64,000 bases of DNA from a virus. Below are positions 1 through 64,000 of the stretch, piece by piece. The stretch lies in IMG/VR virus record IMGVR_UViG_3300013101_002049, positions 1 to 64,000 of that record. One strand, written 5' to 3'. Numbering within the stretch: the first letter of the stretch is position 1; every line of letters starts with the position of its first letter. Below the pieces are notes generated by a model. That model was not told the origin of the DNA and ran no database searches. It worked only from the letters and a program-made list of their open reading frames with translations. A program made the translations under genes and the position numbers.

Positions 1-195
1 ACAGACGCTATGCACGAATTTGATGCATGTTCTAACGGAACTAACAATCGAGGTGTATTTGGTGGAGGAGCTGGCAGCCCTGGTGTCGCATCAAATATAA
101 TGGATTATGTTACCATTTCATCTGTTGGAAACGCATCAGATTTCGGCGATTTAATAACAGCAAGATTTGGTTTAGCGGCAACATCAAACGGTTAA
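1..195 (+). CDS. 3' end of a repeat-containing phage protein (GVFGGG...DYVTIS..GNASDFGDL repeat), partial at the window edge
   Basis: Frame is open from base 1 to TAA at 193-195. It encodes one repeat unit, NNRGVFGGG...IMDYVTISSVGNASDFGDL..AR.GLAATSNG. Confidence 0.7.
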   Translation, partial: TDAMHEFDACSNGTNNRGVFGGGAGSPGVASNIMDYVTISSVGNASDFGDLITARFGLAATSNG

Positions 196-337
196 TAGCG
201 GCGTGTTTGGAGGTGGTTATTCTGATGCTATTACTAATTTAATAGATTATATAACCATTTCTAATACTGGAAATGCTAGTGATTTTGGCGATCTAACAAT
301 GGGTAGGCAAAGACCCACTGCATGTTCCGATGCATAA
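194..337 (+). pseudogene. out-of-frame final repeat unit of the upstream gene
   Basis: The shifted frame reads NSGVFGGGYSDAITNLIDYITISNTGNASDFGDLTMGRQRPTACSDA*, the same repeat as in 1-195, with no upstream start codon or RBS. Confidence 0.65.
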
Positions 338-393
338 TTTTAAGTTAAATTATAGTTATAGATAATATTATTGATATTAAGTTTAATAATTAA

Positions 394-419
394 CTAACCA
401 GTCTATAATTAGAGGAATA
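394..419 (+). promoter_or_regulatory. conserved promoter-like motif, copy 1 (CTAACCAGTCTATAATTAGAGGAATA)
   Basis: 24/26 identical to 23161-23186. Lies just upstream of the head operon and contains TATAAT. Confidence 0.6.
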
Positions 420-443
420 CTTTTATATGGGGAGGATTGTGTT

Positions 444-1514
444 GTGTCTACTAATAAACCTATAAAATTAGAAGCAGAAATTCAAATATTAGAGGAAACT
501 GAAGAGCTGAGAAAAGAAGTCGCTGCTATGGTGGAGTTTCCGAAAAATAAAACCCCTGACATGTTGTTTTTTTCTGGGTGTTTTGTGTCTTCTGGTGAAA
601 ATTTGAATCATGCTTATTTCATGCCATCAGAGATGGTAAAGGCCCATTCTAGTATTGTGAATAAACCATTGGATATAGAACATGCTGAGGAAGAAATTGT
701 TGGTCATATTTATTCTAGCGCTTTTGTGGATCATAGTGGAAAAGCATTAGATATTAGTGAATTATCTGGTATGGATGAAGAAACTTTGGATAAAATGGAT
801 ATCGACGTAATGATTGGTGGTATAGTCTATAAAAGTCGTTTTCCAGAATTAGCCGAAGATGTTCAGAAGGGCAAATGGAAATTATCTATGGAGACTTATT
901 TTCAAAATTATGATGTTAAAGTAGGTGATTTAATTTTGTCTAAAAAAGAAGCGGAAGCCATGGGTTTGGCTTCATCTGATGTTCTAGGTAAGGCAGCTAG
1001 AATAGTTAAAAAAGGAGCCGCAATAGCTTCTGGAGAAATAGCAAGGGTGTTAAGAGATTTAATGTTTTCTGGATGTGGTTTAGTAAAACAACCTGCTAAT
1101 CCAAGGTCTTTAATATTTGAAACTGCTAAAAAACATGAAGAAGAAGGTACTATTGTTGTGGAATTAGATGAAGAAGAAAAAAAGGTACCTAAAGGAAAAG
1201 AAAAATCTGATATTGATACAGTGGATATTAGAAGACAAACAAGTGTGGGTATTTGTGTGAGTTATAAAAAGTATATTTATGCTAGTGAACCGCCTGGACC
1301 TGACACTGAAATTTTACATGAAAATTGGTGTACATTATTTGATGCTGAATGCACTTCTTTCGGTCATGATGTAACAGATCCTAATTGTTTACGTCGTAAA
1401 GCTGAAAGAAAAGCTGCGGAATATACCAAAGCTAGAATGCAAGAAGTTGAAGAAAACAACAATCGAGGCAAATTGTTGTTAGAATTAAAACAGTTATTAC
1501 AAAAAATTTCATAA
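444..1514 (+). CDS. putative prohead (maturation) protease, HK97/S78-like
   Basis: Motifs KPLDIEH..IVGHI, LSMET and GLVKQPAN resemble HK97-type protease His/Ser motifs. Position before scaffold and capsid genes fits. GGAGG RBS with GTG start. Confidence 0.65.
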   Translation: MSTNKPIKLEAEIQILEETEELRKEVAAMVEFPKNKTPDMLFFSGCFVSSGENLNHAYFMPSEMVKAHSSIVNKPLDIEHAEEEIVGHIYSSAFVDHSGKALDISELSGMDEETLDKMDIDVMIGGIVYKSRFPELAEDVQKGKWKLSMETYFQNYDVKVGDLILSKKEAEAMGLASSDVLGKAARIVKKGAAIASGEIARVLRDLMFSGCGLVKQPANPRSLIFETAKKHEEEGTIVVELDEEEKKVPKGKEKSDIDTVDIRRQTSVGICVSYKKYIYASEPPGPDTEILHENWCTLFDAECTSFGHDVTDPNCLRRKAERKAAEYTKARMQEVEENNNRGKLLLELKQLLQKIS

Positions 1515-1528
1515 GGAGGTAATCGCTC

Positions 1529-1972
1529 ATGCCACAAGCAAAATTAACCGGACGTAGCATACCCAAGGTTGTTAGAGTTAATGCTGATGATGATAAGGCA
1601 TGTTTGTACAAAAACTTGGGTAATGGTCGTAGAATTCCATTTATTTGGGGTGATACGGTAACGTTGGCATCTGGTACTACCGAAGTGGTAGTAGCTAGCG
1701 GTGTTAGTTTTAATGACTTTACCCCCGAGACTGGTATAATCCAGGTTACTCCAGTATTTACAGTAACAAGTGGTGTTTCATATGATACTACTGTTCTCGG
1801 TAAAGTTTATGTTGAGAAAGATGTTACTAATAAGACACTTAAATTGAAGTCAACTGTAGCTGCTGGTCAAGATACTGATTTTGATGTCACTGTGTTTTTA
1901 GGTGATGAGGCTACATTTACTTCTAGCTCTTCAAACCAGATTTGGAAACGAAGAGATTCAAGTTCTATGTAA
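1529..1972 (+). CDS. hypothetical virion protein (beta-rich, possible head decoration)
   Basis: AAGGAGG RBS, Thr/Val-rich, within the head operon. Confidence 0.55.
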   Translation: MPQAKLTGRSIPKVVRVNADDDKACLYKNLGNGRRIPFIWGDTVTLASGTTEVVVASGVSFNDFTPETGIIQVTPVFTVTSGVSYDTTVLGKVYVEKDVTNKTLKLKSTVAAGQDTDFDVTVFLGDEATFTSSSSNQIWKRRDSSSM

Positions 1973-2093
1973 TAAACAAGATTTAAGGATATAGGGCAAG
2001 GTTTATAAGTAAATTTGGATGATTTTTAAATAACATGAGGTTGGTTTGACATTTGGCAAATTTACGAAAATTTTATAAGGAGGTTTATTTTCT

Positions 2094-2963
2094 ATGAATG
2101 ATCAACTAGTTACTAATGTCGAATCTATTGTTGATGAAATCTTCAAGAAAAAAGAGGAAGCAGAGATGAAGAAAGAGACTGAGGCAGCACTGAATAACGC
2201 TGCCGCTACTATTACGGAGCTTAATGCATCCTTAGAGGCAAAGGATAATGAGCATAAAGCCGAGGTTGAAAGTCTTCAGGAATCCATTACTTCTCTTGAA
2301 ACCCAACTAAATGAAGTTGCGGAAGCCAAAAAGGCGCTTGAAGATGAAAAAGCAAGTTTCGATGAAGAAAAAGAAAAGTTGACTAAGCGAGCTGAATCTG
2401 CTGAAGAAGAATTGGATAATATGAAGAAAGACCAGTTGGCTGCTGAAAGAATGGAAGATCTTAAAACAGCTGGTGTTGCTTCTACCGACGAGGAAGCTCA
2501 GCGTGATAAAGTCAGAGAAATGACTGATGAAGATTTTGCTTCTTATAAAGAAGAATTGGTTTCTGTTAGATCTTATGTCATTAAAGAACTTGAGGATGCT
2601 GGGAACAGCACCGATGGTTCTGAAGAGGCTAAGAAAGAGGAAGCCAGAAAGAAAGAAGAAGCGGAACAGAAAAAAGAATTATTGGCAACAAGGCTTGAAG
2701 AATTAAAGGAAGCCGGTGCAGAAATTACTGATGAAGAGGAAATTGCTAAGATTCAGGATATGACAGATGAAGATTTTGCGTCATATAAAGATGAAGCAGT
2801 TGCTGCTCTGAGTTCTAGTGATGATGATAGCATTGATCCAATGAAAGCTGTTGCCGCTGCTCTTAACATGGAGTTTGAACCAGCTAAAGATGTATTGGCT
2901 AAGTATCGTGAACTTGGTGCTCAGATGGCTGAAAATATTAAGAGTAAACAAGAGAGACAGTAA
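2094..2963 (+). CDS. capsid scaffolding protein
   Basis: Acidic E/K-rich coiled coil with an internal duplication (MTDEDFASYK twice), located between protease and capsid genes. Confidence 0.7.
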   Translation: MNDQLVTNVESIVDEIFKKKEEAEMKKETEAALNNAAATITELNASLEAKDNEHKAEVESLQESITSLETQLNEVAEAKKALEDEKASFDEEKEKLTKRAESAEEELDNMKKDQLAAERMEDLKTAGVASTDEEAQRDKVREMTDEDFASYKEELVSVRSYVIKELEDAGNSTDGSEEAKKEEARKKEEAEQKKELLATRLEELKEAGAEITDEEEIAKIQDMTDEDFASYKDEAVAALSSSDDDSIDPMKAVAAALNMEFEPAKDVLAKYRELGAQMAENIKSKQERQ

Positions 2964-3009
2964 ATTTGAAGTCTTTTTTGCAAATTATATATAAGGAGGA
3001 ATGGTAATT

Positions 3010-3615
3010 ATGTTTATTCCCAGACATCCTGTAGTGGAGAATCAATTTTGTCAATTTAATGAGACAAGCACGTCTACTGGTGTAGGTGCTGTACTCGCAT
3101 ACGCCGGTGCCGTGTGTTATCTTGTTAATGCCGCGGCAAATCAGGACGCCATTGTTGACCTTTATACTGCTGGTGATACTTATACTTCTCCTGAGAATTC
3201 ACCTTTTGGATTCTTAATGCAGAAAGTTAAGACTGGGTATCATCAAGTACACCCATCCGGTTTTTATATGCCTGGAGATTTAGGATCTTCAGATGTTGTT
3301 GCACAGCCTAAGTATAATGCAAGTGGTCAAATTAGTGGTACTAAGTTTGCTCCTGTTGGTGTGGCACATTTAGGTATTTGGGATACAGTTCACTACACTG
3401 TTGCTACTAAGGGTACAGACGCTATGAAACCTGGTGATCATCTTTACATTGATAAAACCGGTGGGTACTGTAAAGTAAGTAATAGTAGTGCTAATCAGCC
3501 AGATGGTGTTAGTACATCTGTTGCTAGAGTAGTTAAGGGTGCTAGTGCAGCACAGGTCGAGGCTAATATCGACAATACTACTTTGTATCCTATTAGAATT
3601 AAACTTCTAGTGTAA
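3010..3615 (+). CDS. putative capsid decoration/cement protein
   Basis: Directly upstream of the major capsid gene and beta-rich. Start moved to ATG 3010 on RBS spacing. Confidence 0.55.
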   Translation: MFIPRHPVVENQFCQFNETSTSTGVGAVLAYAGAVCYLVNAAANQDAIVDLYTAGDTYTSPENSPFGFLMQKVKTGYHQVHPSGFYMPGDLGSSDVVAQPKYNASGQISGTKFAPVGVAHLGIWDTVHYTVATKGTDAMKPGDHLYIDKTGGYCKVSNSSANQPDGVSTSVARVVKGASAAQVEANIDNTTLYPIRIKLLV

Positions 3616-3695
3616 TTTAGATTAAATATAAAAAGTTGAATTATGGATCAATGCGTTTATCGCATCCAAAACTCTTGAAGGAGGAAATAGCTATT

Positions 3696-4766
3696 ATGGA
3701 TAGAAAGGAAATGCAAAAACTTTTTAAGGCAACGGCTGCTATTAACACTCCGGAAGGTATGGCTGCATATAAGGCGTTTGCTGCAGCCCTTACTACACCT
3801 ATCCTTCAAGCGGTTGAGCGCGAATCCATCATGAGACAGCTGTTTGCTGTTGAAAGACTCGGCCCTGGTGCCCAGGCAGTTTACCCAGTAGCGGAAGATT
3901 TTGAAATCCCAGTGTGGATTCTGCCAGGTCTCGGTTATGTCGCTCAGAACTTCATTGAAGGTATCGGAGAAGAGGTATACGTTCCGACGTTTAACGTTGA
4001 TGCATCTGGTGATTGGAAGATTACTTATGCAAGGGATTCGAGAATTGATATACCTCAACGTGCCGCTGAGAAAGCCGCTAAAGCTATCGCTGATTATGAA
4101 GAAGAATGTGGATGGCGTGTGATTCTTCCCGCCGCTACATCTGCGTTTTCTGGTAAAGGACTGTTAGGATCACGTCCCGCGCCTATTTACGAGATCAATC
4201 CTGCATCTACTGGTGCTGGATATCTGTCAAAAGAATTGATCAATAGAATGATTGTTGGTTTTAAGAGAGTAGGAAGAACACTTACAGACCTGTACGTATC
4301 TCCTGAAGATGCTGCTGATATTCGTGAATGGACTGATACAGATATTGACCCAGTGACCCGAAGAGAAATTTTTCAGGCTGCTGGTATGGGAAGTATCTGG
4401 AATGTAACATTGCATGAAATTCAGCATCTTGGTGCAACTGGTCTTTATAATATTAATGGCAACTCTTCAGAATATGGTAAATTTATTGCTGACGCTGGTG
4501 ATGTATATAATGCATATACCTTAGATAATGCAAATGTTACTAATGCTGATGGTACTATTGCTACATTAGGTGAAACTCAGATAGTTGGTTTTGATCTTAG
4601 TGTTAATGACTCTCTTGTAATGCCTATTCGAAAAGAATATGATGCTTATGATGATCCTACATTGCTTCGTGTTCAGAAACAAGGTTTCTTCGGATGGGAA
4701 GAAATTGGATTCGCATGTCTTGATCCGAGAATGCTGGCTATTGGTGTGATTGATAGATCACTTTAA
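3696..4766 (+). CDS. major capsid protein (HK97 fold)
   Basis: About 356 aa after the scaffold, with an HK97-like sequence pattern (E-loop-like FAVERLGPGAQAVYP, long helix QRAAEKAAKAIADYEE, C-terminal GFFGWEEIGF). AAGGAGG RBS before ATG 3696; followed by a strong hairpin. Confidence 0.8.
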   Translation: MDRKEMQKLFKATAAINTPEGMAAYKAFAAALTTPILQAVERESIMRQLFAVERLGPGAQAVYPVAEDFEIPVWILPGLGYVAQNFIEGIGEEVYVPTFNVDASGDWKITYARDSRIDIPQRAAEKAAKAIADYEEECGWRVILPAATSAFSGKGLLGSRPAPIYEINPASTGAGYLSKELINRMIVGFKRVGRTLTDLYVSPEDAADIREWTDTDIDPVTRREIFQAAGMGSIWNVTLHEIQHLGATGLYNINGNSSEYGKFIADAGDVYNAYTLDNANVTNADGTIATLGETQIVGFDLSVNDSLVMPIRKEYDAYDDPTLLRVQKQGFFGWEEIGFACLDPRMLAIGVIDRSL

Positions 4767-4821
4767 TATCGTATAAATATACAGTGTCCTGTACTTTATT
4801 GTACAGGGCACTGATACGATA
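4767..4821 (+). terminator. stem-loop after the capsid gene (terminator or mRNA-stabilising hairpin)
   Basis: CAGTGTCCTGTAC/GTACAGGGCACTG 13-bp stem plus an outer TATCGTAT/ATACGATA stem; no U-tract. Confidence 0.65.
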
Positions 4822-4831
4822 GGATAAAGAT

Positions 4832-5188
4832 ATGTTGTTTTTTATATTAATACTTTTAGTAATAAATATAGAAGCAGTGACTAATATATTAAGTAAATCT
4901 GACCTCTTTAAACCTGTTAGAAAATTTTTATTTAACCGGTCTAATAATAGAGGCGCGAGATTTTTGCATGATCTATTAGATTGCTCGTATTGTACTTCGA
5001 TATGGGTTAGTTTGGTTTATGTTACTATATTTTATATAGTAGAGATATACGTATTATCGTCTGCGTTTATGTTTGTGATGTTAGTAATAGCTTTACATAG
5101 AATTTCAAATTTGTTACATCATATTATTGATCGAGTTGATAAGAACTCTGGATATGATATGATATTGGACAAGGAAAACGATATATAA
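4832..5188 (+). CDS. DUF1360-like small membrane protein
   Basis: Hydrophobic segments and LLDCSYCTSIW (CxxC..W) motif typical of DUF1360. Confidence 0.55.
   Translation: MLFFILILLVINIEAVTNILSKSDLFKPVRKFLFNRSNNRGARFLHDLLDCSYCTSIWVSLVYVTIFYIVEIYVLSSAFMFVMLVIALHRISNLLHHIIDRVDKNSGYDMILDKENDI
4933..4953 (+). promoter_or_regulatory. conserved promoter-like motif, copy 2 (TAACCGGTCTAATAATAGAGG)
   Basis: Matches TAACCnGTCTA-N4-TAGAGG and lies just downstream of the post-capsid hairpin. Confidence 0.5.
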
Positions 5189-5211
5189 GTTTTAAAAAGG
5201 AGGAAAAGGTT

Positions 5212-5691
5212 ATGGAAGGATATATTAAAAACAATTCTCCTACATGGAGACATGCTTTAAAAAGGTCTGTGGGACCCGGAGAAAAAATTTCTTTGGATGA
5301 TCTTTACGAACAATATGGTATTAAGCATGATATTGAAGAAGGTGATCAGTTTGTAAATTGGCTTCGTCAGGTAAAGTTACGTAATACAGATATTTGGGAA
5401 ATAAAGTATAAAGAATCTAAAAGCAAAAAAGAAAAGAAAATCGAATCTAGCGTAGAAGCTAAAAAGCCGTTGACGAAATCTACACAATTGGCTCCGTTTG
5501 TTAAAATCGAAGATAACCCTGAAGAATTAGCACAGCTGTCCGTTAGACAAGCTCGTGATATTATTCCCAAATCTACAGATCAAAAAATGTTAAAATACGC
5601 ATTAAATATGGCAAGTCAATTATCCAACAAAGATACTTTATGTAGAATGTTGAGAAAAAGAATACAAGAACTGGAACTTAGTAGGAGGTAA
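5212..5691 (+). CDS. hypothetical protein
   Basis: ORF with AAGGAGG RBS. Confidence 0.6.
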   Translation: MEGYIKNNSPTWRHALKRSVGPGEKISLDDLYEQYGIKHDIEEGDQFVNWLRQVKLRNTDIWEIKYKESKSKKEKKIESSVEAKKPLTKSTQLAPFVKIEDNPEELAQLSVRQARDIIPKSTDQKMLKYALNMASQLSNKDTLCRMLRKRIQELELSRR

Positions 5692-5694
5692 TAA

Positions 5695-5961
5695 ATGAAT
5701 AGTTATATGCAGGGTTATGAGAGAAATACCCCATCTCCTAAGTTCTATAGCACTGTTGTAGGCCATGAGGGGTATAATCCCACTATAACTAACTATTACA
5801 TTACTGTTAGTGGTGGGGATGATAAATTAGTTAGAGTAGAAGAGGTGTTTAGAGGAAAAATGTTTGCTCGGACTATCTCTGGATCTAATTATGCGCAGCA
5901 ATGGCCTAATTATTCTTATTCTGTGACTTATGACGCTTGGGAAGAAACAACTGTATCTTAA
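5695..5961 (+). CDS. hypothetical virion protein
   Basis: ORF with AGGAGG RBS; TVSG and TISG motifs. Confidence 0.55.
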   Translation: MNSYMQGYERNTPSPKFYSTVVGHEGYNPTITNYYITVSGGDDKLVRVEEVFRGKMFARTISGSNYAQQWPNYSYSVTYDAWEETTVS

Positions 5962-5992
5962 ATATAATTAGGATAAGAGAGGCAAATTACTG

Positions 5993-6913
5993 ATGATACG
6001 TCTGACTATAAGAGTTACGGATATAGAAAATGTAATGTTGTTGTATTCTTATATCAGAATATATCGGTCTGATGCGAGGGATGGGACTTATTCTCATTTA
6101 GCTTTTGTGCCTCTTGTACCAGGCCAATCGGAATATATTTATGATGATATTACAGGTACGCCTGATTATTGGTATAAGTCTTCATATTATAGAGATGAAA
6201 GCATGGAAAGTGCTTTATCTGATCCGGCTCAAGGTACAGCGCCTACTTTATACACAGGTGCAACTTATCCTAATGAGATTGATTTTGATACAGACCAATC
6301 AACTATAATAAGAAAAATAAGAAGATATATTGGAGATTTTAAAGGATTGTCTAGAATATATCTTGAAGATGGTGAAGATAGAAGTTGTAATTATATATCA
6401 GAGGATAACAAAACTTTAGAACTGGATGAAAAGGGATGGCCAGTTTATATTTCACTTCATTCATTGAGTAGTGATACGACAATAGAAAAAACTGATCTAA
6501 ATGATCCTGTAGTTCAAGGTTATAAATATCTTACATTCAGTGGTACTTTAATGAGTGGTACCCAGTGTGTGTATGATATTATAAATGTTTGGTATTATAC
6601 ATTTAAATATTCTGATAGAGAAGTTTATGAAGCTTATGGCGATGCTATGATACCGCCTAATGTACCTACAGATAGTGTTACGCAAGACCATTTGATTTTG
6701 CAGGCTTCGATTGATTTATTGGAAAACATGACTTCTGAAGATATGACTGAAGATGGAGCTACAATCAGAGATGATCAAAGTTTGTACGACCCATCTCCTG
6801 GTTTAAGGGAACGGGATAAGACAATCGGACGTCTTAAAGATATTTTGGACGCTTTGATTGATGAGTCTATTAAAAATGCGATAATAGCTCAAACAGGTGT
6901 ATTAATAGATTAA
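5993..6913 (+). CDS. putative head-tail adaptor/neck protein
   Basis: Position after the capsid gene. N-terminal Fn3-like beta segment (IYRSD...YIYDD..G..DYWYK) and helical C-terminus. Confidence 0.4.
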   Translation: MIRLTIRVTDIENVMLLYSYIRIYRSDARDGTYSHLAFVPLVPGQSEYIYDDITGTPDYWYKSSYYRDESMESALSDPAQGTAPTLYTGATYPNEIDFDTDQSTIIRKIRRYIGDFKGLSRIYLEDGEDRSCNYISEDNKTLELDEKGWPVYISLHSLSSDTTIEKTDLNDPVVQGYKYLTFSGTLMSGTQCVYDIINVWYYTFKYSDREVYEAYGDAMIPPNVPTDSVTQDHLILQASIDLLENMTSEDMTEDGATIRDDQSLYDPSPGLRERDKTIGRLKDILDALIDESIKNAIIAQTGVLID

Positions 6914-6931
6914 TGTGAGGTAGGAAAAACT

Positions 6932-7213
6932 ATGGCTGTAATATTAACTAGACGACGTAGTGGTGGTGGTTCTGGATCTTACGTAAATTTATTAATAGTT
7001 AATGAAGCTGCTGTAGGTTCTAAAAATAACTTAAATCGTATTTTTCAAACCGCTTATAACTATGTAGCTGGGACATTATCAGTTTATTATAATGGGCAGA
7101 GATTAACTAAAGACAATGATTATATGGAGCAGGATTCTAACGCATTTAGATTAGTTTATGTTAAGCCTTATAGCGATGATAATTTAGTTGTAGATTATCA
7201 AATACCTAATTAA
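6932..7213 (+). CDS. small virion structural protein
   Basis: LSVYYNGQRL...DY.E motif is shared with the C-termini of the two following proteins (DVYV.GQLL...DY.E). Confidence 0.55.
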   Translation: MAVILTRRRSGGGSGSYVNLLIVNEAAVGSKNNLNRIFQTAYNYVAGTLSVYYNGQRLTKDNDYMEQDSNAFRLVYVKPYSDDNLVVDYQIPN

Positions 7214-7262
7214 TACTTAATATTTAAGCGAGCCAAAATTCAAATAGGAGGAAGCATACAAA

Positions 7263-8591
7263 ATGGCTAGAAGTTTAATAAGGCAGTTAGAACAAATTAG
7301 GCGTTCTGCTACTTATAATGATCAGGTAGCTAACGTTACTTCTGGTACTGTAGCAGAGCCTACTGTATCTGGTTCGTTAGAGGACGACCTTAATGCTCTT
7401 CGTTCAATTATGCGTTTGACTAAGGGGTCTGCTAAATGGTATACTGATTTGGGTAATTATTTTGACCCAACTAATACTACTAGCGGAAGTGCAGAGCAGA
7501 AGGCGTTGAATCTAACTAATTTAAAGAATAACACCCTTGATGCTAAAACTGTTATTCTGGCTGTACAGGAAGACAATAGTGGAAATGGTTATACTGTTTC
7601 TGGTACTTCGACTGGTATACTACTTACAAGTGGCAATTCGACAGTTTATAATAAAGCGTATGCAACTGCGACTGATCGTACCGGTGGCTCAAGCGGTGCA
7701 CTTCCGATTTTTTCTTCTGTAAGTGGTGATTATTGGGATGAAGGTGGTGCAGATCGTGTTTGCCGTGTAGATGTGTTAAATTCATCTAATGATTCACAGA
7801 TGCAGGATACAAATGGTAATACTATTTACGCTAAGTTACATGATGGTGCCGATAATAGTGGAACTGGTGATGGTACCGATGTGTATGTGAGATTTTATGC
7901 TAATGATGCTGTATGTGACCTTTCAACTGTTACTGGTACTGTAACTTCTGTATATTTTATCGTTCCTGAACGTAGACGTATGACAGATGTTGAAGAGTAC
8001 GAATGGCAGAGAACCGATTTTGTTAGTTCTTGGGAAGGTGATGTTGAGCTTCTTGAAGATATTATGAATTTATGGAGTTATACAGGTGCAAGTGATGGTA
8101 TAGACAGTACCGCTGGTTCTTGGACTAATGCTACTGGAAATTACCCACTATCTGGTAATCCATCAGATTTACAGGCAGCTAGTGACGCATTGAATGATGC
8201 CGCTGGCGATAGAACTTATACTGAACAAAATTATGTTACAGATGCAGAAAGTTTTGCTGATTCTCTGGATGCATTGGATCAACAGGTAAAAGATAATGCT
8301 GACGCTATTGCAGCTGGTGCTGCTGATAAATATGTTGAAGAGGTTTCTGGTGATATTACGGCCGGTGTTGAGCACTCACTGCCTAATGGTTTGACTTATA
8401 CTCCTGATGCAACCGTTGGTCAAGAAGGAAGTAATATGGATGTTTATGTTGGAGGTCAGTTACTTGCTGCTGATACTGGTGCGGCTGGTGTTAATGCCGA
8501 TAGAGACTATGGTGAAACAAGTACATCTGGTATTACATTCCGCTTTAATGTACAGGACGGTAGGAATATTACCTATATGATTAGACAGTAA
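7263..8591 (+). CDS. virion structural protein (collar/whisker-like), paralog A
   Basis: 442 aa, similar over its whole length to 8619-10028. Confidence 0.65.
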   Translation: MARSLIRQLEQIRRSATYNDQVANVTSGTVAEPTVSGSLEDDLNALRSIMRLTKGSAKWYTDLGNYFDPTNTTSGSAEQKALNLTNLKNNTLDAKTVILAVQEDNSGNGYTVSGTSTGILLTSGNSTVYNKAYATATDRTGGSSGALPIFSSVSGDYWDEGGADRVCRVDVLNSSNDSQMQDTNGNTIYAKLHDGADNSGTGDGTDVYVRFYANDAVCDLSTVTGTVTSVYFIVPERRRMTDVEEYEWQRTDFVSSWEGDVELLEDIMNLWSYTGASDGIDSTAGSWTNATGNYPLSGNPSDLQAASDALNDAAGDRTYTEQNYVTDAESFADSLDALDQQVKDNADAIAAGAADKYVEEVSGDITAGVEHSLPNGLTYTPDATVGQEGSNMDVYVGGQLLAADTGAAGVNADRDYGETSTSGITFRFNVQDGRNITYMIRQ

Positions 8592-8618
8592 AAAATCCAA
8601 TAAAGGAGAGTATAACAA

Positions 8619-10028
8619 ATGTCTAGAAGTCTATTAACTCAGTTAGAACAAATTAGGCGTTCAGCTACATATGATGATCAGGTAGCTGGTGCAGTTTCCG
8701 GTACTATAGCTGAGCCGACAGTCTCAGGTTCTCTTGAAGACGATCTGAACGTTTTTAGAAGTATTATGAGACTAGTTAAGGGAAGTACTAACTGGTATGA
8801 TAACATAGGTAATTATTTCGATCCAACCAATACTACTAGTGGAAGCGGTGAGACTAAATCACTGGATTTGACTAATTTAAAAAATCACAGTATGGATGCG
8901 AAAACTGTTATCGTGCCGGTAGTTTCTGACAATAGCGGCTCAGGCTATTCAGTCAGTGGTACACAAGACGGTTTCTTAATGAATATCACTACTAGTTATG
9001 CTACGGCTACTGATAGACGTGGTCTTCCTATTTATCAAAGTACTAGCGGAGATTATTGGGATGAAGGTGGTGCTTTAGATGTTTGTGCTGTGGATATTCT
9101 TAGCGTGGCTAACAACGCATCTATAACAACTAGTGGTGGGGATGTTATTTATGGATTGTTCTATGACGCCGCTGATGAAGGCGGAACTGGAACTGGTACT
9201 GATGTTTATGTTAAATTTTATGCAAATGGTTCTCCTATAGGTTTTCCAAGTGGGTATACAACTACAACTACAACTATTAGTGGTGGTTACACGCCTCCAA
9301 GTGGCGATGATGTTGATTTCGATTTTGGTGGCGGATATGTCACACCAAGTGGTAATCTTGTTAATTTTGATTTTAATGAGTATTCTACTACTGGTGGTAT
9401 TAAGGTAGTTTATCCTCATAGAAAGATAATGACTAATGTTCAGGAATATGAGTGGTTCAGAACAGATTTTATTACTAAGGTAGAAGGGGATCCAATTTTT
9501 GTTGAAGATATTAGTAATCTTTGGGGTTATACTGGAGCAGTTGATGGAGTGGAATCTACTGCTGGTAGTTGGAATGCAACTAATGGTAACTACCCGTTTG
9601 CTTCTGATCCATCAGATTTACAGATAGCTATTGATGTAATGAATACAGCTTTAGGTGACACCACGTTTACTGAAGGTAATTATATGTCGGATGGGGACAC
9701 TATAGCTTCAGGTATTAATGCATTAGATGAGCAGGTTAAAGATAATGCCGACGCTATTTCTGCAAATTTAGGTGTTAAATATACCGAAGACGTTAGTGTA
9801 ACTATCCCTAGAAATACTTTACATGGTTTGCCTGCTGGTGTTACTTATACACCTGATTCAACTGCTGGCCAGGAAGGTAAAAATATGGATGTTTACGTCA
9901 ATGGTCAATTGTTAATGGTTGATGCAAGTGGTGAATTAAGAGATTATGAAGAAACGACAACTTCTGGTGTTACATTTAGGTTTAATGTGGTAGCAGATTC
10001 AAATATAGTTTATATGGTAAGGCAATGA
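8619..10028 (+). CDS. virion structural protein (collar/whisker-like), paralog B
   Basis: Tandem paralog of 7263-8591 with an extra Thr-rich/YxxPSG insertion. Confidence 0.65.
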   Translation: MSRSLLTQLEQIRRSATYDDQVAGAVSGTIAEPTVSGSLEDDLNVFRSIMRLVKGSTNWYDNIGNYFDPTNTTSGSGETKSLDLTNLKNHSMDAKTVIVPVVSDNSGSGYSVSGTQDGFLMNITTSYATATDRRGLPIYQSTSGDYWDEGGALDVCAVDILSVANNASITTSGGDVIYGLFYDAADEGGTGTGTDVYVKFYANGSPIGFPSGYTTTTTTISGGYTPPSGDDVDFDFGGGYVTPSGNLVNFDFNEYSTTGGIKVVYPHRKIMTNVQEYEWFRTDFITKVEGDPIFVEDISNLWGYTGAVDGVESTAGSWNATNGNYPFASDPSDLQIAIDVMNTALGDTTFTEGNYMSDGDTIASGINALDEQVKDNADAISANLGVKYTEDVSVTIPRNTLHGLPAGVTYTPDSTAGQEGKNMDVYVNGQLLMVDASGELRDYEETTTSGVTFRFNVVADSNIVYMVRQ

Positions 10029-10035
10029 TTAAATA

Positions 10036-10061
10036 TATAGGCGCGCTTCGGCGCGCCTATA
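10036..10061 (+). terminator. perfect hairpin with C(UUCG)G tetraloop
   Basis: TATAGGCGCGC-TTCG-GCGCGCCTATA, 11-bp stem, no U-tract. Confidence 0.75.
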
Positions 10062-10093
10062 AATATTTATAGATTTAGGAGGAAAAGGTAAAA

Positions 10094-10420
10094 ATGAATA
10101 TGAATCAATTTAGAAATGTTATAGATAATGCGCGTGATAACGAAGTAATTACTAAAGAAGAAGCGGGATTTATAGTTCTGTTGGCTAAGCGATTTAGACA
10201 AGATATTGAACGGAAATCAAAGGCAATGATAGCTTTACAAGGCGAAATCGCTCAGTTAAAGGCTAATGAAAAAGTAATTATTGATATTGTGCAGAATTTA
10301 GTTGCAGCTCAACAAAGAGCTGATGACCGGTATAGGATTATGAATGATATTAAGGAAAATAAGAGTAGGAAAGGCGTGGCTGTCGTGGAGTCTGAAGAAA
10401 GTAAAGACGACAACACATAA
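10094..10420 (+). CDS. hypothetical coiled-coil protein
   Basis: ORF with AGGAGG RBS and a heptad pattern. Confidence 0.55.
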   Translation: MNMNQFRNVIDNARDNEVITKEEAGFIVLLAKRFRQDIERKSKAMIALQGEIAQLKANEKVIIDIVQNLVAAQQRADDRYRIMNDIKENKSRKGVAVVESEESKDDNT

Positions 10421-10460
10421 TATATATATATTTTAATATCAATTAATAGAGGAACCAAAG

Positions 10461-11114
10461 ATGGCTAGAAGTCGTTTATCAGAGACACAAGTCTTCGATT
10501 CTGATTTTATGTCGGAGACCGAATATGCAGCTCAATTCACAACGATGTCTGGCCATTTGTATGATCAGATGGTATTGATTTCTGGTAGTTTGTCATATGA
10601 AATTAATGCTATTACTGATACTCTCACCAGTGGTTGTGTCCCATATTTCATTTCAGATACATTTAGTGATTCCCCAATAACAATTTCAAATATAGATATT
10701 GTGAATATTGATGGTAGTATAGAAATACTAGCTGACCCTGGAGAAAATAATAAGGGTAGAGGCGCAATAACTACTATGATTGTAGACGCTAATACATATG
10801 GTGTAGGTTCTGCTTTACATTTAGATACTGATGGCCATTGGATAGAAGCAAATGCTGAAACATCTATGCCTTGTGGGGCGCTTGCTTTAGAAGCTGGTGT
10901 TGGTAGTAAAAGAGTACTTATGCAAGGATTTATTCGTAATGATAATTGGAATTGGACTACTGTTGGTGGTCTTATTTATGTATCTTGTGTTACTGGAGAA
11001 CTTACACAAACAGCACCTAATGGATCGGGAGATTTTGTACAAATAGTGGGGCTTGCTACTCACGCCAATCGAATGTATTTTAATCCTCAATACACAATGG
11101 TAGAGATAGTTTAG
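10461..11114 (+). CDS. virion protein with a C-terminal cement-like (DUF2190-like) beta domain
   Basis: MPCGALALE...G.IYVS..TGELT..AP..SG..VQIVG.A pattern, also present at the C-terminus of the next ORF. Confidence 0.5.
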   Translation: MARSRLSETQVFDSDFMSETEYAAQFTTMSGHLYDQMVLISGSLSYEINAITDTLTSGCVPYFISDTFSDSPITISNIDIVNIDGSIEILADPGENNKGRGAITTMIVDANTYGVGSALHLDTDGHWIEANAETSMPCGALALEAGVGSKRVLMQGFIRNDNWNWTTVGGLIYVSCVTGELTQTAPNGSGDFVQIVGLATHANRMYFNPQYTMVEIV

Positions 11115-11133
11115 TTGGAGATTATAACAATCT

Positions 11134-12957
11134 ATGTGGATACTTGCGTTTTTTACAAATAACGGTGAACCAGCTTTAGGTCTTAGCCCTCTCGTTAAAG
11201 TTTTAGATGTTGAAACTGGATTGACAGTTGTTAATGACGAGAATATGACAGAGACCGGGGATGGTTTCTATAGATACAGTTTCGAAACGTATGAGCCATC
11301 ACGTGATTATGCTGTTATATGTGATAGTGTCACGCTTTCTGGATCTGAAAGGTACACCTATGCTTCAAGTGGGGAGTATGCTGAGGTACTTGATTCAATT
11401 GAATCCACTGTGGGTTTGGTAGATATACGGACTATTCTACTTAGAAAAATACAGACAAACAGATTAGAACTTTCGGACGGTGATACAGATAACTGGATAT
11501 TATATGATGACGATAAGTCTACGCCATTTTTAACATTTAGTGTTCAAGATAAATCTGGAAGTTTAATTATTCAGCAACCCCATACCCCTTCTCGCCGAGG
11601 TATGGCAGATGGGGATATTTGTGGGTCTGGCATTTCACCGAGTGTTGAGATTTATATGCGTAAGTCTGTATATGATCCTGATGATGATGGTATAGTAAGT
11701 GTAGCAGAAGGGGTTAGTGATGGTATTTATTCATCTACAGCATCTGGAATAAAATTTTCAGTTGATAATGCACATCATCCGTGTTATTTGGGAACTAAGT
11801 GTATTGATGAAAGCGGTATGGCTGATCAGTTTGTAGTTAAGTATGACGCTGCGGCTGATCGTTTAATTTATGGAGTTACAAATATTTCGGGTACTTTATC
11901 AGGTACTATACCACATCATTGGTTATTGCAATTAGATGCCGATGATCATCCACAATATATATTAGCTGATGGTACACGACCATTTTCATCTACTGTATCT
12001 GGTGTTTATCCTATTGAGGATGCACATTTAACAACAAAGCAGTATGTGGATGAACAGGTATCAACTGTAAGTGGTAATTTATCCAATAATTACTATACTA
12101 AGCAAGAGGTTCTTGATTTAATAGGTCAAAATCAGGCTGGAATAGTACCGTTAGGTTATAAAGATAATCAAACTACTGTTGTATTTAACACTGCTTTTAC
12201 TAGTGGTGAATATGCACTATTAGTTAGTCTTGATAATCAGCATGATTCAAAATCATCTGAATATGCACTGACTATAACTGATAAGACCGCAACTGGATTT
12301 ACAGTTAATTATTCTGGTAAAATTGATTCAGATAATTATGTATTAAATTGGTATGCTACATTATCTGGTGTAGCAGGCGGGGTTACTCGTACTCTATCAA
12401 ATGGTTTATTGAGGAGTATACCAGTATTACCAGAGGCTAGAAGTTTGCCAGCGGTACCTACTGGTAATTATGTTATAAATGAAATACCTGATACTTCTGG
12501 TGTATTAGAAAATGATTTAGAATTAGGAAATAATAGTATAATACTAAATACAACTCCAAGTGGATATATTACAAACGGATATATTGTTGGATGGAGCGGT
12601 GAAGTGTCTACTGTGAAGATCCAAGAGAATTTTAATGGTTTTGGCATTCCTATGCATGTTCAGCCTAACGGTAAGTTTGGAATGTGTATGGCTGCTAGTG
12701 GCATCAATCATATGCCATGCATAGCATTATCTTTGGACGAGGGAACTGGTAATAAAAGAGTACTATGGAGAGGGATAGCTAGAAAGGGATCTTGGCACTG
12801 GAAGCCGGGGAATACAATATATGTATCTACCGTTGAGGGCGCATTAACAAATAAAAAGCCGAATGATGGGTCATGGGCACAGCCAGTCGGTATAGCTATT
12901 GCTTCTGATACAATACGGTTTGATCCAGGTTTTAATGTTGGCGGAGTAAATAAATAA
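11134..12957 (+). CDS. mosaic fibre/decoration protein
   Basis: N-terminus paralogous to 21753-22241; DDH and TKxYVD fibre repeats; a domain shared with the C-terminus of 12976; C-terminus paralogous to 10461. Confidence 0.6.
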   Translation: MWILAFFTNNGEPALGLSPLVKVLDVETGLTVVNDENMTETGDGFYRYSFETYEPSRDYAVICDSVTLSGSERYTYASSGEYAEVLDSIESTVGLVDIRTILLRKIQTNRLELSDGDTDNWILYDDDKSTPFLTFSVQDKSGSLIIQQPHTPSRRGMADGDICGSGISPSVEIYMRKSVYDPDDDGIVSVAEGVSDGIYSSTASGIKFSVDNAHHPCYLGTKCIDESGMADQFVVKYDAAADRLIYGVTNISGTLSGTIPHHWLLQLDADDHPQYILADGTRPFSSTVSGVYPIEDAHLTTKQYVDEQVSTVSGNLSNNYYTKQEVLDLIGQNQAGIVPLGYKDNQTTVVFNTAFTSGEYALLVSLDNQHDSKSSEYALTITDKTATGFTVNYSGKIDSDNYVLNWYATLSGVAGGVTRTLSNGLLRSIPVLPEARSLPAVPTGNYVINEIPDTSGVLENDLELGNNSIILNTTPSGYITNGYIVGWSGEVSTVKIQENFNGFGIPMHVQPNGKFGMCMAASGINHMPCIALSLDEGTGNKRVLWRGIARKGSWHWKPGNTIYVSTVEGALTNKKPNDGSWAQPVGIAIASDTIRFDPGFNVGGVNK

Positions 12958-12975
12958 AGGAGGAACATATAAACT

Positions 12976-14547
12976 ATGGCTAAGTTTAGAGGTAATGAAT
13001 TATATTTAGCAGATGGGCAGCGCGTTCGTTTTGGTGACCACCAAGATGCTAATATGTGGTGGGATTCAGACGCTCAGCATCCTACTACTAGTGGTGATTT
13101 ACGAGTAAATACTACTATTAGTGGCGTTGATCCTATCTATGATTATCATATAACAACTAAGAATTACGTAGACAGCGAAGTGGCCACATTAAGTGGTACT
13201 ATCCCTTATGATCATGGTGAGTTGATTGGTTTATCTGATGACGACCATATACAATATGTGCCCACGAATGGAAGTCGAGGTTTTACTGGTACCGTGTCTG
13301 GTATTGATCCTACTCAAGATTATCATTTGACCACTAAGAATTACGTAGATGGTGAAATAGATACATTAAGTGGAACTATACCATATAGTCATAGTTATTT
13401 AACGGGGCTAGATGTAGATGATCATACTCAATATTCTTTGGTAAATGGAACAAGAGCATTTACTGGAACTGTTGGTGGTATTTATCCGACAGCTACAAAC
13501 CATTTGACTACTAAGGAATATGTAGATCAATTAGTTCAAGGATTAGATTGGCAAGATTCGGTATTAGATTTTTCATTAGCTGTTTCTGGTGTTGCTGTAG
13601 AGGGTAATAGATATATTGCTCTTGATACTAGTGGCAATTGGACAGAAGATTATATTATGGAGTACACTGGTACCGCATGGAGCGGTACAGCGCCTAATGA
13701 AGGCTTTGCTACATGGGTTGAAGATGAAGATGCTTTATATGTGTATAATGGGTCAGATTGGGTAAAATTTGGTAGTACTATTACACATAATAATTTGAAT
13801 GGATTACAAGGTGGTACTTCTGATGAATATTATCATTTAACTTCAACTATGTACACTGATTTAACTAGTGCTGGTGGAGTTGGTAATGCTAGCTCGGAGC
13901 ATATCCATGATGATAGGTACTATACTGAGTCAGAGGTTGACACTATTAGTGGAGCGCTTTCAAGTGAAATTGATGCTGATATAGCCGCTCATGCTGCTAT
14001 TTCAAGTGCTCACCATGTTAGATATACTGATGAAGAGGCCCAAGATGCTGTTGGTAATATCATGAGTGGCGCATCGTTTGTAACTGTTACATATAATGAT
14101 ATTGCTAATACTATTACTATTAGTGGTTCGGCTTCAGCTATAGATCATGGTTATTTATCAGGATTAGAGGATGATGATCATACACAGTATATATTGGTTG
14201 ATGGGACTAGGGGTTTTACTGCTACTGTATCTGGTGTTTATCCTACTGAAGATTATCATTTAGCTACTAAGTCATATGTTGATGCAGCCATTATTTCTGG
14301 CACTATTGACAGGCATGGTAGATCAGGCCCTATTACTTATAAAGCTTCACAATGGACTGTTAATTTTGCAGATTTAGGACATACTGATTATACAGTGAAT
14401 GTTACTATGGAAAATACAGCTGATTCACCGCCTTCTATTTATTCCTATATTATTAGTGCTAGAACATCTAGTAGTTTTACAGTTGATTTTTCTGGTAAGA
14501 TGGATTCATCTAATTATTATTTAGATTGGAATATTATAGAAGACTAA
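12976..14547 (+). CDS. fibre protein with DHGxLxGLxDDDH and HLTTKxYVD repeats
   Basis: Repeats are visible in the translation; C-terminal fibre-tip-like beta domain. Confidence 0.65.
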   Translation: MAKFRGNELYLADGQRVRFGDHQDANMWWDSDAQHPTTSGDLRVNTTISGVDPIYDYHITTKNYVDSEVATLSGTIPYDHGELIGLSDDDHIQYVPTNGSRGFTGTVSGIDPTQDYHLTTKNYVDGEIDTLSGTIPYSHSYLTGLDVDDHTQYSLVNGTRAFTGTVGGIYPTATNHLTTKEYVDQLVQGLDWQDSVLDFSLAVSGVAVEGNRYIALDTSGNWTEDYIMEYTGTAWSGTAPNEGFATWVEDEDALYVYNGSDWVKFGSTITHNNLNGLQGGTSDEYYHLTSTMYTDLTSAGGVGNASSEHIHDDRYYTESEVDTISGALSSEIDADIAAHAAISSAHHVRYTDEEAQDAVGNIMSGASFVTVTYNDIANTITISGSASAIDHGYLSGLEDDDHTQYILVDGTRGFTATVSGVYPTEDYHLATKSYVDAAIISGTIDRHGRSGPITYKASQWTVNFADLGHTDYTVNVTMENTADSPPSIYSYIISARTSSSFTVDFSGKMDSSNYYLDWNIIED

Positions 14548-14563
14548 ATTTAAGGTGTAAAAT

Positions 14564-14908
14564 ATGGCAAGAATAAAAGGTAGAGATATATATTTAGAGA
14601 ATGACGACCAGATTTATTTTGGCGATAATCAAGAAGCTGCTATGTGGTATGGAGCAGATGGTGAACTCCATCTGAACCATACCATTAGTGGTGTTGAACC
14701 AACGTCAGCTTACCATTTAACTACTAAACATTATGTTGATGATGTAATACTTTTAACAACAGGATTTCCATTATATTATATAAAATCTACAGTAAGTTTA
14801 CAGGTGCCTGATTGGGGGCAGTATGTGATACATGAAACTGGATATTTAGAAGTAGCAGGCACTATTGAATTTGGAGAAGGTGGAATGTTAATAATACAAG
14901 GAGTATAA
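14564..14908 (+). CDS. short paralog of the N-terminus of 12976-14547
   Basis: MARIKGRDIYLENDDQIYFGDNQEAAMWY versus MAKFRGNELYLADGQRVRFGDHQDANMWW. Confidence 0.6.
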   Translation: MARIKGRDIYLENDDQIYFGDNQEAAMWYGADGELHLNHTISGVEPTSAYHLTTKHYVDDVILLTTGFPLYYIKSTVSLQVPDWGQYVIHETGYLEVAGTIEFGEGGMLIIQGV

Positions 14909-14910
14909 TT

Positions 14911-17900
14911 ATGGCAAACGCAGGTAAAATAATACTACCATATGGTGATATGAATGAAACACCAAGTACTGGTAAAGTGGCATTTTATGCCAAGAATAAA
15001 ACTGAATTATATTATAGAGATGATGATGGTGTAGACCATTTAATAACAGCGTCTGGGACTGGTGGTGTTACTGACCACGGTGATCTGACAGGATTATCTG
15101 ATGATGATCATCTACAATATCATACTGATGCTCGTGGTGATGCTAGGTATTATACAGAGATCGAAATTGATACCACTTTGTCTGGTTATTCTCAAATTGG
15201 ACATACCCATATTGAGTCTAATATTACTAATTTGGATAAATATACACAGGTAGAAGTTAATACTATATCTGGTGTGTTACAGACGCAGATAGATAATATA
15301 ACTGTTAGTGGTGCCACAACATTTATAGATCTTGCTGACACCCCTAATGTATATGCTGATGGTAGAAATTATTTATTAAGGGCTACTACATCAGGTATAG
15401 AATATCATTTTTTAGGTCATAATAATCATTTAGTTTGTGTATCAGCTGATAGAGGAACATCTGATGGTGATGGTAGCACCATATTTCCTGTTAGTAGTAT
15501 AGATGAAGCTATAACTCATATAGAAAGCATTGCTGTGTCTGGTACTAATTATGTTATAAATTTATTACCAGGGGTATATGAAGTAGATAGTTTAAATATA
15601 AACAATTATAATGTTGTGTCTATAGTAGGTGAATGTAGTGAAGCTACTATTATTAAACCTGTAAGTAATACTCCAAATACATTTATTACTATTCCATATA
15701 CTACATCTTTAAAATCTATTACTATTGATGCTACTGATTACCCCTCATTAGCAACGGCTTCTGGATCCATAGGTATAGATGTGCGAGATGATAGTTATAA
15801 TGAGGTTGTTTTTAGTGATGTATATATAAGAGGTTTTGGAACAAATTTAAATACTGATGCAAAATCTAATATTTATTTATTTAATTGTGATTTTAGATAT
15901 TCTAATGTTGGTATAAAAGCTGCTGCTGGAGCTATGATTGATGCTGACATTCTTTTTGTAGATGAATGTTATGATAAACATATTCATGCGCTTGGCGGAG
16001 CAGAGGTTTATTTAGCAAACACAGAAATTTGCTCTATGGATACGTTAAGTGGTACTGGATTATATGTAGAAGGTGCTGATACCAATGTTGAAATTTTCAG
16101 CGGAACTAATATTTGGAGTTGTGATAAAGATATAGTTGTAAAAGACACAGCAACTGTTAGAGTTGATAATTGTATTTTGGAAGAGTCGGAATCTAGGCCA
16201 ACTATTGAACAAAAAGATACTTCTACATTAATTATAATAAATTCAAGAGCGCCTTTAGATAATGAAAGTTTTGTTGTAGAAGATTCTACTAGTGTATATG
16301 TGAATGCTTATGATCTTGATGAACAAATAACTTCAATAGGAAATAGATCTGGTCAAGATCAATCACTTATAAATATAATTAATGGTAGTACAGAAAGACC
16401 TAATCTTGGTTATATACATGATAGTTGTGGTACTTATAGGTCATTAGGTTGGTCAATACCTACAGATGGCGAAGATGCCGCATTTTATACACAAGCAAAT
16501 AATGGTAATGCTAGACTTTGTTGCCATTCTATTGGGGAAAGTGCGTGGGATAAAAAGGCTGAAGTTGTTTTAATGTCTGATCAATCTACAGTAAAAAGAG
16601 GTTGGTTTATAAGAAAAGAATCTGGTGCTACACCACGGCTACTTTTAGAATACATAGATGGAACAAGAGCTTTGTATGCTAATTATGATGGTTCTATAAC
16701 ATTATGCTCCGGAGTTTCTGTTGATAAAATTTTAGACGAAGATGATTTTGCATCTAATGATGCGTCAGCTTTGTCTACACAACAGGCTATTAAATCTTTT
16801 ATAGATACGGTATCTGGATCTATAGATAACAATATTTTATATGCTGATGGTAGTAAAGAGTTGATCGCTGATTGGGATGTTGGTGATTATTCTATAACTG
16901 CTGATGGATTTAGAAAAGATAATATGGAGATAGAGTTATCTCCTTATTCAAATTCTACTGGTATATTATCTGGTGGAGATTTATCTATAAATAGTTCTAA
17001 TCCATATATGATAGATGTTACATCAGGCACCGCACTATATGTCGATGTAACTGATTCATCATTTCCTATTGTGGAAAAATTATCTTGGCCGTCTCAAAGT
17101 ATTAGTGGCTCATTAGATGGTAGTTTTTATAAGTGGTTAGGTGTTTATAGATCTTCGTCTAAAACCGGTGATTTAGTCATAGGTACAAATTTTTCGCATT
17201 TAGAACGTAGAACTACGGCAGTTTTAGGTAAATATTGGTCAACTATTTCTGGATCTGATCAAATTACTAATGTCGCAAATTATACAACTACTGGTTATGG
17301 AAGTGCTAAAACACTTGAAGATTTTATTGATGCTTACGGTGTGTTGAATATAGAAGGCAATAGATATTCAGCTTCTTTAATAACACCTATGACTTTGGCA
17401 AGAACTGCTGGCCAAGCTTTTAGAAGAGGAGCTAATAGATCTGCTCAACCTACAAGCCCTAATATATATGAGTCATCAGCTGATGATTCAATTTCATCTT
17501 ATTATTATCAAATTTCTAATAGTTATGATTATACTGTTAAAAATGTGATAGATCCAAATTACTATGATTTAAATGGTGTATTACTTCCTGTTCCTACTGG
17601 AAAATGGACAGTTCAAAGACTTTATTATTTTCCAGTTTCTAATGTAACAGTTATTTATTGGGGGCAACATTATTATGATTCTGATACGCAAGCCTATGAT
17701 GGTGTTTCTAAAGATACATTTGACAGCTTACCTAATGCAATAGAAGGCGCAGTTTTACGAGGTTATTTGATAGTAAAACAAGGAGCTACTGATTTAACAA
17801 ATTCAAATCAAGCGGTTATTTATACTACTTATGGACGTGATGGTATTTTGCCTGGTTTTTCAGATCATGGTGCGTTAGGTGGGTTAGATGATGATGACCA

Positions 17901-20349
17901 TTTACAATACCACACTGATGCTCGTGGTGATGCTAGATATTATACTCAAAATCAAGTGGATACATTAAGTGGTACTTTATCACAATCTGAGAACATTGAT
18001 TACACAAATACAAATTGGTCTCTTACTGATGTTGGAACAGCATTGGATAATTTAACTGATTATGTTGAGAACACACATGGAACTGGAAGGATTAGTCCTA
18101 TTGAAACAACTATTTCTGGATTTTTACAATCCACATTATATATAAATGCTGGTGAGGGTTATATAAATTATGATGGTCTACATAAAAAAGTTACGTGGCC
18201 ATATGAAGAAATAGATGTATCTGGTTATGTTACAGGTATCCATTATGTGTATATAGATTATAATGGAGATAGTCATATAACCACTACCTATCCAGGTACC
18301 TCAGCTAATATTTTGTTGGGATCTTTTTATTTTACTGGCAGTGATGTTATAGGACTTACTCAAACATGTGGTTGTGTTTTAGAAAACTTTTTTAATAGAA
18401 TAATTGATTATATGTTTAATTTAGGTGTATTTTTAACTTCTGATAGTGGATTAATACAAGTTGCTTCTGGTGTTGATAATACAAGAATAACATCACCTGT
18501 ATGTTCTGCTCAGTATGGTACTTCAATAATAGATTTACCAGAAAGAGGAAGTGATGATGCTGTTATAGGTAATTTTTTAGCAATATTTACATATAATGAT
18601 GGTGTAATGAATAGTTGTGATTATTTTAATTCTTCTGTTGGTTGGAATGGTTCTCTTCCTATAAATAGATGGAATAATACAACTAGTTATTCTGGCACAT
18701 TATTATCATCTGGAACATGTACCTTCACGCAATATTCTGATACAGTTTCAGTGTCTGGTACTACTGGTGATATGGAAATAGGTGATTTTATTTGGTATGG
18801 TGGGGATGCCTGTGATTATCAAACGCCTATTATAGATATAACTGGTAATACAATTACATTAGACGCTATATATATGGGTTCTGGTGGGACCGGTCACGCT
18901 CGTATAGAAAAATCTTTACCATTGATACCCGATGGTAAATGGGCTAAACATTTAATAGGAAGAACATTAGATGGAAATATGCAATTTATATTTTCTCAGA
19001 ATTATTTTGATTCTGAAGAGGACGCTAACAATGCTGGATGTCCTGTCATACCATCAATTATAGAGCAGGGCGGTATAAAAATGGCGTATGTGGTTTGTTC
19101 TGGTACAGAAACTGATATTTCTAATTGTTTAATAGATATACGGCCATTACCATTTCATGATAGAGAGGGTGGTAGTCAGACAGGTGGAATCGCTACAGAT
19201 CATGGTGATTTGACTGGTTTAGCTGATGACGACCACAGACAATATATTTTATCTAATGGTTCAAGAAATTTTGTTTCAAAAGTTAAATATGAATTTCATC
19301 CAAGTTTTTCAACTGATACTGATATAGTTGATAAGAAATATGTTGACGATCACCAATTTGATCACGGTGGTTTAGCTGGATTAAGTGATGACGATCATAC
19401 ACAGTATTTTAATCAAGCCCGAGGTGATGCTAGATATTTTACTCAAGAAGCTGCTGCTGTTATTTCTGGAACATTACAAACTCAGATAGATGGTAAATCT
19501 GATACAGGCCATACTCATACTGAATCAGACGTAACAAATTTGGATAAATACACACAAGCTGAAGTTACCACAATTTCAGGAAATATTGTAGATCAAATAC
19601 CTTCAAATTTTGATGATAGATATTATACTGAAACAGAATTAGACAATGGTCAATTGGATAATAGATATTATACTGAAGCTGAAATAGATGATACTTTATC
19701 TAGTGGAACATCAGTTAAACTTCAAGATGAAGGTGGAGACGTTACTAATACACCTCATAGTAGATTGAATTTTACTGGTGTGGGTGTAACAGTTTCAGAT
19801 GCTGGATCTGGTGTTGCAACTATTAATATTCCAGCAGCTTCTGGAGGAATAATTGTTAAAGACGAAGGGACTACGGTGTCTGGTGGTCCTCATAATACTG
19901 TGGATTTTATAGGTCAAATGGTAACTGCCACTGATGCTGGTGGTGGAGAAGTTACAGTAGATATTCCCTATCCAACTTTTGGTACTTATTATGGGTGGGG
20001 TGGGGATACTAGTGCACAATCTACTAATTCAACTAGCTGGGTACAAGCTGTACGCGTAAATGTTCCTTCTATACCTGATTCTTATTTTAGGGTAGGTTGG
20101 TATTTTGAATGGCGCAGAAATACAGCATCTAATGATTTTAAAGCACAAGTTCAAATAGACGATACAGAAACTATAATGTCTATGAATGAAGAAAGTAAAG
20201 ATGTAAATTCTTGGCACCCAGCTAGTGGTTTCGCTATATTGGATTTAAGCACTGGTACGCATACAATAGATGTTGATTTTGCCGGTGAAACTACTGGAAA
20301 TACTAGTTATATAAGAAACATAAGAATAGAATATTGGAGGGTATCATAA
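14911..20349 (+). CDS. large fibre/spike protein with a right-handed beta-helix (pectin-lyase-like) region and His/Asp repeats
   Basis: DGDGS..FP..SIDEAI...INLLPGVY entry motif followed by beta-helix-like repeats; four DHGxLxGLxDDDH repeats; HTH.ES and DxRYYTE repeats. Confidence 0.65.
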   Translation: MANAGKIILPYGDMNETPSTGKVAFYAKNKTELYYRDDDGVDHLITASGTGGVTDHGDLTGLSDDDHLQYHTDARGDARYYTEIEIDTTLSGYSQIGHTHIESNITNLDKYTQVEVNTISGVLQTQIDNITVSGATTFIDLADTPNVYADGRNYLLRATTSGIEYHFLGHNNHLVCVSADRGTSDGDGSTIFPVSSIDEAITHIESIAVSGTNYVINLLPGVYEVDSLNINNYNVVSIVGECSEATIIKPVSNTPNTFITIPYTTSLKSITIDATDYPSLATASGSIGIDVRDDSYNEVVFSDVYIRGFGTNLNTDAKSNIYLFNCDFRYSNVGIKAAAGAMIDADILFVDECYDKHIHALGGAEVYLANTEICSMDTLSGTGLYVEGADTNVEIFSGTNIWSCDKDIVVKDTATVRVDNCILEESESRPTIEQKDTSTLIIINSRAPLDNESFVVEDSTSVYVNAYDLDEQITSIGNRSGQDQSLINIINGSTERPNLGYIHDSCGTYRSLGWSIPTDGEDAAFYTQANNGNARLCCHSIGESAWDKKAEVVLMSDQSTVKRGWFIRKESGATPRLLLEYIDGTRALYANYDGSITLCSGVSVDKILDEDDFASNDASALSTQQAIKSFIDTVSGSIDNNILYADGSKELIADWDVGDYSITADGFRKDNMEIELSPYSNSTGILSGGDLSINSSNPYMIDVTSGTALYVDVTDSSFPIVEKLSWPSQSISGSLDGSFYKWLGVYRSSSKTGDLVIGTNFSHLERRTTAVLGKYWSTISGSDQITNVANYTTTGYGSAKTLEDFIDAYGVLNIEGNRYSASLITPMTLARTAGQAFRRGANRSAQPTSPNIYESSADDSISSYYYQISNSYDYTVKNVIDPNYYDLNGVLLPVPTGKWTVQRLYYFPVSNVTVIYWGQHYYDSDTQAYDGVSKDTFDSLPNAIEGAVLRGYLIVKQGATDLTNSNQAVIYTTYGRDGILPGFSDHGALGGLDDDDHLQYHTDARGDARYYTQNQVDTLSGTLSQSENIDYTNTNWSLTDVGTALDNLTDYVENTHGTGRISPIETTISGFLQSTLYINAGEGYINYDGLHKKVTWPYEEIDVSGYVTGIHYVYIDYNGDSHITTTYPGTSANILLGSFYFTGSDVIGLTQTCGCVLENFFNRIIDYMFNLGVFLTSDSGLIQVASGVDNTRITSPVCSAQYGTSIIDLPERGSDDAVIGNFLAIFTYNDGVMNSCDYFNSSVGWNGSLPINRWNNTTSYSGTLLSSGTCTFTQYSDTVSVSGTTGDMEIGDFIWYGGDACDYQTPIIDITGNTITLDAIYMGSGGTGHARIEKSLPLIPDGKWAKHLIGRTLDGNMQFIFSQNYFDSEEDANNAGCPVIPSIIEQGGIKMAYVVCSGTETDISNCLIDIRPLPFHDREGGSQTGGIATDHGDLTGLADDDHRQYILSNGSRNFVSKVKYEFHPSFSTDTDIVDKKYVDDHQFDHGGLAGLSDDDHTQYFNQARGDARYFTQEAAAVISGTLQTQIDGKSDTGHTHTESDVTNLDKYTQAEVTTISGNIVDQIPSNFDDRYYTETELDNGQLDNRYYTEAEIDDTLSSGTSVKLQDEGGDVTNTPHSRLNFTGVGVTVSDAGSGVATINIPAASGGIIVKDEGTTVSGGPHNTVDFIGQMVTATDAGGGEVTVDIPYPTFGTYYGWGGDTSAQSTNSTSWVQAVRVNVPSIPDSYFRVGWYFEWRRNTASNDFKAQVQIDDTETIMSMNEESKDVNSWHPASGFAILDLSTGTHTIDVDFAGETTGNTSYIRNIRIEYWRVS

Positions 20350-21014
20350 TGTCTATGTATGAATATGTAAAAAGTATTGTTGATATTGATAGATTATCAT
20401 ATGAAATAGGAGAATCTGTAAATATAGTTACTGAGTTAGATTATATTACTTATAACAGCAGTTCTACTATATTACGTATTTATTTTATTGGTGATTTGTC
20501 AAATGACGAAGAAGTTACTTTAAATGATATTGTTACAAACCATGGTGGTCAACAACTGCCACAGACACCGGAGATATTAGCGACTACAGGTATTGATAGA
20601 TCATATACTCTATTTGCTGATGGTGAAAATAGTGCCGTATGGCTTCCAGCTAAAGAATATATTTTTACTTTTAAATCAGGATATAGAGGCGTGATTACTG
20701 ATTATGTGAAGATATATAGAAATACGATATGGACTTCTTGTGCTACTTTTATATTTAAAGGTAATCTATTTACACCAGTTTCTACATTTAAAATATGCGC
20801 CTGGGTTGGTGGATCAAAAGATCTTGGTTATGTTAGATTATATGATTATTACAACAATAAAGAAATATGTGAAGTAAAGGTGAGTAACGAAAAGAAATAT
20901 ATTTATACTTTGGAAACTCTTTATAATATACCAGATAACGAAACAATTTTTGAAATACATGGTATGGTAAAGCCAAGTAGTAAATTATATTTATCGTATG
21001 TTACTTTATATTAG
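20349..21014 (+). CDS. hypothetical virion-associated protein
   Basis: ATG overlaps the upstream stop (TAATG); GGAGG RBS. Confidence 0.55.
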   Translation: MSMYEYVKSIVDIDRLSYEIGESVNIVTELDYITYNSSSTILRIYFIGDLSNDEEVTLNDIVTNHGGQQLPQTPEILATTGIDRSYTLFADGENSAVWLPAKEYIFTFKSGYRGVITDYVKIYRNTIWTSCATFIFKGNLFTPVSTFKICAWVGGSKDLGYVRLYDYYNNKEICEVKVSNEKKYIYTLETLYNIPDNETIFEIHGMVKPSSKLYLSYVTLY

Positions 21015-21027
21015 GAGGATATAAATA

Positions 21028-21753
21028 ATGACGGACGTATATAAATATAGATTATATTGTGAAACAGAAGATTTGTGGGTAGAAACATGGGCTGAAAATA
21101 CCCCACAATATTGTCCTAATAATAATACTCATACTATAGTATCAGGGTCTATCACTATAATAGATAGTAAATTAGATGAAGGTCCTACAGTATTAGACGA
21201 TGGTCGTCCTATAGTTAGATCTGATAGCCGCCCATTAAATCATTATACTTATTTTACTATGGTTGGTGATTCTGAAACTGATATTGGTAATGGTAAAGTA
21301 ATGTTTTGGGATTTTTCTAATGACGATGATATTGTAACTACTAGTGGTGTAGTTCCAGATGGATATAAGATGAAAAGAATAATAATGAAATTCGTAGATC
21401 CTGTGTATATGAAAGAAGGTACTAATTATTTTTTCAGCGCTTTAAAAGGATCATATGTCACCTTTTCTATTGTATGTCCACAAGGGCAATACTATTTGAA
21501 CTATGATGGAACTCCCGCATACGCGTCCGATGACGTAGTGATAGTTAGATATGTGAATAAACATTATTTTAGTGGTGATTGTCCTATGGGTGATGAATTA
21601 AATACTGAAGGTTGTGCTGAAAACGCTATGCCTTCTAATTATGAATTATGGATTGAGGTATTTGTTCCAGAAAATGATAATTCAAGTTATGGTTATGGTG
21701 AATTAGAATTATATAGATTAAGAACTTGTTTGAGACCAGGAGATACAGTATAA
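21028..21753 (+). CDS. hypothetical virion-associated protein
   Basis: AGGAGG RBS; N-terminal YRLYC.TE...CPNN..H motif. Confidence 0.55.
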   Translation: MTDVYKYRLYCETEDLWVETWAENTPQYCPNNNTHTIVSGSITIIDSKLDEGPTVLDDGRPIVRSDSRPLNHYTYFTMVGDSETDIGNGKVMFWDFSNDDDIVTTSGVVPDGYKMKRIIMKFVDPVYMKEGTNYFFSALKGSYVTFSIVCPQGQYYLNYDGTPAYASDDVVIVRYVNKHYFSGDCPMGDELNTEGCAENAMPSNYELWIEVFVPENDNSSYGYGELELYRLRTCLRPGDTV

Positions 21754-22241
21754 TGACTTGGGTTGTAGCATATTTTGAAAGACAAGGAGAACCTGCTATT
21801 AATTTAAATCCAGTAATTAGAATACGATATGTGGAAACTGGTAGTATAGTAGCTGAAGATGTTATGGATGAAGTTGGCAGCGGTTTTTATAAATTTAATT
21901 TTCACAGTTATGATATGACTAAAGACTATACTATGTTAGCCGATGGTGGTATTAGTTTAATACAAAGAGATCGATTTCTTGAAGGTGCTACTGGTGAATA
22001 CGGAGATATTTCTAGTAATATTTATTTAATGTCTGATAATATTGGTTGTAGAATTTTGTTAATGAAAAAACTTTTTGAAAATAAATTAGAATTGGAGAAT
22101 GGAGATCAAGATAATTGGATATTATATGATGATGATGGTGTTACGCCATTATTAGTTTATGATGCAAGTGATGTAAATGGTGATGATATTTATCAAATCA
22201 CTGGAATGGTTTCAAAAAGGTCAAAAGCGAAGGAAGGATAA
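21753..22241 (+). CDS. paralog of the N-terminal domain of 11134-12957
   Basis: Shared GEPA..L.P, G.GFY...F, and N.LEL..GD.DNWILYDDD. Start at the TAATG overlap. Confidence 0.6.
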   Translation: MTWVVAYFERQGEPAINLNPVIRIRYVETGSIVAEDVMDEVGSGFYKFNFHSYDMTKDYTMLADGGISLIQRDRFLEGATGEYGDISSNIYLMSDNIGCRILLMKKLFENKLELENGDQDNWILYDDDGVTPLLVYDASDVNGDDIYQITGMVSKRSKAKEG

Positions 22242-22245
22242 TAAC

Positions 22246-22713
22246 TTGAGTAATATATCAGTATGGGGATGGGGAGCAACCACAATTTCTGTTTGGGGAT
22301 GGGGCACACCTCACCATGAATATATTCCAATAATTTTAGCAGCTTTTATAGAAAGCCATGCCTATACATGTGTTTTAACTAGGGATTATGTAGAAGTATT
22401 AGTTCGTGAAACCGGTGAAATTGCTTTAAGACTTCGTCCAGATCAAATTCCACAAAGAGGTTATGGTGAAGTATTAAGTAGAATGAGGGAGGGTGATTTA
22501 TTAGTTAGAGCCCGACCAGATCAGATTCCAGAAAGAGATTATATTGAAGTTGTAAAACGATTACGAGAGGGAGATGTTGTATTGAGGGTACGTCCAGATC
22601 AAATACCAGTCAGAGAACGCGGAGACATTATTAGTAGGGTTGTAGATGAAGTTACTGCAAGGAGCAAGGGCTGGCCTTGGCAGGAAGATCCGTGTTTGGA
22701 TGACGAGGAATAG
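22246..22713 (+). CDS. hypothetical protein with 26-aa RPDQIP tandem repeats
   Basis: Likely TTG start after AGGAAGGA; ISVWGWG twice; RPDQIP three times with a 78-nt period. Confidence 0.55.
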   Translation: MSNISVWGWGATTISVWGWGTPHHEYIPIILAAFIESHAYTCVLTRDYVEVLVRETGEIALRLRPDQIPQRGYGEVLSRMREGDLLVRARPDQIPERDYIEVVKRLREGDVVLRVRPDQIPVRERGDIISRVVDEVTARSKGWPWQEDPCLDDEE

Positions 22714-22724
22714 AGAGGAAGCTT

Positions 22725-23264
22725 ATGGCTAGAAATCGAAAAATAGGCTCAAAAGCCAAGAAACGATGGAAGCAATCTATGACAAGGCTCATAGATGGTT
22801 TAGGCCGTCGTATTATTATTTATTTGCCAGATAGACGGGCAGAATGTCCAAATTGTTATTATGATAAAGTACATGACAAGAGTTCTGGTGTGTGCAAGGC
22901 AAACCCCTCTAGCCCTAATTACTTTACCCATGGACGGTGCCCAGTTTGTAGTGGTAAAGGTGTGATAACTACTTCTCGTAGAAAATGTATACAAGGTATA
23001 GTTATTTGGAATCCTCAAGGTAATGCTACTAATAATTTAACTTTTAGTGAAGCCGGTATGGAAGGAGCAACGTCGGTAGAAATAAAAACTGATGTATGTT
23101 ATTTAGATTTAATTAAAATATCTAAATATGTCATAATTGACGGAATAAAGTGTAAATTATCTAACCCGCCTATAATTAGAGGAATAGGTGGTAAATCTGT
23201 TTTGATAGCTGCTTTTATCACTATGGATAAACCAAGGAGAGGTAGCGGTGAATACGTCAATTAA
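22725..23264 (+). CDS. putative head-closure/completion protein with a Zn finger
   Basis: CPNC...C...CPVC motif and position before the tail genes. Confidence 0.45.
   Translation: MARNRKIGSKAKKRWKQSMTRLIDGLGRRIIIYLPDRRAECPNCYYDKVHDKSSGVCKANPSSPNYFTHGRCPVCSGKGVITTSRRKCIQGIVIWNPQGNATNNLTFSEAGMEGATSVEIKTDVCYLDLIKISKYVIIDGIKCKLSNPPIIRGIGGKSVLIAAFITMDKPRRGSGEYVN
23161..23186 (+). promoter_or_regulatory. conserved promoter-like motif, copy 3 (CTAACCCGCCTATAATTAGAGGAATA)
   Basis: 24/26 identical to 394-419; about 60 bp upstream of the tail completion/tube cluster. Confidence 0.6.
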
Positions 23265-23811
23265 GGAAGGATTAATTAATCTTATAAAGGTAGATATTAA
23301 AAACGATATTATATCTCAGCTTATGGAAAGGTTTGATAACGAAATCGTAGTGTTAGAGGACGAAGAGGATCCTATGCGGCCATCTGTTTGTCGGGAGGAA
23401 TTTGAATCTTTTTTGGAAGAAACGATAAATGATAGTTTGGTAATTACTAAAGATCAAATAAAATTTGGTGTTGGTGATGAGCGTAAATTGGGATTCGATG
23501 AAGAATTAGATCCAGATACTACAGATTGTATAAAAATAATAGGTACTATTTTACAAGGAATCACTGGTGAGTATGTTTTGGTTACTACGGAAATGGCAAG
23601 GGAGATGTTTCCCAAAGAACGTTATAGTCGTTTAGGTCGAACTGGTCAAGCATATTTAATGTCTAGAGAAGAATATAATCAAGGTATTGAATTACGGGGA
23701 TGGCCTGAAAAACCTAATTGGAGGTTTTCTAATTTTCGTGGGATACCCGATTTCTTTGAGCAAATTCAGTTAGATATGAATAAATATAAAAAGAAATTAG
23801 GGGCTAGGTAA
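23248..23811 (+). CDS. putative neck/tail completion protein
   Basis: Called on position only; GTG start with a GAGG RBS. Confidence 0.4.
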   Translation: MNTSIKEGLINLIKVDIKNDIISQLMERFDNEIVVLEDEEDPMRPSVCREEFESFLEETINDSLVITKDQIKFGVGDERKLGFDEELDPDTTDCIKIIGTILQGITGEYVLVTTEMAREMFPKERYSRLGRTGQAYLMSREEYNQGIELRGWPEKPNWRFSNFRGIPDFFEQIQLDMNKYKKKLGAR

Positions 23812-24617
23812 TGAAAAGAGTACGCAAAGAAGACATTAGCTTACATCATTATATAAAAAATTACGTACTTTCTGATTTTGTGGAAACCGATACCACCACC
23901 TTATCTTATTTGGAAGACCAGTCATCTACGGGTTCATATGTGTATGAAGCTCAGTTTTCAGTGGTACCAAGCCCTGTAAGTTTAGGACGCGGTTGGAGAT
24001 ATTTAGATAATCCATCGGATTTAACTGAACAACAAAATGCTATCACCGTTTATGATGAATTTGGATCGGTAATTAGTGGTTCAAACTATCGTGTTGATTA
24101 TATTGATGGACGTATAATAATGCCTAATCAGAGCATAACCCCATCGAGTGTGATGTATAAATGGAATTATGTGGCCGTTGTGGATGAATGGTCTGCGGTT
24201 GAAAGCTCAGAAGTTCCCATAATAGTTATCGATATTTCAGGATTTATTAAAGAGGGTTTTCAATTAGGTGCTGGTAAAAGAGTTCCTAGACGTGTTAATT
24301 TAAACGTATTTGCAGTAGATACGGCTGAACGGGATGATATAATGGAAACGTTATATGACGGCTTGTATCTTAAAAGCTGCGCCAATCAGCAATTCTCTAA
24401 AGGAACTATGCTTGATTGGGACGGTACATTTAATAATGATTATGAATATTCTACAATCAGTGGTTCTAGCTCTTTGAAGTTTGAAGATGTAGAAGCAAGA
24501 TCAATTTTTGTACCTTTAATGACTATCCCAAACAGAGAAATGATGATGTTAAGTGATTTGAATAGATATAGAGGACGAGTTAGATGTGAAATGTTTCATT
24601 GGGACGAAGGGTGGTAG
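23811..24617 (+). CDS. putative tail terminator protein
   Basis: Immediately before the tail tube gene. P.IVID...GFQLG....R.V.LNVFA....ERDDI pattern resembles tail terminators. Confidence 0.5.
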   Translation: MKRVRKEDISLHHYIKNYVLSDFVETDTTTLSYLEDQSSTGSYVYEAQFSVVPSPVSLGRGWRYLDNPSDLTEQQNAITVYDEFGSVISGSNYRVDYIDGRIIMPNQSITPSSVMYKWNYVAVVDEWSAVESSEVPIIVIDISGFIKEGFQLGAGKRVPRRVNLNVFAVDTAERDDIMETLYDGLYLKSCANQQFSKGTMLDWDGTFNNDYEYSTISGSSSLKFEDVEARSIFVPLMTIPNREMMMLSDLNRYRGRVRCEMFHWDEGW

Positions 24618-24781
24618 CCTCACTACTCTTCAAAACCAAAGCTTTAATGCTTGGAAAAGGGTAAGGCGTTTAAACTATCAGATAATGCCTCTATCTGTAA
24701 GGTTTGAACAAGGATTGGATTAACAACACAATAAAACCAACCTCAATTGTGTTAGATTAACTTAAGGAGGAATATTAGATT

Positions 24782-26344
24782 ATGGCTAGAAAGAGAAATA
24801 GAATTATCTATGGTTCTCAGTCAGTATGGTGTAATGGTGAAATTCTTTATAGAGTGCAAACTCTTGGTAGCACCACTACTTTTACCTCTGAAGATATTTT
24901 CGAGCTAGGCCATTTGGACATCATTGATGTTGTCGATGACGTGCCTGCTGTTGCGGTCACTCTGAATACAAATGACTGGGGAGATGTAAAAACTATGGCG
25001 GTTCTGGCACAGGTTACAGCTGATAAACTTGCTATGGATGCTACGGCATCTGGAAGCAACGCTAACCTTATTGCTGGTGGATCCGATTATTTACATGGTG
25101 TTTCTCTAGCCGATTTCGCGGTAACTTGTGGTAATTTGACTGGTGTTTCTCTATGGGCTCCTATTCAAAATGAATGTGATCTTGGTACTTTGGCTGATAA
25201 CATTGACCAAACCCTTTATATGGATGAAGTTTATGTTAATAGTCTTGAGTTCAGTTATACAACTGGTGCAAATGCGACCGAGAATTATGGAGCTGAAACA
25301 GACCAGAAAATGTGGTTACTGAATGCTGGTAGGTTTGTAAACTGGGAAGAGTCTGTGTACACAACTTTTTCTGGTGGTAGTTTTACAGTGGGTAATGGAG
25401 TAACAATTCCAGTACTTTCTGATGGTTCTTTGGCATTCCTTAGAACTTCAGAAGATGGTGAAAGATCTGTAAGTTTTTATGATAGTAGCGAAAATGAAGT
25501 TATTAATTACGCAGTAGTTTCAGGAGTAGCCGCTGATGCATCTGATTTTGTGTACAATGAAGCTACAGATACTATGTATGTACCTACTGGATTAACTATT
25601 GGAGCTGGTGATAAAGTTTATGCACTATTTGGTGCTGATGGTTATACAGCTGCTATGGGTAACAAATATTTTGAAGCCTTAAGTGATGTGGATCGTCCGG
25701 CAACTGTTGGTGCGTTGAGACAGGGTCAGGTGGAAGTTTATGTTGTTTCAGACAGTGACGCTTCTTATGCAAATGCATGGAGATTAACTGGTGTGACAAT
25801 TACTTCAGACCTTACTCGTGAGCCTCTTGCTGAACTTGGTCACCTCGGTCCATATGATAGACCGTTGACATTACCTATTCCTATTACAGTAACTATCGAT
25901 ACCACTGCGGGTGATTTAGAGCATTGGGCACGCTTTGCTGATAAGTATGCGGATTATGCAGCTGGCGATCTTGATGATATCGACCTTGCGGATTTAACTG
26001 CTTCTGAAGATCTTAAACTTGTTGTTAAGGTTTATGCGCAAACCGATGAGGAAGCTGGTGGAACTGGTGCAAATAGAAAGATTGCCCAGGGATCAGATCT
26101 TATTGGTAAGTCATATTTTAACGACGGGGTAAAGGGTACTTATGCAGCTGCTGGTGAACAAGAGTACGCTCTTAAAACCATCACTGTTGAGCATATTAAG
26201 ATTACCGATGAAGCGTATACAATAGATATGGGAACTAATGCTACACAAACGTTTGGTTTCCGTTCTACTAATGATTTGTATGTGGTTAAGGGTGATGTAT
26301 CACTTAGCTTGGTTCAGAGTAGTATTCGAAGAAGCACCACATAA
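24782..26344 (+). CDS. major tail tube protein (with inserted accessory domain)
   Basis: RIIYGSQ...RVQT...EDIFELG N-terminus; AAGGAGG RBS; downstream hairpin; upstream of chaperones and the tape measure gene. Confidence 0.7.
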   Translation: MARKRNRIIYGSQSVWCNGEILYRVQTLGSTTTFTSEDIFELGHLDIIDVVDDVPAVAVTLNTNDWGDVKTMAVLAQVTADKLAMDATASGSNANLIAGGSDYLHGVSLADFAVTCGNLTGVSLWAPIQNECDLGTLADNIDQTLYMDEVYVNSLEFSYTTGANATENYGAETDQKMWLLNAGRFVNWEESVYTTFSGGSFTVGNGVTIPVLSDGSLAFLRTSEDGERSVSFYDSSENEVINYAVVSGVAADASDFVYNEATDTMYVPTGLTIGAGDKVYALFGADGYTAAMGNKYFEALSDVDRPATVGALRQGQVEVYVVSDSDASYANAWRLTGVTITSDLTREPLAELGHLGPYDRPLTLPIPITVTIDTTAGDLEHWARFADKYADYAAGDLDDIDLADLTASEDLKLVVKVYAQTDEEAGGTGANRKIAQGSDLIGKSYFNDGVKGTYAAAGEQEYALKTITVEHIKITDEAYTIDMGTNATQTFGFRSTNDLYVVKGDVSLSLVQSSIRRSTT

Positions 26345-26374
26345 TTTGTGAGTTTGTGTGAATTTATAGGATGT

Positions 26375-26406
26375 TGTGTGCGGGGGTTTCCTTACTCCCG
26401 CGCACA
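26375..26406 (+). terminator. stem-loop after the tail tube gene
   Basis: TGTGTGCGGGGGT/ACTCCCGCGCACA 13-bp stem with two G-U pairs; no U-tract. Confidence 0.65.
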
Positions 26407-26435
26407 CATAATTATGGAAAGGAGTAAAATTGATT

Positions 26436-26693
26436 ATGGGAAATGATAGAGTGGATAAGCACAAGGAAAAGATGAATCACATGGTTAAAGAGGAAGTAAC
26501 AAAAATGTTTGAAAAAATTTTGGATTATGCTGAAGTTGCTGTGCCAAACAGTGACCAATATAAAAAGCTCAGATCTAAAATTTTGAGAGTCGGAAATAAC
26601 TGTATAAGAAACATTCAAAAAGATGTTGACAGGCATTATGATGTTAAGTACAGGGCATCGGCTGAAACTATTGTTGAAGTAATACAAAAATAA
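26436..26693 (+). CDS. hypothetical protein
   Basis: AAGGAG RBS; short helical ORF. Confidence 0.55.
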   Translation: MGNDRVDKHKEKMNHMVKEEVTKMFEKILDYAEVAVPNSDQYKKLRSKILRVGNNCIRNIQKDVDRHYDVKYRASAETIVEVIQK

Positions 26694-26725
26694 GGTAAAG
26701 GTTAGATTGAAAAGGAGTATTTATT

Positions 26726-27499
26726 ATGGCAGATGAAAAAAAAGATAAGTCTATGGAAGAAAGAGAAGGTAGAAGAGTTTTTCAGGACCCTGAAAATGAA
26801 AAGGATTATTATATAGCGGCGCCTACTGCTGATGATATTCGAGGTGCTGATTGGCAATATAGTAAAACTTATACCAAGTCTTTGGTGGAAGGCATTACGA
26901 CTTCCGCTGAGATGATGGATATTTTGATGCGTCGAGGTGTTATTGGTCCAGAATTTGAACAGCGTCAAAGAGAATTGTCGGATAATTTAGCTGCTAAAGT
27001 TTTGGAACTTCAAACTACTGATAGTGTAGACGAAAAACAAATGTTGGCTATGGCAGTAGCTAATGCTCGAGAAGAGTTGTTTAATTGGAATCAAAGGCTT
27101 AATGGCCCAATGTCTAACACTTGTGAACAAATAGCAGATGATGCGCGATTAGAATATTTAACATCACGAATGGTTGAGCATGAAGATGGTTCTAAATTCT
27201 GGGAATCTTATGAAGATTTTCTTAAGGAACGAAGTCAGGCTTTGGCTGTTAGAGCACGATTTGAAGTTATGCTTTATTTGCAGGGGTTGGAATCTAATTT
27301 TATGGAACAAACCCCAGAAGCTGTAGCTATGAAGGAAGTTGAATCTGAATTGAAAAAGAAGGCTACCAAAGCTATTGAAGATTTGGCTAAAAAACAAGAA
27401 GAGGAAGATAAAAAGAAGTTAGAATCGAAGTCTAAAACAGATAAGCCTAAAAGAAAAAGAACCACTAAGAAGAAATCTACTAAAAAATCTTCGGAGTAA
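26726..27499 (+). CDS. putative tail assembly chaperone 1
   Basis: Helical protein between the tail tube and tape measure genes, with a Lys-rich tail. Confidence 0.5.
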   Translation: MADEKKDKSMEEREGRRVFQDPENEKDYYIAAPTADDIRGADWQYSKTYTKSLVEGITTSAEMMDILMRRGVIGPEFEQRQRELSDNLAAKVLELQTTDSVDEKQMLAMAVANAREELFNWNQRLNGPMSNTCEQIADDARLEYLTSRMVEHEDGSKFWESYEDFLKERSQALAVRARFEVMLYLQGLESNFMEQTPEAVAMKEVESELKKKATKAIEDLAKKQEEEDKKKLESKSKTDKPKRKRTTKKKSTKKSSE

Positions 27500-27501
27500 A
27501 A

Positions 27502-28512
27502 ATGCAATTAACTCATGAAGAGGTAGAGGAATATTTGGAGTTTATTTCTATAGGCTCCAAAATAATAGATATTGATAGTAAAGGTATTTTATTTAAATAC
27601 CCGAATATGTATTTAAGAATGCTCTCTAGACGTGTATATAAATCTGATTATAATATTGCCATCGAAGAAGGGTTGTTGACTTATGAACAGATGGCAGATG
27701 TAATTAAACAGCGAAATTTAATTGATGAATCTGAACGAAAGAAATTAACTAAATTAGAATCTCAGATAGAAGCTCAGAAAGTATTATTAGCTAAGACTAC
27801 TAGAGTTAAGGCTAATCAAAATCGTATAAAAGGTATTATAGCGGATTTAGAAAAACAAAAATCTAAGATTGAAGCAAAAGAAAGATCAAAATTCGCTATG
27901 ACTGCTGAAACGCGAGCTGAGGAAGCTAAGATTTTATTTTTATGTTATAGTAGTACTTTTGATGTTAATACTGATAAGTTATACTGGGATAGTTTAGAAG
28001 ATTTTAAAAATGAATCCGATTATATATTTCGACAGGCTGTTTTGTCAGAATTTATAAGTTTTTATACAGGTATCAGAACGCCTGTAATAAGGGCTATCGC
28101 TCGTAGTAATTTGTGGAGGATTAAATACATTACTAGTGTAAAAACCGGAGATTCGTTATTTAATGTACCTATTTCTGAATACACTGGTGATATGTTGAAT
28201 TTGGTGTATTGGTCTCATTATTATCAGAACTTAAACGAAATGATGCCCGAAGATCAACCACCAGATGATATTATTGAAGATGATGAGGCTTTGGACGCTT
28301 TTATGCAAGATTATCACAATGAAAGGTCCAAGGATATAGCGGAAAGGAAACATAGGAAAGGTAATAAAGGCACTCTGTCAGCTTTTAATCAAGAAGAGGT
28401 AATCGTAGCTCGAACTAATGAGTTGTTTGAAGACATTGAGTTTGATGAACCTAGAGAAGCGGCAGCAATTAAAAATAAGGCATTAGTTCAAAAGAAAACA
28501 CGCCGAAGATAA
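27502..28512 (+). CDS. putative tail assembly chaperone 2
   Basis: Directly before the tape measure gene; C-terminal P.DDIIEDDEALDAF motif. Confidence 0.5.
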   Translation: MQLTHEEVEEYLEFISIGSKIIDIDSKGILFKYPNMYLRMLSRRVYKSDYNIAIEEGLLTYEQMADVIKQRNLIDESERKKLTKLESQIEAQKVLLAKTTRVKANQNRIKGIIADLEKQKSKIEAKERSKFAMTAETRAEEAKILFLCYSSTFDVNTDKLYWDSLEDFKNESDYIFRQAVLSEFISFYTGIRTPVIRAIARSNLWRIKYITSVKTGDSLFNVPISEYTGDMLNLVYWSHYYQNLNEMMPEDQPPDDIIEDDEALDAFMQDYHNERSKDIAERKHRKGNKGTLSAFNQEEVIVARTNELFEDIEFDEPREAAAIKNKALVQKKTRRR

Positions 28513-28606
28513 CCTACATAATACAGGCTCAGATAGGTAGGGAAATTTTTAGTTTTAGTGATTAGGGCATATACAAATACATAATTGTATATAGGGGGAA
28601 TGAGCC

Positions 28607-31600
28607 TTGCCAGTCCAAGAGTTCAATTTTAATATAAAATCACAACCTATTGGAGATGAGGCTAAAAGTCTTATCAAAGCATTAAATGATTTGAAACAAA
28701 TCATAACCACTAAGCAACCGACTTCTGTGGATGTGGATACGTCTGCTCTTGAAAAGTCAATTAATAAACTTATTAGCAGTTTAGACAAACAAAGTGGTGA
28801 TTTTGGTAAGAAACTAAAAGAAGTAGCCGGTCAGCTCAAAGTTACATCAAAAGTTGAAGGTGCTGTCTCAACTCCGGATATAAAGCTATTAGATCAAAGT
28901 TTGAAAACTTTATCTAAAAAATTAGATAAACTTTCTGCGGAAGATTTGTCTAAAAAAGTGGCTATAGTTGATTTAGAAACTGCTCCAGTAAAACGTGGTG
29001 GCAAGTTAGCTGGCAAAACAGACTTTATTACTCAAGTAGGTGTTATTGAAGCTACGCTTAAAGATATTCTTACTAAAACCGCTGAGGAGTTACAAAAAGC
29101 TGGTAAGATTAAAGAGATTAATATTAAGCCATCTGCTGGTATGACAGAAGCGGATTATAAAAAGATATTTGAAGATATTGTTAAAAAAGGATTTAAACCT
29201 GTAGATTTTAATAAGTTAGTTCAACAAGGTAAACCTTTCGAAGAAGCTATGAAGGAAGTCGGTGATATTCTTAAGGATTCGGCTATTGTTGCAGGTCATA
29301 ATTTAGTTAGTTTTGATGCCAAGGTGCTTGATGCGGCTTTAAAACAAGCTAAAGTAGATATAGATCTTGCTGGTAAAGAGTATTTAGATACAGTAAGAGA
29401 AGCTAGAAAAGCATTTCCAACCCGTAAAAGTCACGCATTGGAATCTTATGAAAAAGATTTAGTTGATGCGGGAAAGACATATAGTGGTGTGGCTCATGAA
29501 GCAGCTCATGATGTTGCTGTTACTGCGGATGTTATGAAAGCGTTGGCTAAAAGTAGTAAAGAATTAGAAGCTGCTGAAAATAATTTAGGTAATTTATTTG
29601 AGCAAGTTTCAAATAAAATAACCGGATTGTTTACATCATTAACTAGAACAGAAGAAAATCTGAGTAATTTTAGTGATATTATATCGAAAGATGTTAATGC
29701 TTTTAAAGCATTTAATAATACTGTTACAGCTACAGATCAAAGTTTGGCTGAATTGACAGGTAAAGCTGATCAAGCAGCAAGAATTACTTCTGATTATGCT
29801 AAGAAGGCTAAAATTCAAATAGATGATCTTGCTAAAGTTAGATCTATGCAGGCTGCTGTATTTAAAGAGTCAACAGTTTATCCTACTGGACCTGATGTAT
29901 CATATAAGCAAACTTTTTATCCTGGTGTTAAGGCAATTAAAAAGATGGAAGTTCTTGTTGATAATTTGTCTAAATCACTAAATAAACTTCAAACAAATAT
30001 TGTTAAATCATTAGAAGGTGGTTTACGAAGTGGATGGAAAGTTCTTCAGGGTGAGCAAGGCGAAAAATTTCAACTTGGTAAAGGTGGTAGAGAATGGGAA
30101 CTTACTGTTGTAGATGTAAATAAAATACGTAGACAGTTAAAGCAGTTTAATGTAAATTTGGGCCCTGATGTTGATCCTAGAGACGCTATTCAAGCTTATA
30201 AAGAAGCTTTTGTTAAAAGAGAAGAGAGTCGTACAGAAACAAGGGAAGATGTTGCTGCTAAGGTAGAACGGTGGTTATCTCGTGTAAATCCAGAAGATTT
30301 AAGTAAATTTTCTGATACTACTAAATTATTAGCTGAACAAGTAAAAGGCGGTAAACTTACTGGAGCACAATTGGCGAATGCTCCTGCCCTACAAGATATT
30401 TATAAAGCTACTGTTTTAGAAACTAAGGCGATTGATGATTTACGTAAACAATTTTTTAAAACTATAACAGTACCAGCTGCCAGATTGACAGCACAGGGTA
30501 CTTTAGGTATAGAAACTAAATATGGAGCAGAAAGATCACTTGCTAATTTTGCTACCATAACAACTGGTTTAGAAAGATTGGCACAAGAATTTAAATTACT
30601 TGGTGGTGATTATAATGAATATTTACGTCAACTTAATAGAATAACTGAATTACCTTTTAGACCGGATCCATCAAAACAACCTGAAAAATTTAAAGCTACT
30701 GGAGATTTAGCTACTGAATTAATACAAAGAGTTAAATCAGTTGGTGGTAAAGAACTTATTTATAAAGGTTTGAGCGAAGCCGTGCAGTTACGTATGACTG
30801 AACGTGGTATGCCGACAGAGGGTTTTGATACTACTTATAGATCATTGGCTCAATTAGAGGAACAAGCATCTAAATTGGGTGTAACATCTTTGGACGTTGC
30901 TAAAGCGTTAGACCAAGTAAATTTTGAAAATTTTTATGATGTGTTAGATAGATTATATCAAACTGGTAAAACCCCGTTTATAACTGAAAAAGCTAAAGGT
31001 ATTAGTGGGGTAGAAGGAGAACGAAGTGTAAGACAGATAGCAAAAATAAAAGACGAATTATTAGGTATAATGCCGTTAGTTGAACCTGGTAGACCTAAAA
31101 GGCGCGCTTATGACGAGGAAGTTGTTAAAATTTTAACTCGTAAGGTAGCCAGTGCTAGCCCTTACGCCACTACTTTAAGACCTGAAGAACAGAAAAAACA
31201 TATAGTAGATGTTGCGTTAGCTTGGCAAGAAATGGCTGATAACGCTCGTAAATTAGGTAGAGCTGGTTTATATGCTAATGCACCAGGCTTAGGTATTCCT
31301 GAAGCGAAGCCTATTGATCTTAGTGACTCCGCTAGTTCTCAAATTAATGAGTTTAATAAAACTTCTACATCAGCGTTGAGGGATTTAAATAAAACCGTAG
31401 TAAGTGCTAGTACGGCAGGTATTCGTGGATTGGCGCCTTTTGAAAAATTTAGTTCTATTAGTCGTCAAATGTCTTATTCAGCTAACGCGCTGGCTGGTGC
31501 ACTTCCTAAAGGTGGTTTTGAATTACCTTCTCTTGTAAGTGAACGTGAGAAGGGTATGATTGAAGCAGGTAAATACGGAAAAGGTGGTTATGGTTTAAAT

Positions 31601-34600
31601 GTGTTAACCGAGCTACGTAATACTGCCGCAACATTTGAAGATCAAATAGTTATTTCTGGTAGATTAGCCGAAGCTTTTACTCGTATAGTTAAACCTTTAG
31701 TTGGACCTGCGGCGTCCATGATACAAGATATTGGCGAGATGGAACGTGGTAAATTAGTAGGTGTTACTGCTAGAGGTAAAGCTTTAGAAGCCGAAGCTAG
31801 AGGTATGGATCCAAAAGATTTTGAAAAATTGGTAGGTAAAGTAACTTCTAAATATCAAGATATACTTGGAGTGCCTAAGACATACCAAGGTCGAGCTGAT
31901 GTTGCTCAAATATCAGAAGAAATACAAAATGTAATGCGTATGCATCGCGGAGAATCAATAGAGGTTCAAACCGCAAAGTTAAGTGAAACATTTTTAAATT
32001 ACTTTGGTCGTAAATTGTCCACTAGATTTGGAACTAAAGGTGTTTCAGTTACTCCTGGTAAAATTCCTACAGATATACAAGAAATTCAAGATGTAGCTAA
32101 AGCTATGGCTGGTGGTTTAGTGGCTAAAGTTGAACCTGGCGCAGGGCTTGGTTTTGCTAAAATGCCTAAAAGTGTCGGCGAGATGATATCCGATATGTTA
32201 GAAAAGACTTTGTCAGGCGAAGATCTTGGTTGGGCAGATATGTTTAGTCAAGAAATACTTGACGATTTAATAACAAGATTACGTGCATCTGGTAATAAAT
32301 TTATAGTAGATTTATTTACTGAAGCTAGTTACGGTATAGTTTCTAAAGAAGAAGCTGAGAAACAAAAGAAATTATTTTCAGAGACAGCTAATGTTTATAG
32401 TGAACTTTTTGGTAAGTCTTTAATGGGCGGTGTTAAAGGCATAGAACAAGTTCAAGAGGACTATGTTGATAAATTAGGTCAAGCACCTTTTAAATTACAA
32501 CCTATTGAAGCCCGTATCAGTGCTCGTGGTGTAGCTAAACGCGGGTTGATGCCAGAAGTACTTGAAGGTATGGTTAATAATTTAATTGGATCTTTAGAAG
32601 AGTCTACAGCTATAAAAGATGTTGATTTAACTGCTGATCCTGGTGTTCGTAAAAAGATGAATGATTATTTACGAGCATTAACTTATTCAGCATTGGATTC
32701 GGCAGAGCAAAAAGCTGTAACTAAAAGATTAAGAGCTGAAGGTGCTAGTGAACAAGACATAGAACGTTTAAAAGATTTTGAAAAACAATGGTCTGTGTAT
32801 ACTGACATAGTTAATGAGTATGGAAAGACTATGAAGAGTTTTGTTTCTCCAAAGTTTTTGCAAATTGTGGAGGAACCTCATCTATTTAAGGAATGGTCAG
32901 AACGTGATATTTCTAAAGGTGTACGTGGGGAAAAATTAAATTTTCAAGCTTTTGCCGCTTATGCTGGTATTTTTGGTGAAGGTTCTAAAATGATGGAGGA
33001 ATTGTCTGGGGCTACATCGTTAGCGTCTCGTGAAGGATGGGAACTAATACGCGCTTTACAAATGTTAGACCCATCTATGAAAGATTTAGCTAAAACTATG
33101 ACCGAAAGTTTGAAAACTGTGAAGTTAAGTGATGTGGATGTTTTCACTGGTCGTACAGCAGAAATTGGAGAACTAGAAGAGACTATTTTTGATGTTGGTA
33201 AATTTCCAGCACCTTTTAAATTAAAAATTCCATCTACTGCTCCGGGTAAATTGGGTGAATTTGAAGATCTTTATGTACCTGGACCTGCCGCACGCGCCAC
33301 TTATGCTGAAGAATTGATGGGAGGACGCGTATCCCCTACGAATATAGCAAGATATTTGAGTAATTTAGTTGAAAGGGCTAAAAACGTTGAAAATTTGATG
33401 GCGCTTTCTAAGGAAGGCGAGTTGGATCTAAACGATGAATCGGCTCGAAAATTCGCTAATACAATAAGAGCAGAGCTTACTGAAAAATTAACTTCTACTT
33501 ATAAAGAATTTGCAGGCATTGAGCAGAAACAAGTTGTTACTCCTGCAAATATTGAATTTATGCAGAGCTATATAGATCAATTGAAAAAATCTCTTTCTCC
33601 AGTACGTCATGTAGCCCCAATATATATGACTGCTGAAGCTAAGCGTGGTAATTTAAGGTCTCAAACGGAATTAGAGTCCGTGGAATCTTACGAGCGCCAG
33701 TTAAGAAAAACAGATCCTGGCAAAATGTATAGTAAACTGCTTAGTCGTATTATGGATATTTTAATTGGAGCTCAGCCAGAATCATTGAAAGCTGAGGAAT
33801 CAAAGATAGAAAGGGCTAGGAAGAAATTTACAGAAACTGGTGATGTTCCTAAAGAATATGCTAAGCAATTTCAAAATTTGGGTAAGTTTTATGAAAATGA
33901 TTTTGATAAAATGTTGGCTGCTTTTCAAAAACGTGTTGAAGAACGACGCGCTGCTAGAGCCGCATTTGATATAGAATTAGAAGCAGGTAATTTAAAAGAA
34001 TTTTCTGAAAACGTCGGTCTTAATTTACATATGACTGTTAAGGAATCTTTAGAAAGAGCTTTGCAGTCGTTAAGTCGTGCACGAGTTTCTTATTATGAAG
34101 AATTAGCTAAACAAGTTATTGGTCCAAAACATGGTATAGAACAAACATTTTTCCAAAGAACTATCCCATTTAGTGTAACGGCTAAAGCGGTAACTGCTGT
34201 TACTGATAAAACCAAAGAGCTCGATAAAGCTATCACCAATTTGTCTAGCAGAAGTGGGTCTAATTTTGATAACATAATCGATAAACTTAAAGAAATAAAA
34301 AAAGAACATGTTGATTATATAGCAAAAGCCAAACAATTGGGTATGCCAGTACTTAAAGAAGGTGAGATTGGTATACATCCTGAGATGGCTGAACAAATTA
34401 AATTAAAGCAAGCGGGCCGAGAAACTGATTTATCTAAATTACTTTCAGAACAATTAGAAGAAGCTTATGTGACTACTGTACGATATCCATTTACAGGAAC
34501 ACTCAGTGTTCAACCTCATAAAGCTAAATTAATGGAAACCGGATTAGCCAGACAGTCATTGGCTGTACCTGGTGCACCAGAAATGAATATAGCTTCTATG

Positions 34601-37600
34601 ACAGAAGAAGTTGTTAAGCCGTTAAGAGAACATATCGATAAATTGGTAGCTGAACGGGAACAACTATGGGAGCGTGGTGGTGATGATGCCGCACAAAAAG
34701 CTGCCGAGTTGTCTAAAGAAATAGAGGGTTTAATATCATTAACTAAGGAGTTGACGCCTAAGTTTGTTAATATGGAACAGAAGCTTGACTTTGATGGTGA
34801 TGCATTATTTTTGCATACTGGTCAAGTTGAAGATTCTCGTATGGAGATTAAGAAGCATTTTGAAGCACTAGGTGATGATGTTACATCTGTGAGATCTTTG
34901 TTTAACACATTATTTACTGCCGTAGAAGAAACTAATGTAAAAGCTCTTTCTGAAATGGCTTATATATTCGGTAAGAAGCAGCCAATGGAAAAGGGCTTTA
35001 AATTTTTGGAAAAGCCTTATATTGAAAAAGAAGTATCTAATCTTGGTTTAGATGAAGTATTTAAATCTTTGTCTACGTATGAATCTAAAAAACCAGAAAC
35101 TGATGTTGATTTTAAAAATTGGGTTTCTAAATATTTAACAGAAAATGTTTTTCCTGAAGTATTTAGAAAAGCCGGTGGTACTGAAGCCGAAAGAGCCGCA
35201 TTTGCCGGAAAAGCTACTGCTGCTTTTGCGGGCGGGGGAGCTGGCATCCCTATGGGGCCTGGTGCTGGTGAGTTTGAAAAAACTGCATCTAAATTATTGG
35301 AAGAATTAATTAGGCGTCGTTTATGGGAACAAAAATATAGTGATGCTATTGTTGGTCAGTTATATAAATTACAAACTGGTCAGACTGTTGAAGGTATTAG
35401 TAGAGTAGCTCGTTTAACTGAGCTTGAAACTGGTTTCGGCGCTGGTTTAGCTGGAACTGGTAAGCGTAAATTTGAACCCGCTACGGAATTTTTAGAAAGA
35501 TGGCCTAAGGAAAGTATAGTATTAGGAAATAGACCTGTTCAAGAATTTGCAGCTCGTATGAATGAAATTTTAAGATTTGTTATTCAAAAAGGTCTTGATG
35601 AAAAACACGCTGGTGTAGAGGCAGTTGGTAAACACATTATAGCTAATGTTGGCAAAAAAGGTGGAGCCGAAGCTATAATGAATATTATGGAGAAAGAGGA
35701 AGATCAGTTTAAGGATTTATGGAAGTTTAATGATCAGATAAAACAAGAAGCTAAACTTAGATTAGGTAAACATCCTACTGAAACTCTTCGTGAAGAATTA
35801 AAGAGATTTCAACCAGATATAGCTGAAGATATGTTAGCTGGGATGTCTCGACAAGAATTAATTGATAGAATTACTAAACAAATAGATTTAAGTGCTGTAT
35901 TTGAAGAACTGTTTAGAATGATTAAGAGACAAGCTATTAAAGGTTACGTTAAAGAATTACGTGGTGGATTAGAAGATCTACCAGTTGAGCAACGAGCTAA
36001 AACTGAAGCGGAAGTAGCTCGTATGGGTGGATTTGAACCTTATGCTCGTAAAAAGATAGAAGAAGAATCTATGGAAGATAGGGGTATTAGCATATTAAAA
36101 TATGTTACTACCAATTTAGAGCCATTATATAAACTACGTACTAGTATGGAAACCATTGGTACTGTAGGTAGTCGTGCTGGTATAAAACCTGATGTTGATA
36201 TTATTTTACCAGAGCAGAAAAGAGAAGCTGAACGACTTAGTGATGTTTATGAGAATACTTTAAAAACCGCTTATGTATTATCTAGGTCTATGAAAGGTAT
36301 TGTTTCTGGGGCTCAAGGTGGCGCCCATTCTATGATGGTATTAAGCTCTGTTCAAAAAAGATTGGAAGAGCTTAGTGCTATAGCTAAGAGGGCGGAAGAC
36401 CTCGGAGTGCCTATGGCAGCAGAAGCCCCAATACCAACAAAACGTATGGAATATGCTGGTGGCGCCTATATGGCAGAGGCTCCTACTCTTTTTGAGGATA
36501 TATGGTCTAAAGCTTTGATGTCTCAAACTAGATTGGGACCAATAGAACAATTAGATCCTTTAGAATCATGGAATAAAAATATAGAACGTTTAAATAAAGT
36601 TAAAAAACAAACTGAGAGTGAGTTAGAAAATTTATCTCAAACTCTTGGTATTCCTATGATTGGTAAGGAAGAAAAGAGTAAAGTTTTCTTTGAATTTGGT
36701 GAAAAAAACGAAGATGTAGTAAAAGCAATAGATCTTAGATCTAAGGCGTTTGGTGAATTTCTTTCAACTAAGCAACCAGAATTAACACCGGAAGAAGTAA
36801 GAAAATCAACAGATGAATATGCTAAATTTATGACTGATTTACTTAAGTTTCAGGTATCAATGTCTGAACAGGCTAGACGTGTATCTGAAGCTATGAAGGC
36901 AGTTCCATTTCAGAAAACCTATCTAGAAAAATCATTCGCTGGCTTGGCTTCTCGAGCCGGAAAATCCCCAACCGAAATAGCAAATGAAATGTCATCTATG
37001 GAAGAGTCATCTTCTAAAGCATTTGATAAAGAGATAGTTGCTAAAAGAGAACGACGTTTGCAAGATATACAAGATTATTTTGCTAAGCAACGAACATCAA
37101 CAGCTCAATCTATGATAGATGTAGCAGCTACTGATCAACCGCAGGTAATACCTGATAGAGATCTTGCTGATAAGGTTAGACAGGCTGCACAGGATTCTAT
37201 ACAACAAATAGCTGAGGTTGTTAATGAAACGGTTGTGTATAAAACTCGTCAGGCTTTGAAAGGTTTGGAGCGTAGAGCTGGCGGTGGTGCTTCGGCTGGT
37301 GGTGAGGAAAAAAGATTAGCTGAATTATATCGTGCTAGTGGTATAGCTGGTGGTGGCGGTTACGGAGGTGTGCCACAACCAGAGGCTATTTTAAGACAAA
37401 TGCTCGGGTTAACTGAACCTAATATGCTTATGGAAGCAACTGCTTTTAGAGGCACTGCTTTACATAGACGTAAGCAATTAGAGATGGGCCGTAAGTATAA
37501 ACAATTTGGTGGTTTTGAGTTAGAAGGTTTGACCAGATATATTGAAGAGGGCCAAGATTTAATGACTGGGCATTTTGATGTAATTTATAAAGAATCTGAA

Positions 37601-40600
37601 GATGCTCAGAGAAAATTGGCCGATATTAAAACTATTTATAGTGGTAGAACATTTAAAGCATTGGAAACTTTAGCTAATAATATTAGTAAAGGCGGTATAA
37701 CTTTAGATTCAGCGTTAAAGAAATTTGAAGAAAGTCAATCGGCTTTTGACAAAGAGTTAGCTAGAAGATTGAATAGTTATATTAGTCAAATTAATTTTTA
37801 TTTAGAATCTAATAAAGACGCTATTGGAGAAATTATTGTAGTTAGTGCGGAAGATCCTACTAAGGAAGCTAAAATCGAAATTGGTGGATTTGATCCAGCA
37901 TTATTTGCTAAGGATATTCAAGTAGTAAAAGATGCGAAAATGAAAGTAGCTGAATTATTAGAGGCATTATCTAAAACAGATGATCCTGAAACAATAAAAT
38001 CTTTATTTAGTGATTATAGAGGTGTCTATGAAGCTTTAGTTGATAAGTTAGGTGAAGTTACATTTGAAACCGTATCAGCCGCATTGCCCACCAGACCTAC
38101 TTTTGAAGTACTTGAACAGTCACGTTTAAAAAGTTGGGAAGAATTTGCTTCCACTTTGAATAAGGAAGATCAAGATTTATTTGAAAAGCTAAGCGCTGAA
38201 TATTTAACAGCGTTTGAAAGAATGCGTGGTCCTCGTGCTGAGAAAGTATTTAAGAAATGGCGTATGGAAGGTGTTCCAGCTGGTGGTGCGGGAGCTCCAC
38301 CTGCGGGGGGAGCTCCTCCTGGTGGTGCTGGAGGCGGCGACGGTTTTGATGATGATGAGTTTAGTGAGTTTAATAAAAAAATACAAGCCATTTTAAATAA
38401 GTTGCGTCAGGGTATTGAAATTGATCCAAGCGAAATACTTAAATTAATGGAATTGTATGAACAGGCTCGTAGAAAGTTTAACGAATTGATGGGTAGTAGA
38501 GATCCAAAATTATTTAAGGATATGACTGCTAAATATCAAAAATTAATCGAGGAAATTAAACAAACAGTATCTACAGAATATAAAGGTGGATTTGAATCAG
38601 CTTATAGAATGTATAATATGCGAGAAAAAGTTGATTCTAATATGGCTGATAATCTTAAAAAGATGGAGAAAGATTATAGTCGATTCAGAACTTTAGATAT
38701 TGAAACTGAAGCACCAGATAGACCGGAAGCAATGCATAAGAATTTAAAGGCTTTATTTGAAGTGGCTCGTCGAAGACATGGTCTTGTTGGATCTGATACT
38801 AAAAAGTTTGGTGCTGATATTGAAAGCTTGATTAAATCAGTGACAGAAGAAGGACCTGGTTTAGATATTTCACGTCAAATAATAGCTGCAGTAGATAAAC
38901 TTCCTAAAGAAAAACGTGGATACACAGTAAGTATATGGAAACATTATAGGAAGGCTGTAAGTGAATACTTTTTGAAAGAATTAGATAGATTACAAGAAGA
39001 AATTGAAAGTGCTCGAACTGAAGATGAGGCTCGTGAATCTTATGCTCAATATGAAAAAACACTTCGTCATTTTAGAGAAACTATAGTTAAAAATTTGGGT
39101 AAAGTTAGTGATATATATACTGAAAAAGCATTTGGTGGAACTCGTGAATTTGTAGATCCTGGGTTGGCTAAATTAACTGGTACTTTTAGAACTAAGGATG
39201 AAATCTCTGAAATTGCTCGAGCAAGTTCGAGATTATCAGGTGAGTTTCAACCTATAGTTGATATGCTTATAGGTGAAGGTTCTGGGGAAGATATCGAAGC
39301 ATTAGTGCCGCCTATTGAAAAAGTGCGACGTGCATTCGAAATGTTGACTTCTGATGCAGAGGAATTTAAAAAGACGTTAACTGATGAAGATGCTTTTAGA
39401 AGATTTGGTGATCAAATAGCTAAACAGTGGGATTTTACTAAAACTGTTAAAGGTGTTACTCAGTTAAGAGCCGCTTTAGAATCCTGGAATAGAATGCAAG
39501 TAGCAGGTATTGGTGATGTTGGTCCGAGTGCTTCTTATACCGAAGCTCAACGTAAAAATATTGAAGAGACTATTAAATTATTGAGACAGTTGGAGAAATC
39601 ATTTGTACCAACTGGTGGGACGGCTGCGTCCGAAATGGGTTTGGTAGGAGTACCCGGATTTTTGTCTACTTCCGAACAAGAGGCTTTACATAAAAGAAAT
39701 ATAGCAATGACTCGTAAGTATTTTGCTACTCCTGAAGAGGAAGGCGGACCAGAGAGAGGCCGTGCATTTACTTATAGATATAAAATAGTAGATCCTTCCA
39801 CAAAGCAAATAGTTCGTAATGTAGCGGAAGAGTTTAGAGGTCTTGGTGATACTGTTGATAGTACTGGTAGAAAGATGGGTGTATTTAGACAGAGAACTGA
39901 AGACCTATTAAAACAATTCCAGGAAAGACGTGGATTTGGTCAGGCATTCGGTCGTGTTATTAGATGGGGTTTGGCAAGTAATGTGGTTTATGGGTCTGTT
40001 AAAGCTCTTAAAGGTATGGTTAATGTTATAAGTGATGTAGAATATGGTATCGCTGTTTTACGTCAAGTTATGAGCCCTCTTGAAAGTGATTTTGAAGGTA
40101 TTACTATGGCAGCAGTGGATTTTGCTAAAGAGTTTGGATTGCCTATTAGAAATGTTATAGATTCTATGAGGGTGTTTGCTCAGCAAGGTTTGGCACAAGC
40201 AGATGTTATTGATAGGACTAGAACGTCTACTTTAGCTGCGAACGTTACCACATTAAATGCGGCAGATGCTACAGAAGCTTTGACAGCTGCAACAAAAGTT
40301 TATGGTTTACAAGGTCAGAGTACTCTTAGATTTTTAGATTCATGGAGTCAAGTAGAAGCTCGACACGCTATTACATCTGCTGATTTAGCGAATGCGTTGA
40401 AAAAGGCTGCGGCAGCTGCTAAAACATCTGGTGTGGATTTTGATCAGTTGAATGCAATTGTTACTGGTATCGGCGAAACTTCACGTCAAACTGGTAAGGA
40501 AATTGGTACTTCATTGAGATTTATGTTTAGAAGGCTACAAGGTGAAAAAGGTCCTAAAGAACTTGGTAAAATAGGTGTTCCGGTTCTTACACCTCAAGGT

Positions 40601-43600
40601 GATATTAGATCTGGGTTTGAAGTACTTGGGCAGTTAGCTGATAAATGGGGTGATTTAAATCAAGCTCAGAGATTAGCTATAGCTCAAGCTATTGGTGGTC
40701 GTCGTCATTATAATAGTTTAATTATTTTAATGGACCATTGGGGTGATGTATTAGATACATTACAAGATAGTATAAACTCAAAGGGCGCTGCTGAACGACG
40801 AAATGCTATCGTAATGGATACATATGCAAAGAAGCTCGAACAGGTAAGAGCATCTCTTACTGAATTACAAATTCAATTTGGTAAATTCGCATTACCTATA
40901 GCTAAAGGTGCATTAACTGGACTTAAATTACTTATTGAAACTATTTCAAATATACCTACATCTATTAAAGTAGCTTTTGCTGCTGTAGCTTCGTTCTTTA
41001 CTTTATTAACAAAAGGTGGTAGTTTGTTTGATAAAGTTGCTATGAGTTTTACTAGTTCTGGTAATATATTTGGAGATTTTATTAAGACTGCAAAATCTGA
41101 ATTAAGTAAAGGTGTGTATGAGATTTTTGGAGAAGGTATTGGTGGATTTAGTTTAGATAATGTATTTAAAGATATAAATACCGAAGGTTTGAAACAGTTT
41201 ACTGAAGCTACTAAGATGGGAGATCTTGAGTCGGGATTAGGTAAATCTGTATATGTACTTGCCAAAGTAGGTAGATCTTGGAATAATTTTTTAACTGATA
41301 TAACTAAAGGTAGTGCGTCCGCTACTAATAAAATAGCACATATGTTTGATTTTATAGGTGATAAGTTAATAATGGGAGGTGCGGCGTTAGGTGAAAAAGG
41401 TGGACCTGCGGGTATAATTACTGGAGCTTTAACAGCTGCTTTGGGATCTGTATCTGAAATGGCTGGTTATGGTACTGAGAAAGTAGCCAAGATGTTGGGA
41501 TTGACCGCTGAGCAAATGGCCAGATTGACTAGATCAAGCACTGGAGTTGTTGGCGCATTAGCACCTATGATAGGTTCATTTTTCGCTTTAAAACCTTTAT
41601 TGTCTGCTGCATGGGATAATTTTAAGAAATTAGCTTTATCAGCCAGTGATTATGAAAAATCTATGAGTGGTTTACGTATGCTTCATAGTGGTGAGTTAGA
41701 ACGTATAAAAGACCTTGGTTATGAATATGATAAGTTATCTAAACGAATGTCAGATATAAGCATTTCTATGCGACCAGATGTAAAAGCTCGTCAGCAAGAA
41801 AGAGAAGAATACAAAAGTCCGCTGCATGAATTAGGTAAGTTGTATGGTGAGGCTACTGATTATGGTAACAAATTAGCAGAAACTAATATTGATTTAGTTA
41901 GTGGATTTGATAAATTTGGTAATGCAATTTTAAAAACCACTGATAACATGAAAGGCTATTTGGAGGTATTAGAATCTGCACAGCAACGTAAAATGGCTGA
42001 AACTGAATTGGGTGTGTTAGGTGTTTATGTAAAAGATTTAACCAAAACTACTGGTTTGGAGTCATTTAAAAACGAGTTTAAAAAGTTTTTAGCTGAAATT
42101 CCAGTGATAGGTGAATCGTTAGCTAAAGCTATAAAAGTATCTCCTGCTAAATCTATAGAAGAATTAAGAGAAAAAGTAGAAGATTTAATAGCGTTAAGAA
42201 ATAAATATCCTTTGACTACTTCATTTGATATTGATTTAAATAAATATAATCAACAATTAGCTGAAGTTAGAAAGTCTTATAAACAGACTTATAATGATTT
42301 TTTAAGAACATTAAGTAATATTCCTGTCGAAGGTTTAAATCCAGCTCAAGTGTCTGAGATGTTTAGTAGACCTGAATTTAAGGAAGGTTTTGAAGTAATA
42401 GCCAATATAGAGCCAAGATTACAAACTGGTGCTTTAAGAGGTAAAGTAAATTGGCAAGATGTTCTTGGTACAGAGGTTCTTAAAAAGTTGTATCCGAGTA
42501 AGCCGTTAGATTTTACAGCACAGTTAACTAAAGGTTTGCTAGAACAAGCTAATATTAGTCCTAGAGACGCAGAAGCTTTTTCTGGTGATATTGTATTGTT
42601 TACGGATGAAATTGCTAAGAAATATGAAATGGCTGGTAACCAAGCCATTTTGAAAATGCAGGAAACTAGTGAAGGTATTGTTAAATGGACAGTACAATTT
42701 TTTGATAAAGAATTATCTACTATTAAAGAATTGCCATTTGATAAGGTATCCAAATTTGTAGATTCTATATTTCCAGTACAAGCAATATCTGATAGATTAT
42801 ATGAAAATATTGAAGTATTAAAAGAATTTGTAGCGGGTGCGGGTGCTGGTCTTCGTGGTATTACTGAAAAAACTTTTAAAAAAGATTTTAGTTTAGGAGA
42901 AAGATTTTTTAGCCAGTTACCTACAACTACGTTGCTACAAACTACTAAGGGGTATGAACCTGGGCGTGGTTTTGGTGAAGTGCCTTTTAAGTCAGGATGG
43001 GATAAATGGATAGATGATAATTTTTTCAAACCTATGACTGAATATACACGGCTGTTGGAACAATTAAAACCAGCTGATTTACCAACTGGTGAATCTGAAT
43101 TAGCACCAGGTCTTACAGAAGATATTGCTTCTCTTCAAGATATATTGAAAAATAATCAAGTTGTGCTACAATATAGAGCTGTTCATGAAGATTTAATAAA
43201 ATCCATATCTGAAGGTAGTCGAGTTTTAAAAGAAAATATTGCTGCTGAACGTAATAGAAATGAATATATTGTACAAAGTAGTGGTTATTTGAAGGGCCTT
43301 GCCGAAGATATGGCTGATGTTAATTTAGGGGTTAAAAAATATACTGATCTTACATTACAACAAAGACTAGCTTTGGCTGAAGTTGGTAGAAATATGCAGC
43401 CATTTACAACAGCACGTCAACAATATAGGGAAGGTACGGTAGAAAGACAATCGATAGTAGATTCTATAACTAATATAGATAAATCATTGATAGCTGTACG
43501 TGAAATAGGTGATGTAGCTAGAAGTTTTGGGGCTGCTTTACCTACTCAAGATCTTGCAAACTATATAGAAGAAATTGCTAAAACTGGTGATCGTGGTACT

Positions 43601-46600
43601 GGATTACTTCTTGGTGAAACAAAGAAAGTGGAAAGTAATACAGCTGCTACGGTAGAAAGATTAGACCAGATATTGGAACAAGGTGGTGACTCAGCTGCTA
43701 TTGAGCGGATTGTTGAACGTACCAGTGGTCGTCGTAATATTATAGATAAGTTGGAATACTTAACAGAAAGACGTAATAAAGCAGCTAAAAAAGATAACAC
43801 AGAATTAGTAACGACTTATGATAGAGCCATTGATAAACTTACCTCTAAACTTGTTAGTGAAGTTGGGCCAGAAAAAGCTCTCAAATATGTTGGCAAAAAC
43901 GCTCCAATGTTTTTTGGTAAGCAAGATTATACTCAGGCTGAGTTTATAAAAAGAGCACTTGGAAATACTAATTTTGAAGGATTTAGTAAAGCTTTAGAAA
44001 GAGTTCAGCCAGGTATAACTAAAACCAAAGAATTCACAGATCTTGTTGCACTACAACAAGAGCAGTCTACAGAACAGGTGGTAAGTAATAAAAATCTTCA
44101 GAAATTATTAGCTATATACAGTACTATAGAACATTTTAATAAGGTTTCAACTAATAGACAAATAAAAGCTTTAGATTCTCAATTAGGCGAACTTGAAGTT
44201 CAAAGAAAAGAATTACAAAAAGCTGGTACACCTACAGAAGATATAACAAATAAAATAGCTGAACTTACTACACAGCGCGGAGAACTTGCAACAAGAGCTT
44301 CTGGACAAGCTATGCGTGAGGTTATAGCTCCAATAGCACTAGCTTCGCAAGAAATAGCTAAATCGTTTGGTGTTACAGATAGACAGTTGCGTATACTTGG
44401 CGGAACTATTGGTGGTACTTATCTTGCTTGGAAAGCTTGGAATAAATTAACTGGAGAACCAATTCCAGAATATATAGAAGAACTCGGCGCTAAGTCAGCA
44501 GAAGCAGCGCAACGTATGTCTCAAGAAGGTATTTCTGGTAAGGCGTGGAGAACATATTATGCTGCTAAAGATGTTGTGTTTGGTAAAAATCTTGATGAAA
44601 AGTTAAAAGAAGCAGAGAAGAAAATTAAAGAAGAAAAAGTATTAACTGAAGAAGAAACAAAACGAGCTACAGAAAAGGTTATGTATGCCGGTAAAGGCAA
44701 AGAAGCCCCACTTTTATTAGAGAGCGGCATGACTGATAAAAAGAAACCCACTGATGTGCTTAAAGATATGTTGAAGGATTTTAAAAATGATTTTAAGCAG
44801 AGCGGTGAAACAATAATTCAAGGTGCGGAAAAAGCCGAAGATAGTGTTGTTACTGGGGCAGAGGGATTTATGAGTAGGCTTAAAAAAGCTATACCAGATA
44901 AAGAGAAATTTGGTGAACTTAAAGAGGCCATGAAAGATGTATTTAAAAAGTATTACGGTAAAGGGACTGCTACGGGGGCTGGTATATTAGGAAGTGCTGG
45001 CATATATTCAGAAGAAAAGGCTGCTGAACAGAGAGAAACTAGTGCCAAAATTATGTCGGAATTGCGTAGATTGATGCGTAAATATGGTATTAAGCCAGAA
45101 GAAGATACTGTTATTTTTGGTGGCGAACGTGCAGAAGAAAGCGAAGTTAGACGAGCTGGTAAAGCTGAAAGTTTAGGGCAGGCTGTTAGACGCGCTGTTG
45201 AATATACAAAAGCCAAAGACAAAGCCAGACCAGCGGAAGATAAAATATTAGACGAAAATTCTGCTCAAACTGGAATACTACATGGAATATATGAACAAAC
45301 TAAACGTACAGCCGAAAACACTAATACTTTCTCTGAGAATTTAAGCGATGAATTAAAAGCTGGACGTGAAGATCGTAGAGATGAAGTAGATAATATTTTA
45401 ACCAATGTTGATAAATTGAGAGGTGAATATTTAGAAAGAGCTGGGACTAGAGTTAGTCCATTGAAACAAATCGTAGCAGCTTTGTTGGCGGCTACTTCTG
45501 CTGGTTATGTAAGTGAAAAAAGTGAGCAGCGTCGAAGAAATAATGAGTTAGAAAATAGAGCTGAAAAACAAGTAGAGCTTGTTGATAATATTATAGAAAA
45601 ATATCCAGATGTTATTAGCAAAGCTATCGGTGATTTTAATACTACCATCGTAAATGCCGGAGAGGGTTTATCAGTTGAAACTGAAAAAGTTCAAAAAGCT
45701 GTTGATACTGAAGCCTCAGAAAAAACTATGGTAAGCCGATTGGAAGATTTGCGTAATCGTATGACTGAAGCATATGAGAGTGTGAATGAGTCTATGGAGG
45801 AAGCTGCACAACGAATGTCTGAATTAGAATTAGCAGAAGAAATGAAAAAACAGCTTGAAGATTTAGATAACGCTATAAAGAGTTCGACAGCTATACAAAA
45901 TCTTGAAAAAAAATTCAGCGTAGAAACTAGTGGTGTATTAGCTGGTAAACGTGCTCCGCAATTTCAACTTGGTACTCAGAGCATGTTAGATTTGTCTCCA
46001 GCTGAGTCATTAACATTTAAAGAAGATTATAGTAGACCTATAATGGGTAGTATTAAACGCACAATGAATAATTTCACAGGTGCTATTGGTTCTGTTTGGG
46101 AAAAAGCTATGGGGTCCATCGGTAATGCTATTAGCACTGTTACTTTACATATTTTTGATGACACCTATTCTGATTTAGCTGAACAATATGAGCAAGGCAC
46201 TTCTGAACTATCACATTTGATGGAGGTTGCGTCTAGTATAACTACTGAAATGACTGCATTACGAGCAGCTCCTATGACAGATGAATCAAAAGCTAGATAT
46301 GAAGCTTTAGAAGATAATCTCGGTGAAATAACTGATAGGATGGGTGATTTAAATGAAAGTTTGATCAAAACTTCTGTTAGTTTACAAAGTGTTATAGCTG
46401 CTGAAGAATTTCGTATTAGAACGCTTAAAACTGAAGTTGAAGCGAGTGCTAAATTTAGCCAAGCATATGTGGGCACTATGATTCCTACTGATCCTTTTAG
46501 TTATCTTGGTAAGCAGGGATTAGGAGCTGGGGGTTTTGATTTACAATTGGCTAAAACTTCTGATGAGTTAACTAATAGTGAAAGACTTTTATTAGAAGCT

Positions 46601-49600
46601 AGAAAATCTAATAACACTGATCTTATAGATAGTATACATAAATATACCGCATTAACTTCAGTATTGGATGGTCAGAAACAACAAGCTGCTGAAACCGCTG
46701 GAAAAATCAGTAAATTAATAATAGAGTATCGAGAGCAATCTAAGGTTTTAGGAATAAATCACGATAAAGTTAAATTGATTAAAAATAGTTTAGATTCTCA
46801 GATAAAGTCATATATGACTTTAAAAGACTCTATGGATAAACATATAGAATCATTGAAAGAATTAGATGCAGTGCAATCAGGTTTAAATTTTAGTAGATTG
46901 ATTAATGAATTGCAAGGACTTAAAAAGAGTTATTTAGAGACATCTAGAGCTAATGAATTTAAACGTATTACTGAGGGTGTGGATAAGATATTAGGTGGCT
47001 CGCATCCTTTGGCTAAAGTAGCTCCATCATACGCTGCTTTACAAGCTGGGGTACCGGAAGATCAATTGTTAAACATGAATAAATATCAATTGAGAATGGC
47101 AGAGTTAGTTGCTCAACCGGGGCCTGGGCCAACACTTGAACAGGTAAATGCCATTAGGTTTGGTAAAACAGTAGATGTATGGGCTTATGAGCAAGCTAAG
47201 CAAAATGATGAATTGAGACGTCAGCGTGAACAGGCAATTCAATATAACAATGCTTTTTCTAGAGCTATTAAAACCGCCGAAGCTACTGGAACTGAGCAGG
47301 ATGTAGCGAAATTGAGAGAATTACAAGGCGCTTTTATTAAAGAAGCTAAAACAATGTATGAAGTAAAAGAGGTTGATGAGAGCGGAGTACGTTATTATAA
47401 AGGTATAGATTTCGATAAATATATAAGAGCGAGTGAAGGTTTATTTAAAGATTTAGGTTTAGGGGATATGGAATCTAATGTAACTATGCCTATTGTTACT
47501 TCTATTGATAATAATACTAAAAGAATAATAGCAGCGCTTCAAGGCAAAGATCTTTATAAAGATACAGAGAGAGGCTTTTTCAGTAAACTTTTTGGATTTG
47601 GTAATGATGATTTGATTGATAAAAAACAATCTGGTGGGTTTATTACTGGTCCTGGAGGTCCGCGAGAGGATCGTGTATTAACTAGAGTAAGTCCTGGTGA
47701 ATATGTTATAAAAGCAAGTTCGGCAAAAAATATAGCTAATAAGTATGGAGCTGGTGTATTACATTCTATGAATAATACAGGTGAGATGCCTAAAGTTGCT
47801 AAAGGAGGATTAATACCTAGATTTCAAGACGGTGGTCGTCCTGATGAATTTATAAAAGCTTCTAGCACAGATGAAGTACCTGAAGGTATGGTTTATGATT
47901 ATGATTTAGGTGGTTTTAGAAAGAAAGTAACTATAGAGGATGTGGAAAGAACTCATTCTGAGGTCAAAGGCATGCTAAAAAGTATGGAAGCCTTTGATAG
48001 ATATTCACAAATGAAGGCAGAACAAGAAACCGAGGAATATATGGATCAGCTAGATGAAAAGATGAAGCAAAAATATTCCATTAGCGGTGTATTTAGGTCT
48101 TTAGGAGACAAACTAAGTGCTGCTCGTAAAAAAAATCAAGGGTTAGGATTTGATTTTTCTAAAGATAAAGGAACTGTTGGTAATATTGCTGAAGCTGTGG
48201 AAGGAGTAACCAGCACAGGTAAAGTGTTTTCTTTGGGAGTATTGGAATCTGTACCTAGATTATTCCAATGGGTTGCTCAGATTGGTGAGGGGATGTTTGG
48301 ATTAGGTAAAACAGCCATTACTAAAGGTACTAAAGCCGAAACTTATACAAAGGGTTTTAAAAATATAATTGATTTTTATACTAAGAAAGATGTATTGAAA
48401 GAAACAGGGTCTATACTTAAAGATACTGGTATCGGTTTAACTAAAGGTATAGGTGATATGTTTGTAAGACTAGGCGAAGGTGATATGACAGCCGCTTATG
48501 ATGTAGCTTCTTTGGTTGCTCCTATTAAAAGTGGAGCTGCTTTAAAATCAGGCAAGTTTTTTAAAGCAGGAAAACTTGCGCCTTCTAAGTATTACAAAGA
48601 GCTATTATCGAATAGAAGTACTGATACAATTGCTAAAAGTTATCGTAAATTGTTTCCTAATAAAAAGGTTTTTGAAGATACTATGGAAGCTTATTATAAA
48701 AAAGTTTATTCTGAAACGATGGATCCAAGTAAAATAGACGCGTCTATTCGTTTGATAAATGAAATTAGGAAAGGTGCTATAATTGAGCCGTCTTTAGGTG
48801 AAAAAGTAATGGGGGCAGGAATTGGAGTTAAAACTAAGGCTAGTGAAATTTTTAGTGGTATTAAATCTAAATCTAAAGATGCTTGGAGTTTTGGTAATAA
48901 AAATATTGATGAAGCAATACGCATTATGAGTGATAAGTCTAAGAAATATAGAAAGGGGTTTAGTGAAAAATATAAACAAGCTGGTGGTATATCTGGTATA
49001 GCTGATAAAGCGGCTAGTAATTTGAATAAATTTGATGATTGGGTGGATGAGCTTGTGAAATCAGCTGGCCCAAAAGTTTCTAGTATGGCAAATACTGCTA
49101 AAGAATATACTAAAACTGGTATTGGAAAAGCTAAAACTGCTGCATTTGGAGTAACTAAGAAAGCTGCTAAATATACGGCTTTAAAAGGACTGGATCTGTT
49201 AACACCAAGGTCACTTAAATGGTTGTATAATTTTATAAAAGAAAGACCAGAGATTTTTTCTGATATGGCAAAGAAAGGAAAGTCTTTTTATGAGTCATTT
49301 GCTAAAAAATTTAGCGGCAGCGAAAGTGCTGATTGGGGTAAAAAAGCTAGTGGTTTTTGGAACCGTTGGGATGCTGGAGAATATAGTAAAAAGTCTGGTA
49401 ATTATAGATGGAGATCAGGTTCTAGTGAAAAAGCAGAATCAGGTAGTTATAGAAATAGAAGAGATTTTTGGGAAGAGGGTTTAAAAAATGAGGATCCTGA
49501 AGCTTATAGAAAGTATCAACAGTATAAAGAAACCGCAAAGGAAAATATGCGTCGTCGCGCTGAGGAACAAGCGGCATATAAGAGTAGTCGAAAGTCAGCA

Positions 49601-51202
49601 AAAGATATTAGAGATGAATTACTACGGGCTAAAGCTAAATATGGGTCTCAATCAAAAGAATATCAAGATTTATTTAATGATTTTTTAAATAAATATGTTC
49701 GTGGAAAAGGTGGGTCAGTTGATAGTGGTATAAATAAGTTTTCATTGAGTGTTGCTCATCCAGAAGGTTTTGGAGAAGGCGGTTTAATAAAATCGCTTTG
49801 GAAAGCTATATTTGGTCAGGCTAAAAAAGAAGATAAAACAATTACTTCGGTATTTCAAGCATCCGATGTGATTAATAAGCGTAAAAAATCTCAAGCTGAA
49901 CAGATAAAAGCTATTTTTGGTGAAAAAAAATCTGGTGGGTTAATAGGTTTTAAAGATGGTGGTGGTGTATTATCTACTAAGGCTTACCAAGATGTACATA
50001 AGTATTTTGTAGATGAAGAAGCCGAGACGCCCGAATGGAATAAGGAAATAGCTGGGTATCTTAGAACAAGAATAAGTAAAATAGAAGATTTAGACGCTTA
50101 TTATTTATCTGAAGATTTAAAAAAGATTGAAGAAGGAGATAAAAAAAGTTGGAAGGAATTTTATAATAAGATATTAGATTATGAAGATATTGCTGATAAA
50201 GTTTTTGAGTCTATTCCAGCCCCTATTATTCCGAAAAAAGAATCTGGTACTGGTGGTTATAATTTAAAGAAAGGAATGAAGGCTGCTAGTGGTAGAACTC
50301 GTGCTGCGCAATTAAAAGAAATTATGGATGCTACGAAAGCACAGGGTGGTTTGTTAAAGGGGTATGCTAAAGGCGGCGGTACTGATAGTATGCTAGCGGC
50401 TTTAAGTCCTGGTGAATTTGTATTAAATAAAGAGGCTACTGATAAAATAAGTAGTAAATATGGGCTAAAATCACTTGAATTTATGAATAAAGAAGGTGAA
50501 CTGCCTGGGTTTGCTTTAGGCGGTATTGTAGCTAAGCGGAGTTATGCGGATGGTGGTCCAGTTTATGATAGTAAAGCTATAACTAATGTATCTGTAGATA
50601 CTTTAAATACACAGCAGTTGGGTGAAGAGATAGGGGATAGTATTGCTAGAAAACTTGAATCTGTTACATTTAAACCAGTCGAGCTTGCTGAAGATTCTAT
50701 TGAAATTTCCTCAGATTCTATTAAAGGTATATCAGATGCCATTGAGAGTGTAAATAGGGGTGTAACGGCTGTAGGAGCTGAGGAGGCCACTACAAAGATT
50801 GACGAATTTATCGACGCTGCTAACTCTAGATTAGAAACATTTTCTGTAAAAATAGATGAGCAAAGTGAATCGATTGAGATACTACATACAAGTATTGAAG
50901 AAGCTACTGATAGAATTAATGATATAGATGTTACTTCTATAAATATGAAGTTGGGTGAGTTAGAACTAAGTGTTTCCGAATTAGTTACTAAAGATGAATT
51001 AAATGTTTCAGGTAGTGATCTTGATTCGAATATAGATTATAAAATACATGAAGCTATTAATTTTATAGAAGAGAGATATATATCTGGAGTTAAAACAGAT
51101 ATAAATATCATTAATGGTAAAATAAGTGATTTACAATATGACCTGGATGATACAAAAGATCACCTTAATGGTGAAGTAAGTAGATTGGGATGGGGGATTT
51201 AA
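28607..51202 (+). CDS. giant (7,531 aa) tape measure polyprotein fused to a DEDDh exonuclease, a virion RNA polymerase and a PD-(D/E)xK nuclease
   Basis: Single uninterrupted ORF (TTG start, AGGGGG RBS) at the canonical tape measure position; sub-domain motifs are listed in the following features. Confidence 0.9.
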   Translation: MPVQEFNFNIKSQPIGDEAKSLIKALNDLKQIITTKQPTSVDVDTSALEKSINKLISSLDKQSGDFGKKLKEVAGQLKVTSKVEGAVSTPDIKLLDQSLKTLSKKLDKLSAEDLSKKVAIVDLETAPVKRGGKLAGKTDFITQVGVIEATLKDILTKTAEELQKAGKIKEINIKPSAGMTEADYKKIFEDIVKKGFKPVDFNKLVQQGKPFEEAMKEVGDILKDSAIVAGHNLVSFDAKVLDAALKQAKVDIDLAGKEYLDTVREARKAFPTRKSHALESYEKDLVDAGKTYSGVAHEAAHDVAVTADVMKALAKSSKELEAAENNLGNLFEQVSNKITGLFTSLTRTEENLSNFSDIISKDVNAFKAFNNTVTATDQSLAELTGKADQAARITSDYAKKAKIQIDDLAKVRSMQAAVFKESTVYPTGPDVSYKQTFYPGVKAIKKMEVLVDNLSKSLNKLQTNIVKSLEGGLRSGWKVLQGEQGEKFQLGKGGREWELTVVDVNKIRRQLKQFNVNLGPDVDPRDAIQAYKEAFVKREESRTETREDVAAKVERWLSRVNPEDLSKFSDTTKLLAEQVKGGKLTGAQLANAPALQDIYKATVLETKAIDDLRKQFFKTITVPAARLTAQGTLGIETKYGAERSLANFATITTGLERLAQEFKLLGGDYNEYLRQLNRITELPFRPDPSKQPEKFKATGDLATELIQRVKSVGGKELIYKGLSEAVQLRMTERGMPTEGFDTTYRSLAQLEEQASKLGVTSLDVAKALDQVNFENFYDVLDRLYQTGKTPFITEKAKGISGVEGERSVRQIAKIKDELLGIMPLVEPGRPKRRAYDEEVVKILTRKVASASPYATTLRPEEQKKHIVDVALAWQEMADNARKLGRAGLYANAPGLGIPEAKPIDLSDSASSQINEFNKTSTSALRDLNKTVVSASTAGIRGLAPFEKFSSISRQMSYSANALAGALPKGGFELPSLVSEREKGMIEAGKYGKGGYGLNVLTELRNTAATFEDQIVISGRLAEAFTRIVKPLVGPAASMIQDIGEMERGKLVGVTARGKALEAEARGMDPKDFEKLVGKVTSKYQDILGVPKTYQGRADVAQISEEIQNVMRMHRGESIEVQTAKLSETFLNYFGRKLSTRFGTKGVSVTPGKIPTDIQEIQDVAKAMAGGLVAKVEPGAGLGFAKMPKSVGEMISDMLEKTLSGEDLGWADMFSQEILDDLITRLRASGNKFIVDLFTEASYGIVSKEEAEKQKKLFSETANVYSELFGKSLMGGVKGIEQVQEDYVDKLGQAPFKLQPIEARISARGVAKRGLMPEVLEGMVNNLIGSLEESTAIKDVDLTADPGVRKKMNDYLRALTYSALDSAEQKAVTKRLRAEGASEQDIERLKDFEKQWSVYTDIVNEYGKTMKSFVSPKFLQIVEEPHLFKEWSERDISKGVRGEKLNFQAFAAYAGIFGEGSKMMEELSGATSLASREGWELIRALQMLDPSMKDLAKTMTESLKTVKLSDVDVFTGRTAEIGELEETIFDVGKFPAPFKLKIPSTAPGKLGEFEDLYVPGPAARATYAEELMGGRVSPTNIARYLSNLVERAKNVENLMALSKEGELDLNDESARKFANTIRAELTEKLTSTYKEFAGIEQKQVVTPANIEFMQSYIDQLKKSLSPVRHVAPIYMTAEAKRGNLRSQTELESVESYERQLRKTDPGKMYSKLLSRIMDILIGAQPESLKAEESKIERARKKFTETGDVPKEYAKQFQNLGKFYENDFDKMLAAFQKRVEERRAARAAFDIELEAGNLKEFSENVGLNLHMTVKESLERALQSLSRARVSYYEELAKQVIGPKHGIEQTFFQRTIPFSVTAKAVTAVTDKTKELDKAITNLSSRSGSNFDNIIDKLKEIKKEHVDYIAKAKQLGMPVLKEGEIGIHPEMAEQIKLKQAGRETDLSKLLSEQLEEAYVTTVRYPFTGTLSVQPHKAKLMETGLARQSLAVPGAPEMNIASMTEEVVKPLREHIDKLVAEREQLWERGGDDAAQKAAELSKEIEGLISLTKELTPKFVNMEQKLDFDGDALFLHTGQVEDSRMEIKKHFEALGDDVTSVRSLFNTLFTAVEETNVKALSEMAYIFGKKQPMEKGFKFLEKPYIEKEVSNLGLDEVFKSLSTYESKKPETDVDFKNWVSKYLTENVFPEVFRKAGGTEAERAAFAGKATAAFAGGGAGIPMGPGAGEFEKTASKLLEELIRRRLWEQKYSDAIVGQLYKLQTGQTVEGISRVARLTELETGFGAGLAGTGKRKFEPATEFLERWPKESIVLGNRPVQEFAARMNEILRFVIQKGLDEKHAGVEAVGKHIIANVGKKGGAEAIMNIMEKEEDQFKDLWKFNDQIKQEAKLRLGKHPTETLREELKRFQPDIAEDMLAGMSRQELIDRITKQIDLSAVFEELFRMIKRQAIKGYVKELRGGLEDLPVEQRAKTEAEVARMGGFEPYARKKIEEESMEDRGISILKYVTTNLEPLYKLRTSMETIGTVGSRAGIKPDVDIILPEQKREAERLSDVYENTLKTAYVLSRSMKGIVSGAQGGAHSMMVLSSVQKRLEELSAIAKRAEDLGVPMAAEAPIPTKRMEYAGGAYMAEAPTLFEDIWSKALMSQTRLGPIEQLDPLESWNKNIERLNKVKKQTESELENLSQTLGIPMIGKEEKSKVFFEFGEKNEDVVKAIDLRSKAFGEFLSTKQPELTPEEVRKSTDEYAKFMTDLLKFQVSMSEQARRVSEAMKAVPFQKTYLEKSFAGLASRAGKSPTEIANEMSSMEESSSKAFDKEIVAKRERRLQDIQDYFAKQRTSTAQSMIDVAATDQPQVIPDRDLADKVRQAAQDSIQQIAEVVNETVVYKTRQALKGLERRAGGGASAGGEEKRLAELYRASGIAGGGGYGGVPQPEAILRQMLGLTEPNMLMEATAFRGTALHRRKQLEMGRKYKQFGGFELEGLTRYIEEGQDLMTGHFDVIYKESEDAQRKLADIKTIYSGRTFKALETLANNISKGGITLDSALKKFEESQSAFDKELARRLNSYISQINFYLESNKDAIGEIIVVSAEDPTKEAKIEIGGFDPALFAKDIQVVKDAKMKVAELLEALSKTDDPETIKSLFSDYRGVYEALVDKLGEVTFETVSAALPTRPTFEVLEQSRLKSWEEFASTLNKEDQDLFEKLSAEYLTAFERMRGPRAEKVFKKWRMEGVPAGGAGAPPAGGAPPGGAGGGDGFDDDEFSEFNKKIQAILNKLRQGIEIDPSEILKLMELYEQARRKFNELMGSRDPKLFKDMTAKYQKLIEEIKQTVSTEYKGGFESAYRMYNMREKVDSNMADNLKKMEKDYSRFRTLDIETEAPDRPEAMHKNLKALFEVARRRHGLVGSDTKKFGADIESLIKSVTEEGPGLDISRQIIAAVDKLPKEKRGYTVSIWKHYRKAVSEYFLKELDRLQEEIESARTEDEARESYAQYEKTLRHFRETIVKNLGKVSDIYTEKAFGGTREFVDPGLAKLTGTFRTKDEISEIARASSRLSGEFQPIVDMLIGEGSGEDIEALVPPIEKVRRAFEMLTSDAEEFKKTLTDEDAFRRFGDQIAKQWDFTKTVKGVTQLRAALESWNRMQVAGIGDVGPSASYTEAQRKNIEETIKLLRQLEKSFVPTGGTAASEMGLVGVPGFLSTSEQEALHKRNIAMTRKYFATPEEEGGPERGRAFTYRYKIVDPSTKQIVRNVAEEFRGLGDTVDSTGRKMGVFRQRTEDLLKQFQERRGFGQAFGRVIRWGLASNVVYGSVKALKGMVNVISDVEYGIAVLRQVMSPLESDFEGITMAAVDFAKEFGLPIRNVIDSMRVFAQQGLAQADVIDRTRTSTLAANVTTLNAADATEALTAATKVYGLQGQSTLRFLDSWSQVEARHAITSADLANALKKAAAAAKTSGVDFDQLNAIVTGIGETSRQTGKEIGTSLRFMFRRLQGEKGPKELGKIGVPVLTPQGDIRSGFEVLGQLADKWGDLNQAQRLAIAQAIGGRRHYNSLIILMDHWGDVLDTLQDSINSKGAAERRNAIVMDTYAKKLEQVRASLTELQIQFGKFALPIAKGALTGLKLLIETISNIPTSIKVAFAAVASFFTLLTKGGSLFDKVAMSFTSSGNIFGDFIKTAKSELSKGVYEIFGEGIGGFSLDNVFKDINTEGLKQFTEATKMGDLESGLGKSVYVLAKVGRSWNNFLTDITKGSASATNKIAHMFDFIGDKLIMGGAALGEKGGPAGIITGALTAALGSVSEMAGYGTEKVAKMLGLTAEQMARLTRSSTGVVGALAPMIGSFFALKPLLSAAWDNFKKLALSASDYEKSMSGLRMLHSGELERIKDLGYEYDKLSKRMSDISISMRPDVKARQQEREEYKSPLHELGKLYGEATDYGNKLAETNIDLVSGFDKFGNAILKTTDNMKGYLEVLESAQQRKMAETELGVLGVYVKDLTKTTGLESFKNEFKKFLAEIPVIGESLAKAIKVSPAKSIEELREKVEDLIALRNKYPLTTSFDIDLNKYNQQLAEVRKSYKQTYNDFLRTLSNIPVEGLNPAQVSEMFSRPEFKEGFEVIANIEPRLQTGALRGKVNWQDVLGTEVLKKLYPSKPLDFTAQLTKGLLEQANISPRDAEAFSGDIVLFTDEIAKKYEMAGNQAILKMQETSEGIVKWTVQFFDKELSTIKELPFDKVSKFVDSIFPVQAISDRLYENIEVLKEFVAGAGAGLRGITEKTFKKDFSLGERFFSQLPTTTLLQTTKGYEPGRGFGEVPFKSGWDKWIDDNFFKPMTEYTRLLEQLKPADLPTGESELAPGLTEDIASLQDILKNNQVVLQYRAVHEDLIKSISEGSRVLKENIAAERNRNEYIVQSSGYLKGLAEDMADVNLGVKKYTDLTLQQRLALAEVGRNMQPFTTARQQYREGTVERQSIVDSITNIDKSLIAVREIGDVARSFGAALPTQDLANYIEEIAKTGDRGTGLLLGETKKVESNTAATVERLDQILEQGGDSAAIERIVERTSGRRNIIDKLEYLTERRNKAAKKDNTELVTTYDRAIDKLTSKLVSEVGPEKALKYVGKNAPMFFGKQDYTQAEFIKRALGNTNFEGFSKALERVQPGITKTKEFTDLVALQQEQSTEQVVSNKNLQKLLAIYSTIEHFNKVSTNRQIKALDSQLGELEVQRKELQKAGTPTEDITNKIAELTTQRGELATRASGQAMREVIAPIALASQEIAKSFGVTDRQLRILGGTIGGTYLAWKAWNKLTGEPIPEYIEELGAKSAEAAQRMSQEGISGKAWRTYYAAKDVVFGKNLDEKLKEAEKKIKEEKVLTEEETKRATEKVMYAGKGKEAPLLLESGMTDKKKPTDVLKDMLKDFKNDFKQSGETIIQGAEKAEDSVVTGAEGFMSRLKKAIPDKEKFGELKEAMKDVFKKYYGKGTATGAGILGSAGIYSEEKAAEQRETSAKIMSELRRLMRKYGIKPEEDTVIFGGERAEESEVRRAGKAESLGQAVRRAVEYTKAKDKARPAEDKILDENSAQTGILHGIYEQTKRTAENTNTFSENLSDELKAGREDRRDEVDNILTNVDKLRGEYLERAGTRVSPLKQIVAALLAATSAGYVSEKSEQRRRNNELENRAEKQVELVDNIIEKYPDVISKAIGDFNTTIVNAGEGLSVETEKVQKAVDTEASEKTMVSRLEDLRNRMTEAYESVNESMEEAAQRMSELELAEEMKKQLEDLDNAIKSSTAIQNLEKKFSVETSGVLAGKRAPQFQLGTQSMLDLSPAESLTFKEDYSRPIMGSIKRTMNNFTGAIGSVWEKAMGSIGNAISTVTLHIFDDTYSDLAEQYEQGTSELSHLMEVASSITTEMTALRAAPMTDESKARYEALEDNLGEITDRMGDLNESLIKTSVSLQSVIAAEEFRIRTLKTEVEASAKFSQAYVGTMIPTDPFSYLGKQGLGAGGFDLQLAKTSDELTNSERLLLEARKSNNTDLIDSIHKYTALTSVLDGQKQQAAETAGKISKLIIEYREQSKVLGINHDKVKLIKNSLDSQIKSYMTLKDSMDKHIESLKELDAVQSGLNFSRLINELQGLKKSYLETSRANEFKRITEGVDKILGGSHPLAKVAPSYAALQAGVPEDQLLNMNKYQLRMAELVAQPGPGPTLEQVNAIRFGKTVDVWAYEQAKQNDELRRQREQAIQYNNAFSRAIKTAEATGTEQDVAKLRELQGAFIKEAKTMYEVKEVDESGVRYYKGIDFDKYIRASEGLFKDLGLGDMESNVTMPIVTSIDNNTKRIIAALQGKDLYKDTERGFFSKLFGFGNDDLIDKKQSGGFITGPGGPREDRVLTRVSPGEYVIKASSAKNIANKYGAGVLHSMNNTGEMPKVAKGGLIPRFQDGGRPDEFIKASSTDEVPEGMVYDYDLGGFRKKVTIEDVERTHSEVKGMLKSMEAFDRYSQMKAEQETEEYMDQLDEKMKQKYSISGVFRSLGDKLSAARKKNQGLGFDFSKDKGTVGNIAEAVEGVTSTGKVFSLGVLESVPRLFQWVAQIGEGMFGLGKTAITKGTKAETYTKGFKNIIDFYTKKDVLKETGSILKDTGIGLTKGIGDMFVRLGEGDMTAAYDVASLVAPIKSGAALKSGKFFKAGKLAPSKYYKELLSNRSTDTIAKSYRKLFPNKKVFEDTMEAYYKKVYSETMDPSKIDASIRLINEIRKGAIIEPSLGEKVMGAGIGVKTKASEIFSGIKSKSKDAWSFGNKNIDEAIRIMSDKSKKYRKGFSEKYKQAGGISGIADKAASNLNKFDDWVDELVKSAGPKVSSMANTAKEYTKTGIGKAKTAAFGVTKKAAKYTALKGLDLLTPRSLKWLYNFIKERPEIFSDMAKKGKSFYESFAKKFSGSESADWGKKASGFWNRWDAGEYSKKSGNYRWRSGSSEKAESGSYRNRRDFWEEGLKNEDPEAYRKYQQYKETAKENMRRRAEEQAAYKSSRKSAKDIRDELLRAKAKYGSQSKEYQDLFNDFLNKYVRGKGGSVDSGINKFSLSVAHPEGFGEGGLIKSLWKAIFGQAKKEDKTITSVFQASDVINKRKKSQAEQIKAIFGEKKSGGLIGFKDGGGVLSTKAYQDVHKYFVDEEAETPEWNKEIAGYLRTRISKIEDLDAYYLSEDLKKIEEGDKKSWKEFYNKILDYEDIADKVFESIPAPIIPKKESGTGGYNLKKGMKAASGRTRAAQLKEIMDATKAQGGLLKGYAKGGGTDSMLAALSPGEFVLNKEATDKISSKYGLKSLEFMNKEGELPGFALGGIVAKRSYADGGPVYDSKAITNVSVDTLNTQQLGEEIGDSIARKLESVTFKPVELAEDSIEISSDSIKGISDAIESVNRGVTAVGAEEATTKIDEFIDAANSRLETFSVKIDEQSESIEILHTSIEEATDRINDIDVTSINMKLGELELSVSELVTKDELNVSGSDLDSNIDYKIHEAINFIEERYISGVKTDINIINGKISDLQYDLDDTKDHLNGEVSRLGWGI
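28958..29550 (+). other. DEDDh (DnaQ-like) 3'-5' exonuclease domain within the tape measure protein
   Basis: ExoI IVDLET (D122, E124), ExoII AGHNLVSFD, YLDT, ExoIII AHEAAHD (HxAxxD). Confidence 0.85.
31430..32970 (+). other. RNA polymerase beta-like (DPBB-B) region within the tape measure protein
   Basis: LAPFEKFSSISR; GLNVLTELRNTAATFEDQIVIS (cf. RpoB GYNFEDSILVS); GRKLSTRFGTKGV (cf. GDKMAGRHGNKGV); PIEARISARGVAKR (cf. PVDIVLNPLGVPSR); GEKLNFQAFAAY (cf. GQRFGEMEVWAL). Confidence 0.85.
33270..35614 (+). other. RNA polymerase beta'-like (DPBB-A) region with catalytic DFDGD within the tape measure protein
   Basis: LYVPGPAAR (cf. LPVLPPDLR); KHGIEQTFFQRTIPFS (cf. KQGRFRQNLLGKRVDYS); EIGIHPEMA (cf. 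QCGLPKKMA); VRYPFTG (cf. NRAPTLH); KLDFDGDALFLH at 34781-34816 (cf. NADFDGDQMAVH). Confidence 0.9.
37320..37930 (+). other. PD-(D/E)xK (Cas4/RecB-like) nuclease domain within the tape measure protein
   Basis: RGTALH ... E ... GHFDV ... ADIKT (D3006, K3008) ... SQINFY. Confidence 0.75.
39940..40900 (+). other. TP901/PhageMin_Tail-type tape measure core domain
   Basis: FAKEFG...VIDSMRVFAQQG...AANV..LNAADATEALTA...ITSADLANAL...DQLNAIVTGIGETSRQTGKEIGTSLRFMFRRL, followed by hydrophobic segments. Confidence 0.85.
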
Positions 51203-51205
51203 TAA

Positions 51206-53344
51206 ATGCCTATAAATTCAGATGATAGATTTTATGAATGGGAAGGGATAGGAGAAAGGTGGATCACTAAAGAAGAATCTTTTGATAGTGAATACCCATC
51301 TAAGCCTCAAAAAGAAGGAGATTCTGTAGCTAAATGGGTTATTGAAGATGTTTTTGGTTTGACTTTGGATGATGATTCTAGAGATATAGGCAGTACTTTA
51401 CCTGGTTATGATATTATTGGGCGTGATCCTTATGATGTTGTTAGATTGTCTCTTATAGCTGATGTGGTAAAAGAAGGAATATTTTATGAGTGTTATATGG
51501 ATGGTGAAGGTATTGTTCATTATTATAGTATAGGCGTAGATCGTAGTGATATAGATAGGCATATTTTGTACTCAATAGATAATGGTGAGATGCAGATGAA
51601 ATGTGATAATGTAATGGTTACAGGATATGATCCACCACCGAAACGATATGCTGGTAATGAATTTAATTTATTAACATTTGCTAATTCCTTAATAAATTCT
51701 GGTGATCAAGATTTATGGGATTTGGATAGAGGTTCATATCCATTATATACTACTTTTGCAGAAGTACTTGGTCCAGAGGCATGTCCATTTAAGTTTGAAG
51801 GATCTATAGAATATGGCGGTAATCCAGATACGTTGGATGATATAGAACCGGAACAATTTGAAAGACTTTTAGTATATAATCCAGAGGAATTTGAGAGTGT
51901 TGTTAATTATTTTTATAAAATAGAAGTCGATTTTTTTGATCAATATAATACTACAGTATCTTTTTCTGATACTAGTGTTAGATATCAAGAATTAGATGGT
52001 TTTGGTAAATTGCAAACACGAAATTGGGTATCTAGTGATAGATATATTAGTAAATATTGTTTGGAAGGCCGCCTTGACGAACCAGATCCTGATGTTGGAG
52101 TTAGATTACCCAGAAGTAATGAATATAAATTTAAAGGTGTTGCGGATGTTTATATTTATGGTTATAAATTAAAATCGATAAAGCTTAATTATACTTTTAG
52201 TTTGGATAAGGAAAAAATTAATGATCCATCTGGTTCAGAAGTATTTGTTGTTACTTTGGATACAATGCTAAGCGAACCGTTTAAATTAACTAAGGATGAA
52301 GATTATATTATAGTACAAGACCCAGCCAATCCAAAATATTCTAAGATAGTGTTTTCATGTAATGTGAGCGAAAATCATCTTCATTATTTTGGTGGTAATT
52401 TTGATTCTGGAGATAATATAAAATTTCGTGTAAGTGAAAAGTGCATATATAAAAATCGTGAAGGTAACGATTATTCTATGGCCGATTTATTAAGCGATGG
52501 TACTCAACTTTACAGAAGCGGTTATTTGAGTGATCAGCGAAGTACTGCTATAGTTGATAGTAGAGATTTTTATACTGCTGTTATTTTTCCTACTGGTGAA
52601 GGAAGTTCAGGTTATGTGGTAGAAAAAATAGTAGTTGTTTATCAATGGAATAATCCATCGATTGTTATAAAAGATCTTAGAAATGATATAGATAGTAATA
52701 AATTAGCAGAGTCAGTGAGAGCAAGTTTTTATCCTATGATCTTAAAAGATGCACCGGCGCCTATTGCTTTTTCAGGGCCTGGTGATTCTAGTGCCTCATT
52801 ATTAGATCAGAATGAGGTTAGACCTGATTACGATCCTAGTACGGCGCAAAATTTTCAACCCACTGAATATGCACGAGCAATGTCTTCGATGGAAGCTGGA
52901 GATGTCCGAGTGTCTATGCCTTTTGCTGATGATGATGAGTGTATTTTTATTGCTGAAAAAATAAAAGAGATGCAAACTGATGTAGCTCATAATGTTGTGT
53001 ATATGTGTTCGCCAGATGCAGAACCAATTTTGGGTCAAAAAATTAATGATGGTGTTATAAATGAAATTGAATATTCTTATCAAGATAGTAGTCAGTATTT
53101 GATATCTGTTACAGCTGGTCCACAATGGCGAGGTGGTGATTCTTGGGATAATTCTTTGTATAAAATGGAAACTGATAATCCAGTTTTAACTGGTACTGTA
53201 TTGAAAATTAGTGACGATAATGTTAGATGTAATGTTAGGGTTAATAAAGTGGGCGTTGTGGAATGTATAAATGGTACTAGAGATTTATTAGGTGTAGGTG
53301 ATAAAGTTAAGGTTACGTTATATAATAATCCAGTAAGCTTATAA
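51206..53344 (+). CDS. putative tail tip/hub protein
   Basis: First gene after the tape measure gene; C-terminal OB-like segment. Confidence 0.45.
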   Translation: MPINSDDRFYEWEGIGERWITKEESFDSEYPSKPQKEGDSVAKWVIEDVFGLTLDDDSRDIGSTLPGYDIIGRDPYDVVRLSLIADVVKEGIFYECYMDGEGIVHYYSIGVDRSDIDRHILYSIDNGEMQMKCDNVMVTGYDPPPKRYAGNEFNLLTFANSLINSGDQDLWDLDRGSYPLYTTFAEVLGPEACPFKFEGSIEYGGNPDTLDDIEPEQFERLLVYNPEEFESVVNYFYKIEVDFFDQYNTTVSFSDTSVRYQELDGFGKLQTRNWVSSDRYISKYCLEGRLDEPDPDVGVRLPRSNEYKFKGVADVYIYGYKLKSIKLNYTFSLDKEKINDPSGSEVFVVTLDTMLSEPFKLTKDEDYIIVQDPANPKYSKIVFSCNVSENHLHYFGGNFDSGDNIKFRVSEKCIYKNREGNDYSMADLLSDGTQLYRSGYLSDQRSTAIVDSRDFYTAVIFPTGEGSSGYVVEKIVVVYQWNNPSIVIKDLRNDIDSNKLAESVRASFYPMILKDAPAPIAFSGPGDSSASLLDQNEVRPDYDPSTAQNFQPTEYARAMSSMEAGDVRVSMPFADDDECIFIAEKIKEMQTDVAHNVVYMCSPDAEPILGQKINDGVINEIEYSYQDSSQYLISVTAGPQWRGGDSWDNSLYKMETDNPVLTGTVLKISDDNVRCNVRVNKVGVVECINGTRDLLGVGDKVKVTLYNNPVSL

Positions 53345-53360
53345 ATAGGAGTTATTTTGT

Positions 53361-53987
53361 ATGGCTACAATAGAAAGAGAGGCTATAAGGGCTTCTATTA
53401 CATTGGGAGATATTGAAATAAGCACACCAGATGTGATTTCTTTTAATGTTAGAAAGTCTCGTGGTCAAAAAGCGGCTACTTTTTCAGCTAGTGTTAAAAT
53501 GGACGCCGCTGCTATGAGTAATGGTGGTTTGTCTTTAATATCTAAAGGTGTTGTTATAGAAGCAGGTGTTAAAGGATCGGAAAGGACTATTTTTACTGGT
53601 GTAGTTCAAAAAGTTACAGTTAATCCAATTAGAACAGACGCTTTAAAGGTTATGGTAAGTTTAGCCGGTAAAGATAATATGAGTGTAATGGAAGGACAAA
53701 AGATAAATAGAAGAGTTAAGACTTATAGAGATGGCGACACACCGCCAGAACGTTGGGGAGTAGTAACTGCTATCGAGGAAGATAATACACCAGTTAAGAC
53801 TGGTTTCGGATTTAAGAGATTTTCTAAGAAAAAAACAGCAGTATTTAATATTGGTAAATTAGCTGTAACTTTTACTCAAGGTGCGTATGTTGATCAAGAA
53901 TTAATTAGAGAATCTTTTGGTGTACCTGTTGGAAATATATTGGTTGAAAAATTAGAAGTAGAAGATTCAACTACTGATGAAGATTAG
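53361..53987 (+). CDS. putative baseplate hub-like protein
   Basis: VISFNVRKSRG..AATFSASV...VVIEAG....IFTG.V resembles the N-terminus of gpD/gp27-like hub proteins. Confidence 0.45.
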   Translation: MATIEREAIRASITLGDIEISTPDVISFNVRKSRGQKAATFSASVKMDAAAMSNGGLSLISKGVVIEAGVKGSERTIFTGVVQKVTVNPIRTDALKVMVSLAGKDNMSVMEGQKINRRVKTYRDGDTPPERWGVVTAIEEDNTPVKTGFGFKRFSKKKTAVFNIGKLAVTFTQGAYVDQELIRESFGVPVGNILVEKLEVEDSTTDED

Positions 53988-54006
53988 TTATAAGAGGTGA
54001 TGTATA

Positions 54007-54402
54007 ATGGCACTTACACGTGAAGCTGAGGATAAATCACAAACAGTTATTAATTGTGCAGTTAATGATGTTATTAAATTAACACGTCCTTTATATTATA
54101 AAGGAATTGAGCAAGGCGATGATAAGACCGTTTCAGTTAATGGTTTTAAAATACTATATCCAGAATTAGGTAGTTTTATTAATTATAGCACCGATGAAGG
54201 TAAGACTTGGGTTAAATACAAACATCAAAAAAGCGGACAACAAATTATTGAATTTATATCACATGATTTAGGTATTCATACATTTACTTGTATTATACAA
54301 GGTATAAGTGTGCATGACCATGCGAGTATTCCGATGGGCGGTCCTGCATACGCTACTTATTATAGTGAGCCTAGCACACATAGTGATGAGGAGGGGGGAT
54401 AG
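54007..54402 (+). CDS. hypothetical tail-tip protein
   Basis: GAGG RBS; HDH motif near the C-terminus. Confidence 0.5.
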   Translation: MALTREAEDKSQTVINCAVNDVIKLTRPLYYKGIEQGDDKTVSVNGFKILYPELGSFINYSTDEGKTWVKYKHQKSGQQIIEFISHDLGIHTFTCIIQGISVHDHASIPMGGPAYATYYSEPSTHSDEEGG

Positions 54403-54404
54403 TA

Positions 54405-55019
54405 ATGGCATGGTGTACTTGTAATATAGCAGCTGAATTTACAGAATTAGCTGGATATGGTATAATTTCAGCTAATTTAAATGCTAGTACTCCTATAACA
54501 CTTACAGCTGATGGATTAGCTATGTATGGTCCCGCTACTGGTAATTTATCTATTACAGCTTATTCTCCACTTATTAATGATTTAGAGTGTCCAGGAAGGG
54601 CCGGAACCAGTTTTGGATGGACGCAAAAAATTGATTGTGATACTGAAGATTCGATACTTAAAGTTTATTTTATTCCAAATGGTATAGCTAAAGCTTATAT
54701 GGAGGGTGATGTAACAGATCAAATTACTATGACAGATATAGCTGGTAGGTCAAATTATATAACTTTAGAAGCAAGTGCGGCTAATGGGCCTGCCAGCCCC
54801 GCTTTAAAATTATCTCATCAAGATGGGCATAGTTTATTATATAGTGGAAGACCTATACAAGTAACTCCAAATAGTGGTACGGATAATACTATTTTGGAAT
54901 TTATGGCTAATATATTGCCTGTTGGATCAGAGTTATATATGAATAATTTTACTTGGACCTACGATCCGCCTGGTATTCCAAGAGTTAGCTATTCTTTTTT
55001 ATTTAAGTACAATAATTAA
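54405..55019 (+). CDS. hypothetical tail protein
   Basis: ORF with weak similarity to 55792 (GIISA/GVISA, NLSITAY/NISLTIY). Confidence 0.5.
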   Translation: MAWCTCNIAAEFTELAGYGIISANLNASTPITLTADGLAMYGPATGNLSITAYSPLINDLECPGRAGTSFGWTQKIDCDTEDSILKVYFIPNGIAKAYMEGDVTDQITMTDIAGRSNYITLEASAANGPASPALKLSHQDGHSLLYSGRPIQVTPNSGTDNTILEFMANILPVGSELYMNNFTWTYDPPGIPRVSYSFLFKYNN

Positions 55020-55033
55020 TGGAGGTGTGTAAA

Positions 55034-55327
55034 ATGGACGGCGAAAGCTACTCTTCAGATATATATAAATTAAGGTCTGCTGGACCTACGCCAGTTAGTC
55101 CTGGTAGATTTGTAATTCAAACATTTGGTATAGATCACAATACAGTTAAAACATATCCTGCTACTACTACAATTAATAATTCAGATGATATGGCTGGTAT
55201 TTATGGTGGTATATATATTTCAGCGAATTGGCAAAGATTACCATATTTGAATAGTGTAGGCAAACGTTTGTTTAGTGGTAGTACTGTAAGTAAACCAGAT
55301 TGGATAGATCGGGACGAATTAACTTAA
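55034..55327 (+). CDS. hypothetical protein
   Basis: GGAGG RBS before ATG 55034. Confidence 0.5.
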   Translation: MDGESYSSDIYKLRSAGPTPVSPGRFVIQTFGIDHNTVKTYPATTTINNSDDMAGIYGGIYISANWQRLPYLNSVGKRLFSGSTVSKPDWIDRDELT

Positions 55328-55338
55328 AGGAGGCTATT

Positions 55339-55590
55339 ATGGCTAGAGGAGAAACTATCGAATTTATTGATTGTGGATCTTTATCTATTAGTTATGATGC
55401 TACTGGTAAAGCAACTATTTCTTGTAATGTTATTCGTAATGATGCTACTAGTTTACAAAATGATTACAATACATGGAGATTAGGCGGTGTATTTTTTGAC
55501 GGGAATGTTATGAGTTTAAATCAATCGCCTATGATAGGTAGTGGTGGTTGGAATCAGTGGCAATTAAGATGGGAAGGAGTTGGAAATTAA
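55339..55590 (+). CDS. hypothetical protein
   Basis: AAGGAGG RBS before ATG 55339. Confidence 0.55.
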   Translation: MARGETIEFIDCGSLSISYDATGKATISCNVIRNDATSLQNDYNTWRLGGVFFDGNVMSLNQSPMIGSGGWNQWQLRWEGVGN

Positions 55591-55591
55591 T

Positions 55592-55780
55592 ATGGCTTGT
55601 TGTGGAAAACGAAGTACCCAGCCATTTTCAGTAATGGGTGGGTATAAATATCTTACTAATTCTCAAATAAATGCTAGGCTAGAAGTTTTTAAACGGATTT
55701 ATTGTAAAGCTTGTAGTGAAAGGTATAATTGTAATTTTGATATTTATAATAAATGTACAATTAGACCTCAGATTAAATAA
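55592..55780 (+). CDS. small Cys-rich protein (MACCG...CxxC..C..C)
   Basis: Six Cys in about 62 aa; AAGGAG RBS upstream. Confidence 0.5.
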   Translation: MACCGKRSTQPFSVMGGYKYLTNSQINARLEVFKRIYCKACSERYNCNFDIYNKCTIRPQIK

Positions 55781-55791
55781 GGAGGTTTGTT

Positions 55792-56478
55792 ATGGCTATT
55801 CTAATTGGAGCTAATACACAGGTAACGGGAGATGTACAAGGTGTGATTTCAGCACAATGGGGTATTAGTCCACAAATAAATAGACTATGGCAATTAGGGT
55901 CTTGGGATCCCTATAATCAACTGGCAACACGAGTTACTAATATAAGTTTAACTATTTATGCAGGCGGTGGTCCAACAATTAGTTTACAACCTGCTACTGC
56001 TTGTGTGGATAGCAGTGCAGTTCTTAATATCACCATCACCCCGGGTTCTTGTGGCACTGTGCCAGCAGGTTTAGGTGGTAATTTCACAGTTTATTTATCT
56101 AGTTATTCTTATAATAAGGGTGATGCTATTGGCTTTGGTCAACAGAGCTATAGCGGTCAAACTTGGCCCGGTGGGGCTGGTCCAGGTGGTGGAGGAGCCA
56201 ATGTTGAATTTACGGATGCGCCAACTGTTGTTTTACAAGGAAGAGCTGAAGGTAATTCTACAATTGATGCTGGTTTAGGCACAGGTGTAAGTTTTAGTAG
56301 TGGTTGGGACGTTTATGGTACGCAAGGAAGTGTAAGTGCTGGGTTTCCTGGTACTGGTCAGGCTAACGAAGTAAGGCATGGTTTAGTAGATCAAATTTCT
56401 AATGGTGATTTACGAAATGATGGTAAGTCTGGTCAAGCGAGTGTTAATATACCACATCAACCATTGTATTTCGGATAA
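55792..56478 (+). CDS. Gly-rich tail protein (tube/distal-tail-like)
   Basis: AAGGAGG RBS; beta-rich. Confidence 0.5.
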   Translation: MAILIGANTQVTGDVQGVISAQWGISPQINRLWQLGSWDPYNQLATRVTNISLTIYAGGGPTISLQPATACVDSSAVLNITITPGSCGTVPAGLGGNFTVYLSSYSYNKGDAIGFGQQSYSGQTWPGGAGPGGGGANVEFTDAPTVVLQGRAEGNSTIDAGLGTGVSFSSGWDVYGTQGSVSAGFPGTGQANEVRHGLVDQISNGDLRNDGKSGQASVNIPHQPLYFG

Positions 56479-56492
56479 GGAGGAGAGGTATT

Positions 56493-56921
56493 ATGGGATT
56501 TTCAGTGTCAGAGCGTTATAGATTGGAATTACATTGGAGTAAGGCTAAGTATAAGGTAGATCAAGAAACAATGTTGGAAGGATGCTACTTTTCTGGTCCA
56601 GTTTTAAATGAGGTATGGCAGTTACAACAAGAAGATTATATTGATTTAGATTTTGGTGGTCAGTATATGATTTTTATGAATTTTTATTATATAGCTCGAT
56701 TATCATGGAAAGGTGTCAAACATACTACTGAGAAAATAATGTTATCAAAAGTTGTATTAAAGAACAAAAATTTGAATGTCATTCCTAAATTAAAAGATGA
56801 TGATTATATAGTGATTGATACACAAAACCATGAAGATCAACGACATTTATATAGTTTGGTTTATCCATCTTATTTAATAAGAAATGATGGGGAACTTTAC
56901 GATTTTGGGAGTAAAAAATAA
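56493..56921 (+). CDS. hypothetical protein
   Basis: AAGGAGG RBS. Confidence 0.55.
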   Translation: MGFSVSERYRLELHWSKAKYKVDQETMLEGCYFSGPVLNEVWQLQQEDYIDLDFGGQYMIFMNFYYIARLSWKGVKHTTEKIMLSKVVLKNKNLNVIPKLKDDDYIVIDTQNHEDQRHLYSLVYPSYLIRNDGELYDFGSKK

Positions 56922-57361
56922 TGCCAAGTGATGAGTTTATAGCACATAGAAAAGGAGCTGCGGCTCATTTAAAAGAAATAGGATGGGAAAGATATTTTGG
57001 TACTACTACAAGTGGTAATTTACCACAATACAAAGCTACATCTAATCCATGTAATGTGAATGTGGGTGCTTTAAATCCACAATTAGTGGATGATTTGGAT
57101 ATTAAAGGTGGATCATTTCGATTTTATCATATTAAATGTCATTATTCTACAGAGTCAGGTACGCATGAAATAGTAGATAAGAATCCTTTAAGTCCTACTT
57201 ATGGGCAAATGATTACTATACCAGCTGGCGATATTGCTGCTCATACTGTGACCAGCGGCATTATGATAAAGCATAATCGTGGCTCAAAGTATGGTTGGTT
57301 ATGCGTCGATGATAATTGCCCATATTATCAAAATACTGGAAGACGCTATTTTTATTTCTAA
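56921..57361 (+). CDS. hypothetical protein
   Basis: Coupled start (TAATG); contains Cys and His residues. Confidence 0.55.
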   Translation: MPSDEFIAHRKGAAAHLKEIGWERYFGTTTSGNLPQYKATSNPCNVNVGALNPQLVDDLDIKGGSFRFYHIKCHYSTESGTHEIVDKNPLSPTYGQMITIPAGDIAAHTVTSGIMIKHNRGSKYGWLCVDDNCPYYQNTGRRYFYF

Positions 57362-57376
57362 TAGGAGGATATTGAT

Positions 57377-58354
57377 ATGGCTGTTAATGTTACAGTATAT
57401 GATTTAGATAATTACCCCGACAATAGTAAAACTGTTACTACTGACCAAAAGACATTGGTGCCTGTAGGTTATGAAGGGGATGAACAATGGGTATTGTCAT
57501 TCTCGACTACGGCTTATAGTGATAACACTAATAGAACTGCTATTCAGGATATTTATGTTCGTGAAATGAAAGCTGGTTGGATTAAGAGTTCTGGTTTTAC
57601 TGGAACAAGTGGGAAGTTTACTTTAGTTTCTGGAAGTTCTAATCAACTAAAAGTTAAAATGGATGCAAGTGCTGGTGCTACTGGTCAGGGCGGTTATTAT
57701 GTAATTGAACTTACCGCAGGTGTAAATTTAACTGGTGATGCTATTGCTGCGGATATGGAAGATCAGATTAGAGCAATACCAGATAGTGCTAGTTGGAATT
57801 CATCTGATGCTGGTTATCAACTTTCTTACAAAAATGCTATGGTAGATTTTACTGATGGTAGGTTTTGGATTGTGTCTGGAAATGTTGGGAAATATTACAC
57901 TGGTACAGAAAGATCTTCAGTAGCAGTAGCTAAATATAGTACTGATACTTGCTATGAAGATTTAGGTTTTGATTTGGCTATTAGCAGTGAAAGTATAGCG
58001 GGTACTTCTGCTAAAGAAGCATTATTGGCGTCTGATTATACTACTGATACTGCTTCAATGGTTATCGGGGCTGGTACTGGCGTAGCCGCTGGTGATTGTA
58101 TGTTTATTACTGATGGAACTAATACTGATTATTTCGAGGTTATTTCTGTTAGTGGTACAACTTTAACCGTTGCAACAAGTGGTGCCAATGGATTTACTGG
58201 TGTATCCAATAGTTATACAGCTAATGTAAGTAAAGTTCAATTGTTGAAGTATCAGGATCCAGAACAAGTTCCAGCTGCATATCATAATACAATAGATAGT
58301 ATAACCAGGTGGGGAATAATGTCGATTGCTAACGTCATTGATTTCTCTTCTTAA
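57377..58354 (+). CDS. virion structural protein
   Basis: AGGAGG RBS; Ser/Thr/Gly-rich. Confidence 0.55.
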   Translation: MAVNVTVYDLDNYPDNSKTVTTDQKTLVPVGYEGDEQWVLSFSTTAYSDNTNRTAIQDIYVREMKAGWIKSSGFTGTSGKFTLVSGSSNQLKVKMDASAGATGQGGYYVIELTAGVNLTGDAIAADMEDQIRAIPDSASWNSSDAGYQLSYKNAMVDFTDGRFWIVSGNVGKYYTGTERSSVAVAKYSTDTCYEDLGFDLAISSESIAGTSAKEALLASDYTTDTASMVIGAGTGVAAGDCMFITDGTNTDYFEVISVSGTTLTVATSGANGFTGVSNSYTANVSKVQLLKYQDPEQVPAAYHNTIDSITRWGIMSIANVIDFSS

Positions 58355-58388
58355 GTTATTTCAACTAGTTATGGAAAAGGAGTATTAA

Positions 58389-59019
58389 ATGAAAGTTAAA
58401 TGGTTACCGGAAGAGGTCGAATTTTTAGAAAATAATTACGAAGAAATGCTATATAAAGATATTTGATAGATAACTATAATGAAATGCCTGTTGTTAAAAT
58501 TGCTAAAAATTTGAAATGTGTGACAAATATGTGTTGAAAAAGATAAAATTGTTTACAGGCTATAAAAATAAGATTGTAGAACTTGAGCCAGATAAACCCC
58601 ACTATAAGACACCTTATCAAATAACATTTCATGGTAATAAGGTTTGGCAATTTTTTAGACGATTAGGTATGGATAATAATAAACTACATAATGCTGTTTT
58701 TCCTAAAAATATTTCTGGTGAGTTTATACCACATATTATTAGAGGGTTGTTTGATGGTGATGGATCTATATCTATGAGTAAAAATACTGGTTACCCTTTT
58801 GTTCGTATATGTGGTACTAGAAATGTAGTGGATTATGTAACTGATTATATTGGGTTATATAACACATTACATCAGAATAGTGATATTAATTATACTATTC
58901 AATATACTGGTGAAAGAGCTTTACAATTTCTTAGTTGTATTTATAATAATTCTATTAATTACACTAGGATGAATAGAAAATATGATAAGTATATTAAAGC
59001 TTTAAAATGGGGCAATTGA
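58389..59019 (+). pseudogene. decayed free-standing LAGLIDADG homing endonuclease
   Basis: 58516-59019 contains IRGLFDGDGSI. Upstream fragments in two other frames (MKVKWLPEEVEFLENNY..* at 58389-58466; DNYNEMPVVKIAKNL from 58469) resemble the N-terminal repeats of such enzymes. Confidence 0.7.
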
Positions 59020-59020
59020 T

Positions 59021-59533
59021 ATGTCCGAGTTTTATGTACATAATAGTTTAAACATAACTAAGTCTGTTAAATTTAATATAACTCTGCGATATTTCGTTAT
59101 TAAAGGCGAAAGAGGCGAGCATATGTGGGTATTGGAAATTGGAACTACCCATCCTGATAGGAACGGTGATCCAATATCTGCTAAAAAAATTCATCGAATT
59201 TCGGCTGAGGATTTGGATGAAATTATCGAAGATGCTCTTTCTGATCTATGCTCTCAAATAGATTGGACTCCGTTTGTAGATGATGTAGATGCTCCTTATG
59301 TTGATACTTTATATCCAGATGACAGAACTACTGTGTCCATAGGATCTGATGTATATATGGTTATAAAAGAAAAATTGCCTGCCGCTGGTATTGATTTATC
59401 TAATTTGAAAGTGACTTTGAATAATAGTACTGTTGATTTTGATATAACTAGTGAAGTATCTATCGAAGGTGACCCATATGAATATAGTTTAAAATGGTCG
59501 CCACCACTAAGAGTTTATGATACATATGATTAA
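59021..59533 (+). CDS. virion protein with an Ig-like C-terminal segment
   Basis: DAPYV..LYP...GIDLSNLKVTLN pattern. Confidence 0.5.
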   Translation: MSEFYVHNSLNITKSVKFNITLRYFVIKGERGEHMWVLEIGTTHPDRNGDPISAKKIHRISAEDLDEIIEDALSDLCSQIDWTPFVDDVDAPYVDTLYPDDRTTVSIGSDVYMVIKEKLPAAGIDLSNLKVTLNNSTVDFDITSEVSIEGDPYEYSLKWSPPLRVYDTYD

Positions 59534-59544
59534 GGGAGCTTATT

Positions 59545-60804
59545 ATGGCTGAAAATATTAAATTGCGAAAAAGAAATTTTACGGTTGATCAAGGTTATTT
59601 CTATACCATAGAGGAAGACCGTGATAATTTACTTCAGAAGACTGATGATGGTAATACAGCATTTTCATATCCATTGGATACATTAATTACTAATACGCCT
59701 TTAAGTTTAGAATTTGATGGTGTATATTTTTGGTCTCTTGAGCAGGCTAGTGCTAACAATGTTGATATTAAAAGATGGAAAATAGATAATTATGTTTGTA
59801 AATTACAACAAACTATTAATTTAACTGCTGGTACACATTATTATAATTCAGAGGCTTTTTCTGTAGAACATTATCATACTGAGTTAGCTATGGTGGCAAC
59901 TAGTGGTACCAATACTGTTAAATTTGATGACTATTGGGATAATTCTGATTTAATGGGTTTTACAACTACTAGTGGTGATGGTTTGACTATTCATTTGGGA
60001 CCAAATTCTAATGGTGAGGAAGAGGATGTTGAAGTTGTAACTACTGTATCTGGCGGTGTGATTATTTCGGGTACTTTACAATATAGTTATGCTGAAGATG
60101 ACGCTGTTAATTTTTATACGCATATATGGTTGTTTAATAACAACGATGAACAAAGTACAGCTACTGGTGCTTTATATAAAATAGATGCTTATACAGGAGA
60201 ATATATTAAACATTATCCTGGTGGTGCGTATAAAGATATTGATGCGGCTACTTTTTATACAGTTAATTCTTTTACTGAATATGGTGATGTTGATACGTTG
60301 GCTTATGTAAAAAGTACAAATACTTTATTTGTCAATATAAGTGCTGAAAATGATGTTGGCGGACTTGATTATTATGGTTCGATGGTTATGGAGAATATTC
60401 AAAGTAATGAAGCTTCTGTTTTAACTATTTATGATTTAGCTATGGATGATCAAAATATTTATCGATTACAAAAAGGGCCTGATGGTGGTGGTGGAGAAAG
60501 TTGGAGTTATTATAGTTATGAGTTATCATCTCTTGATAGTTTTGTAACTTCTATTTCATTAGCAGCTTATCCATCTGTTATAGCGGCGAATGGTGTAAGT
60601 ACTACTGATATTAAAGCAATTGTGCGTGATCAATTTTTACAGCCAATATCTAGTAGATTGGTTTATTTTTCTGATGATGATTCTAGTGGCTATATTATAA
60701 CTTCACCAGTAAGTACTAATTCTAATGGTTTAGCTGCAACAGTATATAAATCAGGTACTAGCGCTCGAGAAGTGAAGATAACTGCTGTCGTGGAACAAGT
60801 TTAA
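59545..60804 (+). CDS. tail-tip/receptor-binding-like protein, paralog 1, with a C-terminal Big_1 (invasin-type) Ig domain
   Basis: SISLAAYPSVIAANG.STT.I.A.VRDQ..QP...V.F...TNSNG.A...Y Ig pattern. Confidence 0.6.
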   Translation: MAENIKLRKRNFTVDQGYFYTIEEDRDNLLQKTDDGNTAFSYPLDTLITNTPLSLEFDGVYFWSLEQASANNVDIKRWKIDNYVCKLQQTINLTAGTHYYNSEAFSVEHYHTELAMVATSGTNTVKFDDYWDNSDLMGFTTTSGDGLTIHLGPNSNGEEEDVEVVTTVSGGVIISGTLQYSYAEDDAVNFYTHIWLFNNNDEQSTATGALYKIDAYTGEYIKHYPGGAYKDIDAATFYTVNSFTEYGDVDTLAYVKSTNTLFVNISAENDVGGLDYYGSMVMENIQSNEASVLTIYDLAMDDQNIYRLQKGPDGGGGESWSYYSYELSSLDSFVTSISLAAYPSVIAANGVSTTDIKAIVRDQFLQPISSRLVYFSDDDSSGYIITSPVSTNSNGLAATVYKSGTSAREVKITAVVEQV

Positions 60805-60815
60805 GGGGTATTTAG

Positions 60816-63113
60816 ATGGCTTATGAGAATATTCGCTTTGTAAAACCTAATATGGAGTTTGTAGATGGTTATTTTTATACCATGGATGAAAGCTCGGATA
60901 TGTTGGTTCAAAAAGTGGATGATGGATCAACCGCTTATTCTTATCCTTTAGATGTTCTTATAGGGGGTACTGTTAGCTCTTTGCAATATGATGGAGCTAA
61001 TTTTTGGACTTTACAAGACAGTGGTAATGGTTTTGTAATTAAAAGGTGGCGAATTGAAAATCATATAGCTAAACTTAAAGACAGTTTTACTTATACAGAC
61101 ACAGCTGAAATTAATTACGACGCAGATACTTTTGCGGTGGAAAATTATAGAACCGAATTTGACTGTACTGTTTCAGGTGGTGATTTGATAGTTTGCCCTG
61201 ATGAATATTATGATTCAGTTATTACATCTGGTACGGTTTTAACTTTAGGCCCAAACAGATATGATCAACGAGAGGAAGTAACTGTTAGTGGGGTTATCGG
61301 CTCAGATGTGATATTAGTTAGTGGGACTCAATATACTTATGAGTCAGGCGATTCAATAAGTATGTATCGAAGTTTTTTTGTATTTAATAACTATACTGGT
61401 TTAAGTTCAGCTAAAGGAAATTTAATGCGATTTAATGCTTATACCGGGGATTTAATAGCATCTGATTCAAGAACAGATTATAAAGATATAACTGCTTGCA
61501 CTTTTGCGCGGGTTCAGAATTTGTTACGTGATTATGATGATGCTCATACTGTTATTTTTGTAAAAAGTACTAGCGCAAGGTTTCGAAATATATCAGATTT
61601 AGTAGATATATTACGAGCTGATAGTGTAAATGATAATTTTAATGGGCCAAATGGGTCATCTCCTAATACTACTAGATGGTCTACAACATATGGAAATCCG
61701 ATAATTTATAATAATCAATTGTTTTGTTCAACTGTTATAAATGGAAAAGATGAAATAGTATCAAATTATGAGTTAATTGGAGATTTTAGTGCTCAGATAA
61801 GTGGATCTCTTGATGGTTATACAACTTTTTCTGGTGCTGAATTTGAACATTATATGCGATTTATATTTAGTAATGATGAGTATTGTACTATTAGTAGGGT
61901 TTACAATAGTTTATTTGGAGACGCTATAATTGCGGATTATTATGGATTTACACAGAGTGACATTGATTTAACTGAACCAGGTGGTACTATTGCAGCAAGA
62001 AATTATTGGAGTAGTGATTATCCATCTAAAGCGATAGATAACAATACTAGTACTTATTACCAGTCTAACGGAACTTCATGGCCTAAATGGCTAGCCTATG
62101 ATTTTGAAGTTCCTACAATTATTAATAAAGTAAGGATATATTTTTATCCAAATCATTTTTCTAGTACTGTATATGTACAAGGATCTAATGATTTAAATCC
62201 TGATTGGGATAGTAAAGCATGGAATGTGGTATATACTATGACAGGATTAAGTTCTGGGTCTTGGCAAGAGAGGGAGTTTAGTAATACTGATGTATATAGA
62301 TTTTATAGATTGTGGGGTAATTCTGGCGGACCTGGTAGTAATGGTTGGTGGTGTATATATGAAATAGAAATGATGGGTTCTCGTTACATAGGAGTAGCTG
62401 TTACTTCTAGTGGTGTTAGTTTTGATGAGTATAGGTTTAAAATTAATAGAACCGATTCGGATTTAAGTTTTTATTATAAAGCTTTAACTTCTGGTATATT
62501 AGATACCACATGGAATGACCTTGGGTCTATGTCTTTATATGAATATGATGGTTCTATGTGTTTAGGATTACATAGTGCTTCAGTAACAGTTTCTGGTGCA
62601 TATTTTGATGATTTAATTTATAATTCAGGACATGTTAGATATCCTCCTGTGGATATTCCTTATTATGATGTAATGGTTATGGATAATATAAGATCAAATC
62701 AAAGTACTATAATTCCAATAACAGATATATCATATTATAATGGGAATTTATATAGATTACAAGATGAAGGCACTTATTACGGAGTAGATAATGATTGGGG
62801 CTCACAATATAATTACGTTTGTTCTCCTGTTAGATCTTTTATTGATTCAATAACAGTAGATGCTTATCCAATTATTTTACCAGCAAATGCTCGGAATATA
62901 TCAACTATAACCTGTATAGTTTTAGACCAGTATTCAAACGGCGCAATTAATAAACCTATAAATTTTACCGATACTGATGATTATGGTTATATTACTATTA
63001 ATCCACAAAATACTGATGCTCTTGAAGGAACTGGGGAAGCTGTGACGTATTATGTAGCAGGTGTTGATGTACACACTGTTACTATACAAGGTACAGTTAC
63101 TCAGTATGATTAA
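60816..63113 (+). CDS. paralog 2 with an inserted F5/8 type C (discoidin) carbohydrate-binding domain and a C-terminal Ig domain
   Basis: N- and C-termini align with 59545. The insert contains KAIDNNTSTYY...WLAYDF...VQGSND...W...YRFYRL...IYEIEM. Confidence 0.65.
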   Translation: MAYENIRFVKPNMEFVDGYFYTMDESSDMLVQKVDDGSTAYSYPLDVLIGGTVSSLQYDGANFWTLQDSGNGFVIKRWRIENHIAKLKDSFTYTDTAEINYDADTFAVENYRTEFDCTVSGGDLIVCPDEYYDSVITSGTVLTLGPNRYDQREEVTVSGVIGSDVILVSGTQYTYESGDSISMYRSFFVFNNYTGLSSAKGNLMRFNAYTGDLIASDSRTDYKDITACTFARVQNLLRDYDDAHTVIFVKSTSARFRNISDLVDILRADSVNDNFNGPNGSSPNTTRWSTTYGNPIIYNNQLFCSTVINGKDEIVSNYELIGDFSAQISGSLDGYTTFSGAEFEHYMRFIFSNDEYCTISRVYNSLFGDAIIADYYGFTQSDIDLTEPGGTIAARNYWSSDYPSKAIDNNTSTYYQSNGTSWPKWLAYDFEVPTIINKVRIYFYPNHFSSTVYVQGSNDLNPDWDSKAWNVVYTMTGLSSGSWQEREFSNTDVYRFYRLWGNSGGPGSNGWWCIYEIEMMGSRYIGVAVTSSGVSFDEYRFKINRTDSDLSFYYKALTSGILDTTWNDLGSMSLYEYDGSMCLGLHSASVTVSGAYFDDLIYNSGHVRYPPVDIPYYDVMVMDNIRSNQSTIIPITDISYYNGNLYRLQDEGTYYGVDNDWGSQYNYVCSPVRSFIDSITVDAYPIILPANARNISTITCIVLDQYSNGAINKPINFTDTDDYGYITINPQNTDALEGTGEAVTYYVAGVDVHTVTIQGTVTQYD

Positions 63114-63123
63114 GGGGTAATTT

Positions 63124-64000
63124 ATGGCTGATATTAGATTCGATGACGGAAATTTTTGTATAGGAACTTATCCTGGTACTTTTTGTAGTATGAATGATGC
63201 TAATGACCTATTAGTAACCAAAAACACTTCAAATGGTACGGTTGGTATTCAATATACACTAGAGCCAGAATTAAGCTTGCAAGTGTTGAGTTTAGAGTAT
63301 GTTGGACCAAAAGATCTTACAGCCACTGAGTTTGGGGGGCCATTACCTTTTTTTAGTTTGGATTCAAGCTATATTCGTAAATGGGAATTAAACAATCCTA
63401 TTTCATTGGGTAGTGTAAGTAGTGGTATTAATAATGGTAATTATACTACTATGGCTGTTGAGCATTATACTACTTCATTTAGCGCTGCTACAGCTACTGG
63501 AACTGGTAGAATAAAAGTTGATGATGATACTTATATAGATGTGGGAACAGAGCTTTTATTAGGGCCTAGTGATGATGCAGGAGATGACGGGGCTTATGAA
63601 TATGTTGAAGTTACTAGTATTTCTGGTGGTTGGGTTTATATAACATCAGATGGTGTTACTCCTCCACATCATCAATATGATAATGGAAATGATATTACTT
63701 TTGCTAAATATATTTATGTGTTTAGTAATGATGGGTATTTGAGAAAACTTAATTTAGATTATTCAGTAGTTGAAACAAAATACAGTGACATATATGCAGG
63801 TGTAAGTGCAGCTGCTTGGAGTGATAATTATAAAGCTGTGGGGTTCGTAAAAGACGGGGGTTATAGTCTGTTATACGTAGACCCATATCAGAATTATCAG
63901 ATATTGAAATCACATACTTTGAATACTGTGAAGGCTGATAAGGCGCTTACTTGGACTGTGTATGATTTAGCTTTTGAAGGGGCATCTATTTATAGGTTAC
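63124..64000 (+). CDS. paralog 3, partial (runs off the window)
   Basis: Open to the end; AVEHY, LGP...EYVEVT..SGG and YDLAFEGASIYRL match the 59545/60816 motifs. Confidence 0.65.
   Translation, partial: MADIRFDDGNFCIGTYPGTFCSMNDANDLLVTKNTSNGTVGIQYTLEPELSLQVLSLEYVGPKDLTATEFGGPLPFFSLDSSYIRKWELNNPISLGSVSSGINNGNYTTMAVEHYTTSFSAATATGTGRIKVDDDTYIDVGTELLLGPSDDAGDDGAYEYVEVTSISGGWVYITSDGVTPPHHQYDNGNDITFAKYIYVFSNDGYLRKLNLDYSVVETKYSDIYAGVSAAAWSDNYKAVGFVKDGGYSLLYVDPYQNYQILKSHTLNTVKADKALTWTVYDLAFEGASIYRL

What the first reader, a model, noticed from the sequence alone, without database searches (positions are those of the whole stretch)
28607..51202. 7,531-aa tape measure polyprotein carrying a single-chain virion RNA polymerase flanked by two nucleases
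Seen in sequence: one ORF at the tape measure locus has a TP901-type core (aa ~3780-4100). Upstream in the same chain, at least ten RpoB- then RpoC-like motifs occur in the correct order: FED (E1011/D1012, cf. E. coli beta E813/D814), K1136/K1144 (cf. beta K1065/K1073), RYP (R1959, cf. beta' R425) and DFDGD (D2061, cf. beta' D460-D464). Established knowledge: tape measure proteins are ejected into the host, and a tape-measure-fused virion RNAP is known in Thermus phage P23-45 (gp96, about 5,000 aa), so the fusion itself has precedent. Inference: this is a larger version that appears closer to cellular RNAP. It adds a DEDDh exonuclease and a PD-(D/E)xK nuclease, making an injected transcription and nuclease machine; I know of no description of this four-domain architecture.
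Basis: partly seen in the sequence, partly recalled or inferred. Interest (0 to 1): 0.96.

Follow-up and report, generated by a model that had tools for sequence, protein, structure and literature searches.

The report
RNA polymerase fused into giant tape measure
The 7,531-residue tail "ruler" protein of an uncultured large phage carries, ahead of its ruler part, a cell-type RNA polymerase flanked by two nucleases; this resembles the injected polymerase shown in 2024 for Thermus phage P23-45, but here in a different, widespread and larger lineage.

Summary
Window 28607-51202 (+) is one open frame of 7,531 codons with a TP901-type tape measure core (Pfam PF10145, E 2e-25).

- **Polymerase:** aa 430-2550 is a conserved block. 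It matches a family of ~1,100-aa stand-alone single-chain RNA polymerases found in related phage genomes (hhalign 99.0%, E 2e-18 for the beta-like half; 93.6%, E 2e-7 for the beta'-like half). That family hits Pfam Rpb1_2/Rpb2_6 and bacterial RpoB.
- **Catalytic residues:** FED-Q, K1136/K1144, R1959 and D2061/D2063/D2065 are invariant in 44-45 homologues.
- **Structure:** the fold model of aa 1850-2560 matches only RNA polymerase largest subunits (Z about 12). The first barrel did not fold confidently.
- **Nucleases:** both are supported. The DEDDh exonuclease passes Pfam RNase_T, and the second domain is Cas4-like (E 7.7e-5).
- **Not a chimera:** about 100 protein clusters share the architecture, and an independent metagenome contig bridges the junction.
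- **Cysteine:** the tape measure family has almost no cysteine (0-2 per ~7,000 aa), against a median of 18 in the stand-alone paralogue.

Delivery in the virion and polymerase activity are inferred, not shown. The fusion principle is published (P23-45 gp96, PMC10770324). This lineage with its nucleases is not in the papers I could search. Earlier agents of this scan reported the same family several times on other DNA. I rate it a new variant of a known kind.

The parts
28607..51202 (+). Single 7,531-codon ORF: tape measure protein with N-terminal enzymatic cargo
   Evidence: TTG start with GGGGGA 8 nt upstream; 0 Cys
28949..29536 (+). DEDDh (DnaQ/RNase T-like) 3'-5' exonuclease, aa ~115-310
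   Evidence: Pfam RNase_T 30.7-36.1 bits, above cut-off 24; PHROG 192 E 4.7e-14; D122, E124, D237, H297, D302 conserved in 29 sequences
29894..36256 (+). Conserved polymerase block, aa 430-2550 (single-chain two-barrel RNA polymerase with large insertions)
   Evidence: conserved in all 19 distant homologues; hhalign to the stand-alone RNAP family P0058
30962..33385 (+). Beta-like half, aa 786-1593, including the FEDQ motif (aa 1010-1013, nt 31634-31645) and GRKxxTRFGTKGV (aa 1134-1146, nt 32006-32044)
   Evidence: hhalign 99.0%, E 2.1e-18, 531 columns to P0058 118-681; invariant E1011, D1012, Q1013, R1135, K1136, R1140, K1144; motif-level hits to bacterial RpoB
34070..34873 (+). Beta'-like double-psi barrel, aa 1822-2089, with RYP (R1959) and the catalytic DFDGD (aa 2061-2065, nt 34787-34801)
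   Evidence: hhalign 93.6%, E 2.2e-7 to P0058 695-834; AF2 model pLDDT 79; Z 10.4-12.2 to RNAP largest subunits only; weak Pfam Rpb1_2 hit exactly here; invariant D2061, D2063, G2064, D2065, H2070
37424..37816 (+). Cas4/RecB-like PD-(D/E)xK nuclease without cysteines, aa ~2940-3070
   Evidence: invariant D2991, K3008, Q3061, Y3065; profile hit to 4ic1 E 7.7e-5; PDDEXK_1 in 9 of 42 members
38804..44356 (+). Conserved tape measure block, aa 3400-5250, containing the TP901-type core (aa 3838-4031, nt 40118-40699)
40952..41602 (+). Two hydrophobic, membrane-segment-like stretches, aa 4116-4134 and 4314-4332
   Evidence: Kyte-Doolittle 19-aa windows at or above 1.6
47624..50563 (+). Variable C-terminal ruler part with two copies of a tape-measure C-terminal motif (aa 6340-6403 and 7230-7319, 'SPGE[YF]V')
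   Evidence: PHROG 3547 and 25241, two stretches each

Best explanation
This is the tail tape measure protein of an uncultured, probably very long-tailed large phage. The record is 150 kb and estimated 57% complete. Its first ~3,100 residues are enzymatic cargo, in this order: a DEDDh exonuclease, a single-chain two-barrel (beta then beta') RNA polymerase with all catalytic residues kept, and a cysteine-free Cas4/RecB-like nuclease. The ruler proper follows: the TP901 core, two hydrophobic segments, and a long helical tail.

By analogy with P23-45 gp96, I infer that the protein sits in the tail lumen and is ejected into the cell envelope at infection. Its polymerase would then transcribe the first genes of the entering DNA, independently of host polymerase. 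The nucleases probably act on host or incoming nucleic acid at the entry site.

The polymerase module most likely arose by duplication of a stand-alone ~1,100-aa phage RNA polymerase, which related genomes still carry. That would parallel the virion/non-virion polymerase pair of P23-45.

Shown here: the domain architecture, the homology, residue conservation, family breadth and cysteine depletion. Inferred: presence in the virion, ejection, polymerase activity, the targets of the nucleases and the order of events.
For: - **Architecture:**
- **Homology of the polymerase block to the P0058 family:** hhalign 99.0% (E 2e-18) and 93.6% (E 2e-7), against a reversed control of E 0.21. Direct tblastn-type hits of P0058 inside tape measure ORFs reach E 2.4e-6.
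- **P0058 is a recognisable RNA polymerase:** Pfam Rpb1_2 at 25.6 bits (cut-off 25.3) and Rpb2_6 at 16.5 bits. Its family matches bacterial RpoB at 92.8%, E 4e-7.
- **Fold:** the top 50 second-look matches of the aa 1850-2560 model are all RNA polymerase largest subunits, Z 11.4-12.2, spanning E. coli beta' 344-1341. A designed double-psi barrel matches at Z 9.5, rmsd 1.7.
- **Catalytic residues** are invariant.
- **Nucleases:**
- **Family breadth:** 112 clusters at 50% identity, and nearly all full-length members are 6,400-8,000 aa. IMG/VR holds 47 loci.
- **Pairing:** the stand-alone polymerase and the tape measure polymerase occur in the same records G001, G002 and G004.
- **Cysteine:** 0-2 per ~7,000 aa in the tape measure family, against a median of 18 per ~1,100 aa in the paralogue.
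- **Not a chimera:** an independent aquaculture metagenome contig of 3,539 nt bridges 37892-41430 at about 99% identity.
- **Functional precedent:** PMC10770324.
Against: The beta-like barrel was not predicted with confidence: pLDDT was below 50 over the FED and Lys motifs. RNA polymerase second-largest subunits reached only Z 5.1-5.8, within a noisy list. Direct profile matches of the block to RpoB and RpoC are only motif-sized and barely above reversed controls. Nothing here tests virion location, ejection or catalysis. A ~2,100-aa folded polymerase cannot pass through a tail tube without unfolding. No stand-alone second polymerase was found in this phage's own incomplete record, so the P23-45-like two-polymerase scheme is unproven for this genome.
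Confidence: 0.7

Rival explanations
1. The enzymatic N-terminal part is cleaved off during tail assembly, or made for use inside the producing cell. The polymerase would then be a non-virion enzyme that merely shares an ORF with the ruler.
For: Tape measure proteins of several phages are proteolytically processed (established knowledge). Gly/Pro-rich linkers separate the modules. The DEDDh module is present in only 28 of 50 homologues, which shows the N-terminus is modular.
Against: Cysteine depletion covers the whole chain, including the polymerase, while the intracellular paralogue is Cys-rich. The fusion order is kept in about 100 clusters. The only tested case, gp96, is in virions.
Confidence: 0.12
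2. The polymerase module is virion-borne, but its main role is not gene expression. It could act as a transcription-driven motor pulling DNA into the cell, or it could make primers for replication, with the nucleases processing genome ends.
For: Transcription-coupled genome entry is established for T7 and N4. The authors of PMC10770324 propose coupling of translocation and transcription. Two nucleases flank the polymerase.
Against: Nothing in this sequence distinguishes this role from early-gene transcription, and the two roles are not exclusive.
Confidence: 0.1
3. The polymerase-like block is a catalytically dead structural relic used only as ruler or plug material.
For: The block carries large insertions relative to the 1,100-aa paralogue, about 250 aa and about 60 aa next to the catalytic loop. 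The first barrel folds poorly in silico.
Against: The Asp triad, both Lys, FED, RxP and H2070 are invariant down to 27% identity. This indicates purifying selection on catalysis.
Confidence: 0.05
4. The giant ORF is an assembly chimera that joins a polymerase gene to a tape measure gene.
For: The record is a metagenomic contig. The one contig that covers the whole stretch comes from the probable source run.
Against: There are 50 full-length collinear homologues from ENA, JGI, Logan and NCBI and 112 clusters in the exhaustive search. A contig from an independent study bridges the nuclease-to-core junction.
Confidence: 0.01

Closest known systems
Thermus phage P23-45 gp96 (also P74-26, G20c, TSP4): tape-measure-fused virion RNA polymerase (PMC10770324; PDB 8H2M/8H2N)
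   Same: Both are giant tape measure proteins with an N-terminal single-chain two-barrel RNA polymerase and a DFDGD loop. In both, the beta-like barrel comes before the beta'-like barrel. Both have membrane-type segments, both have zero cysteines, and related genomes carry a separate non-virion polymerase paralogue.
   Different: There is no significant sequence or profile match to gp96 (E 0.027), and the fold Z is 7.2-7.7 against 11-12 to cellular subunits. The polymerase block here is about twice as long (~2,100 aa against ~1,100 aa) and starts at aa ~430 rather than at the N-terminus. It has two added nuclease domains and no metallopeptidase hit. It comes from mesophilic sediment, marine or aquaculture samples and a jumbo-size genome. 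The fusion probably arose independently.
Stand-alone ~1,100-aa fused beta-beta' phage RNA polymerase family (P0058 and more than 470 relatives) in related jumbo-phage contigs
   Same: It is the closest detectable relative of the polymerase block (hhalign 99.0% and 93.6%). It shares the same motif set in the same order.
   Different: It is not fused to a tape measure. It is Cys-rich (median 18). It lacks the ~250-aa and ~60-aa insertions. I found no published description or name for it.
Cellular multisubunit RNA polymerase beta and beta' (RpoB/RpoC, Rpb2/Rpb1)
   Same: The catalytic motifs correspond: FED (beta E813/D814), GxKxxxRxGxKGV (beta K1065/K1073), ARxxG, PxLKxxxxGxPxxMA, RxP and DFDGDxxxxH. 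The fold of the beta'-like half spans beta' 344-1341.
   Different: It is a single chain with no zinc-binding cysteines. Many domains are missing or replaced. It reaches no Pfam RNAP cut-off on its own.
Other virion-delivered phage polymerases: N4 gp50 (T7-like), crAss-like phi14:2 gp66 (PDB 6VR4), phiKZ virion RNAP
   Same: They share the proposed strategy of carrying a polymerase in the particle to transcribe the first genes. They are also large fusion proteins.
   Different: Those are capsid or cargo proteins, not tape measure proteins. N4 gp50 has a different fold. gp66 belongs to the QDE-1-like clade, and phiKZ's enzyme is multisubunit.
Cas4 / RecB-family PD-(D/E)xK nucleases (e.g. SSO0001, PDB 4IC1) and DnaQ/RNase T DEDDh exonucleases
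   Same: The catalytic motif sets are intact.
   Different: The Cas4-like domain has no Fe-S cysteines. Both domains are embedded in a tape measure protein, a context I did not find described.

Membership tests
Two-barrel (double-psi beta-barrel) RNA polymerases | Beta'-type barrel carrying the DxDGD metal-binding loop | tested here: met
   DFDGD is invariant. The model has pLDDT 79, and its residues 1-240 match the archaeal A' barrel (Z 11.3, rmsd 2.3, 116 aa, 21% identity) and a designed barrel (Z 9.5, rmsd 1.7).
Two-barrel (double-psi beta-barrel) RNA polymerases | Beta-type barrel with the two conserved lysines, N-terminal to the beta' barrel | tested here: inconclusive
   By sequence it is met: K1136 and K1144 are invariant, and hhalign gives 99% to the P0058 half that hits Rpb2_6 and RpoB. 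The fold model is low-confidence there, with Z only 5.1-5.8 to second-largest subunits.
Two-barrel (double-psi beta-barrel) RNA polymerases | Bridge helix and trigger loop after the beta' barrel | tested here: inconclusive
   Structural alignments run on to model residue ~677, equal to beta' 1341. A 54-residue helix with near-invariant residues lies at aa 2222-2275. No residue-level mapping was available.
Two-barrel (double-psi beta-barrel) RNA polymerases | Template-dependent RNA synthesis | not testable with these tools
   This needs biochemistry.
Phage tail tape measure protein (TP901/PhageMin_Tail type) | PF10145 core above the curated cut-off | tested here: met
   90.2 bits against a cut-off of 33.2. 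PHROG tape measure families reach E 1e-73. tblastn hits annotated tape measure proteins of Bacillus and Lactococcus phages.
Phage tail tape measure protein (TP901/PhageMin_Tail type) | Location in a tail gene module, with hydrophobic segments | tested here: met
   Tail-fibre-like and lectin-domain genes lie on both sides. There are two hydrophobic segments. The immediate upstream genes have no family hit.
P23-45 gp96 family (Oshimavirus tape-measure RNAP) | Detectable sequence homology to gp96, and a metallopeptidase domain | tested here: not met
   hhalign of the block against gp96 1-1200 gives E 0.027, Prob 1.8%. tblastn against phages finds no match. There is no peptidase Pfam hit. It works like gp96 but is not a member of that family.
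DEDDh exonuclease (RNase_T, PF00929) | Pfam cut-off and the five catalytic residues D, E, D, H, D | tested here: met
Cas4 / RecB-like PD-(D/E)xK nuclease | Motifs D, (D/E)xK and QxxxY | tested here: met
   D2991, D3006-x-K3008 and Q3061xxxY3065 are present. The profile hits 4ic1 at E 7.7e-5.
Cas4 / RecB-like PD-(D/E)xK nuclease | Four cysteines binding an Fe-S cluster (Cas4 proper) | tested here: not met
   The whole protein has no cysteine. It is therefore Cas4-like in its core only.

The most novel reading that the evidence does not exclude
Fusion of a virion RNA polymerase to the tape measure arose at least twice. In this lineage, a cellular-type fused beta-beta' phage polymerase was duplicated. 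One copy was stripped of cysteines and expanded, then built into the tail ruler together with a proofreading-type exonuclease and a Cas4-like nuclease. The result is a three-enzyme machine threaded through the tail and delivered ahead of the DNA. Such a machine would be widespread in environmental jumbo phages.
Probability: 0.5. Interest if true: 0.85.

Novelty: new variant of a known kind. Interest (0 to 1): 0.72.

Why it matters
It would show that threading an RNA polymerase through the tail is a recurrent solution for host-independent early transcription, not a curiosity of one Thermus phage. It gives a natural matched pair for studying what a protein needs in order to be ejected through a tail and refold: a Cys-free, expanded tail-borne polymerase and its Cys-rich intracellular paralogue. 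It also raises a testable question about what an exonuclease and a Cas4-like nuclease do at the point of DNA entry, for example end processing, host DNA attack or counter-defence. Finally, it flags about 100 database clusters annotated only as 'tape measure protein' as hidden polymerases.

Tried and rejected
- **Sequence searches of the polymerase region found no polymerase.** Pfam, PHROG, PDB-sequence and phage tblastn searches of aa 500-2700 gave nothing, and neither did the family profiles. Only an 11-15-bit Rpb1_2 hit appeared at DFDGD.
- **Foldseek gave no match at E <= 0.001.** This holds against PDB for both models and against BFVD. The aa 860-1600 model was of low confidence.
- **Direct hhalign of the block to bacterial RpoB/RpoC gave only short motif hits.** Scores were 24-39, against reversed controls of 23-26.
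- **Block against gp96 or gp64 was not significant**.
- **No second polymerase was found in this phage's own 150-kb record**, nor in 12 further fragmentary relatives. All of these are incomplete, so this says nothing about absence.
- **The large ORFs downstream are lectin- or fibre-like, not polymerases**.
- **No RNA holder is listed among public runs**.
- **Not done.** Tail type (contractile or not), capsid genes and host were not determined.
Full report
**The ORF is real.** The window holds one uninterrupted frame, 28607-51202 on the + strand, of 7,531 codons. It starts at a TTG eight bases after GGGGGA. Every ORF of 100 codons or more in the 150-kb virus record lies on the + strand. CheckV rates the record 57% complete.

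Pfam places a PhageMin_Tail (TP901-type) core at aa 3838-4031 (E 2.1e-25). PHROG tape measure families cover aa ~3730-4700 and two C-terminal motifs. tblastn of aa 3400-5300 finds annotated tape measure proteins of Bacillus and Lactococcus phages at about 25% identity. Two hydrophobic segments follow the core. The flanking genes include tail-fibre-like and lectin-domain proteins. The gene is therefore a tape measure protein.

**It is not an assembly artefact.** A word-indexed search returned 50 collinear homologues of 4,271-7,954 aa from ENA, JGI, Logan and NCBI assemblies, at 28-84% identity over aa 850-2350. An exhaustive profile search of 1.84 billion representatives found 112 clusters, and nearly all full-length members are 6,400-8,000 aa. 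IMG/VR holds 47 loci on contigs up to 269 kb. In an aquaculture metagenome from a different study, a 3,539-nt contig spans 37892-41430 at about 99% identity. That stretch runs from the end of the nuclease, through the linker, into the tape measure core. The contig that covers everything comes from the probable source run and is not independent.

**The family shows three conserved blocks.** Among the 19 most distant homologues the conserved blocks are aa 430-2550, aa 2900-3100 (in about two thirds) and aa 3400-5250.

**Polymerase block: direct tests were weak.** Pfam, PHROG, PDB-sequence and phage searches found no polymerase, even with family profiles. The only exception was an 11-15-bit Rpb1_2 hit exactly on DFDGD.

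The named residues are nevertheless invariant in 44-45 sequences. These are E1011, D1012, Q1013; R1135, K1136, T1139, R1140, K1144, G1145, V1146; R1959, P1961; and L2060, D2061, D2063, G2064, D2065, H2070.

I built RpoB and RpoC alignments from bacterial loci. hhalign ranked the expected motifs first and in order:
- TFEDQIVIS with NFEDAILMS
- GRKLSTRFGTKGV with GDKMAGRHGNKGV
- DFDGDALFLH with DFDGDQMAVH
- PVLKEGEIGIHPEMA with PNLKMHQCGLPKKMA

The scores were 39, 32, 27 and 24, against reversed-sequence controls of 23-26. This is suggestive only.

**Polymerase block: the decisive link.** A 100%-complete 269-kb relative (G001) gave a weak second hit of the beta'-like profile, inside a separate 1,102-aa ORF, P0058. 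P0058 passes Pfam Rpb1_2 (25.6 bits, cut-off 25.3) and hits Rpb2_6. It belongs to a family of more than 470 proteins of ~1,100 aa on jumbo-size contigs. Its profile matches bacterial RpoB at 92.8%, E 4e-7.

The tape measure block aligns to this family in two pieces:
- aa 786-1593 with P0058 118-681, at 99.0%, E 2.1e-18, 531 columns
- aa 1822-2089 with P0058 695-834, at 93.6%, E 2.2e-7

The reversed control gave E 0.21. All catalytic motifs are in register. P0058 alone also hits tape measure ORFs directly, at E 2.4e-6 and E 0.004.

**Structure.** The model of aa 1850-2560 has pLDDT 79.3 and pTM 0.69. In an all-against-48,161-chain search, its top nine matches are RNA polymerase largest subunits: Z 10.4-11.9, with 116-254 residues aligned. 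M. tuberculosis beta' scores Z 9.5, designed and natural double-psi barrels Z 8.5-9.5 at rmsd 1.7-2.0, and P23-45 gp96 Z 7.2-7.7.

In the second look, all 50 listed entries are RNA polymerase largest subunits, Z 11.4-12.2. One is E. coli beta' 344-1341.

The model of aa 860-1600 was poor: pLDDT 65.7, and below 50 over both motifs. It gave only Z 5.1-5.8 to second-largest subunits, within a noisy list. The second barrel therefore rests on sequence homology, not on a confident fold.

**Nucleases.** The N-terminal domain passes Pfam RNase_T, and the DEDDh residues D122, E124, D237, H297 and D302 are conserved. It is present in 28 of 50 homologues.

The domain at aa ~2940-3070 keeps D2991, D3006-x-K3008 and Q3061xxxY3065. 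Its profile hits the Cas4 structure 4ic1 at E 7.7e-5. PDDEXK_1 appears in 9 of 42 members, and the domain is present in 41 of 50. With no cysteine it cannot bind the Cas4 Fe-S cluster.

**Cysteine depletion.** The protein has no Cys in 7,531 residues, and its homologues have 0-2. The paralogous stand-alone polymerase family has a median of 18 per ~1,100 aa, and neighbouring genes have up to 39. gp96 also has none. I read this as adaptation to storage in the particle and passage, unfolded, through the tail and envelope. This is inference.

**Comparison with what is known.** Chaban et al. 2024 (PMC10770324) showed that the N-terminal ~1,100 aa of P23-45 gp96 is an active, virion-borne two-barrel polymerase that transcribes pre-early genes, and that gp64 is a diverged non-virion paralogue.

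The present protein works like gp96 but is not a detectable member of its family. Its closest relative is the P0058 family, which itself is closer to cellular beta. This makes an independent fusion likely.

The stand-alone and tape-measure-borne polymerases co-occur in G001, G002 and G004. This mirrors the P23-45 pair. None was found in this phage's own incomplete record.

Neither the six listed papers that cite Chaban et al. nor that paper's supplementary survey mention other tape measure fusions. Earlier agents of this scan have already reported this family on other DNA. Those are unchecked AI notes and were not used as evidence.

**Verdict.** It is a new variant of a known kind.

Tail length is inference only. 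At 1.5 Å per residue, the ruler part alone (about 4,100 aa) gives about 0.6 µm, and the whole chain gives about 1.1 µm.

Noticed in passing
window 1-64000 and the rest of G000 (150,128 bp): All 127 ORFs of 100 codons or more lie on the + strand, and GC skew is positive in every 2-kb window. The whole sampled part is a strictly unidirectional genome.
   Followed up: partly
G000 68064-69992 (L123:4064-5989), just outside the window: A 642-aa protein combines a Mom-family domain (DNA modification), a CapR homology domain and an REase_MTES_1575 hit. It is a possible DNA-modification or anti-restriction gene inside the tail region.
   Followed up: no
window 14911-20349: A 1,812-aa ORF with 20 Cys has only a 'phage tail repeat like' Pfam hit. 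It sits upstream of the tape measure and has no PHROG match.
   Followed up: no
window 60816-63113; G000 77179-84006 and 90386-94453: Very large F5/8 type C, Laminin_G_3 and concanavalin-like lectin proteins (765, 2,275 and 1,355 aa) lie downstream. They are probably fibres or baseplate adhesins.
   Followed up: partly
homologues P0033, P0034, P0035, P0050, at aa ~3050-3127 of each: The only recurrent cysteines in the family are a CxxxxxC pair about 100 aa before the Cas4-like domain, in four distant members. Their meaning is unknown.
   Followed up: no
window 31856-31897 (aa 1084-1097): QDILGVPKTYQGRA in the beta-like half resembles the beta' motif QNLLGKRVDYSGRS (hhalign score 21, within noise). 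It may be chance, or an echo of the common origin of the two barrels.
   Followed up: no
window 34520-34780 (aa ~1972-2058): A helical hairpin of about 60 residues is inserted between the VPG strand and the DFDGD loop. It is absent from the stand-alone paralogue (gap in the hhalign alignment) and was modelled as two long helices.
   Followed up: partly
window 42346-43029 (-): A 227-codon antisense ORF lies inside the tape measure gene. It is probably spurious, given the uniform + strand coding.
   Followed up: no
G000 145862-145938: One tRNA-Thr (GGT) is the only tRNA in the 150-kb record.
   Followed up: no
L175:3215-6520 (-) in G001, and more than 470 relatives: A large family of ~1,100-aa fused beta-beta' RNA polymerases occurs on jumbo-phage contigs. 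Where a source names them, the label is 'hypothetical protein'; one sits in a Patescibacteria-labelled MAG. I found no description of it.
   Followed up: partly
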